This document shows, piece after piece, positions 1 through 64,000 of a stretch of DNA of 64,000 bases. Origin of the DNA: an uncultured Hormoscilla sp. GTDB lineage: Bacteria > Cyanobacteriota > Cyanobacteriia > Cyanobacteriales > Desertifilaceae. The DNA lies in NCBI GenBank assembly GCA_963921275.4, contig OZ001293.3, positions 5,376,001 to 5,440,000 on the forward strand, in the 5' to 3' direction. The notes beneath the pieces are model-generated. The model was not told the origin of the DNA and ran no database searches. It was given only the letters and a program-made list of their open reading frames with translations. The position numbers were made by a program, and so were the translations under genes. Numbering within the stretch: the first letter of the stretch is position 1; every line of letters starts with the position of its first letter.

Positions 1-2007
1 ACAGGATTATCCGCTGATTTTTGTGGATGTAAATTACTCCGGACACCTGTGGATGTATCGGGAAATCAGCGATCGCAAACAGACGGAGTCGGCATTGCGG
101 GAAAGCCAGGCGCGATGGTACAAACTGATTAATAACACCGCTGACGGCATTCTGGTGGTGAACCGGGAGGGAATAATTCGCTTCGTCAACCCAGCGGCAG
201 AAATTCTCTTCGGTTTCCTGGCGAAAGAACTTCTGGGAGAATCATTTGGCATTCCCTTAGAAACCATAGATCGATGGCGAGATTTCCATCATGCAATCAG
301 ACTGCGGCTGGATCACTTTAGACATGCGGGTCGTGGCAATTAACTGGGAGAGCGAACCAGCTTATCTCGCTTCTTTGCGGGATATTAGCGATCGCAAGCA
401 AGCGGAAAAGGAACTGGAACAGGCTAAGGACCAACTCCAGGCTGTCTTAGATGCCGTGCCCGGCCTCGTTTCCTGGATTAGTTGTCCAAACAAAGAAGAT
501 TTAGAGCGCCTGGAATACCTTGGGGTTAACCAACATTTAGCCACTAGCTTCAACCTGGCACCAGAGGCATTTGTCGGTCAAAAGATTTGCTTTCTGAAGA
601 ACCGCACTCAGTTTCCCAAATTGATTCGCCAGTTTTTTGAGTCTGGAGATGAGCATATCTCCCAAGAAGTTACTCTATTTGTAGATGGTAAGCTTCGCAA
701 CTATTTAATTGTGGCTCAGAAGTATCATCAAGGTAAGGCAGCCGTATCCGTAGGGATTGATATTACTGGGCGCAAACAAATAGAATTAGAACTGACTCGG
801 TCGAAACAGTGGCTGCAATATTTACTCGCTTGTAGCCCTGCCGCGATCTACAGTCGCCAGCCGACTGGCAATTACCGCACTAATTTCATCAGCGAGAATG
901 TAGCATCTATGTTAGGGTATGAAGCAGCAGAATTCATGTTAGACAACAGCTTCAGGCTCGATCGCATTCACCATGACGATCTAGAACATATTTTAACCAA
1001 TTTATCAAGGGCATTGCCACGAGGTAATCATAGCCACGAATATCGTTTCCAGCATCAGAATGGCAGCTATCGGTGGCTGTACGAATAATTTAAGCTAGTC
1101 CGGGACACTGAGGGAAAGCAGAGAGAAATAATTGGTTACTGGGCAGACCGAAGAATTGCTCAAAGCTTCCCTAGAAGAGAAAGAAACCCTGCTCAAAGAG
1201 ATTCACTACCGTGTCAAAAATAACCTCCAGATTATCTCCAGCCTACTGCGGTTGAAATACCGAAAAATTCAGGACCAAGAAGCTCTAAAAGCCTTTACAG
1301 AGAGCCAGAACCGGATGCAAGTAATGGTCCTAGTTCACGAGTAGCTCTACCAATCTGATAATCTAGCAGACATTAACTTCCCAGAATATATCCAAATTTT
1401 GGTAGAGAAACTGTTCCGCTCCTACGGCGCGCGTGGTTTAACCTTTAAGGCAATACTCCGGACAGTTTTTAGACCCTATTTCGACTACAACACAAGGGTT
1501 GCAGCCAAAAGCGCCTTATTTTTTTCAATGTCTGCCCCAGGGCTAACTTGCCTAAAATTGCTCTATCGAGCAAAGGCTGACGCTGCGATGCGCGAGGGGT
1601 AGTGCGAGTAGCGCGCCCCGAGTGCATCGCAAGGCTTGCAGCTACGTACAGCCAAAACGGTCCGGACTATTGTTAAGGTAAACATAGAAAAAATATCACT
1701 GGCAATTGATACCGCCATTCCCTGTGGCTTGATCGTCAACGAGCTAGTTTCCAACTCCCTCAAGTACGCCTTCCCAGAGGGTCGCAGCGGGTGGATTTGC
1801 ATTAGCCTGACCAACAGTGACTCGAATGGGTATATCCTCAGCATCAACGATAACGGGGTGGGCATACCAGCAGAGTTCGATTGGACTCAGACCAAATCTC
1901 TGGGCTTGCAGCTGGTGCGCAAACTGACCAACCAGCTAGAAGGTGAGATTTCACTCGCTCGCAGCCAGGGGACTGAATTTAGACTGATATTTAGTAAACT
2001 AACATAG
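1..2007 (+). pseudogene. PAS/PAC sensor histidine kinase (HisKA_2 type), fragmented; 5' end outside window
   Basis: ORF pieces 23-343, 291-1088, 1132-1344 and 1636-2007 carry PAS repeats, an H-box ([17 protein letters not shown]) and HATPase motifs (NELVSNSLKYAF, DNGVG, SLGLQLV). Frameshifts, in-frame stops at 1086 and 1342, and a MITE at 1451-1672. Confidence 0.9.
1451..1672. mobile_element. 222-bp MITE with ~19-bp imperfect TIRs and 6-bp TSD
   Basis: TIRs CAATACTCCGGACAGTTTT / AAAACGGTCCGGACTATTG; TTAAGG duplicated at 1445-1450 and 1673-1678; contains a hairpin element at ~1585-1630. Confidence 0.85.
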
Positions 2008-2019
2008 AAGTAAGCATAG

Positions 2020-2352
2020 GTGAGAACCATGCCCGATATCAAAATCCTGGTGGTTGAAGATGAAGAAGTCGTCGCCTTCGATATCGACACTACCCTGACA
2101 GACCTAGGCTATGAAGTGCCAGCGGCAGTCGCCTATGACGAAGAGGCAATTGAACAAGCCAGTAAAATCCAGCCCGATTTAGTCTTGATAGATATCAGGC
2201 TGAAGGGAAAAATTGATGGTATAGAAGCGGCAGAGGAAATCAGCAAGCGTTTCCAGATACCGGTGGTGTATCTGACGACGCTCCCCAATCTTTCATCTTT
2301 CATTGGTATAATCGCTGCACCACTGATACATCAATTGCCCATCGGCTTGTAG
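2020..2352 (+). pseudogene. Response regulator receiver, C-terminally truncated
   Basis: ILVVEDE...PDLVLIDIRLKGKIDG...IPVVYLT, then unrelated sequence; the K-P motif is missing. Confidence 0.75.
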
Positions 2353-2380
2353 AAAATTGTAGATTCAGGATTGACAAAAA

Positions 2381-2773
2381 ATGGAAAAAAAGCCAGCGAA
2401 AATACTAGTAGTAGATGACGAACAGCTGATAGTAAAGCTGTTTAAGATGTATTTTAACAAAAAGATCAAAGCCAAGCAATATGAGTTAATTTTTGCGAGC
2501 AATGGCAAGGAAGCCATAGCTAGACTCCAAGCTGACAGTGAGATAGATATGATGCTGACGGATGTTAATATGCCGGAAATGGATGGGCTCACGTTGCTAG
2601 CTAAGCTGAATGAAAAAAAGATGAACATTAAAACGGTAGTGATATCTGCATACGGAGATGTAAAAAATATGACAATATCGCAGAATCTTGGTGCTTTTGA
2701 TTTTTTAAATAAGCCAATCGATTTTAAGCAGTTAGAAGGTATTATCACAAGAGCATTAGAAGAGGAGAGGTGA
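2381..2773 (+). CDS. Single-domain response regulator
   Basis: ILVVDDE, DVNMPEMDG, SAYGD and FLNKP make a complete receiver domain. Confidence 0.9.
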   Translation: MEKKPAKILVVDDEQLIVKLFKMYFNKKIKAKQYELIFASNGKEAIARLQADSEIDMMLTDVNMPEMDGLTLLAKLNEKKMNIKTVVISAYGDVKNMTISQNLGAFDFLNKPIDFKQLEGIITRALEEER

Positions 2774-2856
2774 AGAATTAATGATCCAGAGCGTTCGGTA
2801 TTTACGCATATTCAGTGAGACAGATAGCATAATAAGGAATCAAAAAAGGAATTCTG

Positions 2857-3381
2857 ATGATGGCGATCACCAGATATGAAATTAGAGAAAAAATCTATGA
2901 AAGTGCCAACTCCCTGGTGTATAGGGGCTCCAGGCAGTTGGATAACCAACCAGTTATCCTCAAGATGCTCAAACAGGACTATCCGACAAGTGCGGAACTC
3001 ACCCGCTATCAGAAAGAATATGAAATAATTCGCTCCCTGAAGATGGCAGGGGCGATCGCGGCTTATGAGTTACAAAAATATCAGAATACTCTGGTTATAG
3101 TATTGGAGGATTTTGGCGGGTGCTCATTGAAACAATGGCTAGGCGATCGGCGGTTGATGGTAGCAGAGTTTCTCACTATTGCCATTAAGATTACGGCGGG
3201 CCTGCAGGGAATCCACGCTGCCAACGTTATCCATAAGGATGTGAACCCGGCTAATATCGTATTTAACTCAGAAACCCGGCAATTAAAATTCATCGACTTT
3301 GGTATTGCCACGGTATTGTCGCGGTTAAACTCGACCCTGGCCAATCCCAATGTATTAGAAGGTATTCTTACAGGTAAATGA
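2857..3381 (+). pseudogene. N-terminal Ser/Thr kinase part of a kinase/ATPase/His-kinase protein, truncated
   Basis: VILKML, IHKDVNPANI and IDFGIA motifs; breaks at NVLEG. Confidence 0.85.
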
Positions 3382-3683
3382 AGAACTAGATGCTGAAATA
3401 AAAAAAATCAAAAATGCCACTAATAAAATTAAAAATAAGCTTCAAGGCGATCAGGGTTAAAGAAAAGTAAAATTGCTAAAAAATGATAAATATTTGAACA
3501 ATTATCAAAAAAATTGAGAGAAATTAAATAAAAAATTGTTAGGGTAAATGCACGGCATCAAGGAACAGCTACGGAGTATTTACGAGAGATATGAAAAAGA
3601 GGCAAATCCTACCTTTCTTTTAATTTATTGGCTCGGCCAAAGAGTATTTTTGTGTGTGAGGACAATTATTCGATGGTTTGGAG
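3370..3683 (+). mobile_element. Internal ISL3 transposase remnant
   Basis: Homologous to 15030-15355 (GTAAATGAAGA.CTAGAT; GACAATTATTCGATGGTT.GGAG = TIIRWFG). Confidence 0.65.
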
Positions 3684-4541
3684 TTACAACAGGCCCAACT
3701 GCAACTGGTGCAGAGTGAAAAAATGTCCAGTCTCGGTCAGTTAGTAGCTAGTGTTGCTCATGAAATCAACAACCCCGTTGGTTTTATTGCTGGCAATTTG
3801 AGCCACGCCCAAACATATATCCAAGACTTGATTGACCACTTGCAACTCTATCAGCAGCAGTTGGCAGATCCGGGAGAGAAAATTTTAGACCATGCAGACC
3901 AGATTGATTTAGATTACTTGCTCGCAGATTTACCGAAACTCATCTCGTCCATGCAAGAGGGGACTGACCGCATTCACGATATTAGCGCCTCTATGAGGAC
4001 TTTCTCCCGTGCGGATACCTCAAAAATGGTAAAATTCAATATTCATGATGGCATCGACAGCACCTTGCTGATTTTGAAACACTGGCTGAAAGCCAAAGCC
4101 AAGCGTCCTGCCATTGAGATTGTCAAAGAATATGGTGAATTGCCACAGTCGAGTGCTACCCCGGACAACTAAACCAGGTGTTTATGAATCTGATTGCTAA
4201 TGCCATTGACGCCTTGGATGAGTATAATCAAGGGCGAGATTTGGCAGAAATTAACGCCAAGGCCAATCAAATTACCATTCCGCACGGAATTTTCCGCGTC
4301 CAAAAACAGTGTTATAGTTAAGATTAAAGATAATGGTCCAGGCATGTCTGCAGAAGTGCTACAGCGGCTGTTTGACCACTTGTTCACCACCAAACCTCCC
4401 GGAAAAGGCACCGGGTTGGGGTTGTCTATCTCTCGTCAAATTGTCGAGGAAAAACATGGTGGCAAGTTGAGCTGTACTTCCGCACCCGGACAGGGGGCAG
4501 AGTTCGCGATCGTGCTACCAATGCATGAAGTTGATAGTTGA
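3678..4541 (+). pseudogene. Histidine kinase C-terminal fragment, frameshifted
   Basis: QSEKMSSLGQLVASVAHEINNP; HATPase DNGPG and KGTGLGLSIS lie in another frame. Confidence 0.85.
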
Positions 4542-4781
4542 TAGTTGATAGTTGATAGTTGCTAGTTGATACCTTGGTTCCCAGAGGGAGTACGCGGCAG
4601 TGCCTTCCGCGTGCCGCGTCCTTCAGGACAAGAGCACGCGGAAGGTGCTGAGCTTTCGCCACGGACAGCTCTTGTCGCCCTCCGGACGCCTCGGACAGGC
4701 GAAACATCCTATGCAACGGATTGACAAAGAGATACTTTGAGAGTAATACCTATGAGGTAATATAATTCTCAGAAGAGGAAA

Positions 4782-5940
4782 ATGACGCAGACGACTCAAT
4801 CGGGCTTAATTTTAATTGCTGGATCTGATAAGGATACCGAAGTCCTAACCCAGACTCTTTTGGAGGCGGGATTGGTAGTGAAGTCAACTGATGGCGAAAA
4901 GGTAATAGAACAGGGATCTCAGGAGCATCCAGATCTGATACTATTGGACAGGCCAGGAACAGAGGCAGGGTCAACTTGCCAGAAGCTGAAGAATAATCCA
5001 GCAACGGCAGATATACCGGTAATTTCCATCGCCGCCTTGGAGGACAAAGAGAATCAAGTCAAAGCACTGCAGTTGGGAGCAGCGGATTACATCACCAAGC
5101 CCTGGGAACCAGAGGAAGTATTAGCCCGTGTCAAATTGCACTTGCAACTGCGCAATTATACTAAGTTACTGATGGGGATGGACAGAATGTCTAGCTTGGG
5201 GAAAATGGTAGGAGGCGTGACTCACGAAATGAATAATGCTGTGGGCTTAGTCTACGGCAATGTGGACCACGCTAATGACTATGTTAAAGACATGCTCAGT
5301 CTGATTGAAGTCTATCAGGATGAATACCCGGAACCGACGGAGGCAGTGGAGGAGGCTGCTGAAGAAGTTGACCTGGAATTCCTGGTGGAAGACTTGGAAA
5401 AAATGCTCAAGTCGATGAAGAACGGGGCGGAACGGATGCGGGATATCGTTATGTCTCTACAGAACTTCTCCCCCATAGATGAAGAGTCCATGAAGCCAAC
5501 GGATATTCATGAGAGCATTGATGGTGTCTTGGTGATCTTGCACAATATCATTAAAAAAGGCATTGAGGTGGTTAAGGAGTATGGTAAACTGTCAAATGTT
5601 ACTTGTTACCCAGCTCTGTTGTCTCAGGTGTTTATGAATACTATTAATTATTGCTTAGAATCGTTGGTAGCGGCAACTGATGCTAAGTCAAAGCCGACTA
5701 TTACTATTCGCACGGAAATGACTGACTTGGAGGCGATCGTCCGCATCGCTGAGAATGGTCCGGGGATGAGCGCGGATGTAGTCGATCGGATATTTGACCC
5801 GTTCTATACATCTGCGGGCAGGTGGGGCTGTCCGTTGCCCGGAATATAATAGAAGCAAAACATGGGGGTAAGTTGAGTTGTACTTATACTCCGGGAGAGG
5901 GGACGGAGTTTGTGATTTATTTGCCCTTGGGTAATTCATA
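4782..5940 (+). pseudogene. Hybrid receiver-histidine kinase with a late frameshift
   Basis: Receiver plus VTHEMNNA H-box; the ORF stops at 5849 but the KHGGKLSC...GTEFVIYLP tail continues in another frame to TAG 5940. Confidence 0.8.
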
Positions 5941-5949
5941 GCACAGAAC

Positions 5950-5981
5950 GAGCATTACCGGGCGATCGCCTGGTAATGCTC
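5950..5981. terminator. HIP1-centred hairpin, possible terminator
   Basis: GAGCATTACCGGGCGATCGCCTGGTAATGCTC just after the gene end; no U-tract. Confidence 0.35.
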
Positions 5982-6028
5982 GGGGGCGGGTATGGTATAT
6001 TATAGATAGCCATCTACAGTAGCTGAAA

Positions 6029-8758
6029 ATGGAAATCCTCTCGGTTAGTCTGAAGAACTTTAAGTCTCACCAGGATAGGTGTTTTAAATTCCAATCGGGC
6101 ACGAATGCTATTTGTGGCGAAAACGGTGTCGGGAAGACGAGTATCTTAGAGGCGATCGCCTGGAGTTTGTTCACCTACAGCGACTACAGCAAGGATGATT
6201 TGGTGCGCAAAGGGGCCAAGACGGCTCAAGTGACAGTACAGTTTATCTCTAGCTTGGACGGACGCACCTATCAAGTACAACGCTGCACCCGCCAGGGTTA
6301 CAAACTCTATGACCCTCAGCTGAATCAAAAGTTGGACTGCACTAAGCTGGATGACGTACAATACTGGCTGCGATCGCATATGCGCCTAGCTTCCGATACG
6401 GACCTGCCGAAGCTGTTTGCGGAGACGATCGGGATCCCCCAAGGCAGCTTTACGACGGACTTCTTAAAACGGGCAGCCGATCGCAAGAATGTTTTTGACC
6501 CAATTTTAAGAGTAGAGGAGTACAGGCAAGCATTCAGCCAGTCTTTGGATCTGGAACATTATGCCCAGTCTCAAGTGACACAGCTCGAACAGCAAATAGC
6601 ACAATATGACGTGCAGTTGCAAGACTGGGAAGAGTTACAAGAGCAACAGGATCGACTCCAGGGTAAAATTAAGGAAGAGTCAGCCGAGTTGGAGCTGCTG
6701 ACTGTAGAATTGGAGAAGATACGGGGACTCAAAGACCAACTGACTGCAACAGCAGAGCAAATTCAACAGCAAAGGGACCAGTTACAAAAGCTGGAAAATG
6801 AGATGAACGGGCAAGAACAGGCAAATATTTTTCTGCAAAAATCACTTGCCACTGCCCAGTCAGCGGCTAGTTTATGCGAGAGTAATCTGGAAAGCTATCG
6901 CGCCTATCAACAGGCGGAGTCTGTACGACTTGAACTTGACGCCCAAGGTGCTGCTAAACAGAAACTTTTGCAGCAACGGGAGGGTTATCAACAGAGGATA
7001 ACTCAAAGTCAAGCTAAACTGACTCAGTTGCAGTTGCAACTGAAAAGTTTGCAACAGGTTGAGGTAGAAATCGAGCGGCTGAAACCGGCGATCGCCCAGC
7101 AAGAAATCCTAGAGTCACAACAAAAAAAAATCGCAGCACAGTTACAGCAACTACAGGCCGCTCGACTGGAACAGCAAAGTTTGGGCAAGCAGGTGACGAA
7201 ACTTCAACAAGAGCTGCAACCCCTATCGGCAGAGATTAAGCATCTACAGAGTTTAACACCTGTAGTCGATCAGATTCCGGAACTGGAACGCCATCGCGAT
7301 CGCGCTCAGGAACAACTGAGTCGCATAGAAGCAGCTAAACAGTTTGAAGCCGATTTGCGGCAAATTGTCAAGTCCGGAGAGGAAAAGCGCGATCGCTACC
7401 TGGCCCAAGCTCAGAAATTGCTCTTGATGCTGCATAATGGAGAGCAGGTAAAGGCGATCCGCGAGATCCTCCAGATGGGTGCGAGTCTCCATGGGGAAAT
7501 GCTGGCGTCTTTAGGACAGATTTTGCAAGATATCTCAGGGCAAGTTTCAGTCCCACAGTTACAGCGGCAACTGCAAGCATTGCAAGGTCAACTGGATCGA
7601 GCTTATCAATCTAAGGCGTTCTTTGCTACCCTAGAAGCGAAAACGCGGAAGTCAACCCAGCTGCGCCAAGAAATTCAACAGCTGCGAGATCGCATCTTAG
7701 AACTAAATAAATCCCTGAAAGCTGAGCCAACCCTGACAAAAGATCGAGAGGAAATCGAACAGGATCTGCAAGCTTTGAACGACCCCCGTGGTCAGAGTAA
7801 ACTATTAGCAGCTCAATTGCAAACAGCAGCTGCCATCCGGGCCAAGTACGATCGACTTCAGGATGGTGACAGGGAAATTTGGGAAAAAATCGCTCGGATC
7901 GATGGGGAATTGGCCAATTTTGCTGACTTGGAAACAGGCATTGAGTCTCAAAAGCAACTCCAACAGTTGCACCGTTCTGGTTATTTGAGCTATATTAAGC
8001 ATGAGGATGAGGCGAAAAAGCTGCCGACTCTCAAGGGAGAAGTTCGGGAGGCGATCGCCCAACTAGAAACCCTATCAACGCAGCGAGTGGCTGCGCAAGC
8101 AAAACACGACCAATTAGTCCAAAGCTACAATCCCCAACGGTTACAGAAAATCAAACGGGATTATAATACCAAAAGCCATCGCCTGGCCCAACTGGAAGGC
8201 AGTTTGCCTCCCAAGCGCCAGCAGTTAACGGTACTCCTGGCACAGTTAGCTATTCGGCAGCAAGTAGCAGAAAAACGCGATCGGGCTAAAACAGAACTAG
8301 GGGAACGGCGAAAGGTCCAGAAATTCATCCGCGACTTCCGTAAGGTTTATAACCAGGCATCGCCGCGCATTACCAAGTACTATTTAGATGAGATTTCCCG
8401 AGAAGCCGATCGGCTATTTCGCGAACTGCTCAACCGCCAAAATGTGGCCTTGGAATGGACAGAAGATTATGAAATTATGGTGCAAGAGTCCGGATATCGG
8501 CGGGGCTTCAAAAGTCTCTCCGGCGGCGAACAGATGTGTGCCGCCTTAGCTGTCCGCTTAGCCTTGCTGAAGATTTTGGCTAATATTGATGTCGCCTTCT
8601 TTGATGAACCGACTACCAATATGGACCAGTCCCGTCGCCGACAACTAGCAGATGCGATCGCCAACATCAAAACCTTCCGACAGCTGTTCGTGATCAGCCA
8701 CGATGACACCTTTGAAAACATGTCTAACATTATACATGTCAAGCCGAATGGCCCATGA
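6029..8758 (+). CDS. sbcC: SMC-family/SbcC-like ATPase
   Basis: Walker A GENGVGKTS, long coiled coil, LSGGE signature, FFDEPT and ISHD motifs; 909 aa. Confidence 0.9.
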   Translation: MEILSVSLKNFKSHQDRCFKFQSGTNAICGENGVGKTSILEAIAWSLFTYSDYSKDDLVRKGAKTAQVTVQFISSLDGRTYQVQRCTRQGYKLYDPQLNQKLDCTKLDDVQYWLRSHMRLASDTDLPKLFAETIGIPQGSFTTDFLKRAADRKNVFDPILRVEEYRQAFSQSLDLEHYAQSQVTQLEQQIAQYDVQLQDWEELQEQQDRLQGKIKEESAELELLTVELEKIRGLKDQLTATAEQIQQQRDQLQKLENEMNGQEQANIFLQKSLATAQSAASLCESNLESYRAYQQAESVRLELDAQGAAKQKLLQQREGYQQRITQSQAKLTQLQLQLKSLQQVEVEIERLKPAIAQQEILESQQKKIAAQLQQLQAARLEQQSLGKQVTKLQQELQPLSAEIKHLQSLTPVVDQIPELERHRDRAQEQLSRIEAAKQFEADLRQIVKSGEEKRDRYLAQAQKLLLMLHNGEQVKAIREILQMGASLHGEMLASLGQILQDISGQVSVPQLQRQLQALQGQLDRAYQSKAFFATLEAKTRKSTQLRQEIQQLRDRILELNKSLKAEPTLTKDREEIEQDLQALNDPRGQSKLLAAQLQTAAAIRAKYDRLQDGDREIWEKIARIDGELANFADLETGIESQKQLQQLHRSGYLSYIKHEDEAKKLPTLKGEVREAIAQLETLSTQRVAAQAKHDQLVQSYNPQRLQKIKRDYNTKSHRLAQLEGSLPPKRQQLTVLLAQLAIRQQVAEKRDRAKTELGERRKVQKFIRDFRKVYNQASPRITKYYLDEISREADRLFRELLNRQNVALEWTEDYEIMVQESGYRRGFKSLSGGEQMCAALAVRLALLKILANIDVAFFDEPTTNMDQSRRRQLADAIANIKTFRQLFVISHDDTFENMSNIIHVKPNGP

Positions 8759-9173
8759 TAGCGACGATCTCTCATGTAGTATTCAGCCATTTCCTCATAC
8801 CATTTTAATTTAATAATGATACAGTTAGTAGACAGCTCAAGGAGCTCATAACAGAGTTGCCGATTCCCCCCAACCCCCCCTTGCAAAACTATGCCTTACT
8901 CACATATTTTTTAACATTTCGAGGTGGAGCAGGGAGCACCCGAGCAGGGAGCAGGGAGAGGGGAGCACCCGAGCACGTAGCGTAGCGTTAGCCATGTAGG
9001 GATCATAGAGCGCGGTAAAAGTCAAGCCCCAAGCTAACGTTAAGCATCGAAACTCTTGCACCATAAGTCTTTCAAGATTGTAAAGAATTATGTGAGTAAT
9101 GGTAAGCCGTGGCAATTGAATTTCGGGGGGTTTGGGGGGATCTTAACTGTTTCATCACCAAAGAAAATTGGTA

Positions 9174-9725
9174 TCATCCTATTTCGCTAGCATTTTCAGA
9201 AATGGTTAACTGCCGATCCGGCGATGGACTAGCGGCGATCGCTCTCGGACAGGCCCAATTGGCGGGCAGCATCGCTGGCCATCCCCGGCGTAGGGCCTCG
9301 GGACAGATAGTATGAATTGTCAACTGGCAGTCAATCAGCTGCAATCCTGATTTTTCCGCCTGTTTGAGACCTTGTTTTAAGATCGTGTCATTTTTGAACT
9401 CCAGGGTCTGGTTGCACTGCACGCAGACGATGTGATGGTGGTGATGGGGGTAAGGATGGTTGAGTTCATAATGCTTATGCCCTTCTGCCAACTCCAGTTC
9501 TCGCAGGATGCCCATGCGGGTCATCAACTTCACCGTCCGGTAGATCGTGGACAGAGAGATCTGTTCTCCCCGCTGTTGTAAGAGTTCGTAAAGTTCTTCA
9601 GCACTCAGATGGTTGCCTCTCGGCAGATTTTGGAAGACATGCAGAATCGTTTCCCGTTGCGGCGTCAAACGCCAACCCTTTGAATTTAACTCTGCTTTCA
9701 GAGACGAAGCTGTGTACAGAGACAT
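9174..9725 (-). CDS. fur: Ferric uptake regulator (FurA-like)
   Basis: SLKAELNSKGWRLTPQRE, HLSAEE, SLSTIYRT, HHHH.VCVQC. Confidence 0.92.
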   Translation of the reverse strand: MSLYTASSLKAELNSKGWRLTPQRETILHVFQNLPRGNHLSAEELYELLQQRGEQISLSTIYRTVKLMTRMGILRELELAEGHKHYELNHPYPHHHHHIVCVQCNQTLEFKNDTILKQGLKQAEKSGLQLIDCQLTIHTICPEALRRGWPAMLPANWACPRAIAASPSPDRQLTISENASEIG

Positions 9726-9736
9726 CTTAACATACC

Positions 9737-9826
9737 TTCTCAATAAATTATCTTTGTTGAAAATTATAAATCTTTTGCGAGCAAATTGGCAACAAATGGA
9801 TCTAATTGAGAATAACTATTATTAAT
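9737..9826. promoter_or_regulatory. AT-rich Fur-box-like sites upstream of fur
   Basis: TTCTCAATAAATTATC and TTGAGAATAACTATTATTAA; autoregulation is inferred only. Confidence 0.35.
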
Positions 9827-10199
9827 CCCCCAATTCCAGGTTCGTAGTCAGGACTTTAGTCCTGCTGCTGCCGGTGGGTAGCAACTGTATAAACCCAACC
9901 GGCGATCGAGTATCAAGAGCGGTGTCCAAGGGATCGATCGCCAACATTGGTTCAATTCCCGACTGCTGCATTACGGTTTCCGACTGCTGTACTACGACTC
10001 TTGACTGTGTACTACAGTTCCCGACTATGTACTACGGTTTGTGCGATGATTGCACGAACGTCTCCCAATATACAAGGTTGGGTTTCGTGCCTCAACCCAA
10101 CCTTGTATATTGGGAGACGTGATAGACTGCCCCAACCTTGGTCGGAAAAGACCGCTTTGTAGCACGGGTCCCCACAAAAATCTCTCTGATAGAACTCGA

Positions 10200-13100
10200 A
10201 CAGTCGCCAGGGTCAAGGTAGCACGCACCTGCCACTCCTGCTGGTCAGACCACACTATTCCCTCCGAAGCGATTATTTTTAGCATGCGCTTGAATAGTCG
10301 TCTGTGGCTGGGAACTATGCCTAACCTTTGGCTAGCTGCCTCAGTGGTGAAGCGATCGCCTACCAAGTACGGCCACCCCAGCTCTAGCAATGCTTGCACT
10401 ATATACTCAATGCTTAATTCTTCTAAGCTAGCTGCGCTTTGGGAAGAGCTTTTCTGGTCTACCGTTGCTACCAACTCTGTCAGACTCTGGCTCAACTGCT
10501 GCTCTATTTCTACCGGTTCCAGCATGTCCGACGTTGGCAGCAGTCTACCCAAACACCCTTTTGCTCTCCATTCTACTTCGTACAACCAGTCATTAATAGA
10601 TTCCGCTTCCGTTCCCAGTAGCGTTTGAGGCGTTGCCTGTTTTACTCGCAACCCTTCTACTAGAGCAACTATCTCTCCCTCTGGACTCACCACGGTCACT
10701 TGCGTGCTTAGACTTTCTGCACTTTTTCCCTCTGACTCCGTTAGGGACGCGATCGCCCACAGTTCTACTCCCGGACGAGTATGTATTTCTAACTTGTCCA
10801 TCCCTACTGGCAAGTAGGTTTTCTCATTGTTTGTCTCAGGCAGTACGTGATATGTTATCTGGAACGCTGCATCTAACAATGCCGGATGGAACTGATACTC
10901 CCTTGCTTCTTCTACCAACCCTTGGGGTAACTTGATCTTCGCCACTGCCAAGTTGGCTCCCGCACGCAAACTTTTAACGCCTTGGAAACTGCTGCCGTAG
11001 TCAATCCCTATTTCCGGACATTTTTGATAATGTTGTTTTACCTCTATGTCCCGGTTACAATCAGCCCAGTACTTTTCTATCTCTACTTTCTTTTTACTTG
11101 TCTCGGTCTGGAGGGGTTTGATTTTCCCTGTCGCGTGGAGACGTCACTCTTCCCCTTCTTCGCTTTCCCTTGACTCCTGGCTAAATATTTGCCATTTGTA
11201 TGTTTCTTTCTCTAATAGTGTCAGGATTGTCTGAACTGAAAACTGTTCCCCTGGAGACCAACTAAAGCCACGTCCAATTACTAGGTCTTCTACCACTACC
11301 CTGAGAGTCTTAAATCGGTTCTGCGCTGCTGCCGCTGCTATTTCCAAATAGGCTGTTGCCGGAAATAGGGCTTTATTGAATACTTTGTGATCCCTGAGGT
11401 TGCTTAGCTCTTTTTACTCTAAATATAATTAAAATAGTTTTTGTTCCCCAGCAAAATTTACTTTTTCACCTAACAGAGGGTGGAGCTTTTTCGACAAATA
11501 CTGCTTTTTCTGGTATTTATTTATATTTTCTATCCAGTAACATTCTCTCTGGAATGGATAAGTGGGCAATGCTACTTTCCGACGTCCGTAATCTCTGTCA
11601 AACCCCGACCAATCTACTTGGGTTCCCCGCACGTATAACTGTCCCAAACTCTCCAGCATCTGCTGCCATTCTTCTTTTTCCGGGCGTAGCGAAGGCAACC
11701 ATACTCTTCTATCTTCCGACAAACACTGACGCCCAATACCCAACAGAATTGGTTTTGGTCCTATTTCTAGGAATATCTCATATTTTCCTTCCAGCAGCGT
11801 TTGCATACTCTGGGCAAACCGCACTGGTTGTCGCACATGTTCTACCTAATATGCCGCCTCCGCTATTTCATCTCCCACTTGCAGTCCGCTTACATTAGAT
11901 ATCAGTGCTTTCTGAGGCTTACTATAGGTTCCTTCTTTGGCTACTGCTTCAAAAGAAACCAACATTGGTTCCATTAATGGTGAATGAAAGGCGTGAGATA
12001 CCTGCAATTGTTTGGTTTTGATTCCTTCTGATTCTAAACTGCTGACGATCGCCCTTACTACTTCGGACTCGCCAGAAATTACTACGCCTTCTGGACCGTT
12101 GATGGCCGCGATCGCTACTCTATCTGCGTAGAGCGCGATCGCCTCTAGTGCCTCTGACTCAGAAGTCATGAGGGAAACCATCGCCCCACCAGCAGGCAAC
12201 TGCTGCATCAACCGCCCCCGCATGGCAATTAATTTCAGACCGTCTTCTAGACTAAAAACTCCTGCTATGCAAGCAGCCACGTATTCACCCACACTGTGAC
12301 CCATTACCACCTTGGGTTTAATACCCCAAGATTCCCATAATTTAGCCAGAGCATATTCCATAGCAAACAGCGCTGGTTGCGTATAAGCGGTTTGGTCTAT
12401 CAACTGGAGCGACTGCTGTCGTGAGAATGAACTTTCTTTATTCTCTAAAACTCCTTCTGTTGGACTATTATCTGGATACAGTACTCTAATAGAGGCACTT
12501 CTAGATATAAGGAGAGTATTTCATTGCATCGGTCGATCTTTTTTCTAAAGGTGGGTTGCGTCTCATATAACCGCCTTCCCATTTGTAGGTATTGAGACCC
12601 TTGACCCGTGAACATAAATGCGATCGGGCGACTTTCTGCTAATCCTTTCGCCACTCTGTTTGTCTCATTATCCTTGAGTAAATCTGCTAATCCTTTCTGT
12701 AACTCATCCCTAGACCCTGCGACTACTGCCAGTCTTTCTGCAAAATCTGTACGTCCTGTATTTGCACTGAAGCAAAGGTCTGGAAGCGCTGCTGGAGCAT
12801 CTGACTGCAAATAACTTTCATATTTTGTCGCCAGTTCCCTCAGAGCTTTCTTCGTCTGGGCTGAGAGTTTTAATATCTGTAGCGGACGCTGTAGCGAGCT
12901 CTTCTGAGTTTCCTGTTCTGGGGGATCTTCAAACACAATATGAGCATTAACTCCACCAATCCCAAAGGAACTCACTCCAGCCCGTAGTTGAATCACAACT
13001 CCTGCTTGTGTCTTCAATTGTTCCCATTCTTGCGTTTCCCTCACGATGTAAAATGGGCTTCCCTCTAGCTCTATGCGGGGATTTAAGTGCTGAAAGTTAA

Positions 13101-14150
13101 CAATTTTGGGCAATTTACGATGCTTCATTGCCAACATAATTTTGATCGTCCCTGCAATTCCTGCTGCTGCTTCGGTATGTCCAATATTACTTTTCACTGC
13201 CCCTAAACCACAATAGGATTTTTCATACCTTTCTAATCCATACTGTTGATATAGTTGTCTAAATCCTCGTTTCAGAGCATTAATTTCAATCGGGTCTCCC
13301 AAGGGTTTACCAGTCCCATGAGCTTCAATATAAGATACTGTATTAGGGGCAACATTTGCTTTTGTATAAGCTGTTCGCAGCACTTGCGCTTGCCCATAAA
13401 CATTCGGAGAAGTCAAGGTTCTGGCTTTCCCTCCGTGATTAACCGCACTCCCTTTTATCACACCGTAAATGCGATCCCTATCTTCTCTCGCTTTCCCCAG
13501 GAACTTTAATAAAATTACTCCAGCTCCTTCTCCCCTAACGTAGCCATCTGCCTCACTGTCAAAGGTTTTACATTGTCCTGTCGGGGATAACATCCCCAGT
13601 TGACTCATTTGGATGTATCTTGTTGGCGTACAACACACACTTACCCCACCCACAAGTGCCATTTCACATTCCGATTCTTTGATCGCCTTATTGGCATAAT
13701 GAATAGCTACTAATGAGCTTGAACAAGCTGTATCTATAGGGATGCTAGGACCATTAAAGTTGAACCAGGAAGAAATGCGATTCGGTAGCATACAAGTCCA
13801 AGTTCCTGTACCACTATGTTCGTTGACATTTTCTTCATATCTATTTTGCAATATCATAGTCGTAATTACAAACCCCGATAAATACACATACTTGACTTCC
13901 TGACAGTTCTAATAGTGAATAACCAGCATCTTCCAGACAAGACCAACTCAACTCCAACATTATTCTCTGTTGAGGGTCCATTCTTGTTGCTTCTCTGGGG
14001 GATATCCCGAATAACTGGGCATCAAACTGTTCTATCCCTTCAATCAGTCCTCCCCATTTACTAATCGTTTTATTTGGTACTTCTGGATTGGGCGAATAAT
14101 ACGACTTCCCACCTTCGGGCTGGAATTTCACTAATACTATTTACTCCTTT
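10200..14150 (-). pseudogene. Type I modular PKS fragment (KS-AT-DH plus following linker), multiply broken
   Basis: KS MDPQQR, DTACSSS, EAHGTG, KSNIGH; AT GQGSQY, GHSVGE, SHAFH; DH HPLLG, HPALLD. Split over at least 6 ORFs; 5' end cut at the ISL3. Confidence 0.92.
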
Positions 14151-14151
14151 C

Positions 14152-15534
14152 GGTTCTTCTCAATCTAGTATGCTAAAATAGGTCTTGAAGTTGATGCGCC
14201 CGCTCAACGGGAGATCCTGAAAACCGGAAAACCTTTTCCAGCTTGACATTCAGCAACTAGCTAGTTGTGGTATAATATAGATGCGCGAAAAAACAGGGAG
14301 AATTTATAAGATGCCACGCTCGAATCTAAAAATACTAACAACATTGTTAAACATTCCAGAGGTGAAAGTTGTCGGGTATACTGAGACTCATTTAACAGAA
14401 GTGATGATGACAATTGAGGCAGAAAAAAAAGAAGCAATTTGCCCTAGATGTCATCAAAAAAGTCTTGCATCAGAACCATAATTATTTAATTAAGGATTTG
14501 CCCTGGGGAGAAAAAAAAGTTTTTCTCAAAATCAATCGCCGTGCGCTCGCTGTTTGAAACCGTGAGAAATTGTCATATGTAGAAGGTCGGCGTAAATGTA
14601 CGAAGAGACTGGGAGAACAAGTGGTTCGAGAAGTATTAAATGGGGATATTATTAATGTAGCGCTTCGGTATGACTTAAAAGAATCTGAGGTTCAACAAAT
14701 GCTATCTGGACAGGTGAAAATTGAACCGAACTAAAAAAGCTAGGGATCGATGAAATTGCATTGGTAAAAGGACAAGGTAATTATTTAGCTGTTTTAGCCG
14801 TGTCTCCTGGGAGCGCTATTCGCACTACCCAGGAGACGTGGATGTTGAGAATAGCAAACTTCTGGAAATAGTGAAGTCTCGGCGACAAGAAGATCTGCGA
14901 GAAGTCTTGCTATCATGGGGTCCCGAGGTGTTGAATGGTATTGAAGAAGTGAGTATGTGGAAACCGTATCAAAGTTTAGTGGAAGAATTGATGCCTAATG
15001 CTGAAGTTATAGCTGACCGTGTGACTAAGCAAGTAAATGAAGAGCTAGATAATTGTCGAAAACAAATCAAGAATGAAGCTAAAAAACTTAAGAGAAAGTC
15101 AGAAAAAGAAGAGATATCGTCGGTATTAAATAAAAGGAAAGCTCATAAAAAATCAAGAAAAATTTAAAGAAGAACAAGAAATTAAGCTGAAATAAATTCA
15201 AGAAAAAATTCCTAAATTGGGAAAAATGCACCGAGGAGCAGCTACATATATGAGAGGTCCGAAAAGTCGGAAAATCCTACCTTACAAATCCTCGATTGGA
15301 TCCTAGAGGCAAGAGAGGATTTTCCCGTGTGAAGACAATTATTCGATGGTTCGGAGAAATTGTAGGTGATTTTGAATCGGGGACAACTCAAGGGACTGTG
15401 TCAGGAATAAATAACCGTCTCAAGTTAATCAAACGTAAGGGATATGGATTCAGAAATCTGGAAAATTTTCGCTTGCGTAGTCTCCTTTCCTGGTGCTTTT
15501 AGCCTCAATCTAGCATACTAGATTGAGAAGAGCC
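14152..15534 (+). mobile_element. ISL3-family IS, degenerate
   Basis: 24-bp TIRs GGTTCTTCTCAATCTAGTATGCTA / TAGCATACTAGATTGAGAAGAGCC; CPRC finger, LGIDEI, GINNRLKLIKRKGYGFRN; no TSD seen. Confidence 0.9.
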
Positions 15535-16080
15535 AAAATTTTCTGGGAGTAACTGTTTCAGTTCGGCGCTACCACGGGTTGGAGCCAAAAGCAGAACGTT
15601 GGTCACTGGTGGCTACCCATAACCAATACTTAATCCCATCAATGCCATAAGTTGTCTCCTCCACAGAGCCCACAGCAGGTTTTTGTACATAAGCTAGCCA
15701 CTTTTGATAACTTGGCTCTCAACTTTCGCGCTTTCCACCGGTGCATCGAAGCTAAACTACCTTGGGAAATTGCTACAGCCAATACATGTTCGACAAAATA
15801 CTCTTGCTTTCGCCAGGTCAGGTTGCCACCATTCAAGCGCCAACCAACAACACTGCCATCTCGTCAGCAGGGATGGTGGAGGTCATCTGTGAGGTCTGTA
15901 GTGCAGCAGTAAAGGTCATATAAGCTAGTATACTCCAAGGGGAGCCTATCTCTGTCAGCCGAGGGGAAGTTGTACCCTAGTCCTGAGAGCTGAAATTCTT
16001 ATATGGCAATGGTAGGGAGCGATTTTACACCGTGGATGTTTATAGCAATGAGCAAGTTATCCATTCTCAATAAGCTTTAT

Positions 16081-16366
16081 TTATTGCTGTGAGCAGTTAC
16101 GAGAAATCGCTACCCTCAAACATTGGTTTTGGTCTGAAAACTCTGTCTTGTCTGTCGCGTTCAGCCCCGATGGCAAGACTTTAGCCAGTGGCAGTGGTGA
16201 CGATACTATCAAACTCTGGAATTTGGAGACATTCCGAAAAATCGCTACCCTCAAGGGGCATTCAGACTTGGTCTGGTCCGTCGCCTTCAGCCCCGATGGC
16301 AAGACTTTAGTCAGTGGCAGTTGGGACGGTACTATCAAGATTTGGCGGGCAGGAGTAAGCAACTGA
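16081..16366 (+). pseudogene. WD40-repeat protein C-terminal fragment
   Basis: SVAFSPDGKTLASGSGDDTIKLW occurs twice (second copy slightly variant). Confidence 0.85.
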
Positions 16367-16413
16367 AAGGGAAAAGTGGGAAACGTGGTTTGCCACGGCA
16401 TAGAAGAGATAAT

Positions 16414-16743
16414 CTAACCAACAGCGTAGTGAGTAAACTTACGCATAAACGGAGAATGAAACCCGATAACAATGTCCTGGTTGTCTACGCCTCTTGCTAT
16501 TAATTCAGCCGCCAAGTCTATCTCCGTTGCATTCTACTGAATCCAGATTTTTTCATCTTTGATATCCAAATGAATTATACAACTATGTATCCATGTTTGC
16601 CGGTCCCAACCCAGGTAAACAGTTTGGTAATGATTCCGTTCTACATCGAAAATCGTTTCAACTTCTATTTCGCCGTGTGCTAGTTGACTGTAATCTAATA
16701 ACAATTCTTGAATCCAATGACGATCTGCTTCTAGTTTTTCCAT
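16414..16743 (-). pseudogene. xisI: XisI-family protein with in-frame stops
   Basis: HYQTVYLGW, IHLDIKDEKIWIQ, then TAG TAG, then ...IVIGFHSPFMRKFTHYAVG. Confidence 0.85.
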
Positions 16744-17139
16744 TGGACGAGTACCTCCTCTTCCGGCTCGTATATAATTAGCTTAACTGAATTCTCTTCA
16801 ATCATTATTTTGGGAAACTATAGTTGAAAAAACGTGTTATATGCTATTATCGATACCGCAAGATAAAGATTTATTTCAGCTTCTTTTACGCTCAAGGCTA
16901 TTCTGTAATTTATGTATTGTCCTAATGCTGTATGAAATTCAGCGAGCGCCGATGCTTGCGGTAAAAAAACTTGATTTTAACAGCAATTTTTCCTGGCTGT
17001 TTTCCGCTGCGATTAAAGTTTCAGCCCCAGGTATATTAACGACCTTTCCATACACAATAGGAAATGGGTCGTGAGTTATTTGCCATCCCTCTTTGATTAA
17101 CGCATTTTTAACGGCTGCGTGAAATGGATCGTTTGACAT
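16731..17139 (-). pseudogene. xisH: XisH-family protein, frameshifted
   Basis: FHAAVKNALIKEGWQITHDP and GAETLIAAE; directly upstream of xisI. Confidence 0.85.
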
Positions 17140-17319
17140 ACTTGATGGTATAAATTTATTTTATATTATGTTCGCTTGCAAATCCAATGAATGTTATAAA
17201 TAGGCTATAACGGGTGCGATCTTAATACCATTTTGAAAAAAAATTGACAATTGTTTAAGCCTTATCATATTAGTCGGTTTTAACCGACTTTAGCTTTTAG
17301 CCGGGGGTTTGAACCCTCC

Positions 17320-17402
17320 GTGTCTCGTGGGTAGTGCGAGTACGATGTCCCCGGGGTAGTGCGACTAGCGCTCCCCGGGGACATCGAGCGACCACGAGAC
17401 AC
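17320..17402 (-). repeat. Two-level nested hairpin element inside a REP-like host repeat
   Basis: Outer arms GTGTCTCGTGG/CCACGAGACAC; inner arms CGATGTCCCCGGGG/CCCCGGGGACATCG at 17343-17386. Confidence 0.85.
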
Positions 17403-17416
17403 GAAAGGCGGGCTAA

Positions 17417-18985
17417 CTACTCAGACAAAGGGAAATTTGATTCTACAGATAGAGAAGCAACTGATTCTGTCTGAACGATCGCGGCTTGGAGGATGGGAGT
17501 GCGAGAGATAGAATCATTAGCGAGGGTAAAGAGGGGGTTAGAAAGAATGCCCCCCAGAGACGTAGCAATCAAAGACAGCACTAAACCCACTTGTAAAGGT
17601 CGCATACCAGGAATATTCCAGCGAACTTCCGGGTAATTTTTCACCACGTCGGACATTTCCTGGGGTTCCTTGACCACCATCATCTTGATAACGCGGATGT
17701 AATAGTAGATGGAAACCACGCTAGTAATTAACCCCAGAATCACCAAGGCGTAAAGTCCAGCTTGCCAACCTGCCCAGAACAGGTAAATTTTCCCGAAGAA
17801 ACCAACCAAAGGCGGTATCCCTCCCAAGGAAAGCAGACAGATGCTTAATCCCAATGTCAGCAGAGGGTCTTTTTGATATAAACCGGAATAGGCGCTAATT
17901 TGGTCGCTACCCGTCCGCAGGGAGAAGAGGATCACGCAGGTGAAGCCCCCTAGGTTCATGAATAGGTAAGCTATCAGGTAAAAGACCATGCTGGAATATC
18001 CCGCTTGGGTGCCTGCCAGAAAACCAATCATCACGAAACCTGCTTGACCTATAGAAGAATAAGCCAATAGTCGCTTCATGCTAGTTTGGGCCAGGGCGAC
18101 CACGTTCCCCAAGACCATGCTGAGAACGGCCAGGGCGGTAAAGACCAAATGCCATTGTTCCGATACCAGGGGAAAGGCCGTCAGCAGCAGACGGATGGCC
18201 AGGGCGAAGCCTGCGGCCTTGGAACCTACCGAGAGGAAGGCCACTACCGGGGTGGGAGACCCTTCGTATACGTCCGGCGTCCATTGGTGGAAGGGGACTG
18301 CCGAGATCTTAAAGGCGATACCGGCGATAACAAACACCAGGGCGATGACTAAACCGATATTAGAACCGCCGCTGCCAGCGGCTATCTGGGAGGCGATCGC
18401 GCCCAGTTTGGTCTCGCCGCCGGACAAACCATATAATAAGGAGGTGCCGTAGAGGAAGACAGCGGAACTGGCCGCGCCGATCAGCAGGTATTTCAAAGCA
18501 GCTTCATTGGAACGGGGGTCGCGCTTCAGGTAACCTGTTAGCAGGTAGGAAGAGATACTGAGGGTTTCCAGGGAGACAAAGATCGTCACCAGCTCATCGG
18601 CACCGGAGAGAAACATGGCTCCGAGGGTAGCAGTGAGCAAAATGCTGATAAATTCTCCTAAGGCACTGCCCGTCTCTTCCACGTAGGTAACGGACATTAA
18701 AATAGTCACCAAAGCTGACAGGGCGATGATACCCCGAAATATCACGCTCAGGGCATCCCCGTTAAACTCTCCCAAAAAGGCGATCGGGTTTTCGGTATCC
18801 CATTGGAAAAGCAGGGCGAAGATCGCACCTGTCAGTCCAGCGATCGCCAGATAGGGAATCCAGCGAGAGGAGGATCTGCCAGCTATCAGGTCAGCCATCA
18901 ATACCGCCAGGAGAGTGATAATCACGATCATCTCTGGCAAAATCGTCCCAGCGTTGAGCTGGGCAGCAAGTGTAGCAAAATCCAT
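17417..18985 (-). CDS. ndhB: NAD(P)H-quinone oxidoreductase subunit 2 (N)
   Basis: [46 protein letters not shown]; 522 aa. Confidence 0.97.
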
Positions 18986-19224
18986 AGGTTCTATGAGGTT
19001 TTGTTTACGATCCGTGGGTCAGTCAACTTAACATTCCTTATCATATAGGTGATCGGGACTTTTTTGATGAGTCCCGGCCAAGAAACCCGGCTAAGCTACC
19101 ACGCCCCCAGCCTAAAGATTGGGGCTACACGAACAAAGCCCGCCTGCGCGGGCTATATTAAATTAAAGGGATATTCCCCAAAGAAACCGAGTTTCTTTGG
19201 GGAGTTTTCGCCTATTATCCCTGG

Positions 19225-19659
19225 TTATACCCTTAACACTGGTTGATCCGGATGTTCTGGGTTTGGCAATAATCGCTGTCCCAGACAGTCTACATGCAGA
19301 TCCATCTTCTCCAGAATAGTTTGTCCAATAAGTACAATGTCGCCTAACACTAGCGCCTCTTCCAGAGTCTCTCGCCCCATGATTTCCACTTCTACTGCTT
19401 CGGTCACATCCACTTCTTCATGCCGCCCATCTGCATACCTGGCCACCTGTTTGCCGCGCCGTTCCAGACCCAATTTCCTGACTACATGGGATGGCAGCAC
19501 TAATGAAATACATCCTGTATCAACTAAAGCATCTGCTTCATAGGAATGAACTTCTCCTATGGGCATTGTCCGCCGCCGCACTAACCCCATATCCGCAGCA
19601 TTGGTTAGTTTCACCTTTACTTTTACTTCTCCCATTTTCTCTCTCCTTCTCTTTACCAA
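19225..19659 (-). CDS. Clan AA aspartic protease
   Basis: ALVDTG catalytic motif; LIGQTILEKMDL. Confidence 0.85.
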   Translation of the reverse strand: MVKRRREKMGEVKVKVKLTNAADMGLVRRRTMPIGEVHSYEADALVDTGCISLVLPSHVVRKLGLERRGKQVARYADGRHEEVDVTEAVEVEIMGRETLEEALVLGDIVLIGQTILEKMDLHVDCLGQRLLPNPEHPDQPVLRV

Positions 19660-19741
19660 ATAAGAGGCGATCGCATTTTCTCTATCTTAACATTAAATCT
19701 GTGTCGCCAACCTTTTGGTGGGCGATGCTTACTAACTCCTA

Positions 19742-19963
19742 CTAACTCTGCACCGAAAACTCATCTGGGTCAATTCCCCAATTCACCCATTTTATCGCTT
19801 TCCTAGCCGATTCTACATCAGGGGTAACTCGCAGAGCATAAATATATCTCGTACTCGGGCAAGTCATCTTTAACAGATAAATTTGCTCCACATACACATC
19901 AGCATCTATTCTTAACAGCGTGTCTTCTCGCCAACTATCCAATTCTTTTGCTTGCAACGCCAA
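19742..19963 (-). pseudogene. DUF6745-like C-terminal fragment
   Basis: LLKMTCPST...ALRVTPDVESARKAIKWVNWGIDPDEFSVQS. Confidence 0.7.
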
Positions 19964-19999
19964 TTCTGGCTTAACCTATTTCCTGAATTAGCAATCCTC

Positions 20000-20600
20000 T
20001 GACTTCTGCATTCCTCCAGAGACAAAATTTTTACTTCTAAACTTTCGCTCTCCTGCCGCTCTCCTGCTAATGTTCGGTTAAAATTGCCATTGCTTCATCT
20101 CGCTTCATCTTTTTCCTTTTGATTGATATTGCTAACTGTCTTTCTCTACTATTATATAGCATCCTCTGATGCCCAGAAACCAGGTTTATAGCGCGACAGC
20201 GTCGTCGCGCTATTCGTATAGAAGAAACCGAGTTTCTCAACTTTTCCATACTGACGATCGCCCGGTTTGTTAGTCCGGTTCATCCAATAATGATTGTAAT
20301 TCCGGCATCAGAGGTAGCAGTTCATTTTGGATAATATCCCAAACCTTTTCCAAGTCCACGTCGCGATATTCATGCTTGCGCAGCATTTGCCCCCAGGGAA
20401 TTTGGGGATAGCGAGTCTGAATTTCTGGCGGTATTTTCCGCGCCGCTTCATGATAATTCTGAAACAGTACAGCACTGCACTTACCGTCATTTTATCGGTT
20501 ATAAAAGTCTCAAAGTCCAAATCAACAGCGAAACTCTGGACATCAGTAATAGACCCGAGAATATTCTCAATGTAAATTTTCCAATCATGGCGCGGTATAT
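20000..20600 (-). pseudogene. Decayed HepT(DUF86)/nucleotidyltransferase toxin-antitoxin fragments
   Basis: RHDWKIYIENILGSI...FETF...AVLYCF, PEIPW in another frame, and MKRDEAMAILTEH. Confidence 0.55.
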
Positions 20601-20849
20601 TATAAGTAACCTCCTTAGTAACAACCTTCTGACTGGTAACCGGCAGTACCGGTAAAGCTTCCCTGAGAATGCGATCGCGCAGTCTGGGTTTCAACTCTTT
20701 AGGAACAACGAGATACATTTTGCATGCCAAAATATTTTCCAGGTATTGCTGAATTTCTACAAAATCATACCAGAAATTCTCTAAGTTCTCCTAATTGATG
20801 ATTCATATACTTTAAAAGGGATCGACTTGAGAAGAATGGAGAAGAACGT

Positions 20850-20951
20850 GTCATTGCGAGGGGGGCGCCTCATCTGTAACTGTGGTAAGCAAAACTATCA
20901 GACCCCCCCGAAGCAATCTCCTGCCCAGCGCTCGGGAGATTGCTTTGGGGG
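20850..20951. repeat. Cruciform GTCATTGCGAG repeat, copy A (right arm lost)
   Basis: GTCATTGCGAGGGGGG-37 nt-CCCCCCCGAAGCAATCTCC...GGAGATTGCTTTGGGGG. Confidence 0.8.
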
Positions 20952-20961
20952 TGTTACTCTT

Positions 20962-21300
20962 AGACCTCTTCAAAATCGAATTTCTTGCTATGCTTAGGTT
21001 TCAAGGCTCATCTCACATACTCACATTTGTGACCTCCACGACAACATCAGAGTTTGATTTAGTTTCTGTCAATAAATAACTCCAAAGATGGTATTGATTA
21101 ACATTGAACTTCTGAGCACTATCATCGAAATCTACTACTTCTAAAATTAAGGCTCCAATTCTAAATCTTACTAATCCACAAATTTTGAAATTATTGAAGC
21201 ATATTTTTCCGGTTTTAAACGGAACCTTTCACTGGCTACTCGAAATATTTTTACTAATCTGATTACATGTTCTACAAAGACCCTTAAAGATGAAAATTAA
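20962..21300 (-). mobile_element. IS end remnant homologous to the left part of the 24778-25792 element
   Basis: AGACCTCTTCAAAA end; encodes NQYHLWSYLLT versus NQYHLWSSLLT. Confidence 0.55.
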
Positions 21301-21309
21301 TATCAGCCT

Positions 21310-21702
21310 TCAGCTTTCCGAACAGCTTAAATCCGGAATTAACTCTAGCACAGTTTTTTGAATGAAATCGCGCTGATAAAAATCTCGATCGACAATTTCT
21401 CGATTCCATACCACAATATCTAAATCTATACAGCGCGGTCCATTCTTATTTTCTGTTTTCACCCTCCCCATGTCAATTTCAATTTGTTTGAGCTTTTCGC
21501 GCAGAGTTTGGCGACTATCTTCCGTCTGGATAAGATATGCACCATTCATAAAATCTGGCTGTTCCGTAAACCCGATCGGTCTAGTTCGGTAAAACTGAGA
21601 TTGCTTGACAAACTTAGATTTTTCCGATATCTTCTTCCTAGCGATCTCAATGTTAATTTCTGGATCTATATTAGAGCCAACACTAATTATCACTTCATTC
21701 AT
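21310..21702 (-). CDS. folK: 6-hydroxymethyl-7,8-dihydropterin pyrophosphokinase
   Basis: SVGSNI, QPDFMN, GPRCIDLDIV. Confidence 0.92.
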   Translation of the reverse strand: MNEVIISVGSNIDPEINIEIARKKISEKSKFVKQSQFYRTRPIGFTEQPDFMNGAYLIQTEDSRQTLREKLKQIEIDMGRVKTENKNGPRCIDLDIVVWNREIVDRDFYQRDFIQKTVLELIPDLSCSES

Positions 21703-22118
21703 CTGGTCGCCTTCAATTTAATAGAAACCTAATCAGCAAATCGCAAAGCAAAAGGTTTATCCACTTTCACTTTTGCCCAAACGATGAGATGATTTTCCAT
21801 GACAATATCTAAAATCATTTGAGCGAGAGTTTCTAGCAAATTACAATCGCTTTTTTCCACCAGATTTATTACCTGCTTCGCAATCGTTTTATAGTTGACT
21901 GTATCTTCAACTATATCAGTTTGCGCCGCTTTGCCTACCTTAAACTTCGCTTTGATATTAACGATCACATCTTGCTTATTTTTCCTTTCCCAATCATTAA
22001 ATCCAATTACCGTTCTGAGCCTTAAATTTTCGATCTCGAACACGGCAAAATCCACATAATTATTGTCTTCTTTTTTACTTTTTACTTCTCTTTTTAAGGT
22101 TGACATGCTATTAGTCAT
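21699..22118 (-). pseudogene. folX: FolX/FolB-family dihydroneopterin epimerase/aldolase with a premature TAG 10 codons before the end
   Basis: NLRLRTVIG, VNYKTI, LLETLA, DKPFALRFAD*VSIKLKATR; the natural TGA overlaps the folK ATG. Confidence 0.75.
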
Positions 22119-22182
22119 TGCTCTTCCTTTTTTACAGACAATTAAAGTTCACGACTTCATATTCATTACAACTGGTAACAGT

Positions 22183-22890
22183 TTATAAATGTTGACCTCC
22201 ATCGACAAATAACAGCTGCCCAGTCACAAAATCATTCTCCAACAAATATATCATAGCTTGACAAATTTGCTTTACATTTCCTTGCTGACACATTGGCAGT
22301 TTTTGTTTTAACTTGTCTAGATAATCCTGACTTGCCCCTTCTGGTGCTAAAATAAATCCCGGTGCGATGCCATTAACTCGAATATCGGGAGCTAACTCCA
22401 AAGCTGCCATTGAGGTTAAATCCGCCAGAGATTTCTTAGCTAAAGTATAAGCAGCATAGGTATAATCATTCTTGCTCATGCGAGTGTCTATAATGTTGAT
22501 AATATTTCCTGTGCCAACAAAGCGAGCAAAATCCCGGATTAAGAAGAAAGGCGCTTTCAGGTTAACCGCCAAGTGACGATCGAACAACTCCATCTCCGTA
22601 TTTTTTATAGTTGCTGGTTCAAATATTGAGGCATTATTGACCAATACTTCTAGATCCTGAAAGTCGGCTTTCACTCTTCCCAATAGGTTAATTATATCCC
22701 GATCTCGCTCTATATTTGCCTGATAAATTTTACAGGTTCTACCCTGAGACTCGATCTGGACACGTAACCTCTCTGCACTGGCGCTGGAACTATGATAATG
22801 AATTGCTAAATCATACCCCAATAAAGCCAACTCTTGGGCGATCGCTCTCCCAATGCGTCTGACGCCACCTGTAACCAAAGCGCAAGCCAT
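22183..22890 (-). CDS. Pteridine reductase/FolM-like short-chain dehydrogenase
   Basis: TGGVRRIG, NNAS.F, YTLAK, DGG; lies in the pterin cluster. Confidence 0.85.
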   Translation of the reverse strand: MACALVTGGVRRIGRAIAQELALLGYDLAIHYHSSSASAERLRVQIESQGRTCKIYQANIERDRDIINLLGRVKADFQDLEVLVNNASIFEPATIKNTEMELFDRHLAVNLKAPFFLIRDFARFVGTGNIINIIDTRMSKNDYTYAAYTLAKKSLADLTSMAALELAPDIRVNGIAPGFILAPEGASQDYLDKLKQKLPMCQQGNVKQICQAMIYLLENDFVTGQLLFVDGGQHL

Positions 22891-23041
22891 ATAGTTTCTA
22901 TTTTCGCCTCTTTGTTATTTAGCATAAATTCTAACATAACCGATCGCAGCCTGCTTTGGGATCTAATTGTCACAAAACTTAACAAAAGCGAGGGACATCG
23001 GTCAGGAACCCTTTCCCTTTTCCCCAGCCCCAAATTACCAG

Positions 23042-24097
23042 TCACCGGTCACAAGCAGCAGTTTCTAATTGATTCTGAATTTCCATCGCTTTGCTAAAAC
23101 AGGCGATCGCCTCCTGATACTGTTGCAAACCCGCCAGGGCCGTCCCGCGACTGCGCCAAGATTCATAATCCTGGGGGTTGGAGGCGATCGCCCGGTCGTA
23201 GGAAGCGATCGCCTCTTGATACTGTTGCATTTTTTCCAGAACGACACCGCGACTGCGCCAAATTTGCGGGTAGTCTGGTTTGAGAGCAACTACTCGGTCG
23301 TAACAGGCGATCGCCTTTTCATAGCGCTGACTTTTGGACAGCAACACCCCCCGATCGTACCACAATTGGCAGTCATCGGGTCGAATAGCAGTAGCTTTGC
23401 CATAGGAAACCAATGCTTCCGAATAGCGTTGCAATCTTTCCAAAGCCTTACCTCGTTCGTGCCAGAGTTCGTACTTGCCTGGTTCCAGAGAAATTGCCCG
23501 ATCGTAGGAAGCGATCGCCTCAGCATCCCGTTGCAAATTTTCCAATACCAACCCTCGGCTATACCAAACCTGATATTTTTCTGGTTCGATCGCAATAGCC
23601 TTATCGTAGTCTGTTAGAGCCGACTCGTAATCTTGTAATCTTGCCAATACATTCCCTCTATTATACCACGCATTATAGCAATCAGGTTTAATTTTTATTG
23701 CCCGGTCATAAATTGCGATCGCCTGCTCGTATTTTTCTTCAAAAGCCATACTTTTTGCTTGGGCGACCAAATTATCAGCCAAATTTTTATTTCTCGGCTC
23801 ATTTAATTTCATTGCTGGCATAAAAACATCGGGAGGCGCTAGATAATTTTCAGTTGATTCTAACTGATAGACTTGCTCCTGAATAATTTTGCCCACTTGC
23901 TCTTGAAAGCTAATGCCCAATTCTTCAATTTGCTGCCTAATTTGCTGTTTGAAATCATTGATATTGTCAGCATAATGATTGAATTCTTGCCACTTTGGTT
24001 TGATACCGCTCACATTTCTCTCTCTTTGAGCAGCATCTATTTGTTGGTGTGAGCACTTCAATATCTTCCGAGGCATGCTCATACGAAGAGTTCCCAC
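23042..24097 (-). CDS. Tetratricopeptide-repeat protein (5' region possibly disrupted)
   Basis: About 7 TPRs of the W..RG..L..L..Y.EAIASYDRAI type. Confidence 0.85.
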   Translation of the reverse strand: MGTLRMSMPRKILKCSHQQIDAAQRERNVSGIKPKWQEFNHYADNINDFKQQIRQQIEELGISFQEQVGKIIQEQVYQLESTENYLAPPDVFMPAMKLNEPRNKNLADNLVAQAKSMAFEEKYEQAIAIYDRAIKIKPDCYNAWYNRGNVLARLQDYESALTDYDKAIAIEPEKYQVWYSRGLVLENLQRDAEAIASYDRAISLEPGKYELWHERGKALERLQRYSEALVSYGKATAIRPDDCQLWYDRGVLLSKSQRYEKAIACYDRVVALKPDYPQIWRSRGVVLEKMQQYQEAIASYDRAIASNPQDYESWRSRGTALAGLQQYQEAIACFSKAMEIQNQLETAACDR

Positions 24098-24514
24098 TCA
24101 GCAACAAGCAACATTTCTCCAGATAGGGGCTCCACTGGCTCTAGGGCTTCACATCGAAATAAGTCGCTTGCTGGATGTGATTTTGAGCTTGCCCAAAATG
24201 CTGTGCCCGGGTTCTGGAGCGCCCTGCGGTAGTGCCACTAATGCTTTGGATAAAAAAAGGGCAATTTCTGGACTGACGTATTGGAGCAACTGCTGGCGGG
24301 CGGTGGCTTCCAGCCCTTCAAGCGTTTCCAATTGTTCAGGAACAGTTGCACTTAGCCTCTTCATACAACAAGACGGCTAGAGCTTGGGCTATAGGCTTGA
24401 ATTTTGGCCAACTTCTCAGGATTCATAGTTTAAGAGCGTCCAAATGTTTAGGGATTATCTCAGTCTAACACCATCTTGTCAGTTCATAAACTCAGCAAAA
24501 ATACTCATTACCAA

Positions 24515-24556
24515 ACTGGGATGCACCCAGCTGCGGGGTGCATCTCACTTTTGCAT
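24515..24556. mobile_element. Abutting IS/MITE ends (GGGTGCATC-type)
   Basis: ACTGGGATGCACCC followed by GGGTGCATCTCACTTTTGCA. Confidence 0.45.
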
Positions 24557-24777
24557 CTGTGACCTATCATAGACTTTTATCTATGATAAAATTTATTGGC
24601 TTTTGCCAAGGATGCATCTTACTTTTGCAAAAACATCATGTAGAAAGGGCCCCATTTATATAAGCACAACGTCAAGAAAGTATTTGGGGAAGGTTGGATA
24701 TATTCCATTGAGCCCCTGAAATTTTTATCCGTGTTCCCATACGTTTAATCACTGATTCTATTGAACCAGAACCGATA

Positions 24778-25792
24778 AGACATCTCCAAAAATAAAACCC
24801 TTGTCAGCTCTGGGTTTTAAGCTCTACCTCCCATGCTCACATATGTTACTCAAACGGCAGAATCTGGGTTTGATATATTTCCTGTTAATAAAGAGCTCCA
24901 AAGGTGGTACTGGTTAATCTCAAGTTTTTCAGAGCTATCAACAGATTCTAATACTTCTAAAATTCGCGCAACCAACCCAACTTTTGTCGAAATTACCGAT
25001 TCATATTTATCAATATTTAACCGAAATCGCTCGCTGGCAACCCGGAAAAATTTTACCAATGACTTGTTCAACGAAAACGGGAAGAAAAATCTCTATTTTC
25101 TTCTTTTTGTTTAGCTGTTAATTCCTGTTTTTTCGGTTGTTTTTATTTGAGGTTCTCCAATATAGGCTTATCTCTGCAAAAATTTGATCTGGATCGAAAA
25201 CGACGCTCGCAAGATTTATATCGCTTGCCGAGCCTCTTTCTCCAGATACAACATCGACAATATCTGCACGCTACCAGGTAAAACAATTAATTGATTTTTC
25301 AAAGTATTTCTTCTTACCTGAGTAAAACTTTTTCTGCTCTTCATAGTCCTTAGGTCTTGGTATGGCTTGCGCTATCGACTATCAACTCATATTCTGTGTT
25401 TGGATAAATATTCTTCATCTTCTCCATTTTTTTTGTTCAAGTAAACGGCAAAAGATCTTGCCAATAATTAAAAATATCATTAGCTTTCACGCAAAAAGTA
25501 TACCCAATACTTGGAATGTTAATCCTTGACACATCAAAGTTTATTTGATCTTCTACTAATAATTTAGGTTTCGCCCCCACGAGGTATCAATCTAGTTTTG
25601 TGTTCTTCCACCTTTTCTTTATGATTTTTATCCAACAGCAATTGCAATAAGTTGTATTAAGTTTTCATAGCTGATACCGATGAGCCGTTTTGCTTCTTTA
25701 GGCTTGGCTTGCAAATATGTCCAGGTAATACTCGTCACAAAATTAAATTTTCAAATCTTATTATAGCATAAATTTCTATTTTGGAGATGTCT
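24778..25792 (-). mobile_element. Degenerate IS (IS5/IS4-like transposase remnant)
   Basis: TIRs AGACATCTCCAAAA / TTTTGGAGATGTCT; YEEQKKFYSGKKKY motif; many stops. Confidence 0.75.
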
Positions 25793-26106
25793 AGAAAACT
25801 CACCTAACTGATAATACTGATAATCAATTATTCGAGAACGATGTTTTTCCAAATAATTACATAAATTATGAGTTTCTTTTTGATCCGATTGAATAATAGT
25901 ATTGTTTCATCAACTTTTCCCGACCAGAGGAGATTTTTAGCTTTTTTTATCCTCGTAGCCTCCTACTTTATGAAGATTTTCCTTGAGATGATACCAATCT
26001 AATATTTCTCTTCTCTTGCCTGGTTCGCCTATCTGTTTAAATAATTTCCAAATTCCTGCATGTCCATCTCCTAGACAATAAAATGGAGCCAAAAGTTTTT
26101 GACAAT

Positions 26107-27169
26107 TTACCCAGTTGGCTTGAAAAAATGCTCCGCAATATATCCCACTGACTGCTTTATAATCTTTCCATTCACAAGCTTGTCCTTTTTCTTCTGTTCT
26201 AATCCTTGCTTTTCCTCCAGGCGACTTCTTTCACTCCCAATTTCGAGAAACTGACGGTGACAATCTTTACAAATCAAATAAGGTTTACCTAGTCTATGAC
26301 CATTTTTATTAGGGCGTGTCATCAGTTAGAGAAAGAGATGAACCGAAGAGAGGGAAACAGAGAGAAAAATGCGCAGAGAAAGCACTTCTTCGATGACCAG
26401 TGGGAAAAAATCAAGGATTTCCTACCGGGGAGAGACGGCCATGTAGGAGGAACGGCCAAAAATAATCGACTGTTTGTTGAAGCAGTGTCGTATCGGTATA
26501 GAGCGGGAATCCCGCTCTCGAGACCTACCCGAAAGGTTTGGAGACTAAAGAAGTAGTACATACGAGATTTAGCCGATGGAACATTCATGTTCTGTGTAGG
26601 AAAGGATCTTCTTTGTGTTGGCGTAAGACGCCGATAAGGAGTATGGGATGATTGATTCGACAATATTTTGAATGAGAGAATTTTGAATGAGAGAATTTTG
26701 AATGAGAGAATTGCTTAAGGAAGTCGAGGAGGATTAAGTACTTTGATTCATGCCACTTGTGACCCTCTTATTAATCTCACAGGCTTCTTTTTGACGAGAG
26801 GACAAGCCCACGTTCTTGATGGCGCAGATGTCCTCCTTGAAAAGCTTGAAGCATAGGCAAGAAGAGCGGATAAAGCTTATGATGCTGATGAGCGGGTCCG
26901 CCAAAAACTCCAAGCTCAAGGTTGCACAGCGGTCATTCCCTCCAAGGTGAAGTGCCAAGTTCCTTATCAGAAGCGACAAGCACCTCTACAAGGCTCGCCA
27001 TCTGCGCCAAAAACTTTTTTGCCAAACTCGAGCAGTATCGCGCTATTGCTACCCGTTATGATCAAACCGCTCGTAACTTTTTAGGGGCGATTTATCTGGC
27101 TGCTTCTGTCGTCTGGCTTAACTGATGACACACCCTAATTTTTTCAGAACCACATCGGGGACATTTCAT
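26107..27169 (-). pseudogene. IS1-like InsA zinc-ribbon gene interrupted by IS5
   Basis: MKCPRCGSEKI (27138-27169) joins NKNGHRLGKPYLICKDCHRQFLE across the IS5. Confidence 0.65.
26311..27136 (+). mobile_element. IS5-family (IS427-like) element, degenerate
   Basis: TIRs AGGGCGTGTCATCAGTT / AACTGATGACACACCCT; DDQWEKIKDFLPG; RAIATRYDQTARNFL. Confidence 0.9.
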
Positions 27170-27327
27170 TTTCAACTCCTTTAACTAAAGTATTCGCCTT
27201 ACACTCCATTATAGCACTAATTGTGACTAATGGGTAAAAGTCCCTCATCTTAACTATAAATTCTCCCTGAAAAATTGCAGATTATAATAATATGCATTAA
27301 CCTATCATCCCAAAAATGTGCAACGCC

Positions 27328-27714
27328 TCACAACGATACCACAAATAACTTTTTCTCACGTTCGGCTGCAAAAGCCAGACAAGCTTTGATATCTTCTGAG
27401 CTGGAGAGTACGAAGTTCTATGAAAATAGGACCTATCCTAAAAGCTGAACCCCTTGCTCCTAATTAGGAGCCCGCGAATTGCTGCATATAGGTCTCTCGG
27501 GCCCAAACCCGCTTCCATGCTTGAGCAGTTCCCCAAAGAACTTCGCACTGTCCAGTTCTGAGGTAAGTTCAGAAAAATCTTCCAGAATTTCCACTTCGGT
27601 CATGCCACCTGCCAGATATTCCAAAATGTCGTATACGGTGATTCGCATCCCCCGAATACAGAGCTTTCCACTGCGTTTTCCAGGCTCAATTGTGATAATG
27701 TCTTGGTATTCCAT
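27328..27714 (-). pseudogene. DUF433 antitoxin-like gene split by a MITE
   Basis: PGKRSGKLCIRGMRITVYDILEYLAGG...ELTSE [MITE] SEDIKACLAFAAERE. Confidence 0.88.
27401..27555. mobile_element. 155-bp MITE with 19-bp TIRs and 7-bp TSD
   Basis: CTGGAGAGTACGAAGTTCT / AGAACTTCGCACTGTCCAG; TTCTGAG duplicated at 27394-27400 and 27556-27562. Confidence 0.9.
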
Positions 27715-28238
27715 TAGATATTACACTGCATTTTGCGCTCTAATACTATTTCCTCATCTGTCAAGGGTGTCAGGTCAAAATGGACGAGCCACCTCAATAT
27801 CTGTCGCCCAACCTCCAGTTGCTCTGGGGTGGGCAGCTTATCAAAAGAATTAAGAATTTCTTCAGCTAAAGCGGTGTCTCCCGAGAGATCGATGTCTCCC
27901 GAGAGATCGATCTCTCCTGGGGCGAGGTTTCTCCTGGTCGCTCGATGTCCTCCGAGGCGAGGTGTCTCCTGGGGCGAGGTATGTCTCTGGAGCTCGATGT
28001 CTCCACCAGAGCGCTAATCGCACTACTCCGGAGACATCGTAATCGCACAAAAGGGGACATACCTCGCGCCTTACGCACTACCCAGGAGAAACCTCGCGCC
28101 TTACGCTCAAAAGGGAGGACATCGTAACCGCACTACCCAGGAGAAACCTCGCGCCTTACGCACTACCCAGGAGACATCGTATTCGCACTATTTCGGAGAC
28201 ATCATATTCGCACAAAAGGGGAGACACCGCGCAGTCAT
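27715..28238 (-). pseudogene. Small hypothetical gene interrupted at codon 3 by the nested repeat
   Basis: ATGACTGC[360 bp]TTTAGCTGAAG reads MTALAEEILNSFDKLPTPEQLEL when the insert is removed. Confidence 0.6.
27871..28230 (+). repeat. Eight-level nested hairpin element
   Basis: Eight left arms pair in reverse order with eight right arms around a central AGCGCTAATCGCACTA loop (28010-28025). Confidence 0.92.
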
Positions 28239-28293
28239 TTGTTTTACGGTTGGAACCATCCTTATGGGTATTCTATCACTAAAACTATGACAT

Positions 28294-29130
28294 TTACCTT
28301 TTGTAGGCAACCTGAAAAGCTGACAGATATGAGAGTTGGATACTATTGCCGCAGTTCTTCTCTAGGGTTTCCCTCAAACCGGCAAACAAGGAATCACGCT
28401 GCTGGGACTCTAGGTTGATGTAGGGGGAGTAGGTACTCAACAGCGCCAGATAATCATCGATGCTATAGGTCACTTCACAGGGTAAATCTTCGGACTGGAA
28501 GTCCTGGAAATAACCTGAGTCCTTTACCTTCTGGACAAACTGGTTCAGGTTGGCTAACTGAGTTTTTCTGTCTTCATATCGTCCCAGAGATGGAGCATGG
28601 AGCTGATAGACTTCATCCAACATTTGGTAAACTTCATAGGGGGGCTGGGCTGACGTGTTCCAGAGTAAAATTAGAGCACCTCTTGCTTTTAAGGCCGCAG
28701 TAACTTTGGGATACCCTCTGACAGGGGCAACCCAATGAAAAGCAGTTGCTGCTAGCACCCCATGGAATCTCTCTGGCTCTAGCTCCCACTCCTCAAAGGC
28801 GGTATTCTTAATCTCGACATTGGCATACTGGGCCGAGTTTTGTCGCGCTAGCTGACAAGCTGACTCACTTGGTTCTAGACAGACCATTTGAAAGCCTAAT
28901 TGCCCAAAGGCTTCCGTTGCATTCCCGGGACCGCATCCTATTTCCAAAATGTTGGCTTCCTCTGGGAGTTGCGCTAAGGACACTGCCCGTGAGATCATAG
29001 TTTTCGGATAGCGTGGTCTGGTCCTGTTGTAGGCAGAAGCTACGGCACTGTACCAGCTTTTTATTTGTTCTGAGGTCCAGGTATCCGCTACTTCCCTGTA
29101 CCAGTTTTCAGCTTGTGACGAATCTTTCAT
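28294..29130 (-). CDS. Class I SAM-dependent methyltransferase
   Basis: RPRYP, ILEIGCGPG, ATAFHWV. Confidence 0.9.
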   Translation of the reverse strand: MKDSSQAENWYREVADTWTSEQIKSWYSAVASAYNRTRPRYPKTMISRAVSLAQLPEEANILEIGCGPGNATEAFGQLGFQMVCLEPSESACQLARQNSAQYANVEIKNTAFEEWELEPERFHGVLAATAFHWVAPVRGYPKVTAALKARGALILLWNTSAQPPYEVYQMLDEVYQLHAPSLGRYEDRKTQLANLNQFVQKVKDSGYFQDFQSEDLPCEVTYSIDDYLALLSTYSPYINLESQQRDSLFAGLRETLEKNCGNSIQLSYLSAFQVAYKR

Positions 29131-29418
29131 AAATGGTTGCTTGTGAATGGTAACTACTCGTTGGCAGTCTCGGGCTGGGAACGATGATTGAGAGGCAGAG
29201 CCTCCAGTTTATGATAGCTAGGAAATGATTATACCTTGATGTCTCTGGGGTAGTGCGAATAGCGCGTCCCCTCTGGGAGACATCGAAGTTGGCAGTCTCG
29301 GGCTGGGAACGATTATTTGACCAGTCGCGTTTGAAACCTTGGTGGTAAACTGCCAGATAGCTCTCCCAGCGCAGGATTGGCATAATTTTCTACCTCCATC
29401 AACTATTAAAACAGCCTC

Positions 29419-29858
29419 TTACGTTGGTAGCCCATACAACCAGTTAGTTCGATATAAAGTCAGCACCCATTTATGATGACTCAGACCTAGAAAATTTACT
29501 ATAACTTTAGCATGAGACGATTCGTCAATCTTGAATGATTTAAAAAACATTTGCAGACGTTTATAATTAGAATCAATTTGAGCTTTTCCAGAAAAAGCTG
29601 TCGCAATTTGAACCAAATTTACAGTTTTTACAGCAAATAAAGCTATCAAAAAATTAGACAAGAAGTTAATTCTTGCGGCATGCCATTGAAAAATTTATTT
29701 TAATTCTTTTGAGAGTAAATCAATATGACTCATAATTACAGGTTATGTATGAGGACTTATTCTATCCTAGCATAAGTCACGTAGTAATGTCAAGGTTTTA
29801 CTTGATGTCGCTTGAAATCATTTATTGGTATGGGTTGAGCGCGTTTTGTCCTGTACTG
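29419..29858 (-). mobile_element. IS4-family transposase 5' fragment with IS end
   Basis: FLIALFAVKTVNL...SNYKRLQ...RTNW. Confidence 0.75.
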
Positions 29859-29997
29859 AGGTTACAGCTATACCGCAATAGGCTTCAATTTGCGTTTTTC
29901 TTTCTGCCAAGCTCTAACTTCCAAAACCTTACCCTGTCTTCGTTTAGGCGACAAAATTGCTGCAGCAAAAACCGCAAGTCTATCCCTTTGGGAGTAT

Positions 29998-30866
29998 GTG
30001 CGATTCGTTCTAGCCTAACGTGGTCAAACACGGAACGCTAGCCCGGTTTCATTAGCCGGGAACTCTGACCGCATGGGGGTTAAATTCCCCTCCCCCCAGG
30101 TACGGGGGTGACACCGGTCCTCGGTGCTACGAAGCGACATCATCGTGGTGCTAAGCGAGGACTCAAATGTAGGATAACTGGCAGCCTAAGCCGGTGACGC
30201 CGCTAGGAAAGATATCCAAGGTTAGAGCAGGCAAACATGTGCAAGCCTCGTTATAAGGAACCAGCGAAATAAGGCTATATGCGCTGGCCTAAAAAGGAAA
30301 TGGTAGCTAGTATTAGTTTTAGACTCTGGCTAATATAGTACTCAAATAGCTCCCGGGGTATAGTGTGGACCTAAAGGTATCGCGAAATGTTGTTAGGGAA
30401 CGAAGTAACCTCTCGTGTGCTGTCCATCAGGACAAGTTAGATGTTAAGCGCAAGCCACGGGGGGAGGGATGGCCCAAGAAGCGAATGCCCGGGGTAATTC
30501 CTGGGATAACATCTACAGTAATGTAGATGATGCTGGGTAGCCAGCGCTGACGTGGGTCGGTGATACTAGGAAGCTGCTGGAATGAGTAATCCTAAAAAGC
30601 CACGGAACTAATCCGAAACGCAAGTGGAGGATAAGGTATGGATAACTGGTAAAACTGACTTGAAAATGGTGATACTAACGGTTATCAGAACAACCACTCG
30701 CTAAACCAGGAAAGGGAAGAAAAGACAGGCGGCAAGGGCTAACGGAAGTAATTCCTATTAAGTCTACCTATGAAAAGGGCCTAGTACCCAGTAGCCGGAT
30801 GCGGTGAAAATCGCAAGTCCGGTTCCTCAAGGGAGGGTCGGGAAGCGATTCCCGGCTCGACCCCAT
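29998..30866 (+). ncRNA. ORF-less group II intron, copy 1 (3' end at 30866 or 30868)
   Basis: 5' GTGCG; domain V AGCCGGATGCGGTGAAAATCGCAAGTCCGGTT at 30793; domain VI hairpin with bulged A ending CCCCAT; no RT ORF in domain IV. Confidence 0.92.
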
Positions 30867-30904
30867 CCACCTTGTCCCAGAGTCCCCTGTGAAGTTCAAC
30901 TTGC

Positions 30905-30940
30905 GCTGCCGATCGGGAGGTGAAACTCCCGATCGGCAGC
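30905..30940. terminator. Perfect GC-rich hairpin
   Basis: GCTGCCGATCGGGAG-GTGAAA-CTCCCGATCGGCAGC. Confidence 0.4.
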
Positions 30941-30984
30941 CTGTAATATTTAGTATAAATGCAATGGCCGAATTTGACTAAACT

Positions 30985-31539
30985 ATGTTAAGCAAAATCT
31001 CTTTGGCAACGGTAGGCTTGATTGTAGGTGGGGTCTTAGTAAGCGGTGGATTAGTCGCCTATTTGCTAGACAATCCCACTCTGAATCTGGCGGGATTCTT
31101 CTATGGCATTCCGCTGCTGCTGGGGGGACTGGCTCTGAAAGCTGCTGAACTGAAGCCAGTCCCCTTTACTCAGCCAACGGATCCCGAGGTGCTGACCCTA
31201 CGTTCGCAGCAGGCTACAGCCACTCAAAATCAGCTGCGCCAGGATGTGACCCGATATCGCTATGGTCAACAAGCCCATTTAGATGATTCTCTCAAGCGCT
31301 TGGGTTTAAGCCTCACTGATTAAGAACGACCGGTACTCGGGGGGTTAACCGAAACTGCGGTTGCAGGTCATTATGCTCTGGTGCTGGAATTTGACTCTCC
31401 TCTGGTTCCCTTTGAAACCTGGCAATTGCAGCGCGAGAAAATCGAAAAATTCTTTGGACCTGGGGTGCGAGTGGATTTGACTAGACCTTCAGAACGTCTT
31501 GTTCACCTGGCTTTGATTGCTACGCCAGAGCCAGTGTAG
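30985..31539 (+). pseudogene. DUF2854-family membrane protein with an in-frame TAA at 31321
   Basis: LNLAGFFYGIPLLLGGLALKAAELKP and DVTRYRYG; the frame continues ...KIEKFFGPGV to TAG 31539. Confidence 0.8.
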
Positions 31540-31594
31540 TCAAATAACAATTCAAAATTCTGGCATTGACAACTGACCACTGACAACTGACAAC

Positions 31595-31852
31595 TCACTT
31601 TTCCAGGCGCACAGCATACCACTGTAAAAACTCTCCAGGACCAAGGTCTAATTCGCAGTAAGTTTCCAGTAAATACTGGGCTTGGGATGCGATAGATGTA
31701 AATTTTTGTAGTGAACTGGGCAAATCTTGCTGCCGATGTGCTATAATCAGTTTTAACTTTTTTAGCAGCTCATCGGCGGTGAGGTATTGTTCGGGAAGGT
31801 CAGGCTCTAAAACCACAAAGGCATCCTGTTGGTACATTAAGGGGTCAGGCAT
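31595..31852 (-). CDS. Chlororespiratory reduction protein 7 family
   Basis: MPDPLMYQQD.FVVLE...CELDLGPGEFLQWYAVRLEK. Confidence 0.85.
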   Translation of the reverse strand: MPDPLMYQQDAFVVLEPDLPEQYLTADELLKKLKLIIAHRQQDLPSSLQKFTSIASQAQYLLETYCELDLGPGEFLQWYAVRLEK

Positions 31853-31899
31853 TTGGTCTCCTTGTCTGGGTAAGTTTGGCAGCTGCCAGATGAGAAAAA

Positions 31900-32557
31900 T
31901 TACTCAACTACAGGAGGCGAACCACCACGGCTGCGATAACTAGCGGTCTCGGATGGGTAACTCAACTGGCGAACCGGCGTCGGTTTGATGAATATCTGCT
32001 GGCTGAGTGGCATTCTCTGGTAGGAACTGGGATTACATTGCCTCTGATTAAATATGCATAAAAACACTATTCCCATATTGTTCGGGTAATTCTCTGTGCT
32101 TCTCATTATCCATAAGACTCCATTGATAAATTTTATGCTCTTCTGTTCCCAGGTATATTGAACTCTGTCCTCTCAAAAATACTAATCTTTTTCCCTGTTT
32201 TTCCAGGGCCATAACCAGGTTATCATAAGCATCAAGATAATCAGGCTTCACTGCGATCGCCTGTTTGTAGGCAGCGATCGCCTGTTCGATTTTTCCCTGT
32301 TCCCAGAAGCAAGCCCCCAGATTATTATAAGTCTCAGGCCAATCTTGCTTTATAGATATCACCTGTTGGAAATAGTTGATCGCCCGATCGTATTCCCTCG
32401 TCCGATAAGCAATAATTCCCAGCAGAAGCATAGCCTCTACCTGGTGAGGCTGCTGTTCTAGCATCGCCAAATAAACAGCCCTCGCTTCATTCAGACGTCC
32501 GGCTTTGTAGTGACCCAAAGCCTCTCTTAACCAATCATTATCCGCTTGCTGTACCAT
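31900..32557 (-). pseudogene. TPR protein, truncated or internally deleted
   Basis: Three TPRs, then an abrupt change and broken frames. Confidence 0.65.
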
Positions 32558-32821
32558 TTCACCTCCTAATCATAACAGACAAACCAACGGCTCGTAACGA
32601 CGAAATCGGCTATGTGAACTACGAACTGACCGATTTGACTGAGCTGTAAAGTTCGACGGTTATCGCCCAAAACAAGCAAATAAGACAAATGCGATCGCAC
32701 CCAAAGAGCGTTTTCCCGAGATGTTTTCAAAACAAAATCTCAAAAATGTTGCACGGTGCGATCGCGCGAGATGATCGCCCAAACAACAACAAAAAACCAT
32801 TTATTCATAGAGGAGTTTTCC

Positions 32822-35098
32822 ATGACCCAAATACGTTCCAAACTAGCTGCCGACTATGCCAGCGAAGGGCAACTCGCTCTGAAGAAAACCATCGGCAAAC
32901 TGCTAGCCGACCGCGTCCGTGCCAAACTGGCTGCCAAAAAGCCAGCAACCGCCCCAACTACCCAGGAAATCCTCGGCGGCGAAACCGAAACCGATCACGC
33001 AGTGGCCGCCTGGTTCCTGGGGCCACGCGGCGAAAACGTGGATCTGTTCTCAGAACTCGTCTCCGTTGCTCTCAACGATCATGTCTTTTGGCGGCGCAAC
33101 TTCCACCCCAGCGACCCCTCTCCTATCACCGAAAGCATGAAGCGGGAACCCGGGTATCTGGACGCCGTAGATCTTCTGAAAACCGAGTTCTACAACCTGC
33201 TGGCAGAGCTGAAAAAATCCGGACCGTTTGCTAGCATACGCTACCAGGGGCACATGACCTGGGATCAGACCATGCCCGGTATGGCTGGTTATTTCGCCGC
33301 CATGCTCTACAACCAGAACAACGTGGCCCTGGAAGCTTCCCCCATCACCACCGTCCTGGAAGTGGAAGCCTCCCAGGACCTGTGCGAGATGTTGGGCTAT
33401 CGCGAGACTACACCGAAGCCTTGGGGACACTTAACCTGTGGCGGTTCCACCGCAAATATTGAAGCCCTGTGGGCGGCCCGCAACCTGAAGTTTTATCCCC
33501 TCTCCCTGCGCCAGGGTCTCACCGAGCTCGACCCCACCGTAGCCGCTGCCTTCACAGTCACCCGGCCCGACGGCACCACGGCCAAAATGGCGGGATTGGA
33601 TGCTTGGCAGATGCTGAACCTGCCCGTGGATGAGGTATTAGACCTTTACAATCGTCTGGTGGACCCGAACGGGGCGTATAAGGTCGATGCGGTCGCCCTC
33701 GACAGCGCCATTGCTCCCTACTCCCTCCAGAACATAGGCTTCCTGGGTTATGCCCAGCAATTCCTCGCGGGCACCGAGGTAGGCGAACCCGTCGTCCTTG
33801 TTCCCGCTTCTAAACACTACTCCTTGCCCAAGGGGGCTGCCGTTCTGGGGCTGGGGGCAAATAACATGCTTACCGTGCCCTTAGACGTATACGGTCGCAT
33901 GGATGTGGAGGCCCTGACAGCGGCGATCGAGAGCTGCGTTAGCAAAAAGCAGCCCATCATCGCCGTTGTTGCTGTCTTTGGCACCACGGAAGAGGGCTGC
34001 GTCGATCCCCTGACGAGCATCTTAGACCTGCGGAATGAAAACCGTCTCAACAACAATGTGGAATTTGCCGTCCACGGAGACGCAGCTTGGGGCGGTTACT
34101 TTGCTGTCTTGCTGTGGGATAGTGCGGATCCCCCCCAAGGAACGGAGTCTGGGTTGCCCATGAGCGACTACGTCATTGAGCAGTATCAAAACCTCAAGCA
34201 TACGGATACGATCACGATCGATCCCCACAAAACTGGCTACTTGCCCTATCCTGCCGGTGCTTTGTGTTATCGCAACATGGCCATGCGCAGCCTGATTGCT
34301 TTTGAAGCGCCTTACATCAACACGGGCGACGACAACGATACACCCGACGAGCTGATTTTGGGCACCTACGGCATTGAAGGCTCGAAGCCGGGTGCCGCCG
34401 CTGCCGGGGTGTATCTCAGCCACGCTGCGATTTCCCTCACGCGCCAGGGCTACGGCAAAATTCTCGGCCGCACGATTTTCAACTGCAAAGCATTCCACTT
34501 GTCTTTGATGAAGGCGAGCCTGAAGAGCGAAGAGAAGGATGGTTTTATTGTCGTTCCTACGCCCAAACTCGAACCTTCGGTGATTCCATTCTTCCAGAAA
34601 TTGGTGCTGGGTAAAACCCCGAAGGAGATCCTGAACGATACTAGCGGCGCGTTGCTCGATGTCCTGCGTCAAACTGGCTCGGATTTGAACATCATTACCT
34701 ATGCCTTCAACTACAAGGTCAACGGTATCCTCAATCGAGATCTGGCTCAGGTGAATGCTTTCAACAAGCGCATTTACGATCGCGTCAGCGTCAAAGCCGA
34801 CGGTCGCGACATTTACAACTACGAAATCCTCTTGAGTACGACAGATTTCGTCAAGGCATACTACGGCGAGGTCTTCTTCAACGATTACCGCAACCGCTTG
34901 CTTGACTTGAGCGACGACGCGCCAGACAATCCTGCGGAGATGAAGATTTCGGTGATGCGATCGACCATCATGGATCCGTGGATTACGGAATACGTCGATG
35001 GTGCTCCTTTTGTGGAATACATCGTTGCCAAACTCTTCGACATCGTGCGCGAAGTGGTGGCTGAAGTGCGAGGTGATTCTGCTATGTCTGTGGGCTAG
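32822..35098 (+). CDS. Group II PLP-dependent amino-acid decarboxylase (tyrosine decarboxylase-like)
   Basis: RBS GAGGAG before ATG 32822; RYQGHM, CGGSTANIEALW, HYS.PK, GTTEEG, HGDAAWGGY and DPHK (PLP lysine) motifs. Confidence 0.9.
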   Translation: MTQIRSKLAADYASEGQLALKKTIGKLLADRVRAKLAAKKPATAPTTQEILGGETETDHAVAAWFLGPRGENVDLFSELVSVALNDHVFWRRNFHPSDPSPITESMKREPGYLDAVDLLKTEFYNLLAELKKSGPFASIRYQGHMTWDQTMPGMAGYFAAMLYNQNNVALEASPITTVLEVEASQDLCEMLGYRETTPKPWGHLTCGGSTANIEALWAARNLKFYPLSLRQGLTELDPTVAAAFTVTRPDGTTAKMAGLDAWQMLNLPVDEVLDLYNRLVDPNGAYKVDAVALDSAIAPYSLQNIGFLGYAQQFLAGTEVGEPVVLVPASKHYSLPKGAAVLGLGANNMLTVPLDVYGRMDVEALTAAIESCVSKKQPIIAVVAVFGTTEEGCVDPLTSILDLRNENRLNNNVEFAVHGDAAWGGYFAVLLWDSADPPQGTESGLPMSDYVIEQYQNLKHTDTITIDPHKTGYLPYPAGALCYRNMAMRSLIAFEAPYINTGDDNDTPDELILGTYGIEGSKPGAAAAGVYLSHAAISLTRQGYGKILGRTIFNCKAFHLSLMKASLKSEEKDGFIVVPTPKLEPSVIPFFQKLVLGKTPKEILNDTSGALLDVLRQTGSDLNIITYAFNYKVNGILNRDLAQVNAFNKRIYDRVSVKADGRDIYNYEILLSTTDFVKAYYGEVFFNDYRNRLLDLSDDAPDNPAEMKISVMRSTIMDPWITEYVDGAPFVEYIVAKLFDIVREVVAEVRGDSAMSVG

Positions 35099-35225
35099 CG
35101 CGCTCGAATTAACTTTGGGGTCCTGGGCGATCGCATCGGACCCCATTGCTCTCAGATGTTTTCACCACGAAATCTCGGATCCTGGGGAAAGCGATACGGA
35201 AGTTGTATGTTGTCGGTCCAGTCTA

Positions 35226-36121
35226 GGGCGTGTCATCAGTTAAGCCAAACAACAGTAGCAGCCAGGTAGATAGCAGCCAAGAAATTCTGAGCCCTCTTAT
35301 CGTAACGGGTGGCAATGGCTCGATATTGCTTGAGTTTGGCAAAAAAATTCTCAATCAAATGACGTGCTTTGTATAGATATTTGTCATAACGGCGTTGTTC
35401 TTTTCGATTGGATTTAGGCGGAATCACAGGTTCGCATTGCTGGGCTTCAAGACGTTTCAAAACCCGTTCGTCAGCATCAGAAGCTTTGTCTGCGAGTAAC
35501 GCATCAGCCTTAATATTATCAAGTAACACATCAGCCCCTTCCAAATCGTGAGCTTGACCGGCTGTTAAATGAAAACCCGTTGGGTTCCCCAATGCGTCAC
35601 AGGTCGCGTGAATTTTGGTACTCAAACCCCCTTTACGGCGTCCGATGGCTTGGTCGCAATCTTTTTTTTTGAGCACCTGCACTATGTTGATGAGCCCTTT
35701 ATATCGTGGCATCAATCATCGCATATTCGTTATCGGCATCGGACGCAAGTACCTTGAATACTCTTTCCCATACCCCGGATTTTGACCACCTACTATGGCG
35801 CGTATGAATTACCCTCAAGTCCCCAAATCGCTCGGGTAAGTCCCGCCAAGGTATCCCAGCTCTATATCGATACAAGACAGCATAGACAAATAAGCGGTTA
35901 TCCTTAGCTGTCCCCCCCACATAACCCTCCCGACCTGGCAATAGGTCCCTGATTCTCTCCCACTGGTCATCTCTTAAAGCATAGCGACGCATTTCTCAAA
36001 TTCTCCTGCTCTAACCTTTACCCTCTTAGATCACACCAATATATCCTGGTTGTCAACTCAATCATCTTGTTATATATTTTTGGTGGGGACCCATATCGTT
36101 AATCTAACTGATGACACGCCC
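35226..36121 (-). mobile_element. IS5-family (IS427-like) element, near complete
   Basis: TIRs GGGCGTGTCATCAGTTA flanked by CTA/TAG; orfA 35699-35992 has a premature TAA before the A-run; orfB 35236-35715. Confidence 0.93.
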
Positions 36122-37372
36122 TAGCAAGTGGGGGGTCATGATCTTGGGAGCTGACGGAGAAGCCAATGTTACCTTAGCGAATCTTGGTAGAGCTACATCT
36201 GAGAACCAAACTACTAATCCAGTGCCATTTCGCGATCCTCGGGATGATTACGTATATATTATGACGAGTCCTGCTGTCTTAGAAAAGGCAGCAGCGCAGG
36301 TGGGAACGTCAGTCGAAGAGTTCTCTCCTAAAATAGATACCCCTACAGGTAGTGCGATTATTGCTGTTGAGGTGGAGGGTAGCAGCCCCGAGGAAGCTCA
36401 GAAAAAATCTCAGGCTCTTTATCAGGTAACGAGACAGGAGATTGACCGGTTAAGAGAGACTGTATTAAAACAGCGGGAGCCAGATAATAGAGCTACCTTA
36501 CAAGCAGCTCGCCATAGGCTAAAGGCCACAGAGAGAAATCTTTCCAGCTTTCAGGAAAACTCGGTTTTACTTTCTGACGAACAACTCAAACAAATTGCCT
36601 TGAACCTGGAAAATTTGCGCCGCGACAGGGCTGAATTAAGGGCCCGAGAGCGGGGACTGAGAAGCCGCATAGAACAGTTATCTAGAGAATTAAAGCTGTA
36701 AAATTTATTTCCCCAGAAGTAAATGATGGTTATATTCTGCAAGCGGATGAAGTTTATCAGCAATACCTCCAAGAATACGGAGAACTCAGCGCTGAACTTG
36801 CCAATTTGGAATCTCTGCTAGGACCATTGCATCCTCAGGTGCTGTCCAAACGCGCCGCCGTGGAGGCTGCTACCGCAACTTTGCAAGGGCGAGGTTCTTT
36901 TCTTTTAGGCAGACCGGTTACTCAAAAAACACTGGTGCTGATTAAACATCTCACCCTCGACCCCAATATCAGGATAATGCGGCAAGAACTGTATGGGAAT
37001 TTAGTGAACAATCGGGCAAACTGGCGTAAACTGGCCATCGAGATCGAAACTCTAGAGCCGGAAATTGCCCTGTTTGAGAGTCGCCTCAAGGGTCTGACTC
37101 AACAACAGGTTACGGTGGATAACCTGCAGCGGGAGATTCAAATTGCTCAAGCTATCTTTGCCAGCACTATAGCTAAGTTAGATTTGGGGAAAGGAAACAT
37201 CTATTCTATTTATCCCATCATGCAGTTGGTGGCACCGCCGAGTTTGCCCGATCGGGACAAACCGACTGCTCCCAGACCTCAACTTATTTTCCTGGGTGGC
37301 GCAGCAGCTTCAATCATCGTTACTATTGCCTTAATTTTACTCTGGTTGGAAAGGCCCAGATCTCCAGAATGA
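36122..37372 (+). pseudogene. GumC/Wzc-like polysaccharide chain-length determinant, truncated by IS5 and broken at 36701
   Basis: Coiled coil, HPQV, YPIMQLVAPPSLP and a C-terminal TM helix. Confidence 0.75.
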
Positions 37373-37544
37373 TCTTCGACCTGAAGGTAGAATGATTAAT
37401 GCTGTTGCATAGTTTGGGGATGTTACTAGCAACTTGAGGAGAATTGAAAATTGAAAATTGAAAATTGAGCAAGAGTTAATTGACAATTGTTCCATTTTCC
37501 ATTCGCCATTCGCAATTAGCCATTTGATCTGAGCTTCCACAGAT

Positions 37545-37708
37545 CTGGACAGTGGGAAGTTCTTTGGGGAACTGCTCAAGCATGGAAGCGGATTTGGGCC
37601 AGATAGACCTATAGCAATTCGCTGGCTCCTAAAGGCTTACAGCCTTTAGGAGCCAGCGGTTCAGCTTTTAGAATAGGTTCTATTTTCAGAGAACTTCGCA
37701 CTCTCCAG
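37545..37708. mobile_element. Second, inverted copy of the 27401 MITE
   Basis: Same TIRs and homologous interior; no TSD. Confidence 0.85.
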
Positions 37709-37975
37709 TAAGGATATTAAGAGTTAATAATGATTGGCAATCCTATTGGTTAAATTTGAGCCAAGAAAATTCGTCCCTTACCCAAGCCGTCTAACAGTTA
37801 TTGAGACTCTCACCTTCTCGACATCAGTTTTCTGCCATGATAGCGCTCTGAACATATATAAATCTCGGGCGTCAATATTGCCAGATGTTCACCGGCGATA
37901 TTGAGGCTCTGTCCTACCAACTACTTTTGACCACATCACCGGTTCATGATTAAGTGTCACTGACCATTACACCCC

Positions 37976-39955
37976 CTATAAAGAGCACTTGGGGCGAAGG
38001 GGAATGGCGATCGCAAACTCAGTGCCAGCATCGGGGTCCGAGAGGCAGCGCAATTGCCCGCCGTGCCGATCGACAACAATCTGGTAACTAATAGATAATC
38101 CCAAACCGGTCCCCTTGCCCACAGGTTTAGTAGTGACGAAACAGTCAAATAGGCGATTCTGCACATCTGAGGGGATACCCGAGCCATTATTCTTAATTTT
38201 AATCGCCACCTGGTCAGATTCTCCCAAACTGGTACTAATCCAAATTTTACCAGGTTGCGGGGCTGATTCTCTGATAATTGTTGATGATTTAACTCCTCCA
38301 TAGCGTCAATGGCATTGAGGAGGATATTCATAAACACCTGATTTAACTGACCGGGGTAACATTCCACCAAAGGCAGTTCACCATACTCTTTGATAATTTC
38401 AATACTAGGGCGATCTGGTTTCTCCTTCAGGCGACTGTCGAGAATCATCAAGGTGCTGTCAATGCCTTCATGGAGATCGACCTGTTTCATGTCGGCTTCA
38501 TCTAAGCGCGAGAAAGTCCGCAGGGACTTGACTATCTCCCTGATGCGAGCGGCCCCTACTTTCATCGACGCCAACAGTTTAGGAAAATCGGCGAGCAGGA
38601 ATTCCAAATCTATTTCTTCAGCAGCAGATTTAATTTCTGGATGAGGGTGAGGATAATGTTGAGCGTAAAGCTGAATCATTTCGATTAAGTCGGAAGCATA
38701 GTTTGTAGCTGGGGCAATATTACCATAGATAAAGCTAGTGAGATTATTGATTTCATGAGCAACTCCAGCGACCAACTGACCCAAAGCTGCCATTTTCTCA
38801 TTCTGAACCAACTGATTTTGAGTGTACTTGAGTTCTTGCAAGGCAACTGTCTTTTCCTGGACTTGCTGATCCAATGCATCTGTATGAATAAGCACCCGAC
38901 CTGTGAGAGGACGCAGCAACAGCACTAGACCTCCAGTACCCAGGAGACTGAGAAATGCGATCGCTATGCCGACAATTACCAGTTGCCGATTGACTGGCCC
39001 ATAAAGATCCCGGCGATCGATCTTGATAGCTAGCCCCCAGTTGCTATTTTTAATTGGCTCAATGGCAAGGATTACCGTTTCTCCTGAGGCGGCGGAAACC
39101 TTTAGCAACCCCGCCTCCCGTGATGCTACGGATTTTTCTATTGCCTGCAAGATGCCTCCCGATGCCTGAACTTGATTTCGCAAAGGGAAAAACAACTGCA
39201 CTTGGTTATTATTGACAGCGCCGAGAAGGGTTTCCCCAGTTTCTCCCAAACCCGTGTAATCTGTGACAATCCTTTGCAAACCGGTAATTTTGAACAAAAC
39301 GATGTCCGTTCCCACCCGCTGTTTAGAGATTGGGTTGATAATTGGGGATCCCACCACTAAATAGGACTCACCCTCTAGCCCGATCGGTTCTTCAACCAAG
39401 GCTTTTTTAGAACCCGCTGGCAGTATCGACCAAAATTCAGATGGAATAGGCAACCCCACCTGGGCGATCTGCTTACCAGTCGCGTCGAGGCGCGTTATCC
39501 CGACAACATCCTCGGCTTGGTTAAGGGCGTCAGTCAAGATGCTGGAGACTTCTTTACCAACCTCATCCAGGTTGATGGTTCCCCTGTTGTATTCTTGCAA
39601 CATTTTACGGGCTTTAGTGCGGCTGGCGATCTGCTCGCGGTGTCTCTCGGGAGCTCGATGTCTCCGGAGAGCGCTAATCGCACTACTCCGGAGACATCGT
39701 AGGAGCACTACCCGAGAGACACCGCGGCGACATCTTTAGCTCTGGAGAGGAATTGAGCAACCGTCATGGTGCGGGTATGCAGGGCGAACTGAATATTTCT
39801 TTCCTCCTGTTTTTTCAATTGGTTGTACAGGGGCATGATGCTCATCAGCGCCACGACGGCACCCATGCCTGCCCAAAAATACCCAGATCCCAATAAAGGA
39901 TCGGAAGACGCTGTAATTGTTTCGAGTTAGTGGGATAATTGTAATTGCTTTTCAT
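37976..39955 (-). pseudogene. Membrane sensor histidine kinase disrupted by a nested hairpin insertion and frameshifts
   Basis: TM-periplasmic-TM layout, QNEKMAALGQLVAGVAHEINN; HATPase tail in another frame; 89-bp insert at 39637-39725. Confidence 0.85.
39637..39725 (+). repeat. Two-level nested hairpin element
   Basis: Outer arms GCGGTGTCTCTCGGG/CCCGAGAGACACCGC; inner arms CGATGTCTCCGGAG/CTCCGGAGACATCG. Confidence 0.9.
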
Positions 39956-40027
39956 ATTAGACTACACTACTACAATAACAAGGGATCTCATATTGCCTGT
40001 CGGGCTTCAAAGGAGGAAGCATAATAG

Positions 40028-42034
40028 ATGATATCACTTTGGCGTGAATTTCAACCCTTAGCTGCGATCGCCGTCACCTCCACTGCCACTTTTCGCCTTC
40101 AGTTTGTTACGAACCTTTGGGTGCCAGCATCTTTAGGTAATATTCCCGGGACGCAGGTTTACCAAGGTTCTCTCAAAGAACATCTTGCCACCCTGTGGTC
40201 AAACCATCGGGCTTTAATCTTCTGTCTGGCAACTGGGGCAGTTGTGCGCCTCATTGCTCCCTTGCTAAAGGATAAATCTCGCGACCCCGCTGTCATAGTT
40301 ATAGATGAAGGGGGAAAATTTGTCATCAGTTTGTGTAGCGGACATCAAGGGGGCGCTGACAAATTAGCAAGGTTAATTGCACAGCAACTGGGGGCAACTC
40401 CTATCTTAACAGGGGCATCTGCTGCCTTACAATTACCAGGAGTAGATATGCTGGGGGTTCCCTTTGGTTGGCAGCGGGGCCCAGGGGACTGGACGGAGGT
40501 AAGTGCAGCAGTTGTCAGGGGAGAACCCGTCCAGGTAATGCAAGAAGTGGGCACAACCCTTTGGCAAAAGCATCTTCCCGAAGGACATCAATTCTCTTTT
40601 CACTTGGATAATGATAAAATATCCCCCCAAGGTAGGATTTGGATTAGCCACCGCCGATTAGATCCAGAGGATGATATCCTCCAGGTACAGTGGCATCCGA
40701 GAGTGTTGTGGGTGGGAATAGGTTGCGAACGAGGAACTTCTCGTCAGCTGATTGAAAGGGCAATTACAGAAGTGATGCAGACTCATGCTTTGGCAGAAGG
40801 GGCGATCGCAGGTATTGCGACAATTGACCTAAAAGCTGATGAAGTCGGGTTGGTGGAACTCTGTCGCGATCGCCTCTTTCCCCTACGCACTTTCCCCGCA
40901 GAAGTCCTGGGTTCTGTGGCTGTTCCTACCCCTTCAGCTGTAGTCGAAAAAGCAGTAGGAACTCCCAGCGTCGCCGAAGCAGCTGCTGTACAAGCTGCGG
41001 GTGCAGAACCTTTCGATATCTCTGGTCGCTCGATGTCTTCTGGTGCTGCATCTCGTGGGAGCGCTACTCGCACTACCCACGAGATGCAGCGCGCTAGTCG
41101 CACAAAAGAGAAGACATCGTATTCGCACTACCCCAGAGACATCGAAGCATCCCTATTGGTTGCCAAGCAAATTTTTAGAACAGAAGGGGAACCAGGGGTA
41201 GTCACAGTGGCGATCGCTCAAGCTGCTGTAGAATATACAGGACGCCCAGGTAAACTATTACTTGTGGGCATCGGACCGGGGCAATTAGACCAAATCACCC
41301 CAGCTGCTCAAACTGCGATCATTAGTGCCGATGCGCTCGTCGGTTATTCTCTCTATATCGACTTAATTGCTTCTTTACGGCGTCCTGGACAAATTGTCGA
41401 AGCATTTCCTATTACACAGGAACGCCAACGGGGAGAAAGGGCGATAGAACTTGCGAAATGGGGTTTAACAGTAGCAGTAATATCTTCAGGAGATTGCGGC
41501 ATTTATGGCATGGCCGGATTAGTCATGGAACAATTGCGATCGTCCTTTTGGGATGGGAAAATCCCCATAGTGGAAGTCTTGCCCGGCATCACAGCCATGC
41601 AAGCAGCAGCAGCGAAGGTGGGTGCGCCGTTAATGCATGATTTCTGTGCCATCAGTTTGAGTGACTTGCTGACACCTTGGGAGGTAATCGAAAAGCGCCT
41701 ACACGCCGCCGCCCAAGCATATTTTGTTACCGCACTCTATAATCCCCGCTCGGCTAACCGGACTCAGCAAATAGTCACAGCCCAGCAGATATTCCTACAA
41801 TACCGTAAACCAGATACTCCTGTGGCGATCGTCCGTTCAGTTTACCGAGAATCAGAACAAATTACCCTGACAACCCTTGACAAATTCCTGGAAATTCCCA
41901 TTGATATGCTCACCACCGTGCTGATCGGCAATCAAAGTACCTACATCCACAGTGATTGGATGATTACTCCGCGCGGTTATCTATCACAAAGTTCCGCTAT
42001 TAGCCCGGGGTTCAAACCCCCGCGTCATAGCTAA
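40028..42034 (+). CDS. cobJ: CbiG-CobJ fusion (precorrin-3B C17-methyltransferase)
   Basis: ATGAVVRLIAP, GHQGGAD, VGIGCERG, SVAEAAA, VGIGPG, SSGDCGIYGMAG, HDFCAISLSD, ITPRGY; ~43-aa repeat-derived insert. Confidence 0.93.
   Translation: MISLWREFQPLAAIAVTSTATFRLQFVTNLWVPASLGNIPGTQVYQGSLKEHLATLWSNHRALIFCLATGAVVRLIAPLLKDKSRDPAVIVIDEGGKFVISLCSGHQGGADKLARLIAQQLGATPILTGASAALQLPGVDMLGVPFGWQRGPGDWTEVSAAVVRGEPVQVMQEVGTTLWQKHLPEGHQFSFHLDNDKISPQGRIWISHRRLDPEDDILQVQWHPRVLWVGIGCERGTSRQLIERAITEVMQTHALAEGAIAGIATIDLKADEVGLVELCRDRLFPLRTFPAEVLGSVAVPTPSAVVEKAVGTPSVAEAAAVQAAGAEPFDISGRSMSSGAASRGSATRTTHEMQRASRTKEKTSYSHYPRDIEASLLVAKQIFRTEGEPGVVTVAIAQAAVEYTGRPGKLLLVGIGPGQLDQITPAAQTAIISADALVGYSLYIDLIASLRRPGQIVEAFPITQERQRGERAIELAKWGLTVAVISSGDCGIYGMAGLVMEQLRSSFWDGKIPIVEVLPGITAMQAAAAKVGAPLMHDFCAISLSDLLTPWEVIEKRLHAAAQAYFVTALYNPRSANRTQQIVTAQQIFLQYRKPDTPVAIVRSVYRESEQITLTTLDKFLEIPIDMLTTVLIGNQSTYIHSDWMITPRGYLSQSSAISPGFKPPRHS
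41013..41145 (+). repeat. Three-level nested hairpin element, in frame within cobJ
   Basis: TCGA...TCGA spacing of 129 bp; core TGCATCTCGTGGG-AGCGCTACTCGCACTA-CCCACGAGATGCA. Confidence 0.88.
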
Positions 42035-42557
42035 AGTCGGTTAAAACCGACTTAAAAAAATAGTTTTTAGTACAACAATTTTAGGACTATAATATTGTTA
42101 AAGCCCGATTGCCCAATCGCCAGCCCGCGCAGGCGGGCTTGTAACTGTAGCCGCACCCCTTGTTCCCTGGGGACCGCCTGGGAACGGTGACGGCCCCATT
42201 CCCAGGCAGAGCCGTGGGAACGGGTGACGGCGTTATTCTTCAGCATCGGGGTTACCACCCAATGCCCGTAGCCGAATGGCACTGACGACGAAGGAGTGAA
42301 AAAAAGCTCCAAGGCATGCTAGATAAGGATTATAGCCCTGAAGCCTAGTAAGCTATTACCCATAATCATGCCCAATCGAGCTTAGATTCTCAAGTGTCAA
42401 TTGGCTTCAAAGCAATCGCTTTACCATTCCGACAGGTGCTGCCAGAATCAGACATTCAACAGGTATGCCGAGCAAGAAAACGTCCCTCGTTCGCCATCGA
42501 TTGTTTTCGCCGGTGGTTACCCTGTGGATGTTCTTGCTGTGGATGCAGGTCATCGAT

Positions 42558-43555
42558 ATGGCTGCGCTACCCTATGGGATCAGCCTCTACTCGCACATTA
42601 GCAGTCAGTAAGGTTGTGGCCTGGTGCAGCGGGGGAGCAGGCCCCCATGGCGCAGCTATGGACACGCTTTGCCGGAGGCAAAGCCAGAAAACGTCTACCC
42701 GATCGCGTAGCGTGGCGCAGCCATACGAGTAGTGGAGCGTATGCACGACCTTACCGTACAAAAGCTAGAGCTTGGTCGCTGTAGAACTTCTTTATGGCTG
42801 CGCCCCCAGCGCAGCGCTATGGGTAAAGTGATGAGGGACTGAGGGGGTGAGGGGGTGAGGGGGTGATGAGAAAATGTTAATTTTTCGTTGATTCACAGAT
42901 ATTTTAAAATGTCGGCGTATTATTAATGGACCGATGCTCTAGAAGCTCAAGTTACTGCGAGGGCAGCTATGGCTGCGCCCCCAGGGGAGATATCTCTGCT
43001 CCTTGCTCTTGTCCCAAGGTCCATAGGGCACACAGGAGACATCGCAGCGCTATTGGTGCTAATTAAGAAGTGTGCCTGCTAGATGGCTCTTCCGTGATTA
43101 TGAGCGACACAACATGGCTGCGCCCCAGCGCAGCGCTATCAACAATCTTAAGGCTTATCGGAAACACTTCATACAACTAAAGGGCAGCATCACAAGACAA
43201 TTGCGTGATAATATATTAAATCACGCAATTGTCTTGTGATACTGGGTTGTGGTTTTCGTTTGAGCGCTCTTCGTCTTTATGTTTAGCTTGGATGAAAGTA
43301 TTGATTGCACCATTCTGCAGTTGTGAACTAGCTCCTGCACGACAGACAAAAGTATACAACCAGGAGCAAAAGTGACTGCTCTCAGGGGTAAGAAGTATTG
43401 CTGCGCCACGCTACGCGATAGGTAAGTTAGGTATTGGCGACCAGATTATTAGCCTCTACAAACCCAAAAAACGTCCCAATCACATAAGTGCTCAAGAGTG
43501 GGCAGATTTACCTGATACTGTGCAGGTATGGCTGCGCCCCCAGCAGAGATATCGA
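42558..43555. repeat. Cluster of ~24-27-bp dispersed repeats ATGGCTGCGCC...
   Basis: Copies at ~42558, 42702 (reverse), 42794, 42969, 43114, 43400 and 43528. Confidence 0.75.
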
Positions 43556-43590
43556 AAATGAGGCAACGGCGTCAAGAGTTGAAAGCACAG

Positions 43591-44021
43591 TTACTCAAAT
43601 GATGCAGGCTTAAGGTCAGTGCCATTCGCCCGTAGCCTTTCTGCCAGTCGTGCGGCCTTGGCTTCAGCCTCTTGGGCTCGGGCTTCAGCCTCTTGGGCTT
43701 TGGCTTCAGCCTGTGCAGTTCTTTGTTTTTCCAGTTCGGCTCGTTCCGAACCAGTCAACAACAGATTTCCCTGCAAATCCCACCAACGCAGCCATGGCTG
43801 TGTTTGATTCTGATAGCTTCCCTGCCAGAGTCCCAACTCTACTTCTAAGGACTCGATCGGATAGTGACCCCGTGAGTTGGGCTCCAGCTTCTGATAAACA
43901 AAATCTACCAGGTGATAGACCTCTAACTGGCTATTATCGATCTGAAAGATGCCATAGTAAGGAATCCTGATAATCTTCTCATACACCCAAAACTTGCCCG
44001 GTTTTCGTTTCACCCCTAACC
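43591..44021 (-). pseudogene. Uma2-family endonuclease C-terminal fragment
   Basis: PGKFWVYE.IIRIPYY, ELGLWQG, PWLRWWD; 5' half lost at the IS4 boundary. Confidence 0.85.
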
Positions 44022-45310
44022 CTGTCAAGGTGGGTCTGATGGGTGCTGCTCTGCGTATCTACGGTAGTGATCGGCATATTGCATCATTTTTTCTGTAGGG
44101 TCTCTAGTTTTTTATGTCATTTATTTACAAATATTCATTTTATTCCAAATAGAGAGCCCGAGGGTGATTAATGCGGCAATGTCTGCTATGTATAAGAGAG
44201 TGTCGTAGCCTATCAATGGAAGTTGGGGGGGTGAAATGCTGAATGTCATAGCAGAAGCGTTTTGTGCAAGAAAGTCCTGTTAGTGTCATGATGCGTGGCC
44301 TAATGGAACACATTTTTAATAGTAGGCATATAGACTCAATCTTTGAGCAACACGCTCTCAACCAATACACGGGAGAGTTGATGTTCTCAAATCTAGTAGA
44401 TTTGATGAGAAAGCGTGGTCTGTGGCATTTTCAAGAGTGTAAATGCTACCTAGAGAGCTAAAGCAAAAGAGCTCCAAGTCAGTCCCACAGCCGTTTATGA
44501 TAAAATTAACAGGGTTGACAAGCGTGTTAGTGCAGCTCTATTACACTCGACAAGAGCGTGAGATGGTTAAATTGATTGAGCTAATAGGAGGCTAAAATGA
44601 GCAGATGTTGCCTGGTTATAGTATGAAAATTATAGACGGAAACGGCGGCCACTGACGGTCGAATAGAAGTCCTCAGATATATAGGTTTAGGTCCGATCAA
44701 AACCTAACCCTTGCAAATCTTTAGTAGTCCTAGAGCCGCAGTTACATAAGAGCGATAGATATATTTCCCTGTGAAGATGGACCAAGAAAGAGCTTTATTC
44801 GACCAAGTTATAGAAAGAGTAAAAACCGTCCAGGATTGCCGACCGGAATATCTGTAGGAATAAATTTTTATTTGGGCTCCTTGATAAAGGAGCGAATTTT
44901 ATCATTAGAGAGCATGGCCTGCCTCAAGAAGCTATAACTCAATGGTTATGCGGGCGGTAGGAGTTGTGAAGACAGGAAGGCTTTTTGAACAAATGGTACC
45001 TCTGACCTACTCGTGATAAAACATTGCTGGTGCGTCCAGTGGTTCTGGGTCTCAAAAAAAATGCCCGTAATGGAGAAAATTTTCATTGCCATTCTCTGTA
45101 GTCTAGCAGCAGATGTTGTTAGTACAGCCCCAGTGGCTGTACTGTATCGAGGACCCGCTTCGTATTGAAGGATTATTCCAAACAGTGACAGAAAATTTTC
45201 ACTGCTCCCTTCAGACTTTGGGTTATCCGCATCTCGGTCACCTTTCCCATCACATTCTCGACCCACTCATCGATGTCGCGTCGGAGGTAGGAAAGGAGTA
45301 TCATAACTAA
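44022..45310 (+). mobile_element. IS4-family transposase, heavily degraded (right end approximate)
   Basis: FVQESPVSVMMRGLME...QYTGELMFSNLVDLM; RIEGLFQTVT...LGYP. Confidence 0.75.
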
Positions 45311-45475
45311 TTTTACTGCTTGAGGCCATCTCTGATTCTCAACAGATTTAAATAAATTGAGAATCAGCTAGCATCATTGATTATCAATTGCCTCAATTAA
45401 TTGAGAATCATCTGACAAAGAAGTGGAACTAACAAAGACGCGAATTCCCAAACAATTCGAGATTTTAAATTTTGC

Positions 45476-45841
45476 CTATATATTGAGAAAATTTCGCCAA
45501 GGAACTGAACAATTCGATGTCTCTGCGCCAGAAACCAGAGACAAAACGATCGAACCAAACAAGGCCGGGAAGAAACCATTAACTGTAAAACCGGGAGTGA
45601 AGTATCCGACCATCGAAAGACTGATCCCATTAACCACCAACAGAAACAGACCCAAGGTCAAGATCGTTAACGGCAAGGTGAGAATTGTCAGAATGGGTTT
45701 GACGATCGCATTAACCAACCCCATCACCGCCACACCGATGGCTGCGGCCTGCCAACTGGCGATCGTCAGACCTGGAACAAGATAGGCTGTAATTGTTAGG
45801 GAGATAGCAGCCAGTACCCAAGTTAAGAAGAAATTAAGCAT
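45476..45841 (-). CDS. Phage-holin family (YvlD-like) membrane protein with an altered C-terminus
   Basis: GLVNAIVKPIL.ILTLPLTILTLGLF.LVVNG; tail changes at a half hairpin element near 45515. Confidence 0.8.
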   Translation of the reverse strand: MLNFFLTWVLAAISLTITAYLVPGLTIASWQAAAIGVAVMGLVNAIVKPILTILTLPLTILTLGLFLLVVNGISLSMVGYFTPGFTVNGFFPALFGSIVLSLVSGAETSNCSVPWRNFLNI

Positions 45842-45992
45842 GAGCCTCTCATAATTCGATAATTATCATGATTATAGCAAATTTCCGCCCGATTATCTGG
45901 GTACTAATACAGTTTCACCTCCGGACCGCCCTAGCGCCCTATCTCCCGCTGATATCTGCTAGCGCTTTAGTCCTGACTGCGAACCCATCACC

Positions 45993-46358
45993 TTAAGCCT
46001 CTTCCCCGCTGACAAACCAGTCGATCGACCCATAAACCAGAGACAGAACGATCGCACCCAACAAGGCCGGGGAAAAACTGTCAACCTTAAAATACTCAGG
46101 GAAGGAGTGTCCAACCCTCAAAAGCACGATCGCAATAATCACAGACCTAAATATACCCAAGGTCAAGATGGTTACAGGCAACCTGATAATTTTCAGAATG
46201 GGTTTGACGATCGCATTGACCAACCTCATGACAATCACCATGACAATCACACCGATGGCGGCGCCCTGCCAACTGGCGATCGCCAGACCTTTGACAATAG
46301 AGGTTGTAATTCCTAGGGAGATAGCAGCCAGCACCCAAGTTAAGAAGAAATTAAGCAT
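45993..46358 (-). CDS. Phage-holin family membrane protein, tandem paralog
   Basis: MLNFFLTWVLAAISL shared with the neighbour. Confidence 0.8.
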   Translation of the reverse strand: MLNFFLTWVLAAISLGITTSIVKGLAIASWQGAAIGVIVMVIVMRLVNAIVKPILKIIRLPVTILTLGIFRSVIIAIVLLRVGHSFPEYFKVDSFSPALLGAIVLSLVYGSIDWFVSGEEA

Positions 46359-46439
46359 GATCCTCAAGTAAGCTCGATAATTATCATGATTGTAGCGATT
46401 TTAAATATCAAATTACAAATCGGTATGAGATCGAAGCAA

Positions 46440-47570
46440 ATGAAGCGAGTAGGTGTGATAGGTGGCGGACAGCTGGCCTGGATGATGGCGGGTGCAGCTA
46501 AGTGTTTGGATATAGAACTGGTGGTGCAAACTCCCAACAAGTCAGATCCAGCAGTGGCGGATGCTGCTGATGTCATCCTGGCACCAATAGATGATGCCGC
46601 CGCTACCGCCCAACTAGCAGATCGCTGTGATGTAATAACCTTTGAAAATGAGTTTATTAACCTGGATGCCCTCAAACCTCTAGCCCACCAGCAGGCGGTC
46701 TGTTTCCGCCCCGGACTGGAGGCGATCGCCCCACTGCTAGATAAGTACGATCAGCGCTGTTACTTGCAGCAACTGGGTTTACCTGTCCCTAAGTTTATCG
46801 CCCTGGATGGAGAACTTGACCAACTTGCCAATTGGTCTTTCCCGGTGGTAGTCAAAGCCCGACGCCACGGTTATGATGGTCAAGGGACTTTTACCCTTAA
46901 AGACCGTCAGGCCCTAGAATTAACTTTACAACAACTGGGACAAACCCCTGCATTACTCGAAGAGTTTATCCCTTTTGCACGGGAGTTGGCCGCGATCGCG
47001 GCCCGTTCGGTCACCGGCGAGGTGGTGGTGTATCCAGTGGTGGAAACCCAGCAGGAAGATCGGGTTTGCCGTCGGGTGCTAGTTCCTGCCCAGATTAGTA
47101 TAGCTGTTCGCACAGAGATAGAGGCGATCGCCCGCACCCTTTTGGACAGTCTGGAAGTGGTGGGCGTCTTTGGCATTGAGCTATTTTTAACCAGTTCTGG
47201 CAAGCTATTAGTAAATGAAATTGCCCCTCGGACCCATAATTCTGGCCATTTTACCCTGGATGCTTGCCAAACTTCCCAATTTGAACAGCATCTGAGAACG
47301 ATCTGTCAGCTGCCGGTGGGCAACCCAGCCTTAAACTGTACTGGTGCAGTCATGGTCAACTTGCTGGGCTATAAATTAGCAATACATGACTATTTTGTCA
47401 AGCGTCAAGAGTTGGCAGCAATTCGGCAAGCTCAGGTATATTGGTACGGTAAGAAAGAATCCCGTCCTGGTCGGAAGTTGGGACATGTGACGGTGCTGCT
47501 TGAGACGCCCGAAAGAGATCGGGCACTGGCGATCGCCCGCAAAATAGAATCTATATGGTACAAACCGTAG
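46440..47570 (+). CDS. purK: N5-carboxyaminoimidazole ribonucleotide synthase
   Basis: GGGQLAWM, TFENE, GYDGQG, NEIAPRTHNSGH, RPGRKLGH. Confidence 0.97.
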   Translation: MKRVGVIGGGQLAWMMAGAAKCLDIELVVQTPNKSDPAVADAADVILAPIDDAAATAQLADRCDVITFENEFINLDALKPLAHQQAVCFRPGLEAIAPLLDKYDQRCYLQQLGLPVPKFIALDGELDQLANWSFPVVVKARRHGYDGQGTFTLKDRQALELTLQQLGQTPALLEEFIPFARELAAIAARSVTGEVVVYPVVETQQEDRVCRRVLVPAQISIAVRTEIEAIARTLLDSLEVVGVFGIELFLTSSGKLLVNEIAPRTHNSGHFTLDACQTSQFEQHLRTICQLPVGNPALNCTGAVMVNLLGYKLAIHDYFVKRQELAAIRQAQVYWYGKKESRPGRKLGHVTVLLETPERDRALAIARKIESIWYKP

Positions 47571-47588
47571 GGTGGGCGGTGCCCACCA

Positions 47589-47713
47589 GTCAAGCACGGC
47601 TTCGTGCTTACTACGAACAGTCAAGCACGCTTCGTGCTTACTGCGAACGGCGAACGGTCAAGCACGCTTCGTGCTTACTCGAACGGTCAAGCGCTTCGTG
47701 CTTACTACGAACG
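47589..47713. repeat. Four tandem ~30-bp hairpin REP-like units
   Basis: GTCAAGCACG-CTT-CGTGCTTACT(A/G)CGAAC-like unit four times. Confidence 0.85.
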
Positions 47714-47776
47714 GATCTCAAGCACTTTGGAAAGATAAGTAGCCACAAAAGCAAAAATCATGCTAAGATACTTTGC

Positions 47777-47965
47777 AGGTTCTACTGCGGTGTTGGTGAC
47801 TGCCAATAAAGTTTTATGATCTATGCCTTGAGATAAACGGGAACCTGTGTAGTTCTAGCGGCAGTAGGCCGGGCCAGTAACCGGAAACGAAAGCTATCGA
47901 AACCTAGGTACCCACCTGGTGCAACCAGGTCAAAAACTGAGGTAAGACGGCACTGCGGTGAACCT
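47777..47965 (+). ncRNA. ssaA: 6S RNA
   Basis: Terminal pairing AGGTTCTACTGCGGTGTTG / CGGCACTGCGGTGAACCT; ACCTGGTGCAACCAGGT hairpin; downstream of purK as known in cyanobacteria; TGcTAAGAT extended -10 upstream. Confidence 0.88.
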
Positions 47966-48165
47966 CCTGTGTCTCCCATGTATGTGCTTTTAGCGCTCCC
48001 GGGAGACACAGGGCCCATTGGCCGTTGTATGCATTACAGGGGTATTGTGGTCTCGATCGGCTTATGACCAATTATTAAATAAATCATTTAATGGCTAATT
48101 GTCCTGTTCGTGAAAAAATAAGCAGATGTTGTTTTGTAACAGGCAGTTGCCCCTAAACCGAAGTT

Positions 48166-48489
48166 ATGCCTCAGACTTATACCGTCGAAATTAACCACCA
48201 AGGCAATATCCATACCCTGGAAGTACCAGAAGATAAAAAGATCCTGAAAGTTGCTGAGGCCGCAGGACTGGACTTGCCTAATTCCTGTAATGCGGGTGTT
48301 TGTACTACCTGTGCGGCCCTGCTAGAGACGGGAACTGTAGAGCAAAGTGAGGGTATGGGACTTAGTCCAGATTTGCAAAAGGAAGGTTATGCATTGCTGT
48401 GCGTATCATTCCCCCGATCGGATCTGAAAATTGTCACGGAAAAGGAAGATGAGGTGTATGATCGCCAGTTTGGTCGTCCGCAAAAGTAG
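48166..48489 (+). CDS. Plant-type 2Fe-2S ferredoxin (FdC2/Fed2-like)
   Basis: LPNSCNAGVCTTC...LLCV; C-terminal EDEVYDRQFG. Confidence 0.92.
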   Translation: MPQTYTVEINHQGNIHTLEVPEDKKILKVAEAAGLDLPNSCNAGVCTTCAALLETGTVEQSEGMGLSPDLQKEGYALLCVSFPRSDLKIVTEKEDEVYDRQFGRPQK

Positions 48490-48533
48490 TCCTGCATGGG
48501 AAGATGACAAATAGATAGCGTGAGAATTACCCG

Positions 48534-48731
48534 ATGACAACCCATTTTATTACGGCAGAGATTGATTTGCAAGCAACGCCATCCCAACTGCATCACGAAA
48601 TTGAAGCTGAGTTGCAGCGCCGGGGCGAACCCCTACGCTGGGCAGTTACTAGCGTTGACACCGAACGGCAAACAGCCCAGGTTGAGGCTATTGTGACGGT
48701 AGAATCTCAGAAGTCTGCTGTATCAAGGTGA
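48534..48731 (+). CDS. Conserved cyanobacterial hypothetical protein
   Basis: GEPLRWAVT motif; operonic position. Confidence 0.75.
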   Translation: MTTHFITAEIDLQATPSQLHHEIEAELQRRGEPLRWAVTSVDTERQTAQVEAIVTVESQKSAVSR

Positions 48732-49816
48732 ACAAGCGTCCTTACACTGTGGTGTTGATCGTTCCTACGGGGGTGGGGGCGGCAATAGGTGGCTATGCTG
48801 GAGATGTAATGCCGGTAGCTAGGGCGATCGCCCAAATCTGCGATCGCCTGATTACTCACCCCAATGTGCTCAACGGTGCCCAGCTGTACTGGAATTTACC
48901 TAATGCCTTCTATGTGGAAGGCTATGGACTTGACAAATTTGCGGCAGGATGCTATGGACTGCGACCGGTACATCAGAACCGGGTGGGTTTAATTCTCGAT
49001 CGGGGGATAGAACCAGAACTGCGCCTGCGGCACCTGCAAGCAGCGGACGCTACGAGAGCAACTTTGGGACTGTCTCTGACGGACTATGTGGTGACGGACG
49101 CACCGTTACAGGTGGAATTGCGCAGCTCGGCAACCGGTGCCAGTTGGGGGACAATTGCCAATCCCGATAGTCTGTTGCGGGCCGCAGAAGCACTGATAAG
49201 TCAGGCCCAAGCAGAGGCGATCGCGGTGGTGGCCCGGTTCCCGGACGACACGGAAAGCGATGAGTTGCAAAACTATCGCCACGGACGGGGAGTGGACCCG
49301 ATCGCGGGTGCGGAAGCGGTAATCTCTCACCTAGTTGTGCGCCAATTCCAAATTCCCTGCGCCCATGCACCGGCACTATTGCCATTGCCCCTGGATCCGC
49401 AACTGTCCCCCCGCTGCGCCGCCGAAGAATTGGGCTATACTTTCTTACCCTGCGTGTTAGTAGGACTGAGTCGCACTCCCCAATTTGTAGTCAAGGGTGC
49501 GGACTCCCAACCAGGGGATATTTGGGTAGATGGAGTAGATGCAGTGGTAGTGCCGGCAACTGCTTGCGGCGGTAGTGGCCTGCTGAGTTTGAGTCAGTCA
49601 CGGGCAAAATTTATTGCGGTGACCGATAATGTAACTCGGATGAATGTGCCCCCAGATGCGCTCGGAATCAATGCTTTGCGAGTAAAATCGTATTTAGAGG
49701 CATTGGGCGTCTTGGTGGCCGATCGGGCAGGCATTAGTCCTGATGCACTTAGCCTTAGCATATCATCATTAAATTGTTTATCCACCATTAGCGATAAATG
49801 CCCAGCCGACAGCTAA
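48728..49816 (+). CDS. DUF3326 family protein
   Basis: VPTGVGAAIGGYAGD, THPNVLNGA, GAEAVISH, AEELGYTFLPCV. Confidence 0.9.
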   Translation: MNKRPYTVVLIVPTGVGAAIGGYAGDVMPVARAIAQICDRLITHPNVLNGAQLYWNLPNAFYVEGYGLDKFAAGCYGLRPVHQNRVGLILDRGIEPELRLRHLQAADATRATLGLSLTDYVVTDAPLQVELRSSATGASWGTIANPDSLLRAAEALISQAQAEAIAVVARFPDDTESDELQNYRHGRGVDPIAGAEAVISHLVVRQFQIPCAHAPALLPLPLDPQLSPRCAAEELGYTFLPCVLVGLSRTPQFVVKGADSQPGDIWVDGVDAVVVPATACGGSGLLSLSQSRAKFIAVTDNVTRMNVPPDALGINALRVKSYLEALGVLVADRAGISPDALSLSISSLNCLSTISDKCPADS

Positions 49817-49833
49817 CAAATAACAACTGACAA

Positions 49834-50418
49834 ATGACAAATGAGAATCCAGAAATAGAACCCATGACGCGCACGCAAGTTTTGATTGCGATGGGGGTAA
49901 CAGCAGTGATATTGCTGATAGTGGCAAAGGTGTGGCTACACTTCGATCCTGTGCCGCAACTGCCGCTGTTCTGGAAACCGGAATTTTTGCTCTTGGGTGC
50001 GGGAGTGGGACTGGGCGTGACCGGGTTGAGTGCGATCGTTTATAAAATTTGGCCAGCTTACCGCGAAAGTGCTGATTTATATTTAAGATTGGTGCTGGAA
50101 CCTTTATTCTTTGTTGATTTTATTTGGCTAGGATTATTACCGGGATTGAGTGAGGAATTGCTCTTTAGAGGCGTGATCCTGCCAGCCTTCGGGTTGAATG
50201 TTTTAGGTTTAATTGTATCGAGTGTCTGCTTTGGGGTTTTGCACTTTAGCGGCATGGAAAGATGGCCTTATGTGGTTTGGGCGACGGCAGTGGGGTTGGT
50301 GCTGGGATATACTGCCTTAGAAACTGGCAATTTGTTAGTCCCGATCGTCGCTCATATCATCATTAATGTAGTTTCTAGTCTGACTTGGAAGCTGGGAGAA
50401 GAGGCAAAAACTGGGTAA
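49834..50418 (+). CDS. CPBP (Abi/CAAX) intramembrane protease
   Basis: EELLFRG, FGVLH, PIVAH. Confidence 0.9.
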   Translation: MTNENPEIEPMTRTQVLIAMGVTAVILLIVAKVWLHFDPVPQLPLFWKPEFLLLGAGVGLGVTGLSAIVYKIWPAYRESADLYLRLVLEPLFFVDFIWLGLLPGLSEELLFRGVILPAFGLNVLGLIVSSVCFGVLHFSGMERWPYVVWATAVGLVLGYTALETGNLLVPIVAHIIINVVSSLTWKLGEEAKTG

Positions 50419-50508
50419 TGGTGAATGGTGAATAGCAAATTGAGAATGGTGAATTGAGAATGGTGAATCTCTCGATCCCAGATACCACGCCCGAACCCTA
50501 AAGGGTCC

Positions 50509-51377
50509 GTGCGATTCGTTCTAGCCTAACGTGGTCAAACACGGAACGCTAGCCCGGTTTCATTAGCCAGGAACTCTGACCGCATGGGGGTTAAATTCCC
50601 CTCCCCCCAGGTACGGGGGTGACACCGGTCCTCGGTGCTACGAAGCGACATCATCGTGGTGCTAAGCGAGGACTCAAATGTAGGATAACTGGCAGCCTAA
50701 GCCGGTGACGCCGCTAGGAAAGATATCCAAGGTTAGAGCAGGCAAACATGTGCAAGCCTCGTTATAAGGAACCAGCGAAATAAGGCTATATGCGCTGGCC
50801 TAAAAAGGAAATGGTAGCTAGTATTAGTTTTAGACTCTGGCTAATATAGTACTCAAATAGCTCCCGGGGTATAGTGTGGACCTAAAGGTATCGCGAAATG
50901 TTGTTAGGGAACGAAGTAACCTCTCGTGTGCTGTCCATCAGGACAAGTTAGATGTTAAGCGCAAGCCACGGGGGGAGGGATGGCCCAAGAAGCGAATGCC
51001 CGGGGTAATTCCTGGGATAACATCTACAGTAATGTAGATGATGCTGGGTAGCCAGCGCTGACGTGGGTCGGTGATACTAGGAAGCTGCTGGAATGAGTAA
51101 TCCTAAAAAGCCACGGAACTAATCCGAAACGCAAGTGGAGGATAAGGTATGGATAACTGGTAAAACTGACTTGAAAATGGTGATACTAACGGTTATCAGA
51201 ACAACCACTCGCTAAACCAGGAAAGGGAAGAAAAGACAGGCGGCAAGGGCTAACGGAAGTAATTCCTATTAAGTCTACCTATGAAAAGGGCCTAGTACCC
51301 AGTAGCCGGATGCGGTGAAAATCGCAAGTCCGGTTCCTCAAGGGAGGGTCGGGAAGCGATTCCCGGCTCGACCCCAT
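50509..51377 (+). ncRNA. ORF-less group II intron, copy 2 (3' end at 51377 or 51379)
   Basis: Same length as copy 1 with one substitution seen by eye; inserted in a REP-like hairpin whose empty form is at ~53540-53590 (reverse). Confidence 0.92.
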
Positions 51378-51447
51378 CCAGCTACACGAACAAAGCCCGC
51401 CTGCGCGGGCTAGATTACTTGCATCATCGATGCTCTCCGGTCGCTTC

Positions 51448-52105
51448 GGGTGTGGTCAAAACCCGTCGATCTAACATGGGCCTTCCCAGTCGTCGGATCC
51501 CCCTTGCGATGTCTCGCGAAGGCCACGCTAAAAGCACTACCCAAGAGACATCGCACCCCCCTTAAAAAGCCTTAAAAAGGGGGGCTTCCATAGCCCCCCC
51601 CCTCGTTCCCTGGCTCTGCCTGGGAACGTAAGGGGGGGTTTGGGGGGGATCCCTATGCAACAAATGCATGACCACACCCGTTCGCAGTTAGGGTACATTC
51701 GCAGTTCGGGCACATTCGCAGTTCGCCCCGACCGGGCAGTTCTAGGGTACTTTTACCTCAACCGGCACCTATTAGCTGCTAACCGGTGCCCCACTGTTGG
51801 GGTTTAAAACCTCTCTGTTGGGGTTTAAAACCTCTCTGTTGGGGTTTAAAACCTCTCTGTTGGGGTTTAAAACCTCTCTGTTGGGGTTTAAAACCTCTCT
51901 ATTTTGGTTTTAAACCTCTCCATTGGGGTTTTAAACCTCTCCATTGGGGTTTTAAACCGGTGTGGTCTTGCGCACGTTGGCAACCGTTCACCGTGAGCTG
52001 TAAGCCGTTCGCCGTGAGCTGCGAGGGAGTTCCCCGTTTCCTGTGAGCCGTTCGCCGTTCTCCGTTAAGAGTTCCCCACTAATACAACCACTTTTGACCA
52101 CACCC
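51448..52105. mobile_element. 658-bp non-autonomous element with 14-bp TIRs and 9-bp TSD
   Basis: GGGTGTGGTCAAAA / TTTTGACCACACCC; GGTCGCTTC duplicated at 51439-51447 and 52106-52114. Confidence 0.9.
51794..51958. repeat. 21-bp tandem repeat, 8 units
   Basis: CTGTTGGGGTTTAAAACCTCT five times plus three variants. Confidence 0.95.
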
Positions 52106-52293
52106 GGTCGCTTCTCTCGATCCCAGGCAGAGCCTGGGATTGGTAGTTTGGAGGCAGAGCCTCCAGAGAAGATTACCAGACGGCGGTCACTTGATAAACC
52201 ATCGGAAATATCTCGCCAGTGCGCGAACTCTGTAAACCCAGGCAGAGTGAGTCAAGGAGCGAGAGAAAATGTACAATGAGGATGCTGAACAGC

Positions 52294-53280
52294 TTATCCA
52301 TTTACCAAGACTGGCTGAATCCAGCGCCATTCACGTTCTTGCCGTTGTTCCCCTAATGCCACCCGTCGCCAATGACCGCGCCGCCAGTGAGTGCGGGGGG
52401 AGGCATGAATTGAATGAGGCGAAGTGGAGACACGCTCAGTTTTGGGCTGAAACTGCTGTCCGATAATGAGTGGATTAAGGAAGCCATTTTTTGATGTTTT
52501 TTTACTGAACCCTTGGTTTTTGGTAGAAATAGCAGGTGTTGTCAAGTCATCAGGACGTATTTGCAGGTACAGCAGCGTTTGTATGACAATCTTTTCTATG
52601 CGTAACAGAAATTGTTCTTCAAGATTCAGGTCTTCATTAGAGCCTAATATTCTACCATTATTTATTTCAAAATCACCACGAATAATCTGGTCTCCTAGCA
52701 GCCTTACTGTGTTGACATAGGCAACCCCGCTTCTCAAAATCGTTACCCAACGAAGTTGGTCGTATTTGGCAGGCATGTCGGAGGAAATTGTGATTGACCC
52801 AAATTGTATATCTGGCAACTTAAATCCTTGGGGCAAATGCTGAAAGAAAACCCAATCACACTGATCGCCATCGGGATTGATGATGCGATCGCGTGGCAGC
52901 ATGATAATCCCAAATGGCACAGGCATCTTTAAGTCTGCGATTATTTTGGGCAAGTCCGACTCATCAAATGCATTGAACAAATTCTTATGTAGCCACCACA
53001 CCGGAAACGGATTGTGCGCTAACTGCCATGCAGAGCAAATCGTTAAAGTCCAGCTAAAATCAGAAGTTATCTGGTTAATTAAAACACTTTTAGGTACTTC
53101 TGATTCAAATGATTCAAAGATAAACAGTTGGTATGCTAGACTCTTGCTCACAGTGAAGAATGGCTCATATCCATCTACTTTTCGGTATCGACGTTCGAGC
53201 TTTTTGTACCAATGCGATCGCTTTGCACGTTCAAGCCCTTGACGATATATAACTTTTGCTTCAGCTAAAGTGGAGTTCAT
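52294..53280 (-). CDS. Hypothetical protein, 328 aa
   Basis: Intact ORF; C-terminal HASPRTHWRRGHWRR...WIQPVLVN motif. Confidence 0.8.
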   Translation of the reverse strand: MNSTLAEAKVIYRQGLERAKRSHWYKKLERRYRKVDGYEPFFTVSKSLAYQLFIFESFESEVPKSVLINQITSDFSWTLTICSAWQLAHNPFPVWWLHKNLFNAFDESDLPKIIADLKMPVPFGIIMLPRDRIINPDGDQCDWVFFQHLPQGFKLPDIQFGSITISSDMPAKYDQLRWVTILRSGVAYVNTVRLLGDQIIRGDFEINNGRILGSNEDLNLEEQFLLRIEKIVIQTLLYLQIRPDDLTTPAISTKNQGFSKKTSKNGFLNPLIIGQQFQPKTERVSTSPHSIHASPRTHWRRGHWRRVALGEQRQEREWRWIQPVLVNG

Positions 53281-53603
53281 TGCGATCGAATTTTGATACT
53301 TTTCTTTTTAGTTACTGTAGCTCATTTTGGGGTTTTTGTCCATCCATAATAAGCGCACAATCACTGGTCGCAGGACGCTCGCTCGCAACTCGCTCGGACT
53401 TCCCTAACGCCAGTAGCCAGGATAAAAGTGACGCAGGAGGCAGAGCCTCGGTGCGACGTTCCCTGCCAGAGTCAGGGAACCAGAGAATAAAAGAGTCAGA
53501 GAACGAGAGAACCGAGAGCATCTCACTTTTAGAATTTAGCCCGCGTAGGCGGGCTTTGTTTGTGTAGCCGGACCCTTTAGGGTTCGGGCGGGGCAGCTTA
53601 TCA

Positions 53604-54263
53604 CTAGGACTGAAGGGCCATTGCCGGGAAAGTAACTTTGATGCCACCCAGACCGCAATAGCCATTGGGGTTTTTGGCCAGGTACTGCTGATGGTAGTCC
53701 TCGGCGTAGTAGAATTCGGGAGCCTCAAGAATCTCTGTTGTGATTTGACCCTTACCTGCCTTGTTTAGGGCTTGCTGATAAATGTCTCGTGAGGCAACGG
53801 CGAGTTTCTTCTGCGCCTCGGAATAGACGTAAATGCCCGATCGATACTGGGTGCCGGTGTCATTGCCCTGGCGCATTCCTTGGGTAGGGTCGTGACTTTC
53901 CCAGAAGACTTGCAGCAGGGTTTCGTAACTGATGACTTTGGGGTCGAACACGACGCGCACTACTTCATTGTGCCCCGTCATCCCAGTACAGACTTCCCTA
54001 TAGGTAGGGTTGGGAGTTAAACCTGCTGCGTAACCCACTGCGGTGGTGAAAACTCCTTCTTGTTGCCAGAATTTGCGTTCTGCGCCCCAGAAACAGCCCA
54101 GACCAAACATTGCCATTTCCAGTCCCTCGGCATAGGGAGGTTTGAGGGGGTTGCGGTTGACATAATGTTGAGAGGGGACGGGCATCGTCTCTGTCCGTCC
54201 TGGCAAGGCAGTTTCAGGAGTGGGGAGGGTGAGTTTTTTCTGACTGAGTCCAAATAGCGCCAT
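53604..54263 (-). CDS. msrA: Peptide-methionine (S)-S-oxide reductase
   Basis: [37 protein letters not shown]. Confidence 0.97.
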
Positions 54264-54365
54264 AATTTTCTGCTTGTTGGCTGAGTTGTTTACTTTTCTT
54301 AATATTCTAATATACAAAGGCTGTCATGGGGGCGGGCCCAATACTTCAAGGTTTTGCATTTTAGA

Positions 54366-54576
54366 TGTCATTGCGAGGGGGGGTACGTAGCGATTAACTT
54401 ATGATCGACCGAGTTAACCCCCCCGTTAGCGCAGCGGCCCGACGCCAGGAGGGCTAGCAATCGAGACGCCGACGCCAAAGCGCTCTTCCTCTCATACAGG
54501 GTGAGGGGATTGCTTCGGGGGGAGATCCTGGTGGCGAACCCCATAATGTTAGTTTGTATCCCCCCTCGCAATGACA
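54366..54576. repeat. Cruciform GTCATTGCGAG repeat, copy B
   Basis: TGTCATTGCGAG...CTCGCAATGACA termini; 34- and 37-nt loops; small insertions in the centre. Confidence 0.85.
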
Positions 54577-54581
54577 AATTA

Positions 54582-55565
54582 TTAACCGAGAAGTATTGGG
54601 GGCGGGGCCACTGTACTGAGGACAGTCATGGGACCGCAATCTTTGAGGATCTGCATTTGCTGCTGGTTGCGGACTAGCAGGGCCCCAGCAAATCCCAGGG
54701 AGTTAACTGAAATTGATTGGAAATCTTCGCGCGATCGGGGGACGACGAGCATCCATTCCCTGGTAGCGAGGAGATTGTAGGCACCGGATTGCCTGTCGCC
54801 AGTTACCTCTATCCCTACAGCACCTAACAGATTATGATAGCACTGCTGGGTGATTTTAGCAGCCTCTTGGGGGGATTTTACCAGATCGGGGTCTCCCCGG
54901 GCGATCGCATGTCGGAACGGAAAGCTCGGTATCCTGCCCACGGTATCGTCAAATGTCGCCGATGCGATCGCCTCATCGATAGGTGTCTGAGGTCCGTCAC
55001 CGAGGGGCAGGGGGACAATTTGCAAATGCTTGTGTCGCTGACTAGCACCTGCAATTTTCCCACCATTATAAAATGCCAAGCACTCAAATTCAGCCATGCA
55101 AGCCCACATCGCCTCAAAATCATGCTCTGTGAGCCAGGTTTCCTGTTCCTCAAACGAGCGCGTGACTATCAGTATATGACTATCTACAACATTGTATTTA
55201 TTTAACAGACATAGGTGAGTCTCAGAAATGTCAGCAACAAACAGTTCCTCCTCGTAGGAAAGGAAGGGGTTAAATTCCTTACCCGAACTAGCGGTTTTCT
55301 TGTCTTGCTGCTTTTTGGCTGCATCCTTGCGGGCGAGGTTGGACAAGATGCGCACTAAAAAGCGAATACCAGAGTTTTCCACGAACTCGCACTCTGTTGG
55401 AATGGGTTGGAGGGCACCGCAGGCGAGTGCATGGGCGGTGCGTTCAGTTATCTTTTGCCACAAGCTGCCTGGTTGCAGCATCAAGATGTCCCGTGTAATT
55501 GGTTTTGACTCGGACATGGAAGTTCGATCGACTGTACTTGTGCCACTCTTTGATTTTAGCAGCAT
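54582..55565 (-). CDS. ATP adenylyltransferase (Ap4A phosphorylase family)
   Basis: FNPFL.YE, LLNKYNV, FYNGG.IAGASQRHKHLQ, NSLGFAG. Confidence 0.9.
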   Translation of the reverse strand: MLLKSKSGTSTVDRTSMSESKPITRDILMLQPGSLWQKITERTAHALACGALQPIPTECEFVENSGIRFLVRILSNLARKDAAKKQQDKKTASSGKEFNPFLSYEEELFVADISETHLCLLNKYNVVDSHILIVTRSFEEQETWLTEHDFEAMWACMAEFECLAFYNGGKIAGASQRHKHLQIVPLPLGDGPQTPIDEAIASATFDDTVGRIPSFPFRHAIARGDPDLVKSPQEAAKITQQCYHNLLGAVGIEVTGDRQSGAYNLLATREWMLVVPRSREDFQSISVNSLGFAGALLVRNQQQMQILKDCGPMTVLSTVAPPPILLG

Positions 55566-55611
55566 TATCTAGCGGTTTCAAATCCTTCACTACGCTTTTA
55601 ACCCGCCTTCA

Positions 55612-55651
55612 GTGTCTCGTGGGAGCGCTACTCGCACTACCCACGAGACAC
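55612..55651 (+). repeat. Single hairpin element in a REP-like host repeat
   Basis: GTGTCTCGTGGG-AGCGCTACTCGCACTA-CCCACGAGACAC. Confidence 0.9.
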
Positions 55652-55831
55652 CGAAGGTTCAAACCCCCGGCTAATAGCTAAAGTCGGTTTTAACCGACTA
55701 ATAAATTTTGAAAAATTTTCCTCTACGTGAAATTAGATCGTAATCAATTTAATGTTTTATTGTGGACCATTTTTTCAAAATGGTATTACAATAATGGGTT
55801 GTCGGCAACCAGCGCAATTCACAATTAGCAA

Positions 55832-56293
55832 TTAACAATTCACAATTAACAAACCACGCTGAACTGCTTCCGCTAATGCTTCTGATTTTCGGAGCTGTCC
55901 GATCTGGTAAATTTGCATCAGGGCTAGTAGTTCCATTTGCTCTGCTTCAGTCAGTCCTGTAGCTTTCCCCCTTGCTTGCAGTTCGCCGAGGCGATCGTTT
56001 TGCACGGCATCCATCTTAGCATCGGCTAATTTTAGTACCTCTGCATCTGAAAGACTTGATACTGGTGGGTAAAAGCTACTATCCGGCTGACCCTCTAATG
56101 CGGACCATAGCATTGACAGTGTATCTGCGATCACCTCTGCTTCGATGTACTCCGGGCGCACTACATGCGCTGCGCGCACGCTGCGCGATCGTACTGCCCG
56201 TCGCACATCGACATCTCGCAGGGTGGCATTTCCCAGCCATTTCGCCTGTTCGACTACGCTTTCTGGCAATGCAATCGTTACTTCAACAGTCAT
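55832..56293 (-). CDS. Hypothetical protein with an in-frame 66-bp repeat insertion
   Basis: LSDAEVL.LAD, RKSEALAEAVQRGL; TCGA-flanked insert at 56142-56211. Confidence 0.75.
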   Translation of the reverse strand: MTVEVTIALPESVVEQAKWLGNATLRDVDVRRAVRSRSVRAAHVVRPEYIEAEVIADTLSMLWSALEGQPDSSFYPPVSSLSDAEVLKLADAKMDAVQNDRLGELQARGKATGLTEAEQMELLALMQIYQIGQLRKSEALAEAVQRGLLIVNC

Positions 56294-56519
56294 TGTTTAA
56301 TCTGTCCTAGAGTGCTTATCTCTAGTATACACCCCGATCGGGCGATCGTCTCCCTAATCTTAAATCGGCAGGTTCAAACCTGCCGCTACACAGACAAAGT
56401 CCGCCTGCGCGGACTATAATTGTTTGATAACTGTTCTTCGGGATTTTATCTCATGGGTCGATCGCTGTTACACAAGGGCGGGATGAAGGGCGAGCGCCAA
56501 TTCTCAAAATTACCCTATT

Positions 56520-56858
56520 TCAGTCTTCATCTAGAGCCATAAAAGCTTCTTCAATCCTCCACAAATTATCTTTATTGTCAATCAACCACTTCCGACTTTC
56601 TGGGGTCAATTGTTCCCAAATTATTTCCATCGGCACGTGGGGAGATGCATATCGATACTTCTGCCCCAGGGATTTCAGATTTTTCTCAACTTCAGGAGGA
56701 ATATCAAACTCTTGCCAGTCAACTTCTAAATCTTTTCCCGAAACTCCGCCACCCGGGTTATCAACCACTTGTGCTACTCTGATGAAGTCTGCAAAATGTC
56801 TGGGTTTCAGTCCCGTTGTCTTCTGAATTTCCAGTGCTTTTTCTTTCTCTTGCGTCAT
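56520..56858 (-). CDS. Conserved hypothetical protein
   Basis: Intact 112-aa ORF. Confidence 0.65.
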   Translation of the reverse strand: MTQEKEKALEIQKTTGLKPRHFADFIRVAQVVDNPGGGVSGKDLEVDWQEFDIPPEVEKNLKSLGQKYRYASPHVPMEIIWEQLTPESRKWLIDNKDNLWRIEEAFMALDED

Positions 56859-56980
56859 GTTCGCTTATGGGTGAATATCAATCATCCATCTTTTATACGA
56901 TAACTCTTTCCCACCCCCCGATTTTTCCAACTTTCTTAATCTTTGCAGCAGTTGCGAGTCGATCGTAGGATGAACCAACA

Positions 56981-57490
56981 CTATTTCAGAACTATCTCCA
57001 TAAATACACAGTACTTTCGATATTCTTGAGGAATCTCACTTTCAGCATATGGCTCTATTTCTTGGAAGCCTAAGGAACGATAAAGCGCTTGTGCTTCTTT
57101 TGTGAAAGGGGTACTGTATAATCTAATTTTTTGGTAACAAATTTGACTAGCTGCGGCCATGATGGCTGTTAATAAAGACCGACCTATCTCTTGGCGGCAA
57201 TATTCATATCTCATGTACATTCTCTTAATCTCACCAACATCTTGACCAATCTTTTTCAGTCCAACGCAACCAACTATTTTCGTCTCATATTCTGCTAGAA
57301 ACAATCTTCCTGCCGGCGGAGCAAATTGATGGAGTTTAGCCATATCCTGCTCTAAGGTCGCCTGCATGTCAAAACTAATCTTAAATTCTCGGATGACCAT
57401 CCCATTAACTTATATCAGATATTCCCAGAACATTTCCTGCACGTGAGATTTATGTGCTTCGGTTTCTGCTTGAATAATCTTCACTTCCAT
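56981..57490 (-). pseudogene. GNAT acetyltransferase with an early in-frame TAA
   Basis: MEVKIIQ...EYLI*VNGMV; GEIKRMY; LYRSLGF. Confidence 0.8.
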
Positions 57491-57751
57491 CTATTACTTC
57501 TGTCCTAGATTGGGTATCTATAGTAGACAACATGAGCGGGCGTTTGTCCCCTTAATCTTAAATTAAGAAACCCGGTAATTCCGGCAAAACCGGGTTTCTG
57601 AGCTACTAGAGAATAGGCCCCGTGCGAAGAATCTCAAGCTCCTGACAAAGTCCGCCGTATTTTTCCCGCTCGCAACCCAAGCAGGCCATCCCCAAGACAG
57701 GGGATAGAGATTGCGATCGTTCCATTCTTGATGTCCTCGCAATCAATAAAA

Positions 57752-58397
57752 TTACAAGTCATAGAGATATTTAAACTAGTTAACAAATATCTGTGCATTT
57801 GGGTGGTTAGGATCTATAATTCGCTCCATAACACCATTATGCAGTTGGCGTCCTGGCGGATCTTGCCATGCTAGCCATGTGTGAATGTAAGCCTTGTCAG
57901 TCTGCTCTTATTTGAACGGCGCACCTTGATGTTTAGCTTCTTGAACTACCGACTGCGTGTAGGTCCACAGTAACTCACCTTGACTGGGAATCATATTAGC
58001 CAAAAACGTCTCAAGCATACCGCTTATCTTGTTATCTGGCAAAATCCAAACCCCGAACTTAACGCCAAAACTGGTGTTATGAATCAAACCTGTTTCCGGT
58101 ATCTGTTCGGGAATATCGGGAATGCTTCTCTTGCATGCATTCCGAATGCTTTGCCATCGACTTGCTGGATATTCGTCAGCATCGACCATTAGTCCTAAAA
58201 CAGAAAGTCCGGAGGCTTTCAACTCGGTATAAATTACGTCTGGATCGAGGATCAGGGTGACGCCACCATAAGATTTGATGTAGACATTCGGATTTTTTTT
58301 CTCTCCAAGAAATGCCATTAGCTTCAATCAATACTGGTATGACTCGCTTATCAGAGTCACCTTCTACTAAGAGCTTCTTTCTGTGCAGACCTGCCAT
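57752..58397 (-). pseudogene. DUF3226-like (TOPRIM-like) protein, broken
   Basis: LLVEGDSD, GLMVDAD, GMLETFL, WQDPPGRQLH; one frameshift and a stop. Confidence 0.75.
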
Positions 58398-58401
58398 ATA
58401 A

Positions 58402-59460
58402 TTAACGCACCTCTATACCACGTTCTGCAGCAATGGCGATTTCCCGTTCATTAAAGACTACCGCAGTTGTCTTGCCTTGCTCTATTCGTTGAATAGTAAT
58501 GCCATGCCGATCTACATTTTCATTGTTAGCGATGCTAGCTAAACTGGTCCAGCAGTCACTGTTATGGGTAGTCGCGAAAACCTGAACATCCAGCTTTATG
58601 GCTATTTCCCAGATGACTCTCCACATGTCAGACATAGTAGTAAAGTGAAGTCCACTGTCGATCTCGTCAACCAGTAACACTCCTCCTTGGGTGCATAGGA
58701 TCGCGAGTACGAGTCCCAGCATCCGCCAGACCCCATCTCCCATACTACCGATCGGTATGGGTTGGTTGCGATCGGAGCATCGTACCAAAAAACCACCGCG
58801 TTCTCTCCGTTCCCTAGTGCTATACCGAGATTTATCAGGACCAACTGAAGCGATGCGCTCAATTGTGGGTTCGATCGCCTGAAGCGTCTAGATCGCGATC
58901 GCCTCTTCGGGGGTCAATACAACCCGATCGAACATAGCAATAAGATTCGCTACTTCTAAGGAACACGGGGTTCAGAATTGCGTCTTCGTCACGCTGCCAA
59001 GTTTCCGCCACTTTCGGATATAATTGGTAGAAAGACCTGCACGGGGTTATCAAGGCAGCTTGATATCTTCTTCCACTTCCTGTCCAGTCCAGTTAACAAC
59101 CAGATTTAGTTCTCCTAAGTCTCTATCCTCATCCCAGTTTACTTGTTCGGACTGTTCTATGGGATGAATTGATGCCACCAGCTTCTCCTGATAGTTGCTA
59201 TGCACTCCCACTATCGATAATTTCCTGCCTGGTGCGGTATCCTGTCCGTAAAAAAGGTGACGAATGTCCAATTCCAAAGCGCCATTTTTCCTACTGTCTG
59301 TCTCAGTCTACCAATACTCTCCTCGGTAAGTCATTAACCGCTGAAGTGAAACCATATACGTGCGGAAGCAGAGGATTTGGATTGCTTCTAAAATCGAAGT
59401 TTTTCCGCTATTATCGTTCACCCCGATGGCAAGTGAATCTCTGGATGCATGCCACAGACT
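58402..59460 (-). pseudogene. AAA/ABC-type ATPase, fragmented
   Basis: NSGKTSILEAI, SMGDG, LLVDEIDSGLH, ATTH. Confidence 0.8.
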
Positions 59461-59748
59461 AACCTAGGATTTACGTAAGCGCTGACTACAAGAGTTCAAA
59501 GAAAAACTAGAGGCGACTCGCCTCTATTCGCAAAGGTGCAAAATGTAGTATATTTATTGTCAAGTCATCCTTAAAAAGCGGCAACTATCCTGGGAAATAT
59601 TTCCTCCGGGATATATTGTCCGATCGCCCCATAGATTGGCTGTATATGATAGAATATCATCAACATTTATAGTTTAAGCTATACTCGCAAAGGGATTGCG
59701 CTGCGCGCACGCTACGCGAACGACTTGCGCTTTTTTGCTAGATTGAAT

Positions 59749-59906
59749 GTGTCATTGCGAGGGGGGCCAACGCGAGATTACCTTGCACTCACGCGGCCAG
59801 TCCCCCGAAGCAATCTCCGGCGGTCGTGCCCTTTAGGAGATTGCTTCGGGGGGAGTCACTCAAGAGGCACAAGGATCTCTCAATTATCCCCCCCTCGCAA
59901 TGACAC
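59749..59906. repeat. Cruciform GTCATTGCGAG repeat, copy C (complete)
   Basis: All four conserved blocks present; 35- and 34-nt loops. Confidence 0.88.
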
Positions 59907-60115
59907 TATTGACCCCTTAAGCGTAGTTCCTGACCGTTCGGAGTATAGTTGTTAGGGCAATTAAATAACCAGAGGTGAACTGGAATTCAGATTGCTATAC
60001 TGTAACTGGGCATGAAAATTGCTATGGGAAGGCGGCGGACAGTTGGGAAGTGCCTTCAGACTTCGGACTAATTACCGCGTACATATACAGAGAAAGCGTT
60101 CAAAGGAAATAGACC

Positions 60116-61225
60116 ATGACAGAAAACACCAACAACTCTAATGGGAAGCATAATGATACTCAAACTGAAACTAGCGGAGAAAGTCTAACCAAGATTATCC
60201 GCAATCTCAACTCAGATAATAAAGAGGTTCGTAGCTAGGCTTTATGGAAGCTGTTCGCTCTCTGTTGGCATAAGAAAAAACAGTTGGATCGGGACGCATT
60301 TTTCCTGGTCCAATTTCTAGTTGAATGCCTGCAAAAGGAGTCGGAACCAGAAATATTAGACCTAATTCTCTTCCATCTGGCACACTTGGCGACGGTATCT
60401 CCTTGTCGTCCCACGCAGGTTGCTTTAGAATGGGTGCTTGCCACTTATGATGAAGTTTACGAAGGGATTGATATTTACCTGGATTTGCTCGCACACCCCT
60501 CGCCCCAAGTCAGAATTGCGGCAGCATACACCCTGTCCTGCTGCAAGTCAGAGGTCGCCACCAGAATCTGTAGCCAATTGTCTAGACGGTTTGACGGCGA
60601 ACCGGATGTGATGGTAAGATCGACAATCCTGTTGTGTCTGGCATTTCTCAACGAGAAAATCTCTGTGAGTCCTGGGTTATTTGAGTCTATATTGAACTCA
60701 AAGGAAGAAGAAATTGTGAAGCTGGCGGGGGTCTGCGCCCTTGCCTATGTGACCGGGGAAAACATGCCGGACTACGCCTGTGACTTACTCGTGCATCTGT
60801 GGGACAAACCTCAATGGTTGAAAAGACTGGCTAATCACTACGATCGGAGAATGGTAAAAATTCATCGCCAGAGACTCGTGGACTTTATCAGACCTCTCGG
60901 TCATCGGCACGCTGGCCAGACGATCCCGGTTCTCTGGAAAGGGATACAATACTACCAATTTGAGGCGATCGATCTCGCTTTTGCAGAAATAGCTTTCGGC
61001 ATTGAAAAACTCCCAGAGGGAATCAGGATTCATGACTTGACAGATAACCAGCAACTGGTTTTAAGGTTAATTGCAGATACCACCAAAACCGGACAAGAAC
61101 CAATTTATAGGAAACGAACATTAAAGTTTATCGGCATTGGTCAAGTTTCTCCCAGTGATGGGTACTATGCGCGGAAAAAGCTCTTGAGCTTTCTCAATGG
61201 TGCGAAAGTGAAATATGATAAATAG
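60116..61225 (+). pseudogene. HEAT-repeat protein with stops near the N-terminus
   Basis: HPSPQVRIAAAYTL; TAG at 60236. Confidence 0.7.
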
Positions 61226-61310
61226 GAATGAGTCCGAATGGGGAGGCGATCTTGGCATCAAGAAACCCGGGTTTCTAGGCGACCGGTGAAGAGGCAGGAG
61301 GAAATAGACT

Positions 61311-63648
61311 ATGAGCGATCGTCGATTAACGGTATCTGTGAAATTTCCCAATAATGGTAAAGGTTGGTGTTTTTTACTGGCGGATATAGTCAATGATATC
61401 CGCCATCTCGCCTCAGACAATAAAAAGGTTAGGGAGAAGGCTTTATGGGATCTGTTTGAGCTATGCTGGCATCAGGGAACTTTGTATTGGCAAGCAGCTT
61501 TCGTCGCACCATTTCTAATTGAACGCCTCCCACATGAGTCAGAACCAGAGCTATTGGAGATAATTCTGTGGATTTTTGCACCGCTGGCGTGTCGGGAGGC
61601 CCTACTGGTAATACGTCTGAGGAACTCTATTGGGCCCGTGCCACTTATGGGCAAGTTTACAGAGAAATCGATGTTTACCTCGATTTGCTGGAACATTCCT
61701 CGTCCGAAGTTAGAATTGCAGCAATATACATGCTTGCATTCTGTAAGCGAGATGCTGCGATGATTGGCGATAAACTCGGTATAAATTTTCGCAACGAACC
61801 AGAAGAAATGGTGAGAGCAACCATTCCGTATTGTCTGGCATTTATCAGCGACAATACGCCTGTAGATACTATGTTTTTTGAGGAAATATTAAACTCAGAT
61901 GATGCCGAGATTGTGAAACTAGCCGCAGGGAACACTCTGGCCTATGTTGCTGGCGAAAATATGCCGGAGTATGCCTTGTCAATCCTCCAGCGTCTGTGGG
62001 AAAATACTAAGTTAGTGGATAGACTCGCTAAGCATTCCGATCCTATTGAAACAATTCATGACAAGAGATTACTAGACTTTTTGAAGCCTCTTAACGATCG
62101 GCAAATTGCTAAGATTATCCCCAGGATCTGGCAAGAATGGGGTGAATACTACCGCGATTTGGATGCGATCGAACTAGCTTTCGGAGACCTATTTAGGAAA
62201 AAGAAAAAAGCCGAGATCCTTGTTCTCAGGGACTTTCCCAATTTTGAATTTTGAATTTTGAATTTTGAATTGCTTACCCCCCCCTCGCAATGACGCCCTA
62301 TATCCAAAACCTTGAAGTATTGGGACTACCGGGACAAGAACAGCGATGGCGACGATCGTATGCCAGTAGTGCCGTGATTGATATGGCTGCTGATGGGTGG
62401 AAGTGATGCCAACTTGATGCAGTGAGTGCCGGTGCTTTTGGCTTCGGGGACCGGCTAATCCGGGATTGGGGCTGCGCAACAATACTCAAGTTATTCGCTG
62501 CGATATATAGTAGACTTTGGTGTTTATACCTTGGCGGATGATGGTGAAACACAGAATTTGTACGGCTATTTCAGTTGGGAGCCTACAATTGTCGTACAAT
62601 AAGTCTGTTTGCTTGAGCCGGTATAGTAGAGCGCAGAGCTTGTAGGGTGCGCCAGCGAAAGCGTAACGCACCAATTCCTACCACTATCATCTAAGGGCAA
62701 ACCGTTTTTAAAACGGTTTGCCCTTTTGAGAAAGGAGCGATCGCATCCTATAAGTTTCCTAACTTGGCTTGAGAGTACTGGCAAGCCAGATTAATGACCG
62801 TTAAAAAAACGCAAAGCTGCGATCGCTATTTCTCTGGGGATGGAGATGTTGCGATCGCACCCGAGATCTCGACTTGGAGAATTCCAGTCATAACAAAAAT
62901 AGTTACAACTCAGATACAACTCAGATACAACTCAGATACAACTCAGTCGATCTCGAGTTAAACCATTGCTCTCACCTGAAATGTAGGCTTTTCTGGAAAA
63001 ATCTAAGTCATAACGAAAACAGATACAAGTCAGATACAAGTCAGTCATTCTCGGGTTTGAACTCGGGTAGCTGTGGAGGGGTGTGGTCAAAACCAGTTGG
63101 TAAAGAAAAGGTAAAATTATGACGATTTCACTGGTTGATAAGCGGCTCCCGCCCGGCTTTGTATTATATTTACTACATGTAAACAGAAATTTAGTATTAC
63201 GTTCGCTACGATGTAATCTGTCAGCGTCGATCGCGTTTTGTATTATATACTACAAATAATCCGCAAATTTAGTATTACGTTCGCTACGATGTAATCTGTA
63301 AGCGTCGATCGCGTAGGCGTAGCCGTGTGCTCGGCGTCTCCACCGAAGCACTATTCGTACTACCCAGGAGACATCGGCAGCGCAATCCTTTTGGCCAGGA
63401 TATCAACTACTTTTGACCACACCCAGAAAAAACTCCCCGAGGGAACAACCATCCATGACTTGACAGATAGTCAGCAACTTGTGTTAAAGTTGATTGCAGA
63501 TGATACCAGTACTGGACAAGAAAGTCGTTACAGGTATACATTAGAATCGATCGGGATTAGCAGTCCAGTCCATCGAAAGGATGAGTCGTCTGCACGGGAA
63601 AATCTGATGCGCTTTCTCAATGGAGAGAAGCTGGAATATGATAGATAG
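61311..63648 (+). pseudogene. HEAT-repeat paralog, frameshifted and split by a 1.2-kb insertion
   Basis: Similar to the upstream gene throughout; resumes at KKLPEGTTIHDLTD after 63425. Confidence 0.8.
63079..63424. mobile_element. 346-bp element with GGGTGTGGTCAAAA TIRs
   Basis: Same TIRs as 51448-52105 with a different interior. Confidence 0.75.
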
Positions 63649-63661
63649 AGAGGTAGATATA

Positions 63662-63967
63662 ATGAATCAAAGACAGATAATTTCATCCCTATCGACAGAA
63701 GAACGAGAAAGTCTTGACAAAAGAATCAATTTACTAGCCATATCGGGAACTGTTCCTAAGTCTATTCAAGCGGAACTATTGGAATTAGAGAAGCGCTTAC
63801 AAACATTTGAATCCCAATATCAGATGTCGTCTGCAGAATTTTACCGCCGCTTTCGTGCCGGCGAGTTAGGTGATGCAATGGACTTTTTTGAATGGAGTGT
63901 ATTCTATGAAATGTGGATTAATTTTCCTGCACGGCCTTCGCCGCTTCCCGTTCCGCCTTTATCTTGA
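63662..63967 (+). CDS. Small hypothetical (antitoxin-like) protein
   Basis: FESQYQMSSAEFYRRFRAGELGDAMDFFEW. Confidence 0.6.
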   Translation: MNQRQIISSLSTEERESLDKRINLLAISGTVPKSIQAELLELEKRLQTFESQYQMSSAEFYRRFRAGELGDAMDFFEWSVFYEMWINFPARPSPLPVPPLS

Positions 63968-64000
63968 GAAGTCGTTTGACAACTGGGGGCGGATTTTGAT

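Follow-up and report, generated by a model that had tools for sequence, protein, structure and literature searches.

Hundreds of DNA hairpins of about 45 bases in Hormoscilla share their feet and an oriented insertion geometry

The window analysed here, a stretch of 64,000 nt from the sponge-symbiont cyanobacterium Hormoscilla, includes a histidine-kinase frame, a CbiG-methylase gene, a 6S RNA, an ISL3 remnant and several repeats, all of which contain or adjoin a small hairpin (Table 1). The genome holds hundreds of such hairpins, each of about 45 bases, lying between genes, in frame within genes and nested in one another. The core-A unit measures 44 nt and is built of a 14-bp stem around a conserved 16-nt core, which is flanked by the conserved stem feet CGATGTC...GACATCG. 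In the window the core TAGTGCGANTAGCGC has 11 matches at two or fewer mismatches, whereas 100 shuffles gave 0.27 on average; one of the 11, at position 36350, is without a stem. Genome-wide, 139 exact cores were counted and none of the reversed-core control, while a search by structure alone for perfect 14-bp stems returned 128 with a 16-nt loop and 1–36 at any other single loop length between 3 and 40. No Rfam family matches the hairpin.

Table 1. Hairpin loci of the window and the observations made at each.
Feature	Position	Strand	Observation
Core-A hairpin, 44 nt	1586..1629	+	Within 220-bp repeat; paralogues empty, net +44
Core-E relative, 53 nt	4598..4650	+	Weak model match, E 0.008; absent from the earlier list
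Core-A hairpin in ISL3 remnant	14798..14841	-	ISL3 copies without hairpin in G000, G002
Two-layer nest in GGTTTGAACCC REP-like repeat	17318..17404	+	Site empty in two relatives
Eight-layer nest, 358 nt	27872..28229	-	About half matched by a short-read contig with zero differences
Core-A hairpin, 49 nt, inner right arm altered	29237..29285	+	–
Two-layer nest, net +89, breaking histidine-kinase frame	39638..39724	-	G001 site empty
Three-layer nest in CbiG-methylase gene (40028-42034)	41014..41144	-	Empty in two relatives
Core-C member: usual feet, other core	42988..43044	-	Foot match
Foot-like remnant, decayed or chance	45515..45551	+	No model match at E<=1
Core-A hairpin adjoining 6S RNA (47779-47965) 3' end	47967..48011	+	Also in G004
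Core-A hairpin, inner right arm altered	51507..51553	-	–
Core-A hairpin in GGTTTGAACCC REP-like repeat	55610..55653	-	–
Core-A hairpin, SDR-like micro-repeat inserted in apex	56143..56210	-	–
Core-A hairpin in repeat, inner-stem G-C -> A-T	63332..63376	-	Paralogue empty, net +44

A sequence-only reading of the window had listed a family of hairpins with co-varying stems, and the listed loci are found in place, as are the four stems that it quoted. Its list needs correction at 45515, which is decayed or a chance resemblance, at 42988, which carries another core, and at several loci that are nests (eight layers at 27871, three at 41013, two each at 17320 and 39637). An ISL3 host and copies inside genes were likewise confirmed; the supposed MITE host is instead a REP-like repeat, found in relatives on the flanks of IS200-type genes. 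The nest in the CbiG-methylase gene adds a net 132 nt, equal to 44 codons, and keeps the frame.

Conservation of the 16-nt loop stands, but the loop has a fold of its own: on the TAGTGC strand it forms five extra pairs, including a T.G, and then a 5-nt apex. The T.G pair of core A is near-invariant (149 of 150 independent copies) and, together with a bulge, forms an irregularity present on one strand only. Calculated with DNA parameters, the top strand is more stable than the bottom in 137 of 150 independent copies; an inner-stem switch from G-C to A-T occurs in 14 of the 150.

Five cores (A–E), with element lengths of 41–57 nt, have the same feet and the same landing geometry. A GTAG word lies 13 nt inside the core-A hairpin, where it is partly paired, and is missing from cores B–E. 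Since the same feet and geometry enclose four other cores, the conserved loop fails as a universal determinant and the mobile unit is probably defined by the feet. The common ends and landing geometry also make it likely that the five types depend on one enzyme.

Evidence of mobility comes from 55 pairs of filled and empty sites, six mis-parsed rows of 61 having been left out. Empty counterparts, to which the earlier reading had looked for proof of movement, are both orthologous and paralogous, and presence differs at dozens of sites. The filled site has gained the hairpin and one base in 36 of the 55 pairs, and this +1 geometry is seen in all five cores. Target duplication is not fixed, an overlap of 2–3 nt being possible in only four of 55 pairs, three tandem artefacts aside, and the proposed CG, GC or TCGA duplications therefore fail. 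The junction dinucleotides among the 55 are CG (12), CC (7), CA (6) and CT (2), and the commonest tetranucleotide beside the left end occurs three times; as a positive control for a fixed tetranucleotide, another micro-repeat of this genome shows CCGA at 186 sites. At 30 of the 55, one to seven junction bases differ from the empty site, which is partly attributable to strain polymorphism or later repair. No junction lies inside HIP1 GCGATCGC (0/55), and three of the 55 lie at CG|ATCG. A sequencing-read comparison, which is blind to excision, yielded no further empty sites, no copies occur on the small contigs of the genome, and no replichore bias was seen in 500-kb bins, in which the GC skew is unclear.

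Insertion is oriented. A weak RATGW motif occupies positions -10 to -6, that is, 5–6 nt upstream of the insertion. Of 150 independent sites, 100 carry A at -9 and 98 carry T at -8, a preference confined to one strand; at empty sites AT is found at -9/-8 in 22 of 52, against a background of 7%. Guide pairing between element and target was rejected, as no guide covariation was detected. The gained unit is most commonly read as GATG...CATC-GAA after a target C. Of 150 copies, 73 end in the GAA tail and 60 of these also have a C-G closing pair, counts that are inflated by shared ancestry. The 5' junction is fixed and the 3' junction is more variable and A-rich. The AA tail tracks foot type (it is present in 62 of 104 copies whose position 2 is G and in 12 of the other 46), which suggests that it is inherited and not randomly added. 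In long ORFs 59 copies are antisense and 12 sense, whereas the numbers just downstream of genes are 26 and 25; from the target motif a ratio of about 48:52 would be expected.

Older copies are themselves entered at three fixed positions. Loop insertions fall at offset 25 in 94 and at offset 30 in 26 of 138 cases, and all six stem insertions fall at offset 11, where the hairpin itself best matches the target motif. Offset 25, the main nesting site, is not predicted by the motif and ranks only within its top 26%.

Stem covariation, claimed earlier, holds. When copies were picked by core alone (126 of 139 cores used), 330 stem changes were complementary double, 14 non-complementary and 89 one-sided, and the pair counts exceeded those in 500 of 500 shuffles. 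Part of this covariation arises in place, after insertion. In 14 cross-genome orthologous pairs, with a flank divergence of 4.9%, four compensated differences (three distinct events) were found against an estimated expectation of about 0.13; in one host repeat, two of 25 copies have the core flipped and the tail unchanged, and some loops have been converted to perfect palindromes. The pattern of in-place change is observed, and we infer replication template switching as its cause, a process credited with arm homogenisation and spacer inversion in PMC8604942 and PMC8794818. Because arm-to-arm copying happens after insertion, covariation alone does not prove selection on folding. The proposal of a folded hairpin as the selected or mobile unit keeps the support of covariation, of the empty sites and of the one folded strand that is singled out, but covariation is not its proof. 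This is a warning for repeats in general, in which stem covariation can be made in place by template switching.

The hairpin was found only in the genus Hormoscilla, on the basis of genome samples that do not prove absence elsewhere. The exact core was found in none of 36 genomes outside the genus, the hairpin model matched none of 149 other genomes of the order, and the foot pattern was seen in none of 400 genomes outside Hormoscilla; viral contigs, plasmids and phages likewise gave no matches. Metagenomes yielded no full consensus and three cores, namely one Hormoscilla-like nest and two without stems. Some copies are common to several Hormoscilla genomes. The main texts consulted from the Hormoscilla genome and repeat literature, including PMC6520454, do not describe the repeat.

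Candidate mobilisers were sought in several enzyme families. Twelve Y1 loci, drawn from five genomes of which the relatives are drafts, all lack the hairpin, as do five RAYT-homologue loci; several Y1 loci carry other repeats. G000 has a single RAYT that looks intact, and this gene is present in two of five Hormoscilla genomes and in genera without the element. In three relatives, a subclass-2.1-like RAYT has a downstream hairpin ending in TATCG-AA; as this hairpin is absent from G000, which retains only a fragment of the RAYT gene, the lead is weak. The tyrosine recombinase domain PF00589 is absent from four of five Hormoscilla genomes (controls 14/14), and an integron attC or other tyrosine-recombinase substrate was rejected on this ground. 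No Y2/IS91 enzyme was detected in five genomes, nor did any control give a match. The four IS110 matches are all in short frames, and five IS607 TnpA copies were found, one of which, inspected by eye, has ends without the foot. An autonomous version, in which the arms would enclose an ORF, was discarded, the long arm-to-arm spans holding only passenger introns and one IS, and no multicopy open-ended foot cluster was tied to an IS. The 14-bp arms are terminal inverted repeats, as in a DDE-type MITE, but neither a constant duplication nor an IS sharing these ends was found. Among 70 ORFs flanked by hairpins on both sides, inspection by eye revealed no recurring nuclease; two of these are transposase-like frames.

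The reading that we favour, with somewhat less than even confidence, is that the hairpin is a mobile DNA some 45 bases long that encodes nothing, has been found only in Hormoscilla and is moved as folded single-stranded DNA by a trans-acting enzyme, most likely of the HUH (Y1) type. Such an enzyme would recognise the foot duplex together with an irregularity specific to one strand, which in core A consists of the bulge and the T.G; it would then release the top strand and join the freed 5' end at a nicked target. Foldable copies alone would go on spreading, which would keep the core conserved. After insertion, template switching may copy one arm onto the other and sometimes flip the core, so that diverging stems stay paired, while the survival of intragenic copies would be filtered by the peptide they encode, as the antisense excess in long ORFs suggests. 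The absence of a target duplication and the strand-specific recognition of a hairpin, both reported for IS200/IS605 and REP enzymes in PMC6006769 and PMC8266576, are counted for the HUH reading. Counting against it, no enzyme was found, the fixed tetranucleotide that is the hallmark of Y1 is absent, junctions are unclean, offset 25 is unexplained by the motif, and the assembled contigs showed no free single-stranded form.

A route through RNA, in which reverse transcriptases of group II introns start synthesis at a nick in the target, use a small hairpin RNA as template and add an untemplated A-rich tail, is considered unlikely. The genome has 93 RT-domain matches and 251 intron 5' ends, mostly ORF-less, indicating heavy RT activity in trans; the polarity of primer extension fits a fixed 5' and a variable A-rich 3' junction, and the T.G could be U.G in RNA. 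However, intron target profiles mismatch the reconstructed element targets at every offset and strand (best means -8.9 and -10.2 bits), the AA tail follows foot type, and orientation downstream of genes is unbiased. Mobilisation as a group II intron element was rejected, the IBS1/IBS2 target pattern of the resident introns not being seen.

It is rather unlikely that the hairpins spread through the host alone, by template switches of replication and repair at stalled forks via microhomology between target and arm. Template switching does act on these hairpins, the target consensus resembles the left arm, and no cognate transposase was found. Nonetheless, targets match the arm of their own element no better than that of another (p=0.44), words shared by arm and flank are not in excess, and a +1 geometry over five cores with three nesting offsets would be hard to obtain without a measuring protein. 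The lack of a hairpin match in the 149 other genomes of the order also speaks against this route.

The alternative already raised in the sequence-only reading, that half a hairpin is donated and one arm is synthesised from the other at each insertion, is improbable. In its favour, stems remain paired despite great diversity, the 75 perfect copies comprising 45 types, and inner-arm variants are combined with many stems; but core variants remain linked to particular stems, compensated changes occur at orthologous sites without new insertion, and complementarity ends one base beyond the foot (78 at -1/+1 where 56 are expected; positions 2–6 show no excess). Local templating of the arms was likewise rejected, as an arm has no more sequence in common with its own flanks than chance allows. 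A host-selected RNA or DNA signal, such as a terminator, stabiliser or protein-binding site covarying for function, is very improbable: the copies common to several genomes, the one adjoining 6S RNA and the strand-specific fold would suit it, but presence varies at dozens of sites, orientation downstream of genes is even, copies break genes and IS remnants, and Rfam has no match.

Among known systems, SDR1-8 of Nostocaceae (Elhai et al. 2008) are reportedly 21–27 nt long and are said to undergo compensatory changes, self-nesting and insertion into genes and other repeats; they are not known to have a mobiliser. Both families are tiny mobile repeats of cyanobacteria that nest and show compensated changes, but the Hormoscilla hairpin is about twice as long and has an oriented upstream target motif and shared feet with five cores. 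It is also not a resident of HIP1, into which SDR5 inserts precisely according to PMC4390886 and PMC5861425.

Like REP/REPIN-RAYT systems, the hairpin is strand-specific, imperfect, high in copy number and lineage-restricted (PMC3116915, PMC3733652, PMC6006769, PMC8266576), with compensated stems, occasional in-frame intragenic copies and, in core A, a GTAG word. The REP GTAG, however, is unpaired and lies 5' of the foot, whereas here it is mid-hairpin; copies are single or nested and not doublets, and no REPtron was found. REP cleavage falls at CT or CA; here C|G is the commonest junction. IS200/IS605 elements likewise leave the target unduplicated, insert in one orientation, take target information from the 5' side alone and have a hairpin with unpaired bases (PMC6006769), but in Hormoscilla one hairpin is the whole element, an adjacent fixed tetranucleotide and guide covariation are missing, and no TnpA was found with these ends. 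Rickettsia palindromic elements also add an in-frame peptide but measure about 150 bp (PMC10969869). Yeast mitochondrial GC42 elements resemble the hairpin as 42-nt hairpins with flanking substitutions and merging units, but have an AG duplication; their loops vary and their stems are conserved, which is the opposite of the Hormoscilla pattern (PMC4478555).

The movement of palindromic repeats below 100 nt (REPs, SDRs, RPEs) has long been a puzzle, and the Hormoscilla hairpins provide data that are seldom to be had for them, namely empty sites by the dozen, a target rule with a direction and a fixed end geometry over five cores. They also display selfish DNA that inserts 15-residue blocks into proteins under a visible peptide filter, and they give a predicted intermediate that can be sought directly. 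As a speculative and in our view unlikely possibility, the travelling form may be a closed 45-nt single-stranded DNA dumbbell, inserted past RATGW by an undescribed enzyme that reads the feet and accepts any core. If so, it would represent a new kind of transposition system, minimal and tolerant of cargo, and an enzyme taking any cargo between two short feet would make a compact insertion tool. The GAA tail and the five cores sharing one geometry are consistent with this form. When the usual ends are joined they read CATC-GAA-GATG, a stem with a C(GAA)G mini-hairpin cap; d(GCGAAGC)-type caps are described as exceptionally stable and nuclease-resistant in PMC13037366, with two G-C pairs required where one is present here. 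The core carried between the feet would range from 41 to over 300 nt, and landing would be 5–6 nt past RATGW.

The hairpins of the window belong to a family of very small mobile hairpins that is real and genus-restricted. The sequence-only reading had proposed such a family, and it is borne out by 11 core matches in the window against 0.27 expected and by 139 exact cores throughout the source genome (G000; 7.03 Mb, HIP1-rich). On its best-folding strand, the unit reads CGATGTCTCCTGGG TAGTGCGANTAGCGCT CCCAGGAGACATCG, a 14-bp stem around a 16-nt core, and perfect 14-bp stems show a sharp maximum at a 16-nt loop (128 versus 1–36 at other loop lengths). Units in which 12 or more of the 14 stem positions pair number 224 in the genome, and one or more half-units are present at 645 loci, every one on the main contig (C1). 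Long stretches of the window, about half of an eight-layer nest of hairpins inserted within older hairpins among them, are matched without differences by short-read contigs, whose runs may come from the source sample. The exact core occurs in 4/4 same-genus genomes and 0/36 others; a covariance model matched 2 of 151 genomes, both Hormoscilla, and the pattern of the feet, the conserved outer stem ends, matched G000 alone among 401. The comparison covered about 2.73 Mb from four same-genus genomes (G001–G004), mostly from G002. The small contigs of G000 look foreign (C3, 17.6% GC; C5, eukaryote-like ORFs; C6, phage-like), and neither hairpin nor HIP1 was found on them.

The stems genuinely covary, as had been suspected, and this is no artefact of picking paired copies. 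Among copies selected by core (126 copies, after 13 of the 139 exact cores were left out as nested or divergent), 330 departures from the stem consensus are complementary on both arms, 14 are non-complementary and 89 one-sided. In a 50-sequence alignment, itself pre-selected for pairing, 97% of cells are paired and the covariation score is above that of every one of 500 shuffles and every slid control. The core is structured on one strand, with G-C, T.G, G-C and C-G pairs closing a 5-nt apex; of 150 independent copies, 149 retain the T.G pair and 14 show a switch from G-C to A-T. Stem positions 2, 3, 8, 10, 11 and 13 vary freely versus sequence conservation at positions 1, 4, 5, 6 and 7 and the inner core, a pattern that would be expected of a recognised structure.

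Covariation is partly mutational in origin, because compensated orthologues, inverted cores and palindromic loops match the products of template switching, for which arm homogenisation and spacer inversion are described (PMC8604942, PMC8794818). Across 14 pairs of the same filled site in different genomes, whose flanks are 4.9% apart, there are 14 one-sided and 4 compensated differences (3 distinct events), with about 0.13 compensated differences expected by chance on the author's estimate. A mismatched intermediate of compensation was caught in one paralogue set, the core is inverted in 2/25 copies of one host repeat with flanks and tail unmoved, and some loops have become perfect palindromes. 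In 9/150 copies the AA tail just 3' of the hairpin is missing, TT stands upstream and the motif there is lost on average, which is what inversion of the core would produce. The unrepaired T.G pair and bulge are a stronger sign of selection than covariation.

The 16-nt loop, described earlier as conserved, is so in core A; it marks one lineage, as the feet (CGATGTC...GACATCG) are shared with at least four further cores, B to E. Foot-closed hairpins number 593 loci in G000 versus about 101 by chance. The AA tail follows 21/27 copies of core B, 38/44 of core C and 0/48 of core D, an upstream bias is present in all cores, and a gain of hairpin plus one base (+1) is the commonest or joint commonest in all five, with few pairs for B–E (6, 6, 3 and 6). 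Since five cores share feet and +1 geometry, it is probably the feet that specify the mobile unit.

Features and coordinates; window positions unless a contig or stretch is named, copies counted as distinct and non-nested
Feature	Position	Length	Observation
Core A			225 copies
Core B		41 nt	T-run plus mini-hairpin; 27 copies
Core C	42988	54–55 nt	44 copies
Core D		56 nt	near-palindrome; 48 copies, both strands counted
Core E		53 nt	9 copies
Hairpin	1585		empty counterpart
Hairpin	14800		empty counterpart
Hairpin	17320		empty counterpart
Hairpin	39637		empty counterpart
Hairpin	41013		empty counterpart
Hairpin	63335		empty counterpart
Hairpin	47968		common to G004
Hairpin	29258		no site-specific pair obtained
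Hairpin	45515		no site-specific pair obtained
Hairpin	51507		no site-specific pair obtained
Hairpin	55612		no site-specific pair obtained
Hairpin	56142		no site-specific pair obtained
6S RNA and hairpin	47779–48011		hairpin starts two bases past end of Rfam match; common to G004
GGTTTGAACCC repeat	17247–17414		
GGTTTGAACCC repeat	55560–55700		
Polyketide synthase	10025–13887		broken across several frames (KS, AT, DH, methyltransferase HTH); adjoins ISL3 remnant
RpoB-like frame	G000 C1 3734279–3737929		in-frame nest
SDR5-like repeat	56143–56210		inside apex of the hairpin with these coordinates
15-nt micro-insert	G000 C1, e.g. 2943960	15 nt	
Group II intron	29979–30874		ORF-less
Group II intron	50488–51438		ORF-less
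RAYT gene	L012:2760–2810		subclass-2.1-like; followed by hairpin with CGATA...TATCG feet

Empty sites, sought as a check of mobility, exist in relatives as well as in paralogous repeats, and the differences run in both directions. From 61 non-redundant filled/empty pairs, 55 remained after 6 mis-parsed rows were left out. The gain over the empty site was the hairpin +1 in 36, +2 in 8, 0 in 5, −1 in 4, +3 in 1 and +4 in 1; junctions were clean in 11, ambiguous by 1 nt in 7, overlapping by 2–3 nt in 4, tandem artefacts in 3 and different at 1–7 bases in 30. No constant target duplication was found among the 55, and the CG, GC or TCGA duplications once suggested are not borne out. Of the 35 pairs with a +1 gain and a core other than D, 22 have C as the next target base and 25 have an AA tail; the usual event can therefore be read as insertion of GATG...CATC-GAA behind a target C. 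RATGW, a weak motif at −10 to −6, is confined to the folding strand, whether the site is filled or empty. It was ruled out as a guide, the arms matching their own targets no better than shuffled ones.

Nested copies show where the hairpin enters itself. Of 138 loop insertions, 94 have the inner copy starting at offset 25 and 26 at offset 30; stem insertions fall at offset 11 in 6/6. Within the element, the target motif is matched best at offsets 11 and 30 (top 2–4% of random sites) and poorly at offset 25 (top 26%), which shares only TG at −8/−7. In the folded strand, offsets 25 and 30 mark the 3' limit of unpaired bases, a hint of a single-stranded target.

A single-strand reaction of the HUH type might move the hairpin. 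No mobiliser turned up among the Y1, RAYT, tyrosine-recombinase and reverse transcriptase genes covered. The HUH chemistry is favoured, with less than even confidence, because enzymes of that family insert irregular hairpins in one orientation and without duplicating the target (PMC6006769, PMC8266576). Against it, the fixed tetranucleotide that the HUH/Y1 rule places next to the insertion was not found at the targets of the 55 pairs, and no hairpin lies at any of 12 loci of Y1 (IS200/IS605) transposases across five genomes. One apparently intact REP-associated Y1 enzyme (RAYT) is encoded in G000; it occurs in 2/5 Hormoscilla genomes and in other genera, and no feet were found near it. Reverse transcriptase domains are abundant (93 in G000), but the hairpin targets do not conform to the target profiles of group II introns. 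An integron-like route is disfavoured because tyrosine recombinases (PF00589) were not detected in 4/5 Hormoscilla genomes (G000, G001, G002, G004), versus 14/14 positive control genomes. In three relatives (stretches L224, L226, L227 and L012) a hairpin whose feet read CGATA...TATCG lies downstream of a RAYT gene; it carries the AA tail in 3/4 copies and is absent from G000.

The hairpin behaves like SDR and REP-type repeats, but defining tests separate it from REPs, IS200/IS605 derivatives and MITEs; from SDRs it would differ in length, and some overlap with them may exist.

Open frames of 200 codons or more, some of them possibly spurious, contain 71 of 320 complete loci, versus 43% of random positions. 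Within long frames 59 are antisense and 12 sense, mostly coding for a Ser/Thr-rich peptide, versus 26 to 25 just downstream of genes; the target motif predicts no antisense excess. A three-layer nest in the window adds 44 residues to a CbiG-methylase protein, residues missing from the protein in two relatives; a kinase frame is broken by the nest at 39638. In-frame nests also occur in housekeeping genes, an RpoB-like frame among them, and the copy beside the 6S RNA may alter its 3' end. The GGTTTGAACCC repeat hosts 25 hairpin copies, and in three relatives (L221–L223) it borders IS200-type TnpA genes; in another relative's stretch (L109), a different hairpin is inserted at the same position of this repeat.

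Two further micro-repeats in G000 have different, sharp targets and look like systems separate from the foot-sharing hairpins. The 15-nt micro-insert (T-run, mini-hairpin, T) occupies 186 distinct sites genome-wide, and immediately 5' of it stands a near-invariant CCGA, as would be expected of a Y1-type target. The SDR5-like repeat (21–24 nt) occurs at about 115 distinct sites, where the context is CG(A/T)(T/C)C; it often lies in the apex of the hairpin. Group II introns in G000 have 251 exact 5' ends, about 220 of them without an ORF and 0.8–0.9 kb where ORF-less; three are inserted in the hairpin core, which is similar in sequence to the intron target.

Follow-up and report, generated by a model that had tools for sequence, protein, structure and literature searches.

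Small single-stranded DNA nucleases of the GIY-YIG type, the Ssn proteins (cd10448), have been described together with hairpins termed NTS and SRM; they cut such hairpins, mobility is left as a hypothesis, and the 29 genomes that define the system include no cyanobacterium (Chenal et al. 2025, PMC11893778). For another class of hairpin, the CGTC-tagged REPs, cyanobacteria were not listed and no dedicated enzyme was found (Di Nocera et al. 2013, PMC3733652). The means by which CGTC-tagged repeats spread is an open question. The repeats considered here come from a window of 64,000 nucleotides from an uncultured Hormoscilla species, in which an earlier note had, rightly, recognized a REP-like class.

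Like CGTC-tagged REPs, the repeats of this window carry a CGTC or TGTC tag, form inverted dimers and are intergenic, whereas their loops measure 32-41 nt, compared with published loops of 4-5 bp on stems of 8-9 bp (PMC3733652). With the Ssn/SRM repeats they share an oriented hairpin with a 5′ [C/T]GTC tag, a large number of dispersed copies, and clustering at a single-domain GIY-YIG gene of ~95 aa with Tyr-Tyr-Glu spacing. Unlike those repeats they reside inside MITEs, form units of 63-70 nt in which a loop of ~35 nt stays unpaired (the repeats of PMC11893778 measure 20-50 nt), and have a stem type, GTCATTGC...GAAGCAATC, outside the published SRM pattern, which matched 0 of 80 loci, including one (L131) with five long-loop arms. 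The hairpin motif was not found in 12 of the 14 supplementary files of Chenal et al. (PMC11893778). REPINs and their RAYT partners (Bertels and Rainey 2011, PMC3116915) are similar in their inverted doublets, their long hairpin, and an inner part conserved in length over sequence. They differ in that the insertion footprints seen here are of the DDE type and in that no Y1/HUH gene stands beside the arms; the linked HUH gene envisaged earlier was not borne out, both PF01797 matches in the genome lying more than 7 kb from the nearest listed arm. Terminal inverted repeats, target duplications and presence or absence between close relatives recall the cyanobacterial MITEs of IS630 type (TA) and IS4 type (~10 bp), with the difference that several unrelated end types here share a hairpin cargo and that copies are mosaic instead of near-identical. 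Throughout, we take a TA duplication to be IS630-type and one of ~10 bp to be IS4-type. A literature search that covered few subscription journals found no paper on the long-loop form.

We favour, at roughly three chances in four, a reading in which the long-loop hairpins are the cargo of MITEs, their origin is linked to Ssn-type genes, and their loops are homologous segments that drift and recombine.

Window copies and their MITE carriers

The coordinates and lengths of all five loops reported earlier, and the lone right end, were reproduced exactly. The scaffold layout held in general, the exception being the left arm at 54367, whose 3′ scaffold contains a micro-insert of ~29 nt (54425-54462) and which does not end in GAAGCAATC. 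The repeats themselves are real, but their boundaries had been drawn too narrowly, as a larger element with terminal inverted repeats encloses each. The features are listed below, with the present genome (G000) as reference and G001 to G004 as sister genomes.

20806..20962: type II (TA-ended) MITE, cut off inside its second arm; end motif at 20806, complete G001 orthologue (L344) matching to ~20962
20850..20918, plus strand: long-loop hairpin arm, loop class C; loop 20866-20902 (37 nt), 76% relative at C1:393897, 36/37 identical in G001
54329..54338 (left) and 54599-54608 (right): 10-bp target-site duplication, one mismatch between copies
54339..54598: type I MITE, 260 bp, with the 10-bp duplication; IS4-like by duplication length
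54367..54462, plus strand: long-loop arm, class A; loop 54384-54417 (34 nt), 91% relative at C1:521837
54508..54575, minus strand: long-loop arm, class D; loop 54523-54559 (37 nt), 72% relative at C1:5968442
59680..59947: type II MITE, 268 bp including TA at both ends; missing in G002, G003 and G004
59751..59815, plus strand: long-loop arm, class F; loop 59767-59801 (35 nt), 80% relative at C1:6450094
59839..59904, minus strand: long-loop arm, class B; loop 59854-59887 (34 nt), 85% relative at C1:1584139
62277..62322, minus strand: remnant, one arm end (the lone right end, 62277-62294) plus one type I terminal repeat

The exact long-loop pattern has 43 matches in the reference genome and 0 with a reversed control pattern, and the dimer at 59747-59907 folds at z = -9.7, which places the repeats far beyond chance. 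The stretch 59694-59904 is unchanged in two sequencing runs of the same organism, X1 and X3. In the remnant at 62277, a 7-nt tandem tract replaces the loop, and no partner end was found between 60000 and 62300.

The enclosing elements have no coding capacity and possess their own terminal inverted repeats; an IS-type end lies no more than 100 nt upstream of 102 out of 122 arms, as compared to 29 of 2000 random positions. A 10-bp target duplication flanks 24 of 29 type I MITEs, against 0 of 812 mismatched pairs. For type II copies the TA count is built into the search pattern, and the evidence for TA is instead the empty orthologous site: where the element at 59680-59947 should be, all three sister genomes that matched have a single TA. 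The site at 54339 is empty in G003 and G004, holds a different insert in G002, and is occupied in G001 by a type I copy at 81% identity; conversely, of 16 sister-genome elements that could be mapped, 7 have an empty site in G000. Target duplications together with empty sites indicate that the MITEs insert as whole units, and we think it very likely that the mobile units are these larger composites, moved by DDE transposases. IS4-like and IS630-like enzymes would act in trans on types I and II, respectively, with the hairpins riding as non-coding cargo. Such hitch-hiking is a second route of spread for tagged repeats. Type III ends also bound remnants of IS630 transposase genes. The paired ends and 13 solo-end regions that we read contained no autonomous IS with type I or II ends, and the window copy of type IV gave no family match. 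An IS4 fragment is located near a type II end at 29998 and may belong to a nested element.

Arms are not confined to one carrier, a class A arm being present in three different MITE end types, and in the other genera inspected they lie outside these MITE ends, from which it follows that they must also spread otherwise. Both observations would suit a different arrangement, in our view improbable, in which the dimer itself is a REPIN-like mobile unit, cut out and reinserted by a Ssn-type nuclease that nicks outside both tags; the MITEs would then be invaded hosts and the loop a ruler, its length needed by the enzyme or an intermediate. Three hairpin-less type II MITEs that join cleanly at TG(T/A)CA show just the junctions expected after precise gain or loss of such a unit. 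However, loop class tracks the MITE arm, the insertion footprints are those of the outer ends, and none of the 3 sites tried yielded a filled/empty pair of the inner unit. At C1:267657, G003 and G004 share the hairpin-less form unchanged, and no filled orthologue of the three hairpin-less MITEs was found in the four congeners searched. What has been shown for SsnA, too, is cutting and not joining (PMC11893778).

Loop homology, inheritance and length

A constant loop length of 34-37 nt had been claimed. Genome-wide the range is indeed narrow, though looser than that: among 138 closed arms of G000, 119 have loops of 32-41 nt and 80 of 34-37 nt, five are shorter (15-28 nt), and 14 read longer, being insertions or degenerate ends that the search pattern missed. 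A further 40 arm heads have no closing arm. Loop uniqueness likewise stood, with 118 of the 119 loops of 32-41 nt distinct and the five window loops only 46-59% identical to each other (scores 0.5-14.5, shuffled mean 8.6), but the proposed unrelatedness did not. One homology network holds 110 of the 119 loops, 109 exceed the best shuffled control score, and all five window loops have relatives of 72-91% identity elsewhere in the genome. The loops, which are unstructured, fall into classes that follow the MITE arm, and weak homology extends across genera, a core motif being present in 42 of 96 loops as against a mean of 19 and a maximum of 31 after shuffling. That the loops are homologous, inherited segments is as good as certain.

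This homology largely refutes the readings of sequence capture and guide-like RNAs raised in the earlier note, under which, as we take them, each loop would come from host or foreign DNA and program an effector. The number of distinct loops, their CRISPR-spacer size, their lack of structure and the linked nuclease speak for the idea, yet we give it almost no credence. Loops are inherited at most orthologous sites, and a 2-kb IS of G004 carries an identical loop in 12 of 12 copies. Searches against phages (2 elements) returned 0 matches at E 10, those against plasmids a best E of 2, and those against viral contigs 0, while 7 of the top 8 host matches above the shuffled level were decayed copies of the element itself. 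No Rfam family matched, no A-specific mutagenesis was apparent, and SsnA is without RNA binding (PMC11893778). The repeats are not, in other words, a new memory or guide system. The 31 of 93 window ORFs scanned included no cas1-like integrase.

What, then, makes nearly every loop different? At orthologous sites in sister genomes, 10 of 13 loops are at least 92% identical, with flanks at 85-99%. The remaining three (68-85%) and the G001 copy at the 54339 site, with its flanks at 90-94%, reflect conversion or independent insertion and not plain inheritance. Multi-base blocks of class A loops are found in nearly all combinations; in G001, a table of 5′ blocks against 3′ blocks has 8 of 9 cells filled for the three commonest types. 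Left and right loops of dimers are uncorrelated in Mantel tests that are small (n = 9-17) and in which a star-shaped history would likewise yield no correlation. Loop uniqueness likely stems from drift plus shuffling, that is, recombination between copies, and the mosaics would form through gene conversion over short tracts, with the conserved scaffold as anchor. That the nuclease stimulates this shuffling is a tentative proposal, and we lean against it. There were 0 identical arms among 93 sampled in G001 and no near-identical young copies, which is unusual for a recent MITE burst.

Other sources of diversity were also considered. Hypermutation of loops in place is not supported at the 10 of 13 orthologous loops, and mutagenesis resembling that of diversity-generating retroelements was rejected on change rates of 0.15-0.23 at A and 0.27-0.35 at T. 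Pairing or co-evolution of the two loops of a dimer is not supported either, own-partner, cross-partner and shuffled scores being equal in all 4 sets examined (p 0.07-0.86); the partial loop pairing in the fold of 59747-59907 is for this reason not general.

A length constraint alone, with length kept and sequence free, had been another of the earlier proposals, and it fits. In eight other genomes all 64 units read have an inner length of 42-48 nt, as seen through a search window of 36-52, and 12 units of one of them (G370) are identical in length at 68% mean identity. These lengths, the compensatory stem changes in partner arms of G370 and G265, and the conservation of REPIN spacers in length rather than sequence (PMC3116915) count in favour of a mobile dimer with a loop ruler. 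Against this, the range was read through that search window, and the spacers adjoining the loops match them in both length stability and divergence. Loop length correlates negatively with G/C-run length (overall rho -0.41; in four classes taken singly, -0.32 to -0.59), a relation that could be a boundary artefact of loop cutting, and we therefore do not count it as demonstrating a ruler. Under the MITE-cargo reading, the length near 35 nt within Hormoscilla is accounted for by inheritance with few indels, and a mild spacing constraint may operate across genera.

The GIY-YIG gene and copy number

A linked GIY-YIG gene, which the earlier note had advised looking for, does exist, outside the window. 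In G001 a 95-aa single-domain PF01541 gene is intact (L121:1444-1731, minus strand) and directly follows six long-loop arms; its counterpart in G000, 89% identical, is broken and has a decayed arm upstream. Repeats lie only upstream of the gene in these two genomes, while a GIY-YIG gene of Dapis (L139) has dimers with long-loop arms on both sides. Overall, GTCATTGC...GAAGCAATC hairpins accompany 62 of 80 Ssn-like GIY-YIG genes, spread over many taxa. Tyr8, Tyr19 and Glu66 of the G001 protein have the same spacing as Y6, Y17 and E64 of SsnA (PMC11893778); for this type of protein NCBIfam returned nothing, and PDB only a distant UPF0213 protein. The inner hairpin probably descends from a repeat flanking an Ssn-type GIY-YIG gene and, by analogy, a small GIY-YIG ssDNA nuclease probably acts on it; if this enzyme resembles SsnA, it would bind and nick the hairpin as ssDNA. 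Cleavage by SsnA does not require loop identity (PMC11893778), and a nuclease reading stem and tag would leave the loop sequence largely free. The published pattern misses the kind of hairpin that accompanies these 80 genes, so the number of Ssn specificities has probably been underestimated. A natural substrate with a 35-nt loop would also be relevant to using the enzyme for programmable cutting of ssDNA.

Of 401 genomes of the order, 11 contain hairpins of the long-loop size class, and among these the genus provides a natural contrast: 306 copies in G001, with the gene intact, 43 in G000, with the gene broken, and 13-39 in congeners where the gene was not found, putting G001 at 7 to 24 times its congeners. 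This link between gene and copy number comes from one genome pair, given that 9 of the 11 carriers have no Ssn-like match and that G265 has 267 short hairpins without an Ssn-like gene. That copy number peaks where the gene is intact would agree with a mobile dimer, against which short hairpins evidently amplify well (G265). We also entertain, as an unlikely extension, that a clade of Ssn-type nucleases supplies the mobilising enzyme so far missing for CGTC-type repeats, nicking beside long-loop hairpins, shifting the dimer into MITE families and from one to another, and driving fixed-length loop reshuffling through short-tract conversion, which would make the repeat a self-diversifying non-coding element with a 35-nt ruler.

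The scarcity of the gene among carriers points the other way, to an old passive repeat in which the nuclease has had no role since entry into MITEs and the mosaics reflect ordinary RecA conversion or recurrent mutation. That 10 of 13 orthologous loops change no faster than their flanks, and that no base-specific mutation bias is seen, would agree with this, but in two genera the nuclease gene has long-loop arms clustered right beside it, and G001 stands far above its congeners, and we consider the passive view very improbable. Apart from the role of the nuclease, it overlaps with the explanation we prefer. Short units are scarce in the reference genome, G000 having only 1 exact unit of this kind.

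Homologous loops in the host genome

A genome-wide pattern search of the 7.03-Mb genome of the uncultured Hormoscilla sp. (G000, window at C1:5376001-5440000) returned 178 arm heads, an arm being one hairpin with a loop of about 35 nt between G-run and C-run stems. A closing arm was present in 138, giving loops of 32-41 nt in 119 cases and of 34-37 nt in 80, and the reversed control pattern had no match in G000. Re-reading the sequence confirmed the scaffold and the five window loop lengths of an earlier note. The dimer, two inverted arms, folds as a rod with its loops facing one another (z -9.7); the fold of a single arm is weak (z -0.2 to -1.7), and the loops hold no more structure than their shuffles.

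The earlier note had also described the window loops as looking unrelated to each other and considered sequence capture or guide-like RNAs. They do look unrelated, because each belongs to a different one of the loop classes that we label A-F (A, B, C, D and F), but they are homologues, and each has a relative of 72-91% identity elsewhere in G000. Genome-wide, 118 of 119 loops are distinct, with a median nearest-neighbour identity of 85%; 109 outscore the best shuffled control, and a single homology network, thresholded above the 99.9th percentile of shuffles, unites 110. The nine unlinked loops include three reverse readings of loops counted before. Searches against host, phage, plasmid and viral-contig sequences revealed no external source: two elements had no phage match at E 10, the best plasmid match had an E of 2, viral contigs gave none, and host matches scoring above shuffles were decayed element copies in seven of the top eight. 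The variation is not specific to adenine. With homologous loops and no phage, plasmid or viral source found, both the capture and the guide readings fail.

MITEs as the mobile unit

The mobile unit is larger than the hairpin repeat, namely a MITE, a non-coding mini-transposon carrying the dimer. Four kinds of IS-type ends (our types I-IV) occupy the upstream arm flanks, with an end within 100 nt of 102/122 arms versus 29/2000 random positions. In the window, the arms lie in two of these types:

Window 54339-54598, also 62322: type I MITE, with a 10-bp duplication
Window 59680-59947, also 20806: type II MITE, with TA

The duplication was seen at 24/29 type I pairs and 0/812 controls. The type II site at 59680-59947 is empty, keeping a single TA, in the congeners G002, G003 and G004, and had no match in a fourth, G001. 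We take the 10-bp duplication to indicate IS4-like and TA to indicate IS630-like elements; a search for partner transposases of type I and type II ends found none. Between type III ends there are, in addition, remnants of IS630 transposases. Loop class is tied to the MITE arm: class A goes with one type I end and with types III and IV, class D with the other type I end, and class B and classes C/E/F with the two type II ends, respectively. From sampled stretches of the four congeners we collected 49 elements, 16 of which mapped to G000 by both flanks; their state there was empty for 7 (6 distinct sites, one ambiguous), filled for 7 (5 sites) and other for 2.

Hairpin-less type II MITEs of ~90 bp, joined at TG(T/A)CA, occur at G000:C1:267657 (common to G003 and G004), 2019266 and 5059313. 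The first of two group II intron copies in the window (29998-30297 and 50509-50808) abuts the TA of a type II MITE end; at C1:267745, 5481346 and 6406476, too, a type II end is followed by the start of an intron. Rfam RF00029 matches the window at 30790-30866 and 51301-51377. A 1354-bp element (window 42274-43627) is bounded by terminal repeats of type IV; its frames are decayed and matched no Pfam or NCBIfam family. Type III ends carry another palindromic repeat as well (e.g. G000:C1:2184739), which probably accounts for the isolated Rfam CRISPR-DR28 matches (window 19132-19155 and 51389-51412), rather than an array. The window further contains a broken IS4-family transposase fragment (~29400-29733, minus strand; NF033591, partial) and 6S RNA (RF00013) plus a 21-nt tandem array (47779-47965 and 51768-51977).

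Inheritance and probable reshuffling of loops

At filled orthologous sites, 10/13 loops are 92-100% identical, as are their flanks; of the remaining three, at 68-85%, two lie at window 54339, a site whose G001 copy is as a whole 81% identical. In G004, a type III copy carried inside a 2-kb IS is identical in 12/12 loci (L013-L024); this IS encodes a 458-aa transposase-like ORF, presumably ISKra4-like. The scaffold is often the part that changes at orthologous sites, via small modular swaps. Between G000 and its congeners, these involve a head variant or a 28-29-nt tail insert with loops unchanged (e.g. C1:6695488-6695761, C1:2488383-2488693; window 54425-54462), and they resemble tiny site-specific insertions of the kind labelled SDR.

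Copies within one genome all differ, as in G001, where 93/93 sampled arms (of 306 exact matches) are distinct. Multi-base blocks at the 5′ and 3′ sides of class A loops occur there in 8/9 combinations of the three commonest types (27 loops classified), and in 9/9 with genomes pooled (60 loops). Left and right loops are uncorrelated, as are loop and adjacent spacer (small n). We infer that copies exchange short tracts by conversion. Terminal repeat and hairpin are separated by a spacer that has diverged as much as the loop and is about as stable in length, so no special mechanism is required for the loop within Hormoscilla.

A GIY-YIG gene and the wider distribution

The earlier note had suggested looking for linked GIY-YIG genes, and one was found outside the window:

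G000 C1:5222014-5222277: small GIY-YIG gene, broken by two stops, one of them at codon 56, and by a short deletion

A decayed arm lies upstream of it. The G001 gene is intact (95 aa, 89% identical to the G000 copy) and directly follows six class A arms, three forward and three reverse. Species genomes hold at least 582 relatives of the gene; for 62 of the best 80, a GTCAYTGC...GCAAYC hairpin lies no more than 1.5 kb away, against a chance expectation, by arithmetic, of <0.01 per locus. Hairpins beside these 80 genes are mostly short; the G/C-stem long-loop form occurs at two loci, in G001 and in Dapis, another genus, whose gene has it on both sides. In the G001 protein, Tyr, Tyr and Glu are spaced as in SsnA, the characterised Ssn/SRM nuclease (PMC11893778). 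Since the published SRM pattern matches none of the best 80 loci (L131-L210), we liken the repeat-nuclease pair, which from its sequences may work like Ssn/SRM, to that system, short of counting it a proven member.

In the most likely scenario, several MITE families acquired a long-loop form of an Ssn-type target hairpin and were then spread by DDE transposases; the loops would drift and be reshuffled between copies, with tag, stems and length persisting. Nuclease binding of the hairpins, a nuclease role in shuffling and a length ruler are all putative. Small dispersed repeats are reportedly the subject of Elhai 2008. No description of the long-loop form was found in the literature searched, our comparison drawing on PMC3733652 (CGTC-tagged REPs), PMC11893778 (Ssn nucleases), PMC3116915 (REPINs) and PMC3542288.

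The long-loop pattern occurs in 11/401 genomes of the order, from five families, and in 2/5 further genomes reached through nuclease loci. It also matches 85 metagenome stretches, some of them look-alikes rich in GC or short units that are nested. The GIY-YIG gene, present in 17/401 genomes overall, is found among the 11 long-loop genomes only in G000 and G001, and no arm inspected outside Hormoscilla lies within these MITE ends; both speak against a tight enzyme link. In G265, from another genus, there are 267 exact matches to the short hairpin, many of them arrayed in tandem, and this query gave no Ssn-like match. All 24 units of G370, likewise from another genus, are long and none short, and 12 of the 23 units read share one length at 68% mean identity (35% when shuffled). 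Searched over 36-52 nt, inner lengths fall at 42-48 nt across 64 units of eight genomes, and a weak core motif at loop position 10-11 recurs across genera.

Follow-up and report, generated by a model that had tools for sequence, protein, structure and literature searches.

How can eight copies of a small hairpin come to lie inside one another at a single site of a bacterial genome? This question is raised by positions 27871–28230 of the window, which is the whole 64,000-nt stretch of Hormoscilla DNA that we analysed. The window belongs to contig C1 of the genome called G000 here, and G001–G004 are the same-genus genomes with which it was compared. The original prediction for this locus was that a non-coding element had inserted seven times in succession into the loop of its own family, which would imply a trans-acting enzyme that recognises this loop. 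Our analysis leads to the conclusion that the nest at 27871–28230 is real and of recent origin, that it is eight levels deep, and that it is made of a mobile hairpin specific to the genus.

Architecture and authenticity of the nest

The nest is 360 bases long and has an intact core of 45 nt, with seven pieces to its left and seven to its right. Its limits can be placed equally well at 27872–28231 or 27873–28232, since GC is repeated at the join. It lies between two minus-strand genes that are outside the element: a DUF433 gene (27460–27714; PF04255, E = 1.9e-17), whose start is ~157 nt from the nest, and a class I methyltransferase gene (28294–29130; PF13649, E = 2.4e-12), whose stop is ~63 nt away. 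The DUF433 gene has an altered C-terminus, and a stretch of it recurs on C1 near 1848600.

Read along the plus strand, the nest opens with the left arms and junctions of level 1 (27871–27889, CGGTG type) and level 2 (27890–27907, CGATG type). These are followed by the left arms of level 3 (27908–27921), level 4 (27922–27942, a longer CGAGG type with a TCGCT junction), level 5 (27943–27956, CGATGTCCTCC type), level 6 (27957–27973, CGAGG type) and level 7 (27974–27994, CGAGGTATGTC type with an AGCT junction). Level 8 (27995–28039) is the 45-nt core and the only unit with an intact loop (AGCGCTAATCGCACTA, at 28009–28024); on its minus strand, GTAG is followed by an inner stem of 5 bp that includes a T-G pair. 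The right halves then follow in reverse order: level 7 (28040–28067; loop remnant, AAAAG variant and arm), level 6 (28068–28097; GCCTTACGCAC remnant and arm), level 5 (28098–28124), level 4 (28125–28152), level 3 (28153–28179), level 2 (28180–28204, with its terminal G changed to A) and level 1 (28205–28230). From level 1 to level 7, the outer levels add 45, 43, 41, 49, 41, 47 and 49 nt. All predicted arm coordinates were thereby reproduced, as were the single intact loop and the gain of 41–49 nt per level.

Folded as DNA, the region forms one long hairpin of −104 kcal/mol (z = −13), and 0 of 100 shuffled sequences were as stable. The mirror order in which the arms had been predicted to pair scored 94, against a mean of 63, and only 4 of 40,320 permutations reached this score (6 of 40,320 in an ungapped version). 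Hence, the possibility that the arms pair no better than in shuffled order can be dismissed. The score of the tandem order was below the mean and was reached by 32,800 of the 40,320 permutations, in line with the expectation that tandem slippage cannot give a mirror order. The mirror order was not the sole top ordering (the maximum score was 96), because levels 2 and 8 and levels 4 and 6 are of near-identical types and the end of level 2 is mismatched.

An assembly artefact or tandem slippage might nevertheless be suspected, as no contig spans the whole nest and slippage adds or removes right halves in some nests. Contigs of the X1, X3 and X4 runs match 27528–28037 (X4 to 28018), 28077–28154 and 28161–28700 with 0 differing letters, although none of them reaches across the full nest and these runs may be the assembly's own source. 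The X4 contig additionally matches 28040–28089. Moreover, a separate deep nest (C1:6747911) occupies the same site in G000, G002, G003 and G004, so that such deep nests cannot be put down to a single assembly. Given the mirror order, these exact contig pieces, the nest common to four genomes and the exact empty site described below, an artefact or slippage has a negligible chance of explaining the nest.

A genus-specific hairpin family

The usual unit of the family is 44 nt long, with a 14-bp covarying stem and a loop of the form AGCGCTA-NNN-GCAC, ending in TA or AA. Among 329 terminal hairpins, 129 were 44 nt and 33 were 41 nt long. Covariation was validly tested on 170 distinct units chosen by their loop alone, since a set of 173 units had been filtered on pairing. 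Arm positions paired in 83% of cases, compared to 61% with the right arms shuffled (the highest of 1,000 shuffles gave 63.5%). The left arms vary, with 88 of them among the 173 units. Perfect stems measured 14–15 bp in 72 of 194 loop matches and were longer in 13 of 194, while the mismatches in the arms of the pairing-filtered set showed no G-U bias (20 GT vs 22 AC). The GTAG strand of the unit has a bulge and a T-G pair, which gives it a REP-like shape. GTAG itself is inside the 14-bp stem; 28 of 173 units have lost it, and the sister family of 41 nt does not have it. Sister families with different loops have the same kind of termini as the 44-nt unit.

A genome-wide search of the kind that the original prediction proposed gave 644 right-half signatures in 489 clusters of G000 (7.03 Mb; 4,738 HIP1 sites on C1), compared to 48 in a reversed control. 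One signature was present in 378 clusters, two in 85, three in 16 and four in 7; clusters of five, seven and eight signatures were each found once. The seven-signature cluster is the nest at 27871–28230, where the signature pattern missed one of the halves. Contig C3 of G000 (31 kb, 17.6% GC) is without a HIP1 site and is probably foreign to this organism.

Elsewhere in the window, two- and three-level nests of the same family are found at ~39614–39725, 41012–41145 and 17318–17403 (minus), the first and last of which have alleles that are empty in relatives. Single units or sister-loop hairpins are present at ~4600–4650, 29240–29290 (minus), 42990–43045 (minus), 51500–51550, 55610–55660 and 1590–1640 (minus).

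The loop pattern was counted 175, 26, 54, 52 and 80 times in G000–G004, respectively, and hence occurs in all four of the same-genus genomes, compared to a single lone match among 56 other genomes. In a collection of named records, 48 of 48 loop matches came from Hormoscilla. An Rfam scan of 27700–28400 gave no match up to E = 1. A viral sequence search for the element also gave no match, and a metagenome search gave five, of which one is a true nest and four look like chance; a phage or metagenome carrier was therefore discarded. A replication-strand bias of the copies was likewise not visible, and GC skew was flat. A literature search, with most subscription papers and all supplements outside its scope, returned no paper on this Hormoscilla hairpin family.

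Empty and filled sites

The comparison with related strains that had been suggested for this locus revealed an empty allele in G001, G002 and G004, relative to which G000 has exactly 360 extra bases and has lost none. Similar comparisons were possible for 84 clusters of G000 with an alignable ortholog, of which 38 were similar, 24 differently filled and 22 empty; they extended over ~2.4 Mb of G004 and G002 and some shorter loci, which is part of those genomes. At C1:3298278, the copy is two-deep in G000 and single in the relative (locus L096). Nests of at least three levels are also present in G002, G003 and G004, and one nest common to four genomes differs among them in its number of halves.

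These results leave little doubt that we are dealing with a mobile, self-nesting non-coding hairpin element. The predicted mobility and landing in the loop of the element's own family are supported by the empty sites and by C1:3298278 and its relative, but this support does not extend to seven separate insertions at the present locus. The nest is probably neutral in its effect, given its intergenic position and its absence from three relatives.

Junctions at single and nested sites

A systematic search among orthologs and paralogous repeats produced 20 pairs of empty and filled sites. The net gain was the unit plus one base in 15 of these pairs. T stood two bases before the unit in 14 of the 20, and for 11 of these 14 the empty site has G directly after the join; in ~4 of the pairs, the base after the target G was overwritten. 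Across the genome, 96 of 133 single 44-mers and 29 of 30 41-mers have T at −2 of the loop strand. Where the T is one-sided, it follows a C in 60–67% of the copies. A at +2 was found in 36 of 133 single 44-mers. The polarity was opposite in 12 of the 133 singles, and 25 of the 133 showed neither. Mutually exclusive TT and AA ends, which we had considered, were unsupported by the genome-wide end counts. The outermost join of the eight-deep nest (TAAA^GC) is an exception to the T rule, with its GC repeated and no T tail. The motif GCGATCGC was at the join in 0 of the 20 empty sites, and two sites were in CGATCG.

No fixed target duplication was found at the empty/filled pairs of the element, and its joins are ragged, whereas other repeats in the same comparison show duplications of 8–9 bp. 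This is relevant to the explanation that the element is a MITE of a DDE transposase family, or the target of an IS110-type recombinase, moved via its terminal inverted repeats. Several loop families indeed have similar termini, and G000 has four IS110-family matches. However, the ends of the element are asymmetric and, as its left arms show, variable, no IS110 locus is enclosed by it, and among the 30 of 111 flagged clusters examined, a screen for repeated flanks recovered passengers in IS copies but no coding parent of greater length. This explanation is already largely refuted, and we consider it very improbable. Two MITE-like families with 8–9-bp duplications, one with GGGTGCAT and one with GGGTGTG termini, vary among strains at L064, L116, L126, L132 and L139.

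Nested joins centre on AGC^GC. Among 649 right halves, 178 have one form, 38 its mirror form, 334 are intact and 99 are unclassified. The nested form predicted from the single-site rule was found 0 times, compared to 148 times for the commonest nested form. Nested joins thus never follow the single-site rule, which argues that at least two routes are needed. Moreover, an unrelated repeat family (GTTCCCAGG...GGGAAC) and HIP1-type 24–34-mers insert in the same loop, so that the loop may be a generally fragile site. The claim of a trans-acting enzyme specific for the loop is weakened by these unrelated repeats, and also by the finding that the element does not flank any Y1, IS110 or Cas1 gene. 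The HIP1-type short repeats in the loop resemble SDR5 and are outside the Nostocaceae. Between G000 and its relatives, 24 nt is the commonest indel size (34 of 470). We regard the unit, its mobility, the junction pattern and the loop hotspot as established.

Remodelling of resident copies

Copies already in place also differ from one another. Four copies carried as passengers of IS elements have stems that are perfect, changed in one arm, or compensated in both arms. Between orthologs, there is a double compensatory change at C1:2719742 and an inverted loop at C1:2525677, and loops have been swapped for others of the same length. The nest at G000 C1:3722478–3722687 has eight right halves, including a tandem duplication, which indicates that slippage also acts on nests. 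A truncated unit at 14776–14835 of the window rides in a repeated IS-like element that has six copies in G000, three of them truncated alike.

Parts of the eight-deep nest are also found elsewhere. Its pair of levels 3 and 4 recurs almost letter for letter at C1:3299978, and a ~50-nt block of levels 6–7 recurs at C1:5203516. Junction letters vary among orthologous copies of one nest, which weakens the idea that these letters are cassettes carried by the donor. The recurring blocks and variable junction letters suggest that pre-formed blocks or later conversion contribute to the nest, and the inner units are unlike the outer ones, suggesting donors from elsewhere. Judging from the sequence, the eight levels need not equal seven single events at 27871–28230. 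Insertion into the element's own loop stands as predicted, but one-by-one addition at this site is no more than a possibility, in view of the recurring blocks and the differences in junction letters between orthologs.

Possibly, host repair alone produced the family. Nucleases would then cut hairpin loops and release fragments, which would be captured at breaks or copied in by conversion over short homology. Such repair would account for the landing of unrelated repeats in the same loop, for the ragged junctions, and for the conversion, inversion and correction of resident copies; the nested join is nearly uniform, as if conversion had spread a few founders. However, it leaves unexplained the fixed 44-nt size and the conserved loop, as well as the loop-oriented T at −2 and insertion at homology-free sites. 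We consider host repair alone unlikely.

Candidate enzymes and the route of movement

The search for a Y1 enzyme covered five genomes that are 93–97% complete, each of which has Y1 genes or fragments. In G000, the frames at L001 and L003 look intact and those at L002, L006 and C1:5108342 are broken; the four relatives gave 22 Y1 matches. None of 26 Y1 loci, nor of 6 further loci (three of them repeats), has a loop of the element within 1.5 kb, and the Y1 loci inspected adjoin other repeat families or none that we recognised. A cognate RAYT was therefore rejected after the Y1 searches of five genomes and the flank scans. An IS110 recombinase was also rejected as the mover, because the four loci in G000 are not associated with the element: one has a single loop match nearby and none is enclosed by it. 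The searches gave no Cas1 match. Of the HUH/Y1 (RAYT), RT, IS110 or recombinase genes that the original prediction suggested looking for, none of the Y1 or IS110 type was found flanked by the element.

A Y1-HUH family of ~250 aa occurs in 37 of 201 genomes, often tail-to-tail with a gene that we take from its motifs to encode a GUN4 domain (L181–L187, L191, L201–L229). A conserved GTGCCAGGTATCG motif is found ~90 nt past the stop of this GUN4-like gene, and the stretch before the gene's end is hypervariable and of low complexity. In four Hormoscilla copies (L181, L182, L183 and L191), the motif is folded in a hairpin downstream of Y1, CGATACCTGTC...GACAGGTATC, with element-like ends. This Y1 family was rejected as the mover, since the G000 copy is broken and without the downstream hairpin. 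We also set aside a likeness to GGGAGGTGTCC in other genera, which by our reading is part of the coding sequence for the GUN4 tail.

The copies are likely moved by an enzyme whose gene lies elsewhere. The fixed 5′ T after C, the ragged 3′ join without duplication, the REP-like inner stem and the lack of G-U bias in the arms, which is what would be expected of DNA, are together best, if weakly, fitted by Y1-HUH activity. Our tentative preference is therefore for a model that may well prove wrong in part or in whole, in which the 44-nt hairpin is moved in trans as single-stranded DNA by a putative non-cognate Y1-HUH enzyme of the RAYT or IS200 type. We infer all of the enzyme steps. A copy would fold on single-stranded DNA and be nicked a short distance upstream, in most cases at a C^T that is two bases away from the stem, so that the hairpin would leave with a short 5′ tail. 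The 5′ T would then be joined to the 3′-OH of a break in the target, and the ragged 3′ end would be joined via pairing of 1–2 bases with the target G, which would leave no fixed duplication. Most often, the target would be a resident copy with its loop opened at AGC^GC, where arm homology might allow single units or ready-made nested blocks to be copied in. Each insertion destroys the outer loop and supplies a fresh one, so that nests would grow from inside. Arm-to-arm correction, loop inversion, short conversions and slippage would subsequently remodel the nest.

The Y1-HUH model is consistent with cutting by TnpA-REP at C|T, as given in passages of PMC8266576, and with the excised REPINs in parts of PMC3116915, which are hairpins with a 5′ tail. 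Several observations count against it. No cognate gene was found, GTAG is dispensable, and C^T joins are found on the strand that lacks GTAG, while in the sections of PMC8266576 on TnpA-Ec this enzyme acts on the REP strand and not on its complement. Moreover, targets of the element open at C^G or N^G and not at C^T or C^A. The outermost TAAA^GC join of the nest, the 12 of 133 singles of opposite polarity, the 25 with neither polarity and the need for a second route to nested joins also count against the Y1-HUH model.

An alternative source of mobility might be the reverse transcriptases, of which G000 has 93 matches, nearly all of the group II intron type. An RNA intermediate is also said to have been proposed for SDRs. 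An intron RT would copy a nuclease-trimmed hairpin RNA of the GTAG strand into breaks by template jumping and joining at microhomology, and its cDNA would drive the conversions. This would account for the ragged ends and for the failure to find an enzyme gene next to the element. The inner T-G pair is compatible with an RNA that corresponds to the GTAG strand, and the ends are at the stem base, as perfect stems exceed 15 bp in 13 of 194 loop matches. According to parts of the respective preprints, a single base pair suffices for template jumping by such RTs, which also add A without a template (10.1101/792986) and perform microhomology end joining (10.1101/2022.03.14.484287). For the ends and the one-base join, the fit of the intron RT is nearly as good as that of Y1-HUH. 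However, the arms lack a G-U bias, and 27% of the 44-mers have C and 46% of the 41-mers have T as their first tail base, which differs from the order in which such RTs add untemplated bases (A>G>>C~T; 10.1101/792986). The RT counts in G000–G004 (93, 3, 79, 8 and 46; 2 in G005) also do not track the loop counts, a comparison confounded by fragmentation. In addition, the sole retron-like RT is truncated at its 5′ end, with no element seen upstream. We see movement by an intron RT as a rather doubtful possibility.

At G000 C1:1227184–1227904, the retron-like RT is preceded by the duplicated end of a glycosyltransferase; at 4242210–4243383, a YMDD-type RT interrupted by a stop is found next to genes that look phage-tail-like. 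A retron source of the element was rejected, because the VTG-bearing RT is truncated.

Both enzymes could also be accommodated in a broader explanation, in which the element would be a micro-element that is SINE-like or depends on a helper, and of a kind not described before. Lacking both a gene and a cognate transposase, it would borrow an enzyme (a group II intron RT or a non-cognate HUH) that copies it into breaks; it would home to its own loop, and free single-stranded copies would rewrite resident ones. This is possible, and we advance it with reserve.

Comparison with known small repeats

The element resembles SDR1–8 of the Nostocaceae (Elhai and colleagues, 2008; Genome Research 18:1484) in being a tiny, non-coding, structured repeat of a filamentous cyanobacterium that was recently mobile. 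SDR units are 21–27 nt long. Nesting in its own copies is a further likeness, as self-nesting has reportedly been described for Nostoc SDR1 and SDR4. The nest in Hormoscilla differs, however, in its depth of eight and its readable junction rule. In passages of PMC2884548 the SDR units are ~20 nt, in contrast to the 44-nt unit with a 14-bp stem. SDR-like repeats were not found outside the Nostocaceae according to part of PMC5861425, whereas the present element is outside this family and all its named records are from Hormoscilla. Furthermore, SDR5 inserts between bases 3 and 4 of HIP1 according to excerpts of PMC4390886, and this rule does not hold for our element, with GCGATCGC at none of the 20 joins.

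The REP, REPIN and BIME repeats moved with RAYT (TnpA-REP), as characterised in portions of PMC3116915, PMC8266576 and PMC3733652, offer another comparison. The element shares with them a hairpin unit in hundreds of copies, a GTAG that adjoins a bulged stem in one of the strands, a 5′ join of the C^T type, and insertion into or beside existing copies. It differs from them in that a REPIN consists of two inverted REPs and the element of one hairpin, in that its GTAG is stem-internal and dispensable instead of unpaired and 5′, and in that no RAYT gene flanked by the repeat was found at the 26 and 6 loci of five genomes. At the 5′ join of the element, C^T is frequent, on the strand that lacks GTAG; the targets open before G.

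With IS200/IS605 elements (IS608 and ISDra2, as treated in part of PMC8266576), our element shares the lack of target duplication and asymmetric, structure-based ends. It differs in having no fixed tetranucleotide target, a ragged 3′ join and no coding parent in the repeated-flank screen.

MITEs of DDE transposons are non-coding and passive and have inverted termini. The element is alike in these respects, but it is far smaller, with variable termini and no fixed duplication. In the same screen, the 30 flagged clusters examined gave no coding parent with the same termini. In summary, the element works like the Nostoc SDRs and the REPINs, yet it fails the defining tests of both.

Implications

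How bacterial repeats of less than 50 bases move is an open question beyond the RAYT-REP systems. The Hormoscilla family offers a defined substrate of 44–47 nt, a preferred target, dozens of sites that can be compared in their empty and filled states, and a short list of enzymes as candidates, and its junction rule makes the mechanism of its movement testable. Movement by an RT would make it a bacterial SINE-like element, whereas movement by a non-cognate Y1 protein would widen the range of DNA that HUH transposases can mobilise. The nest itself is a clear record of near-minimal selfish DNA.
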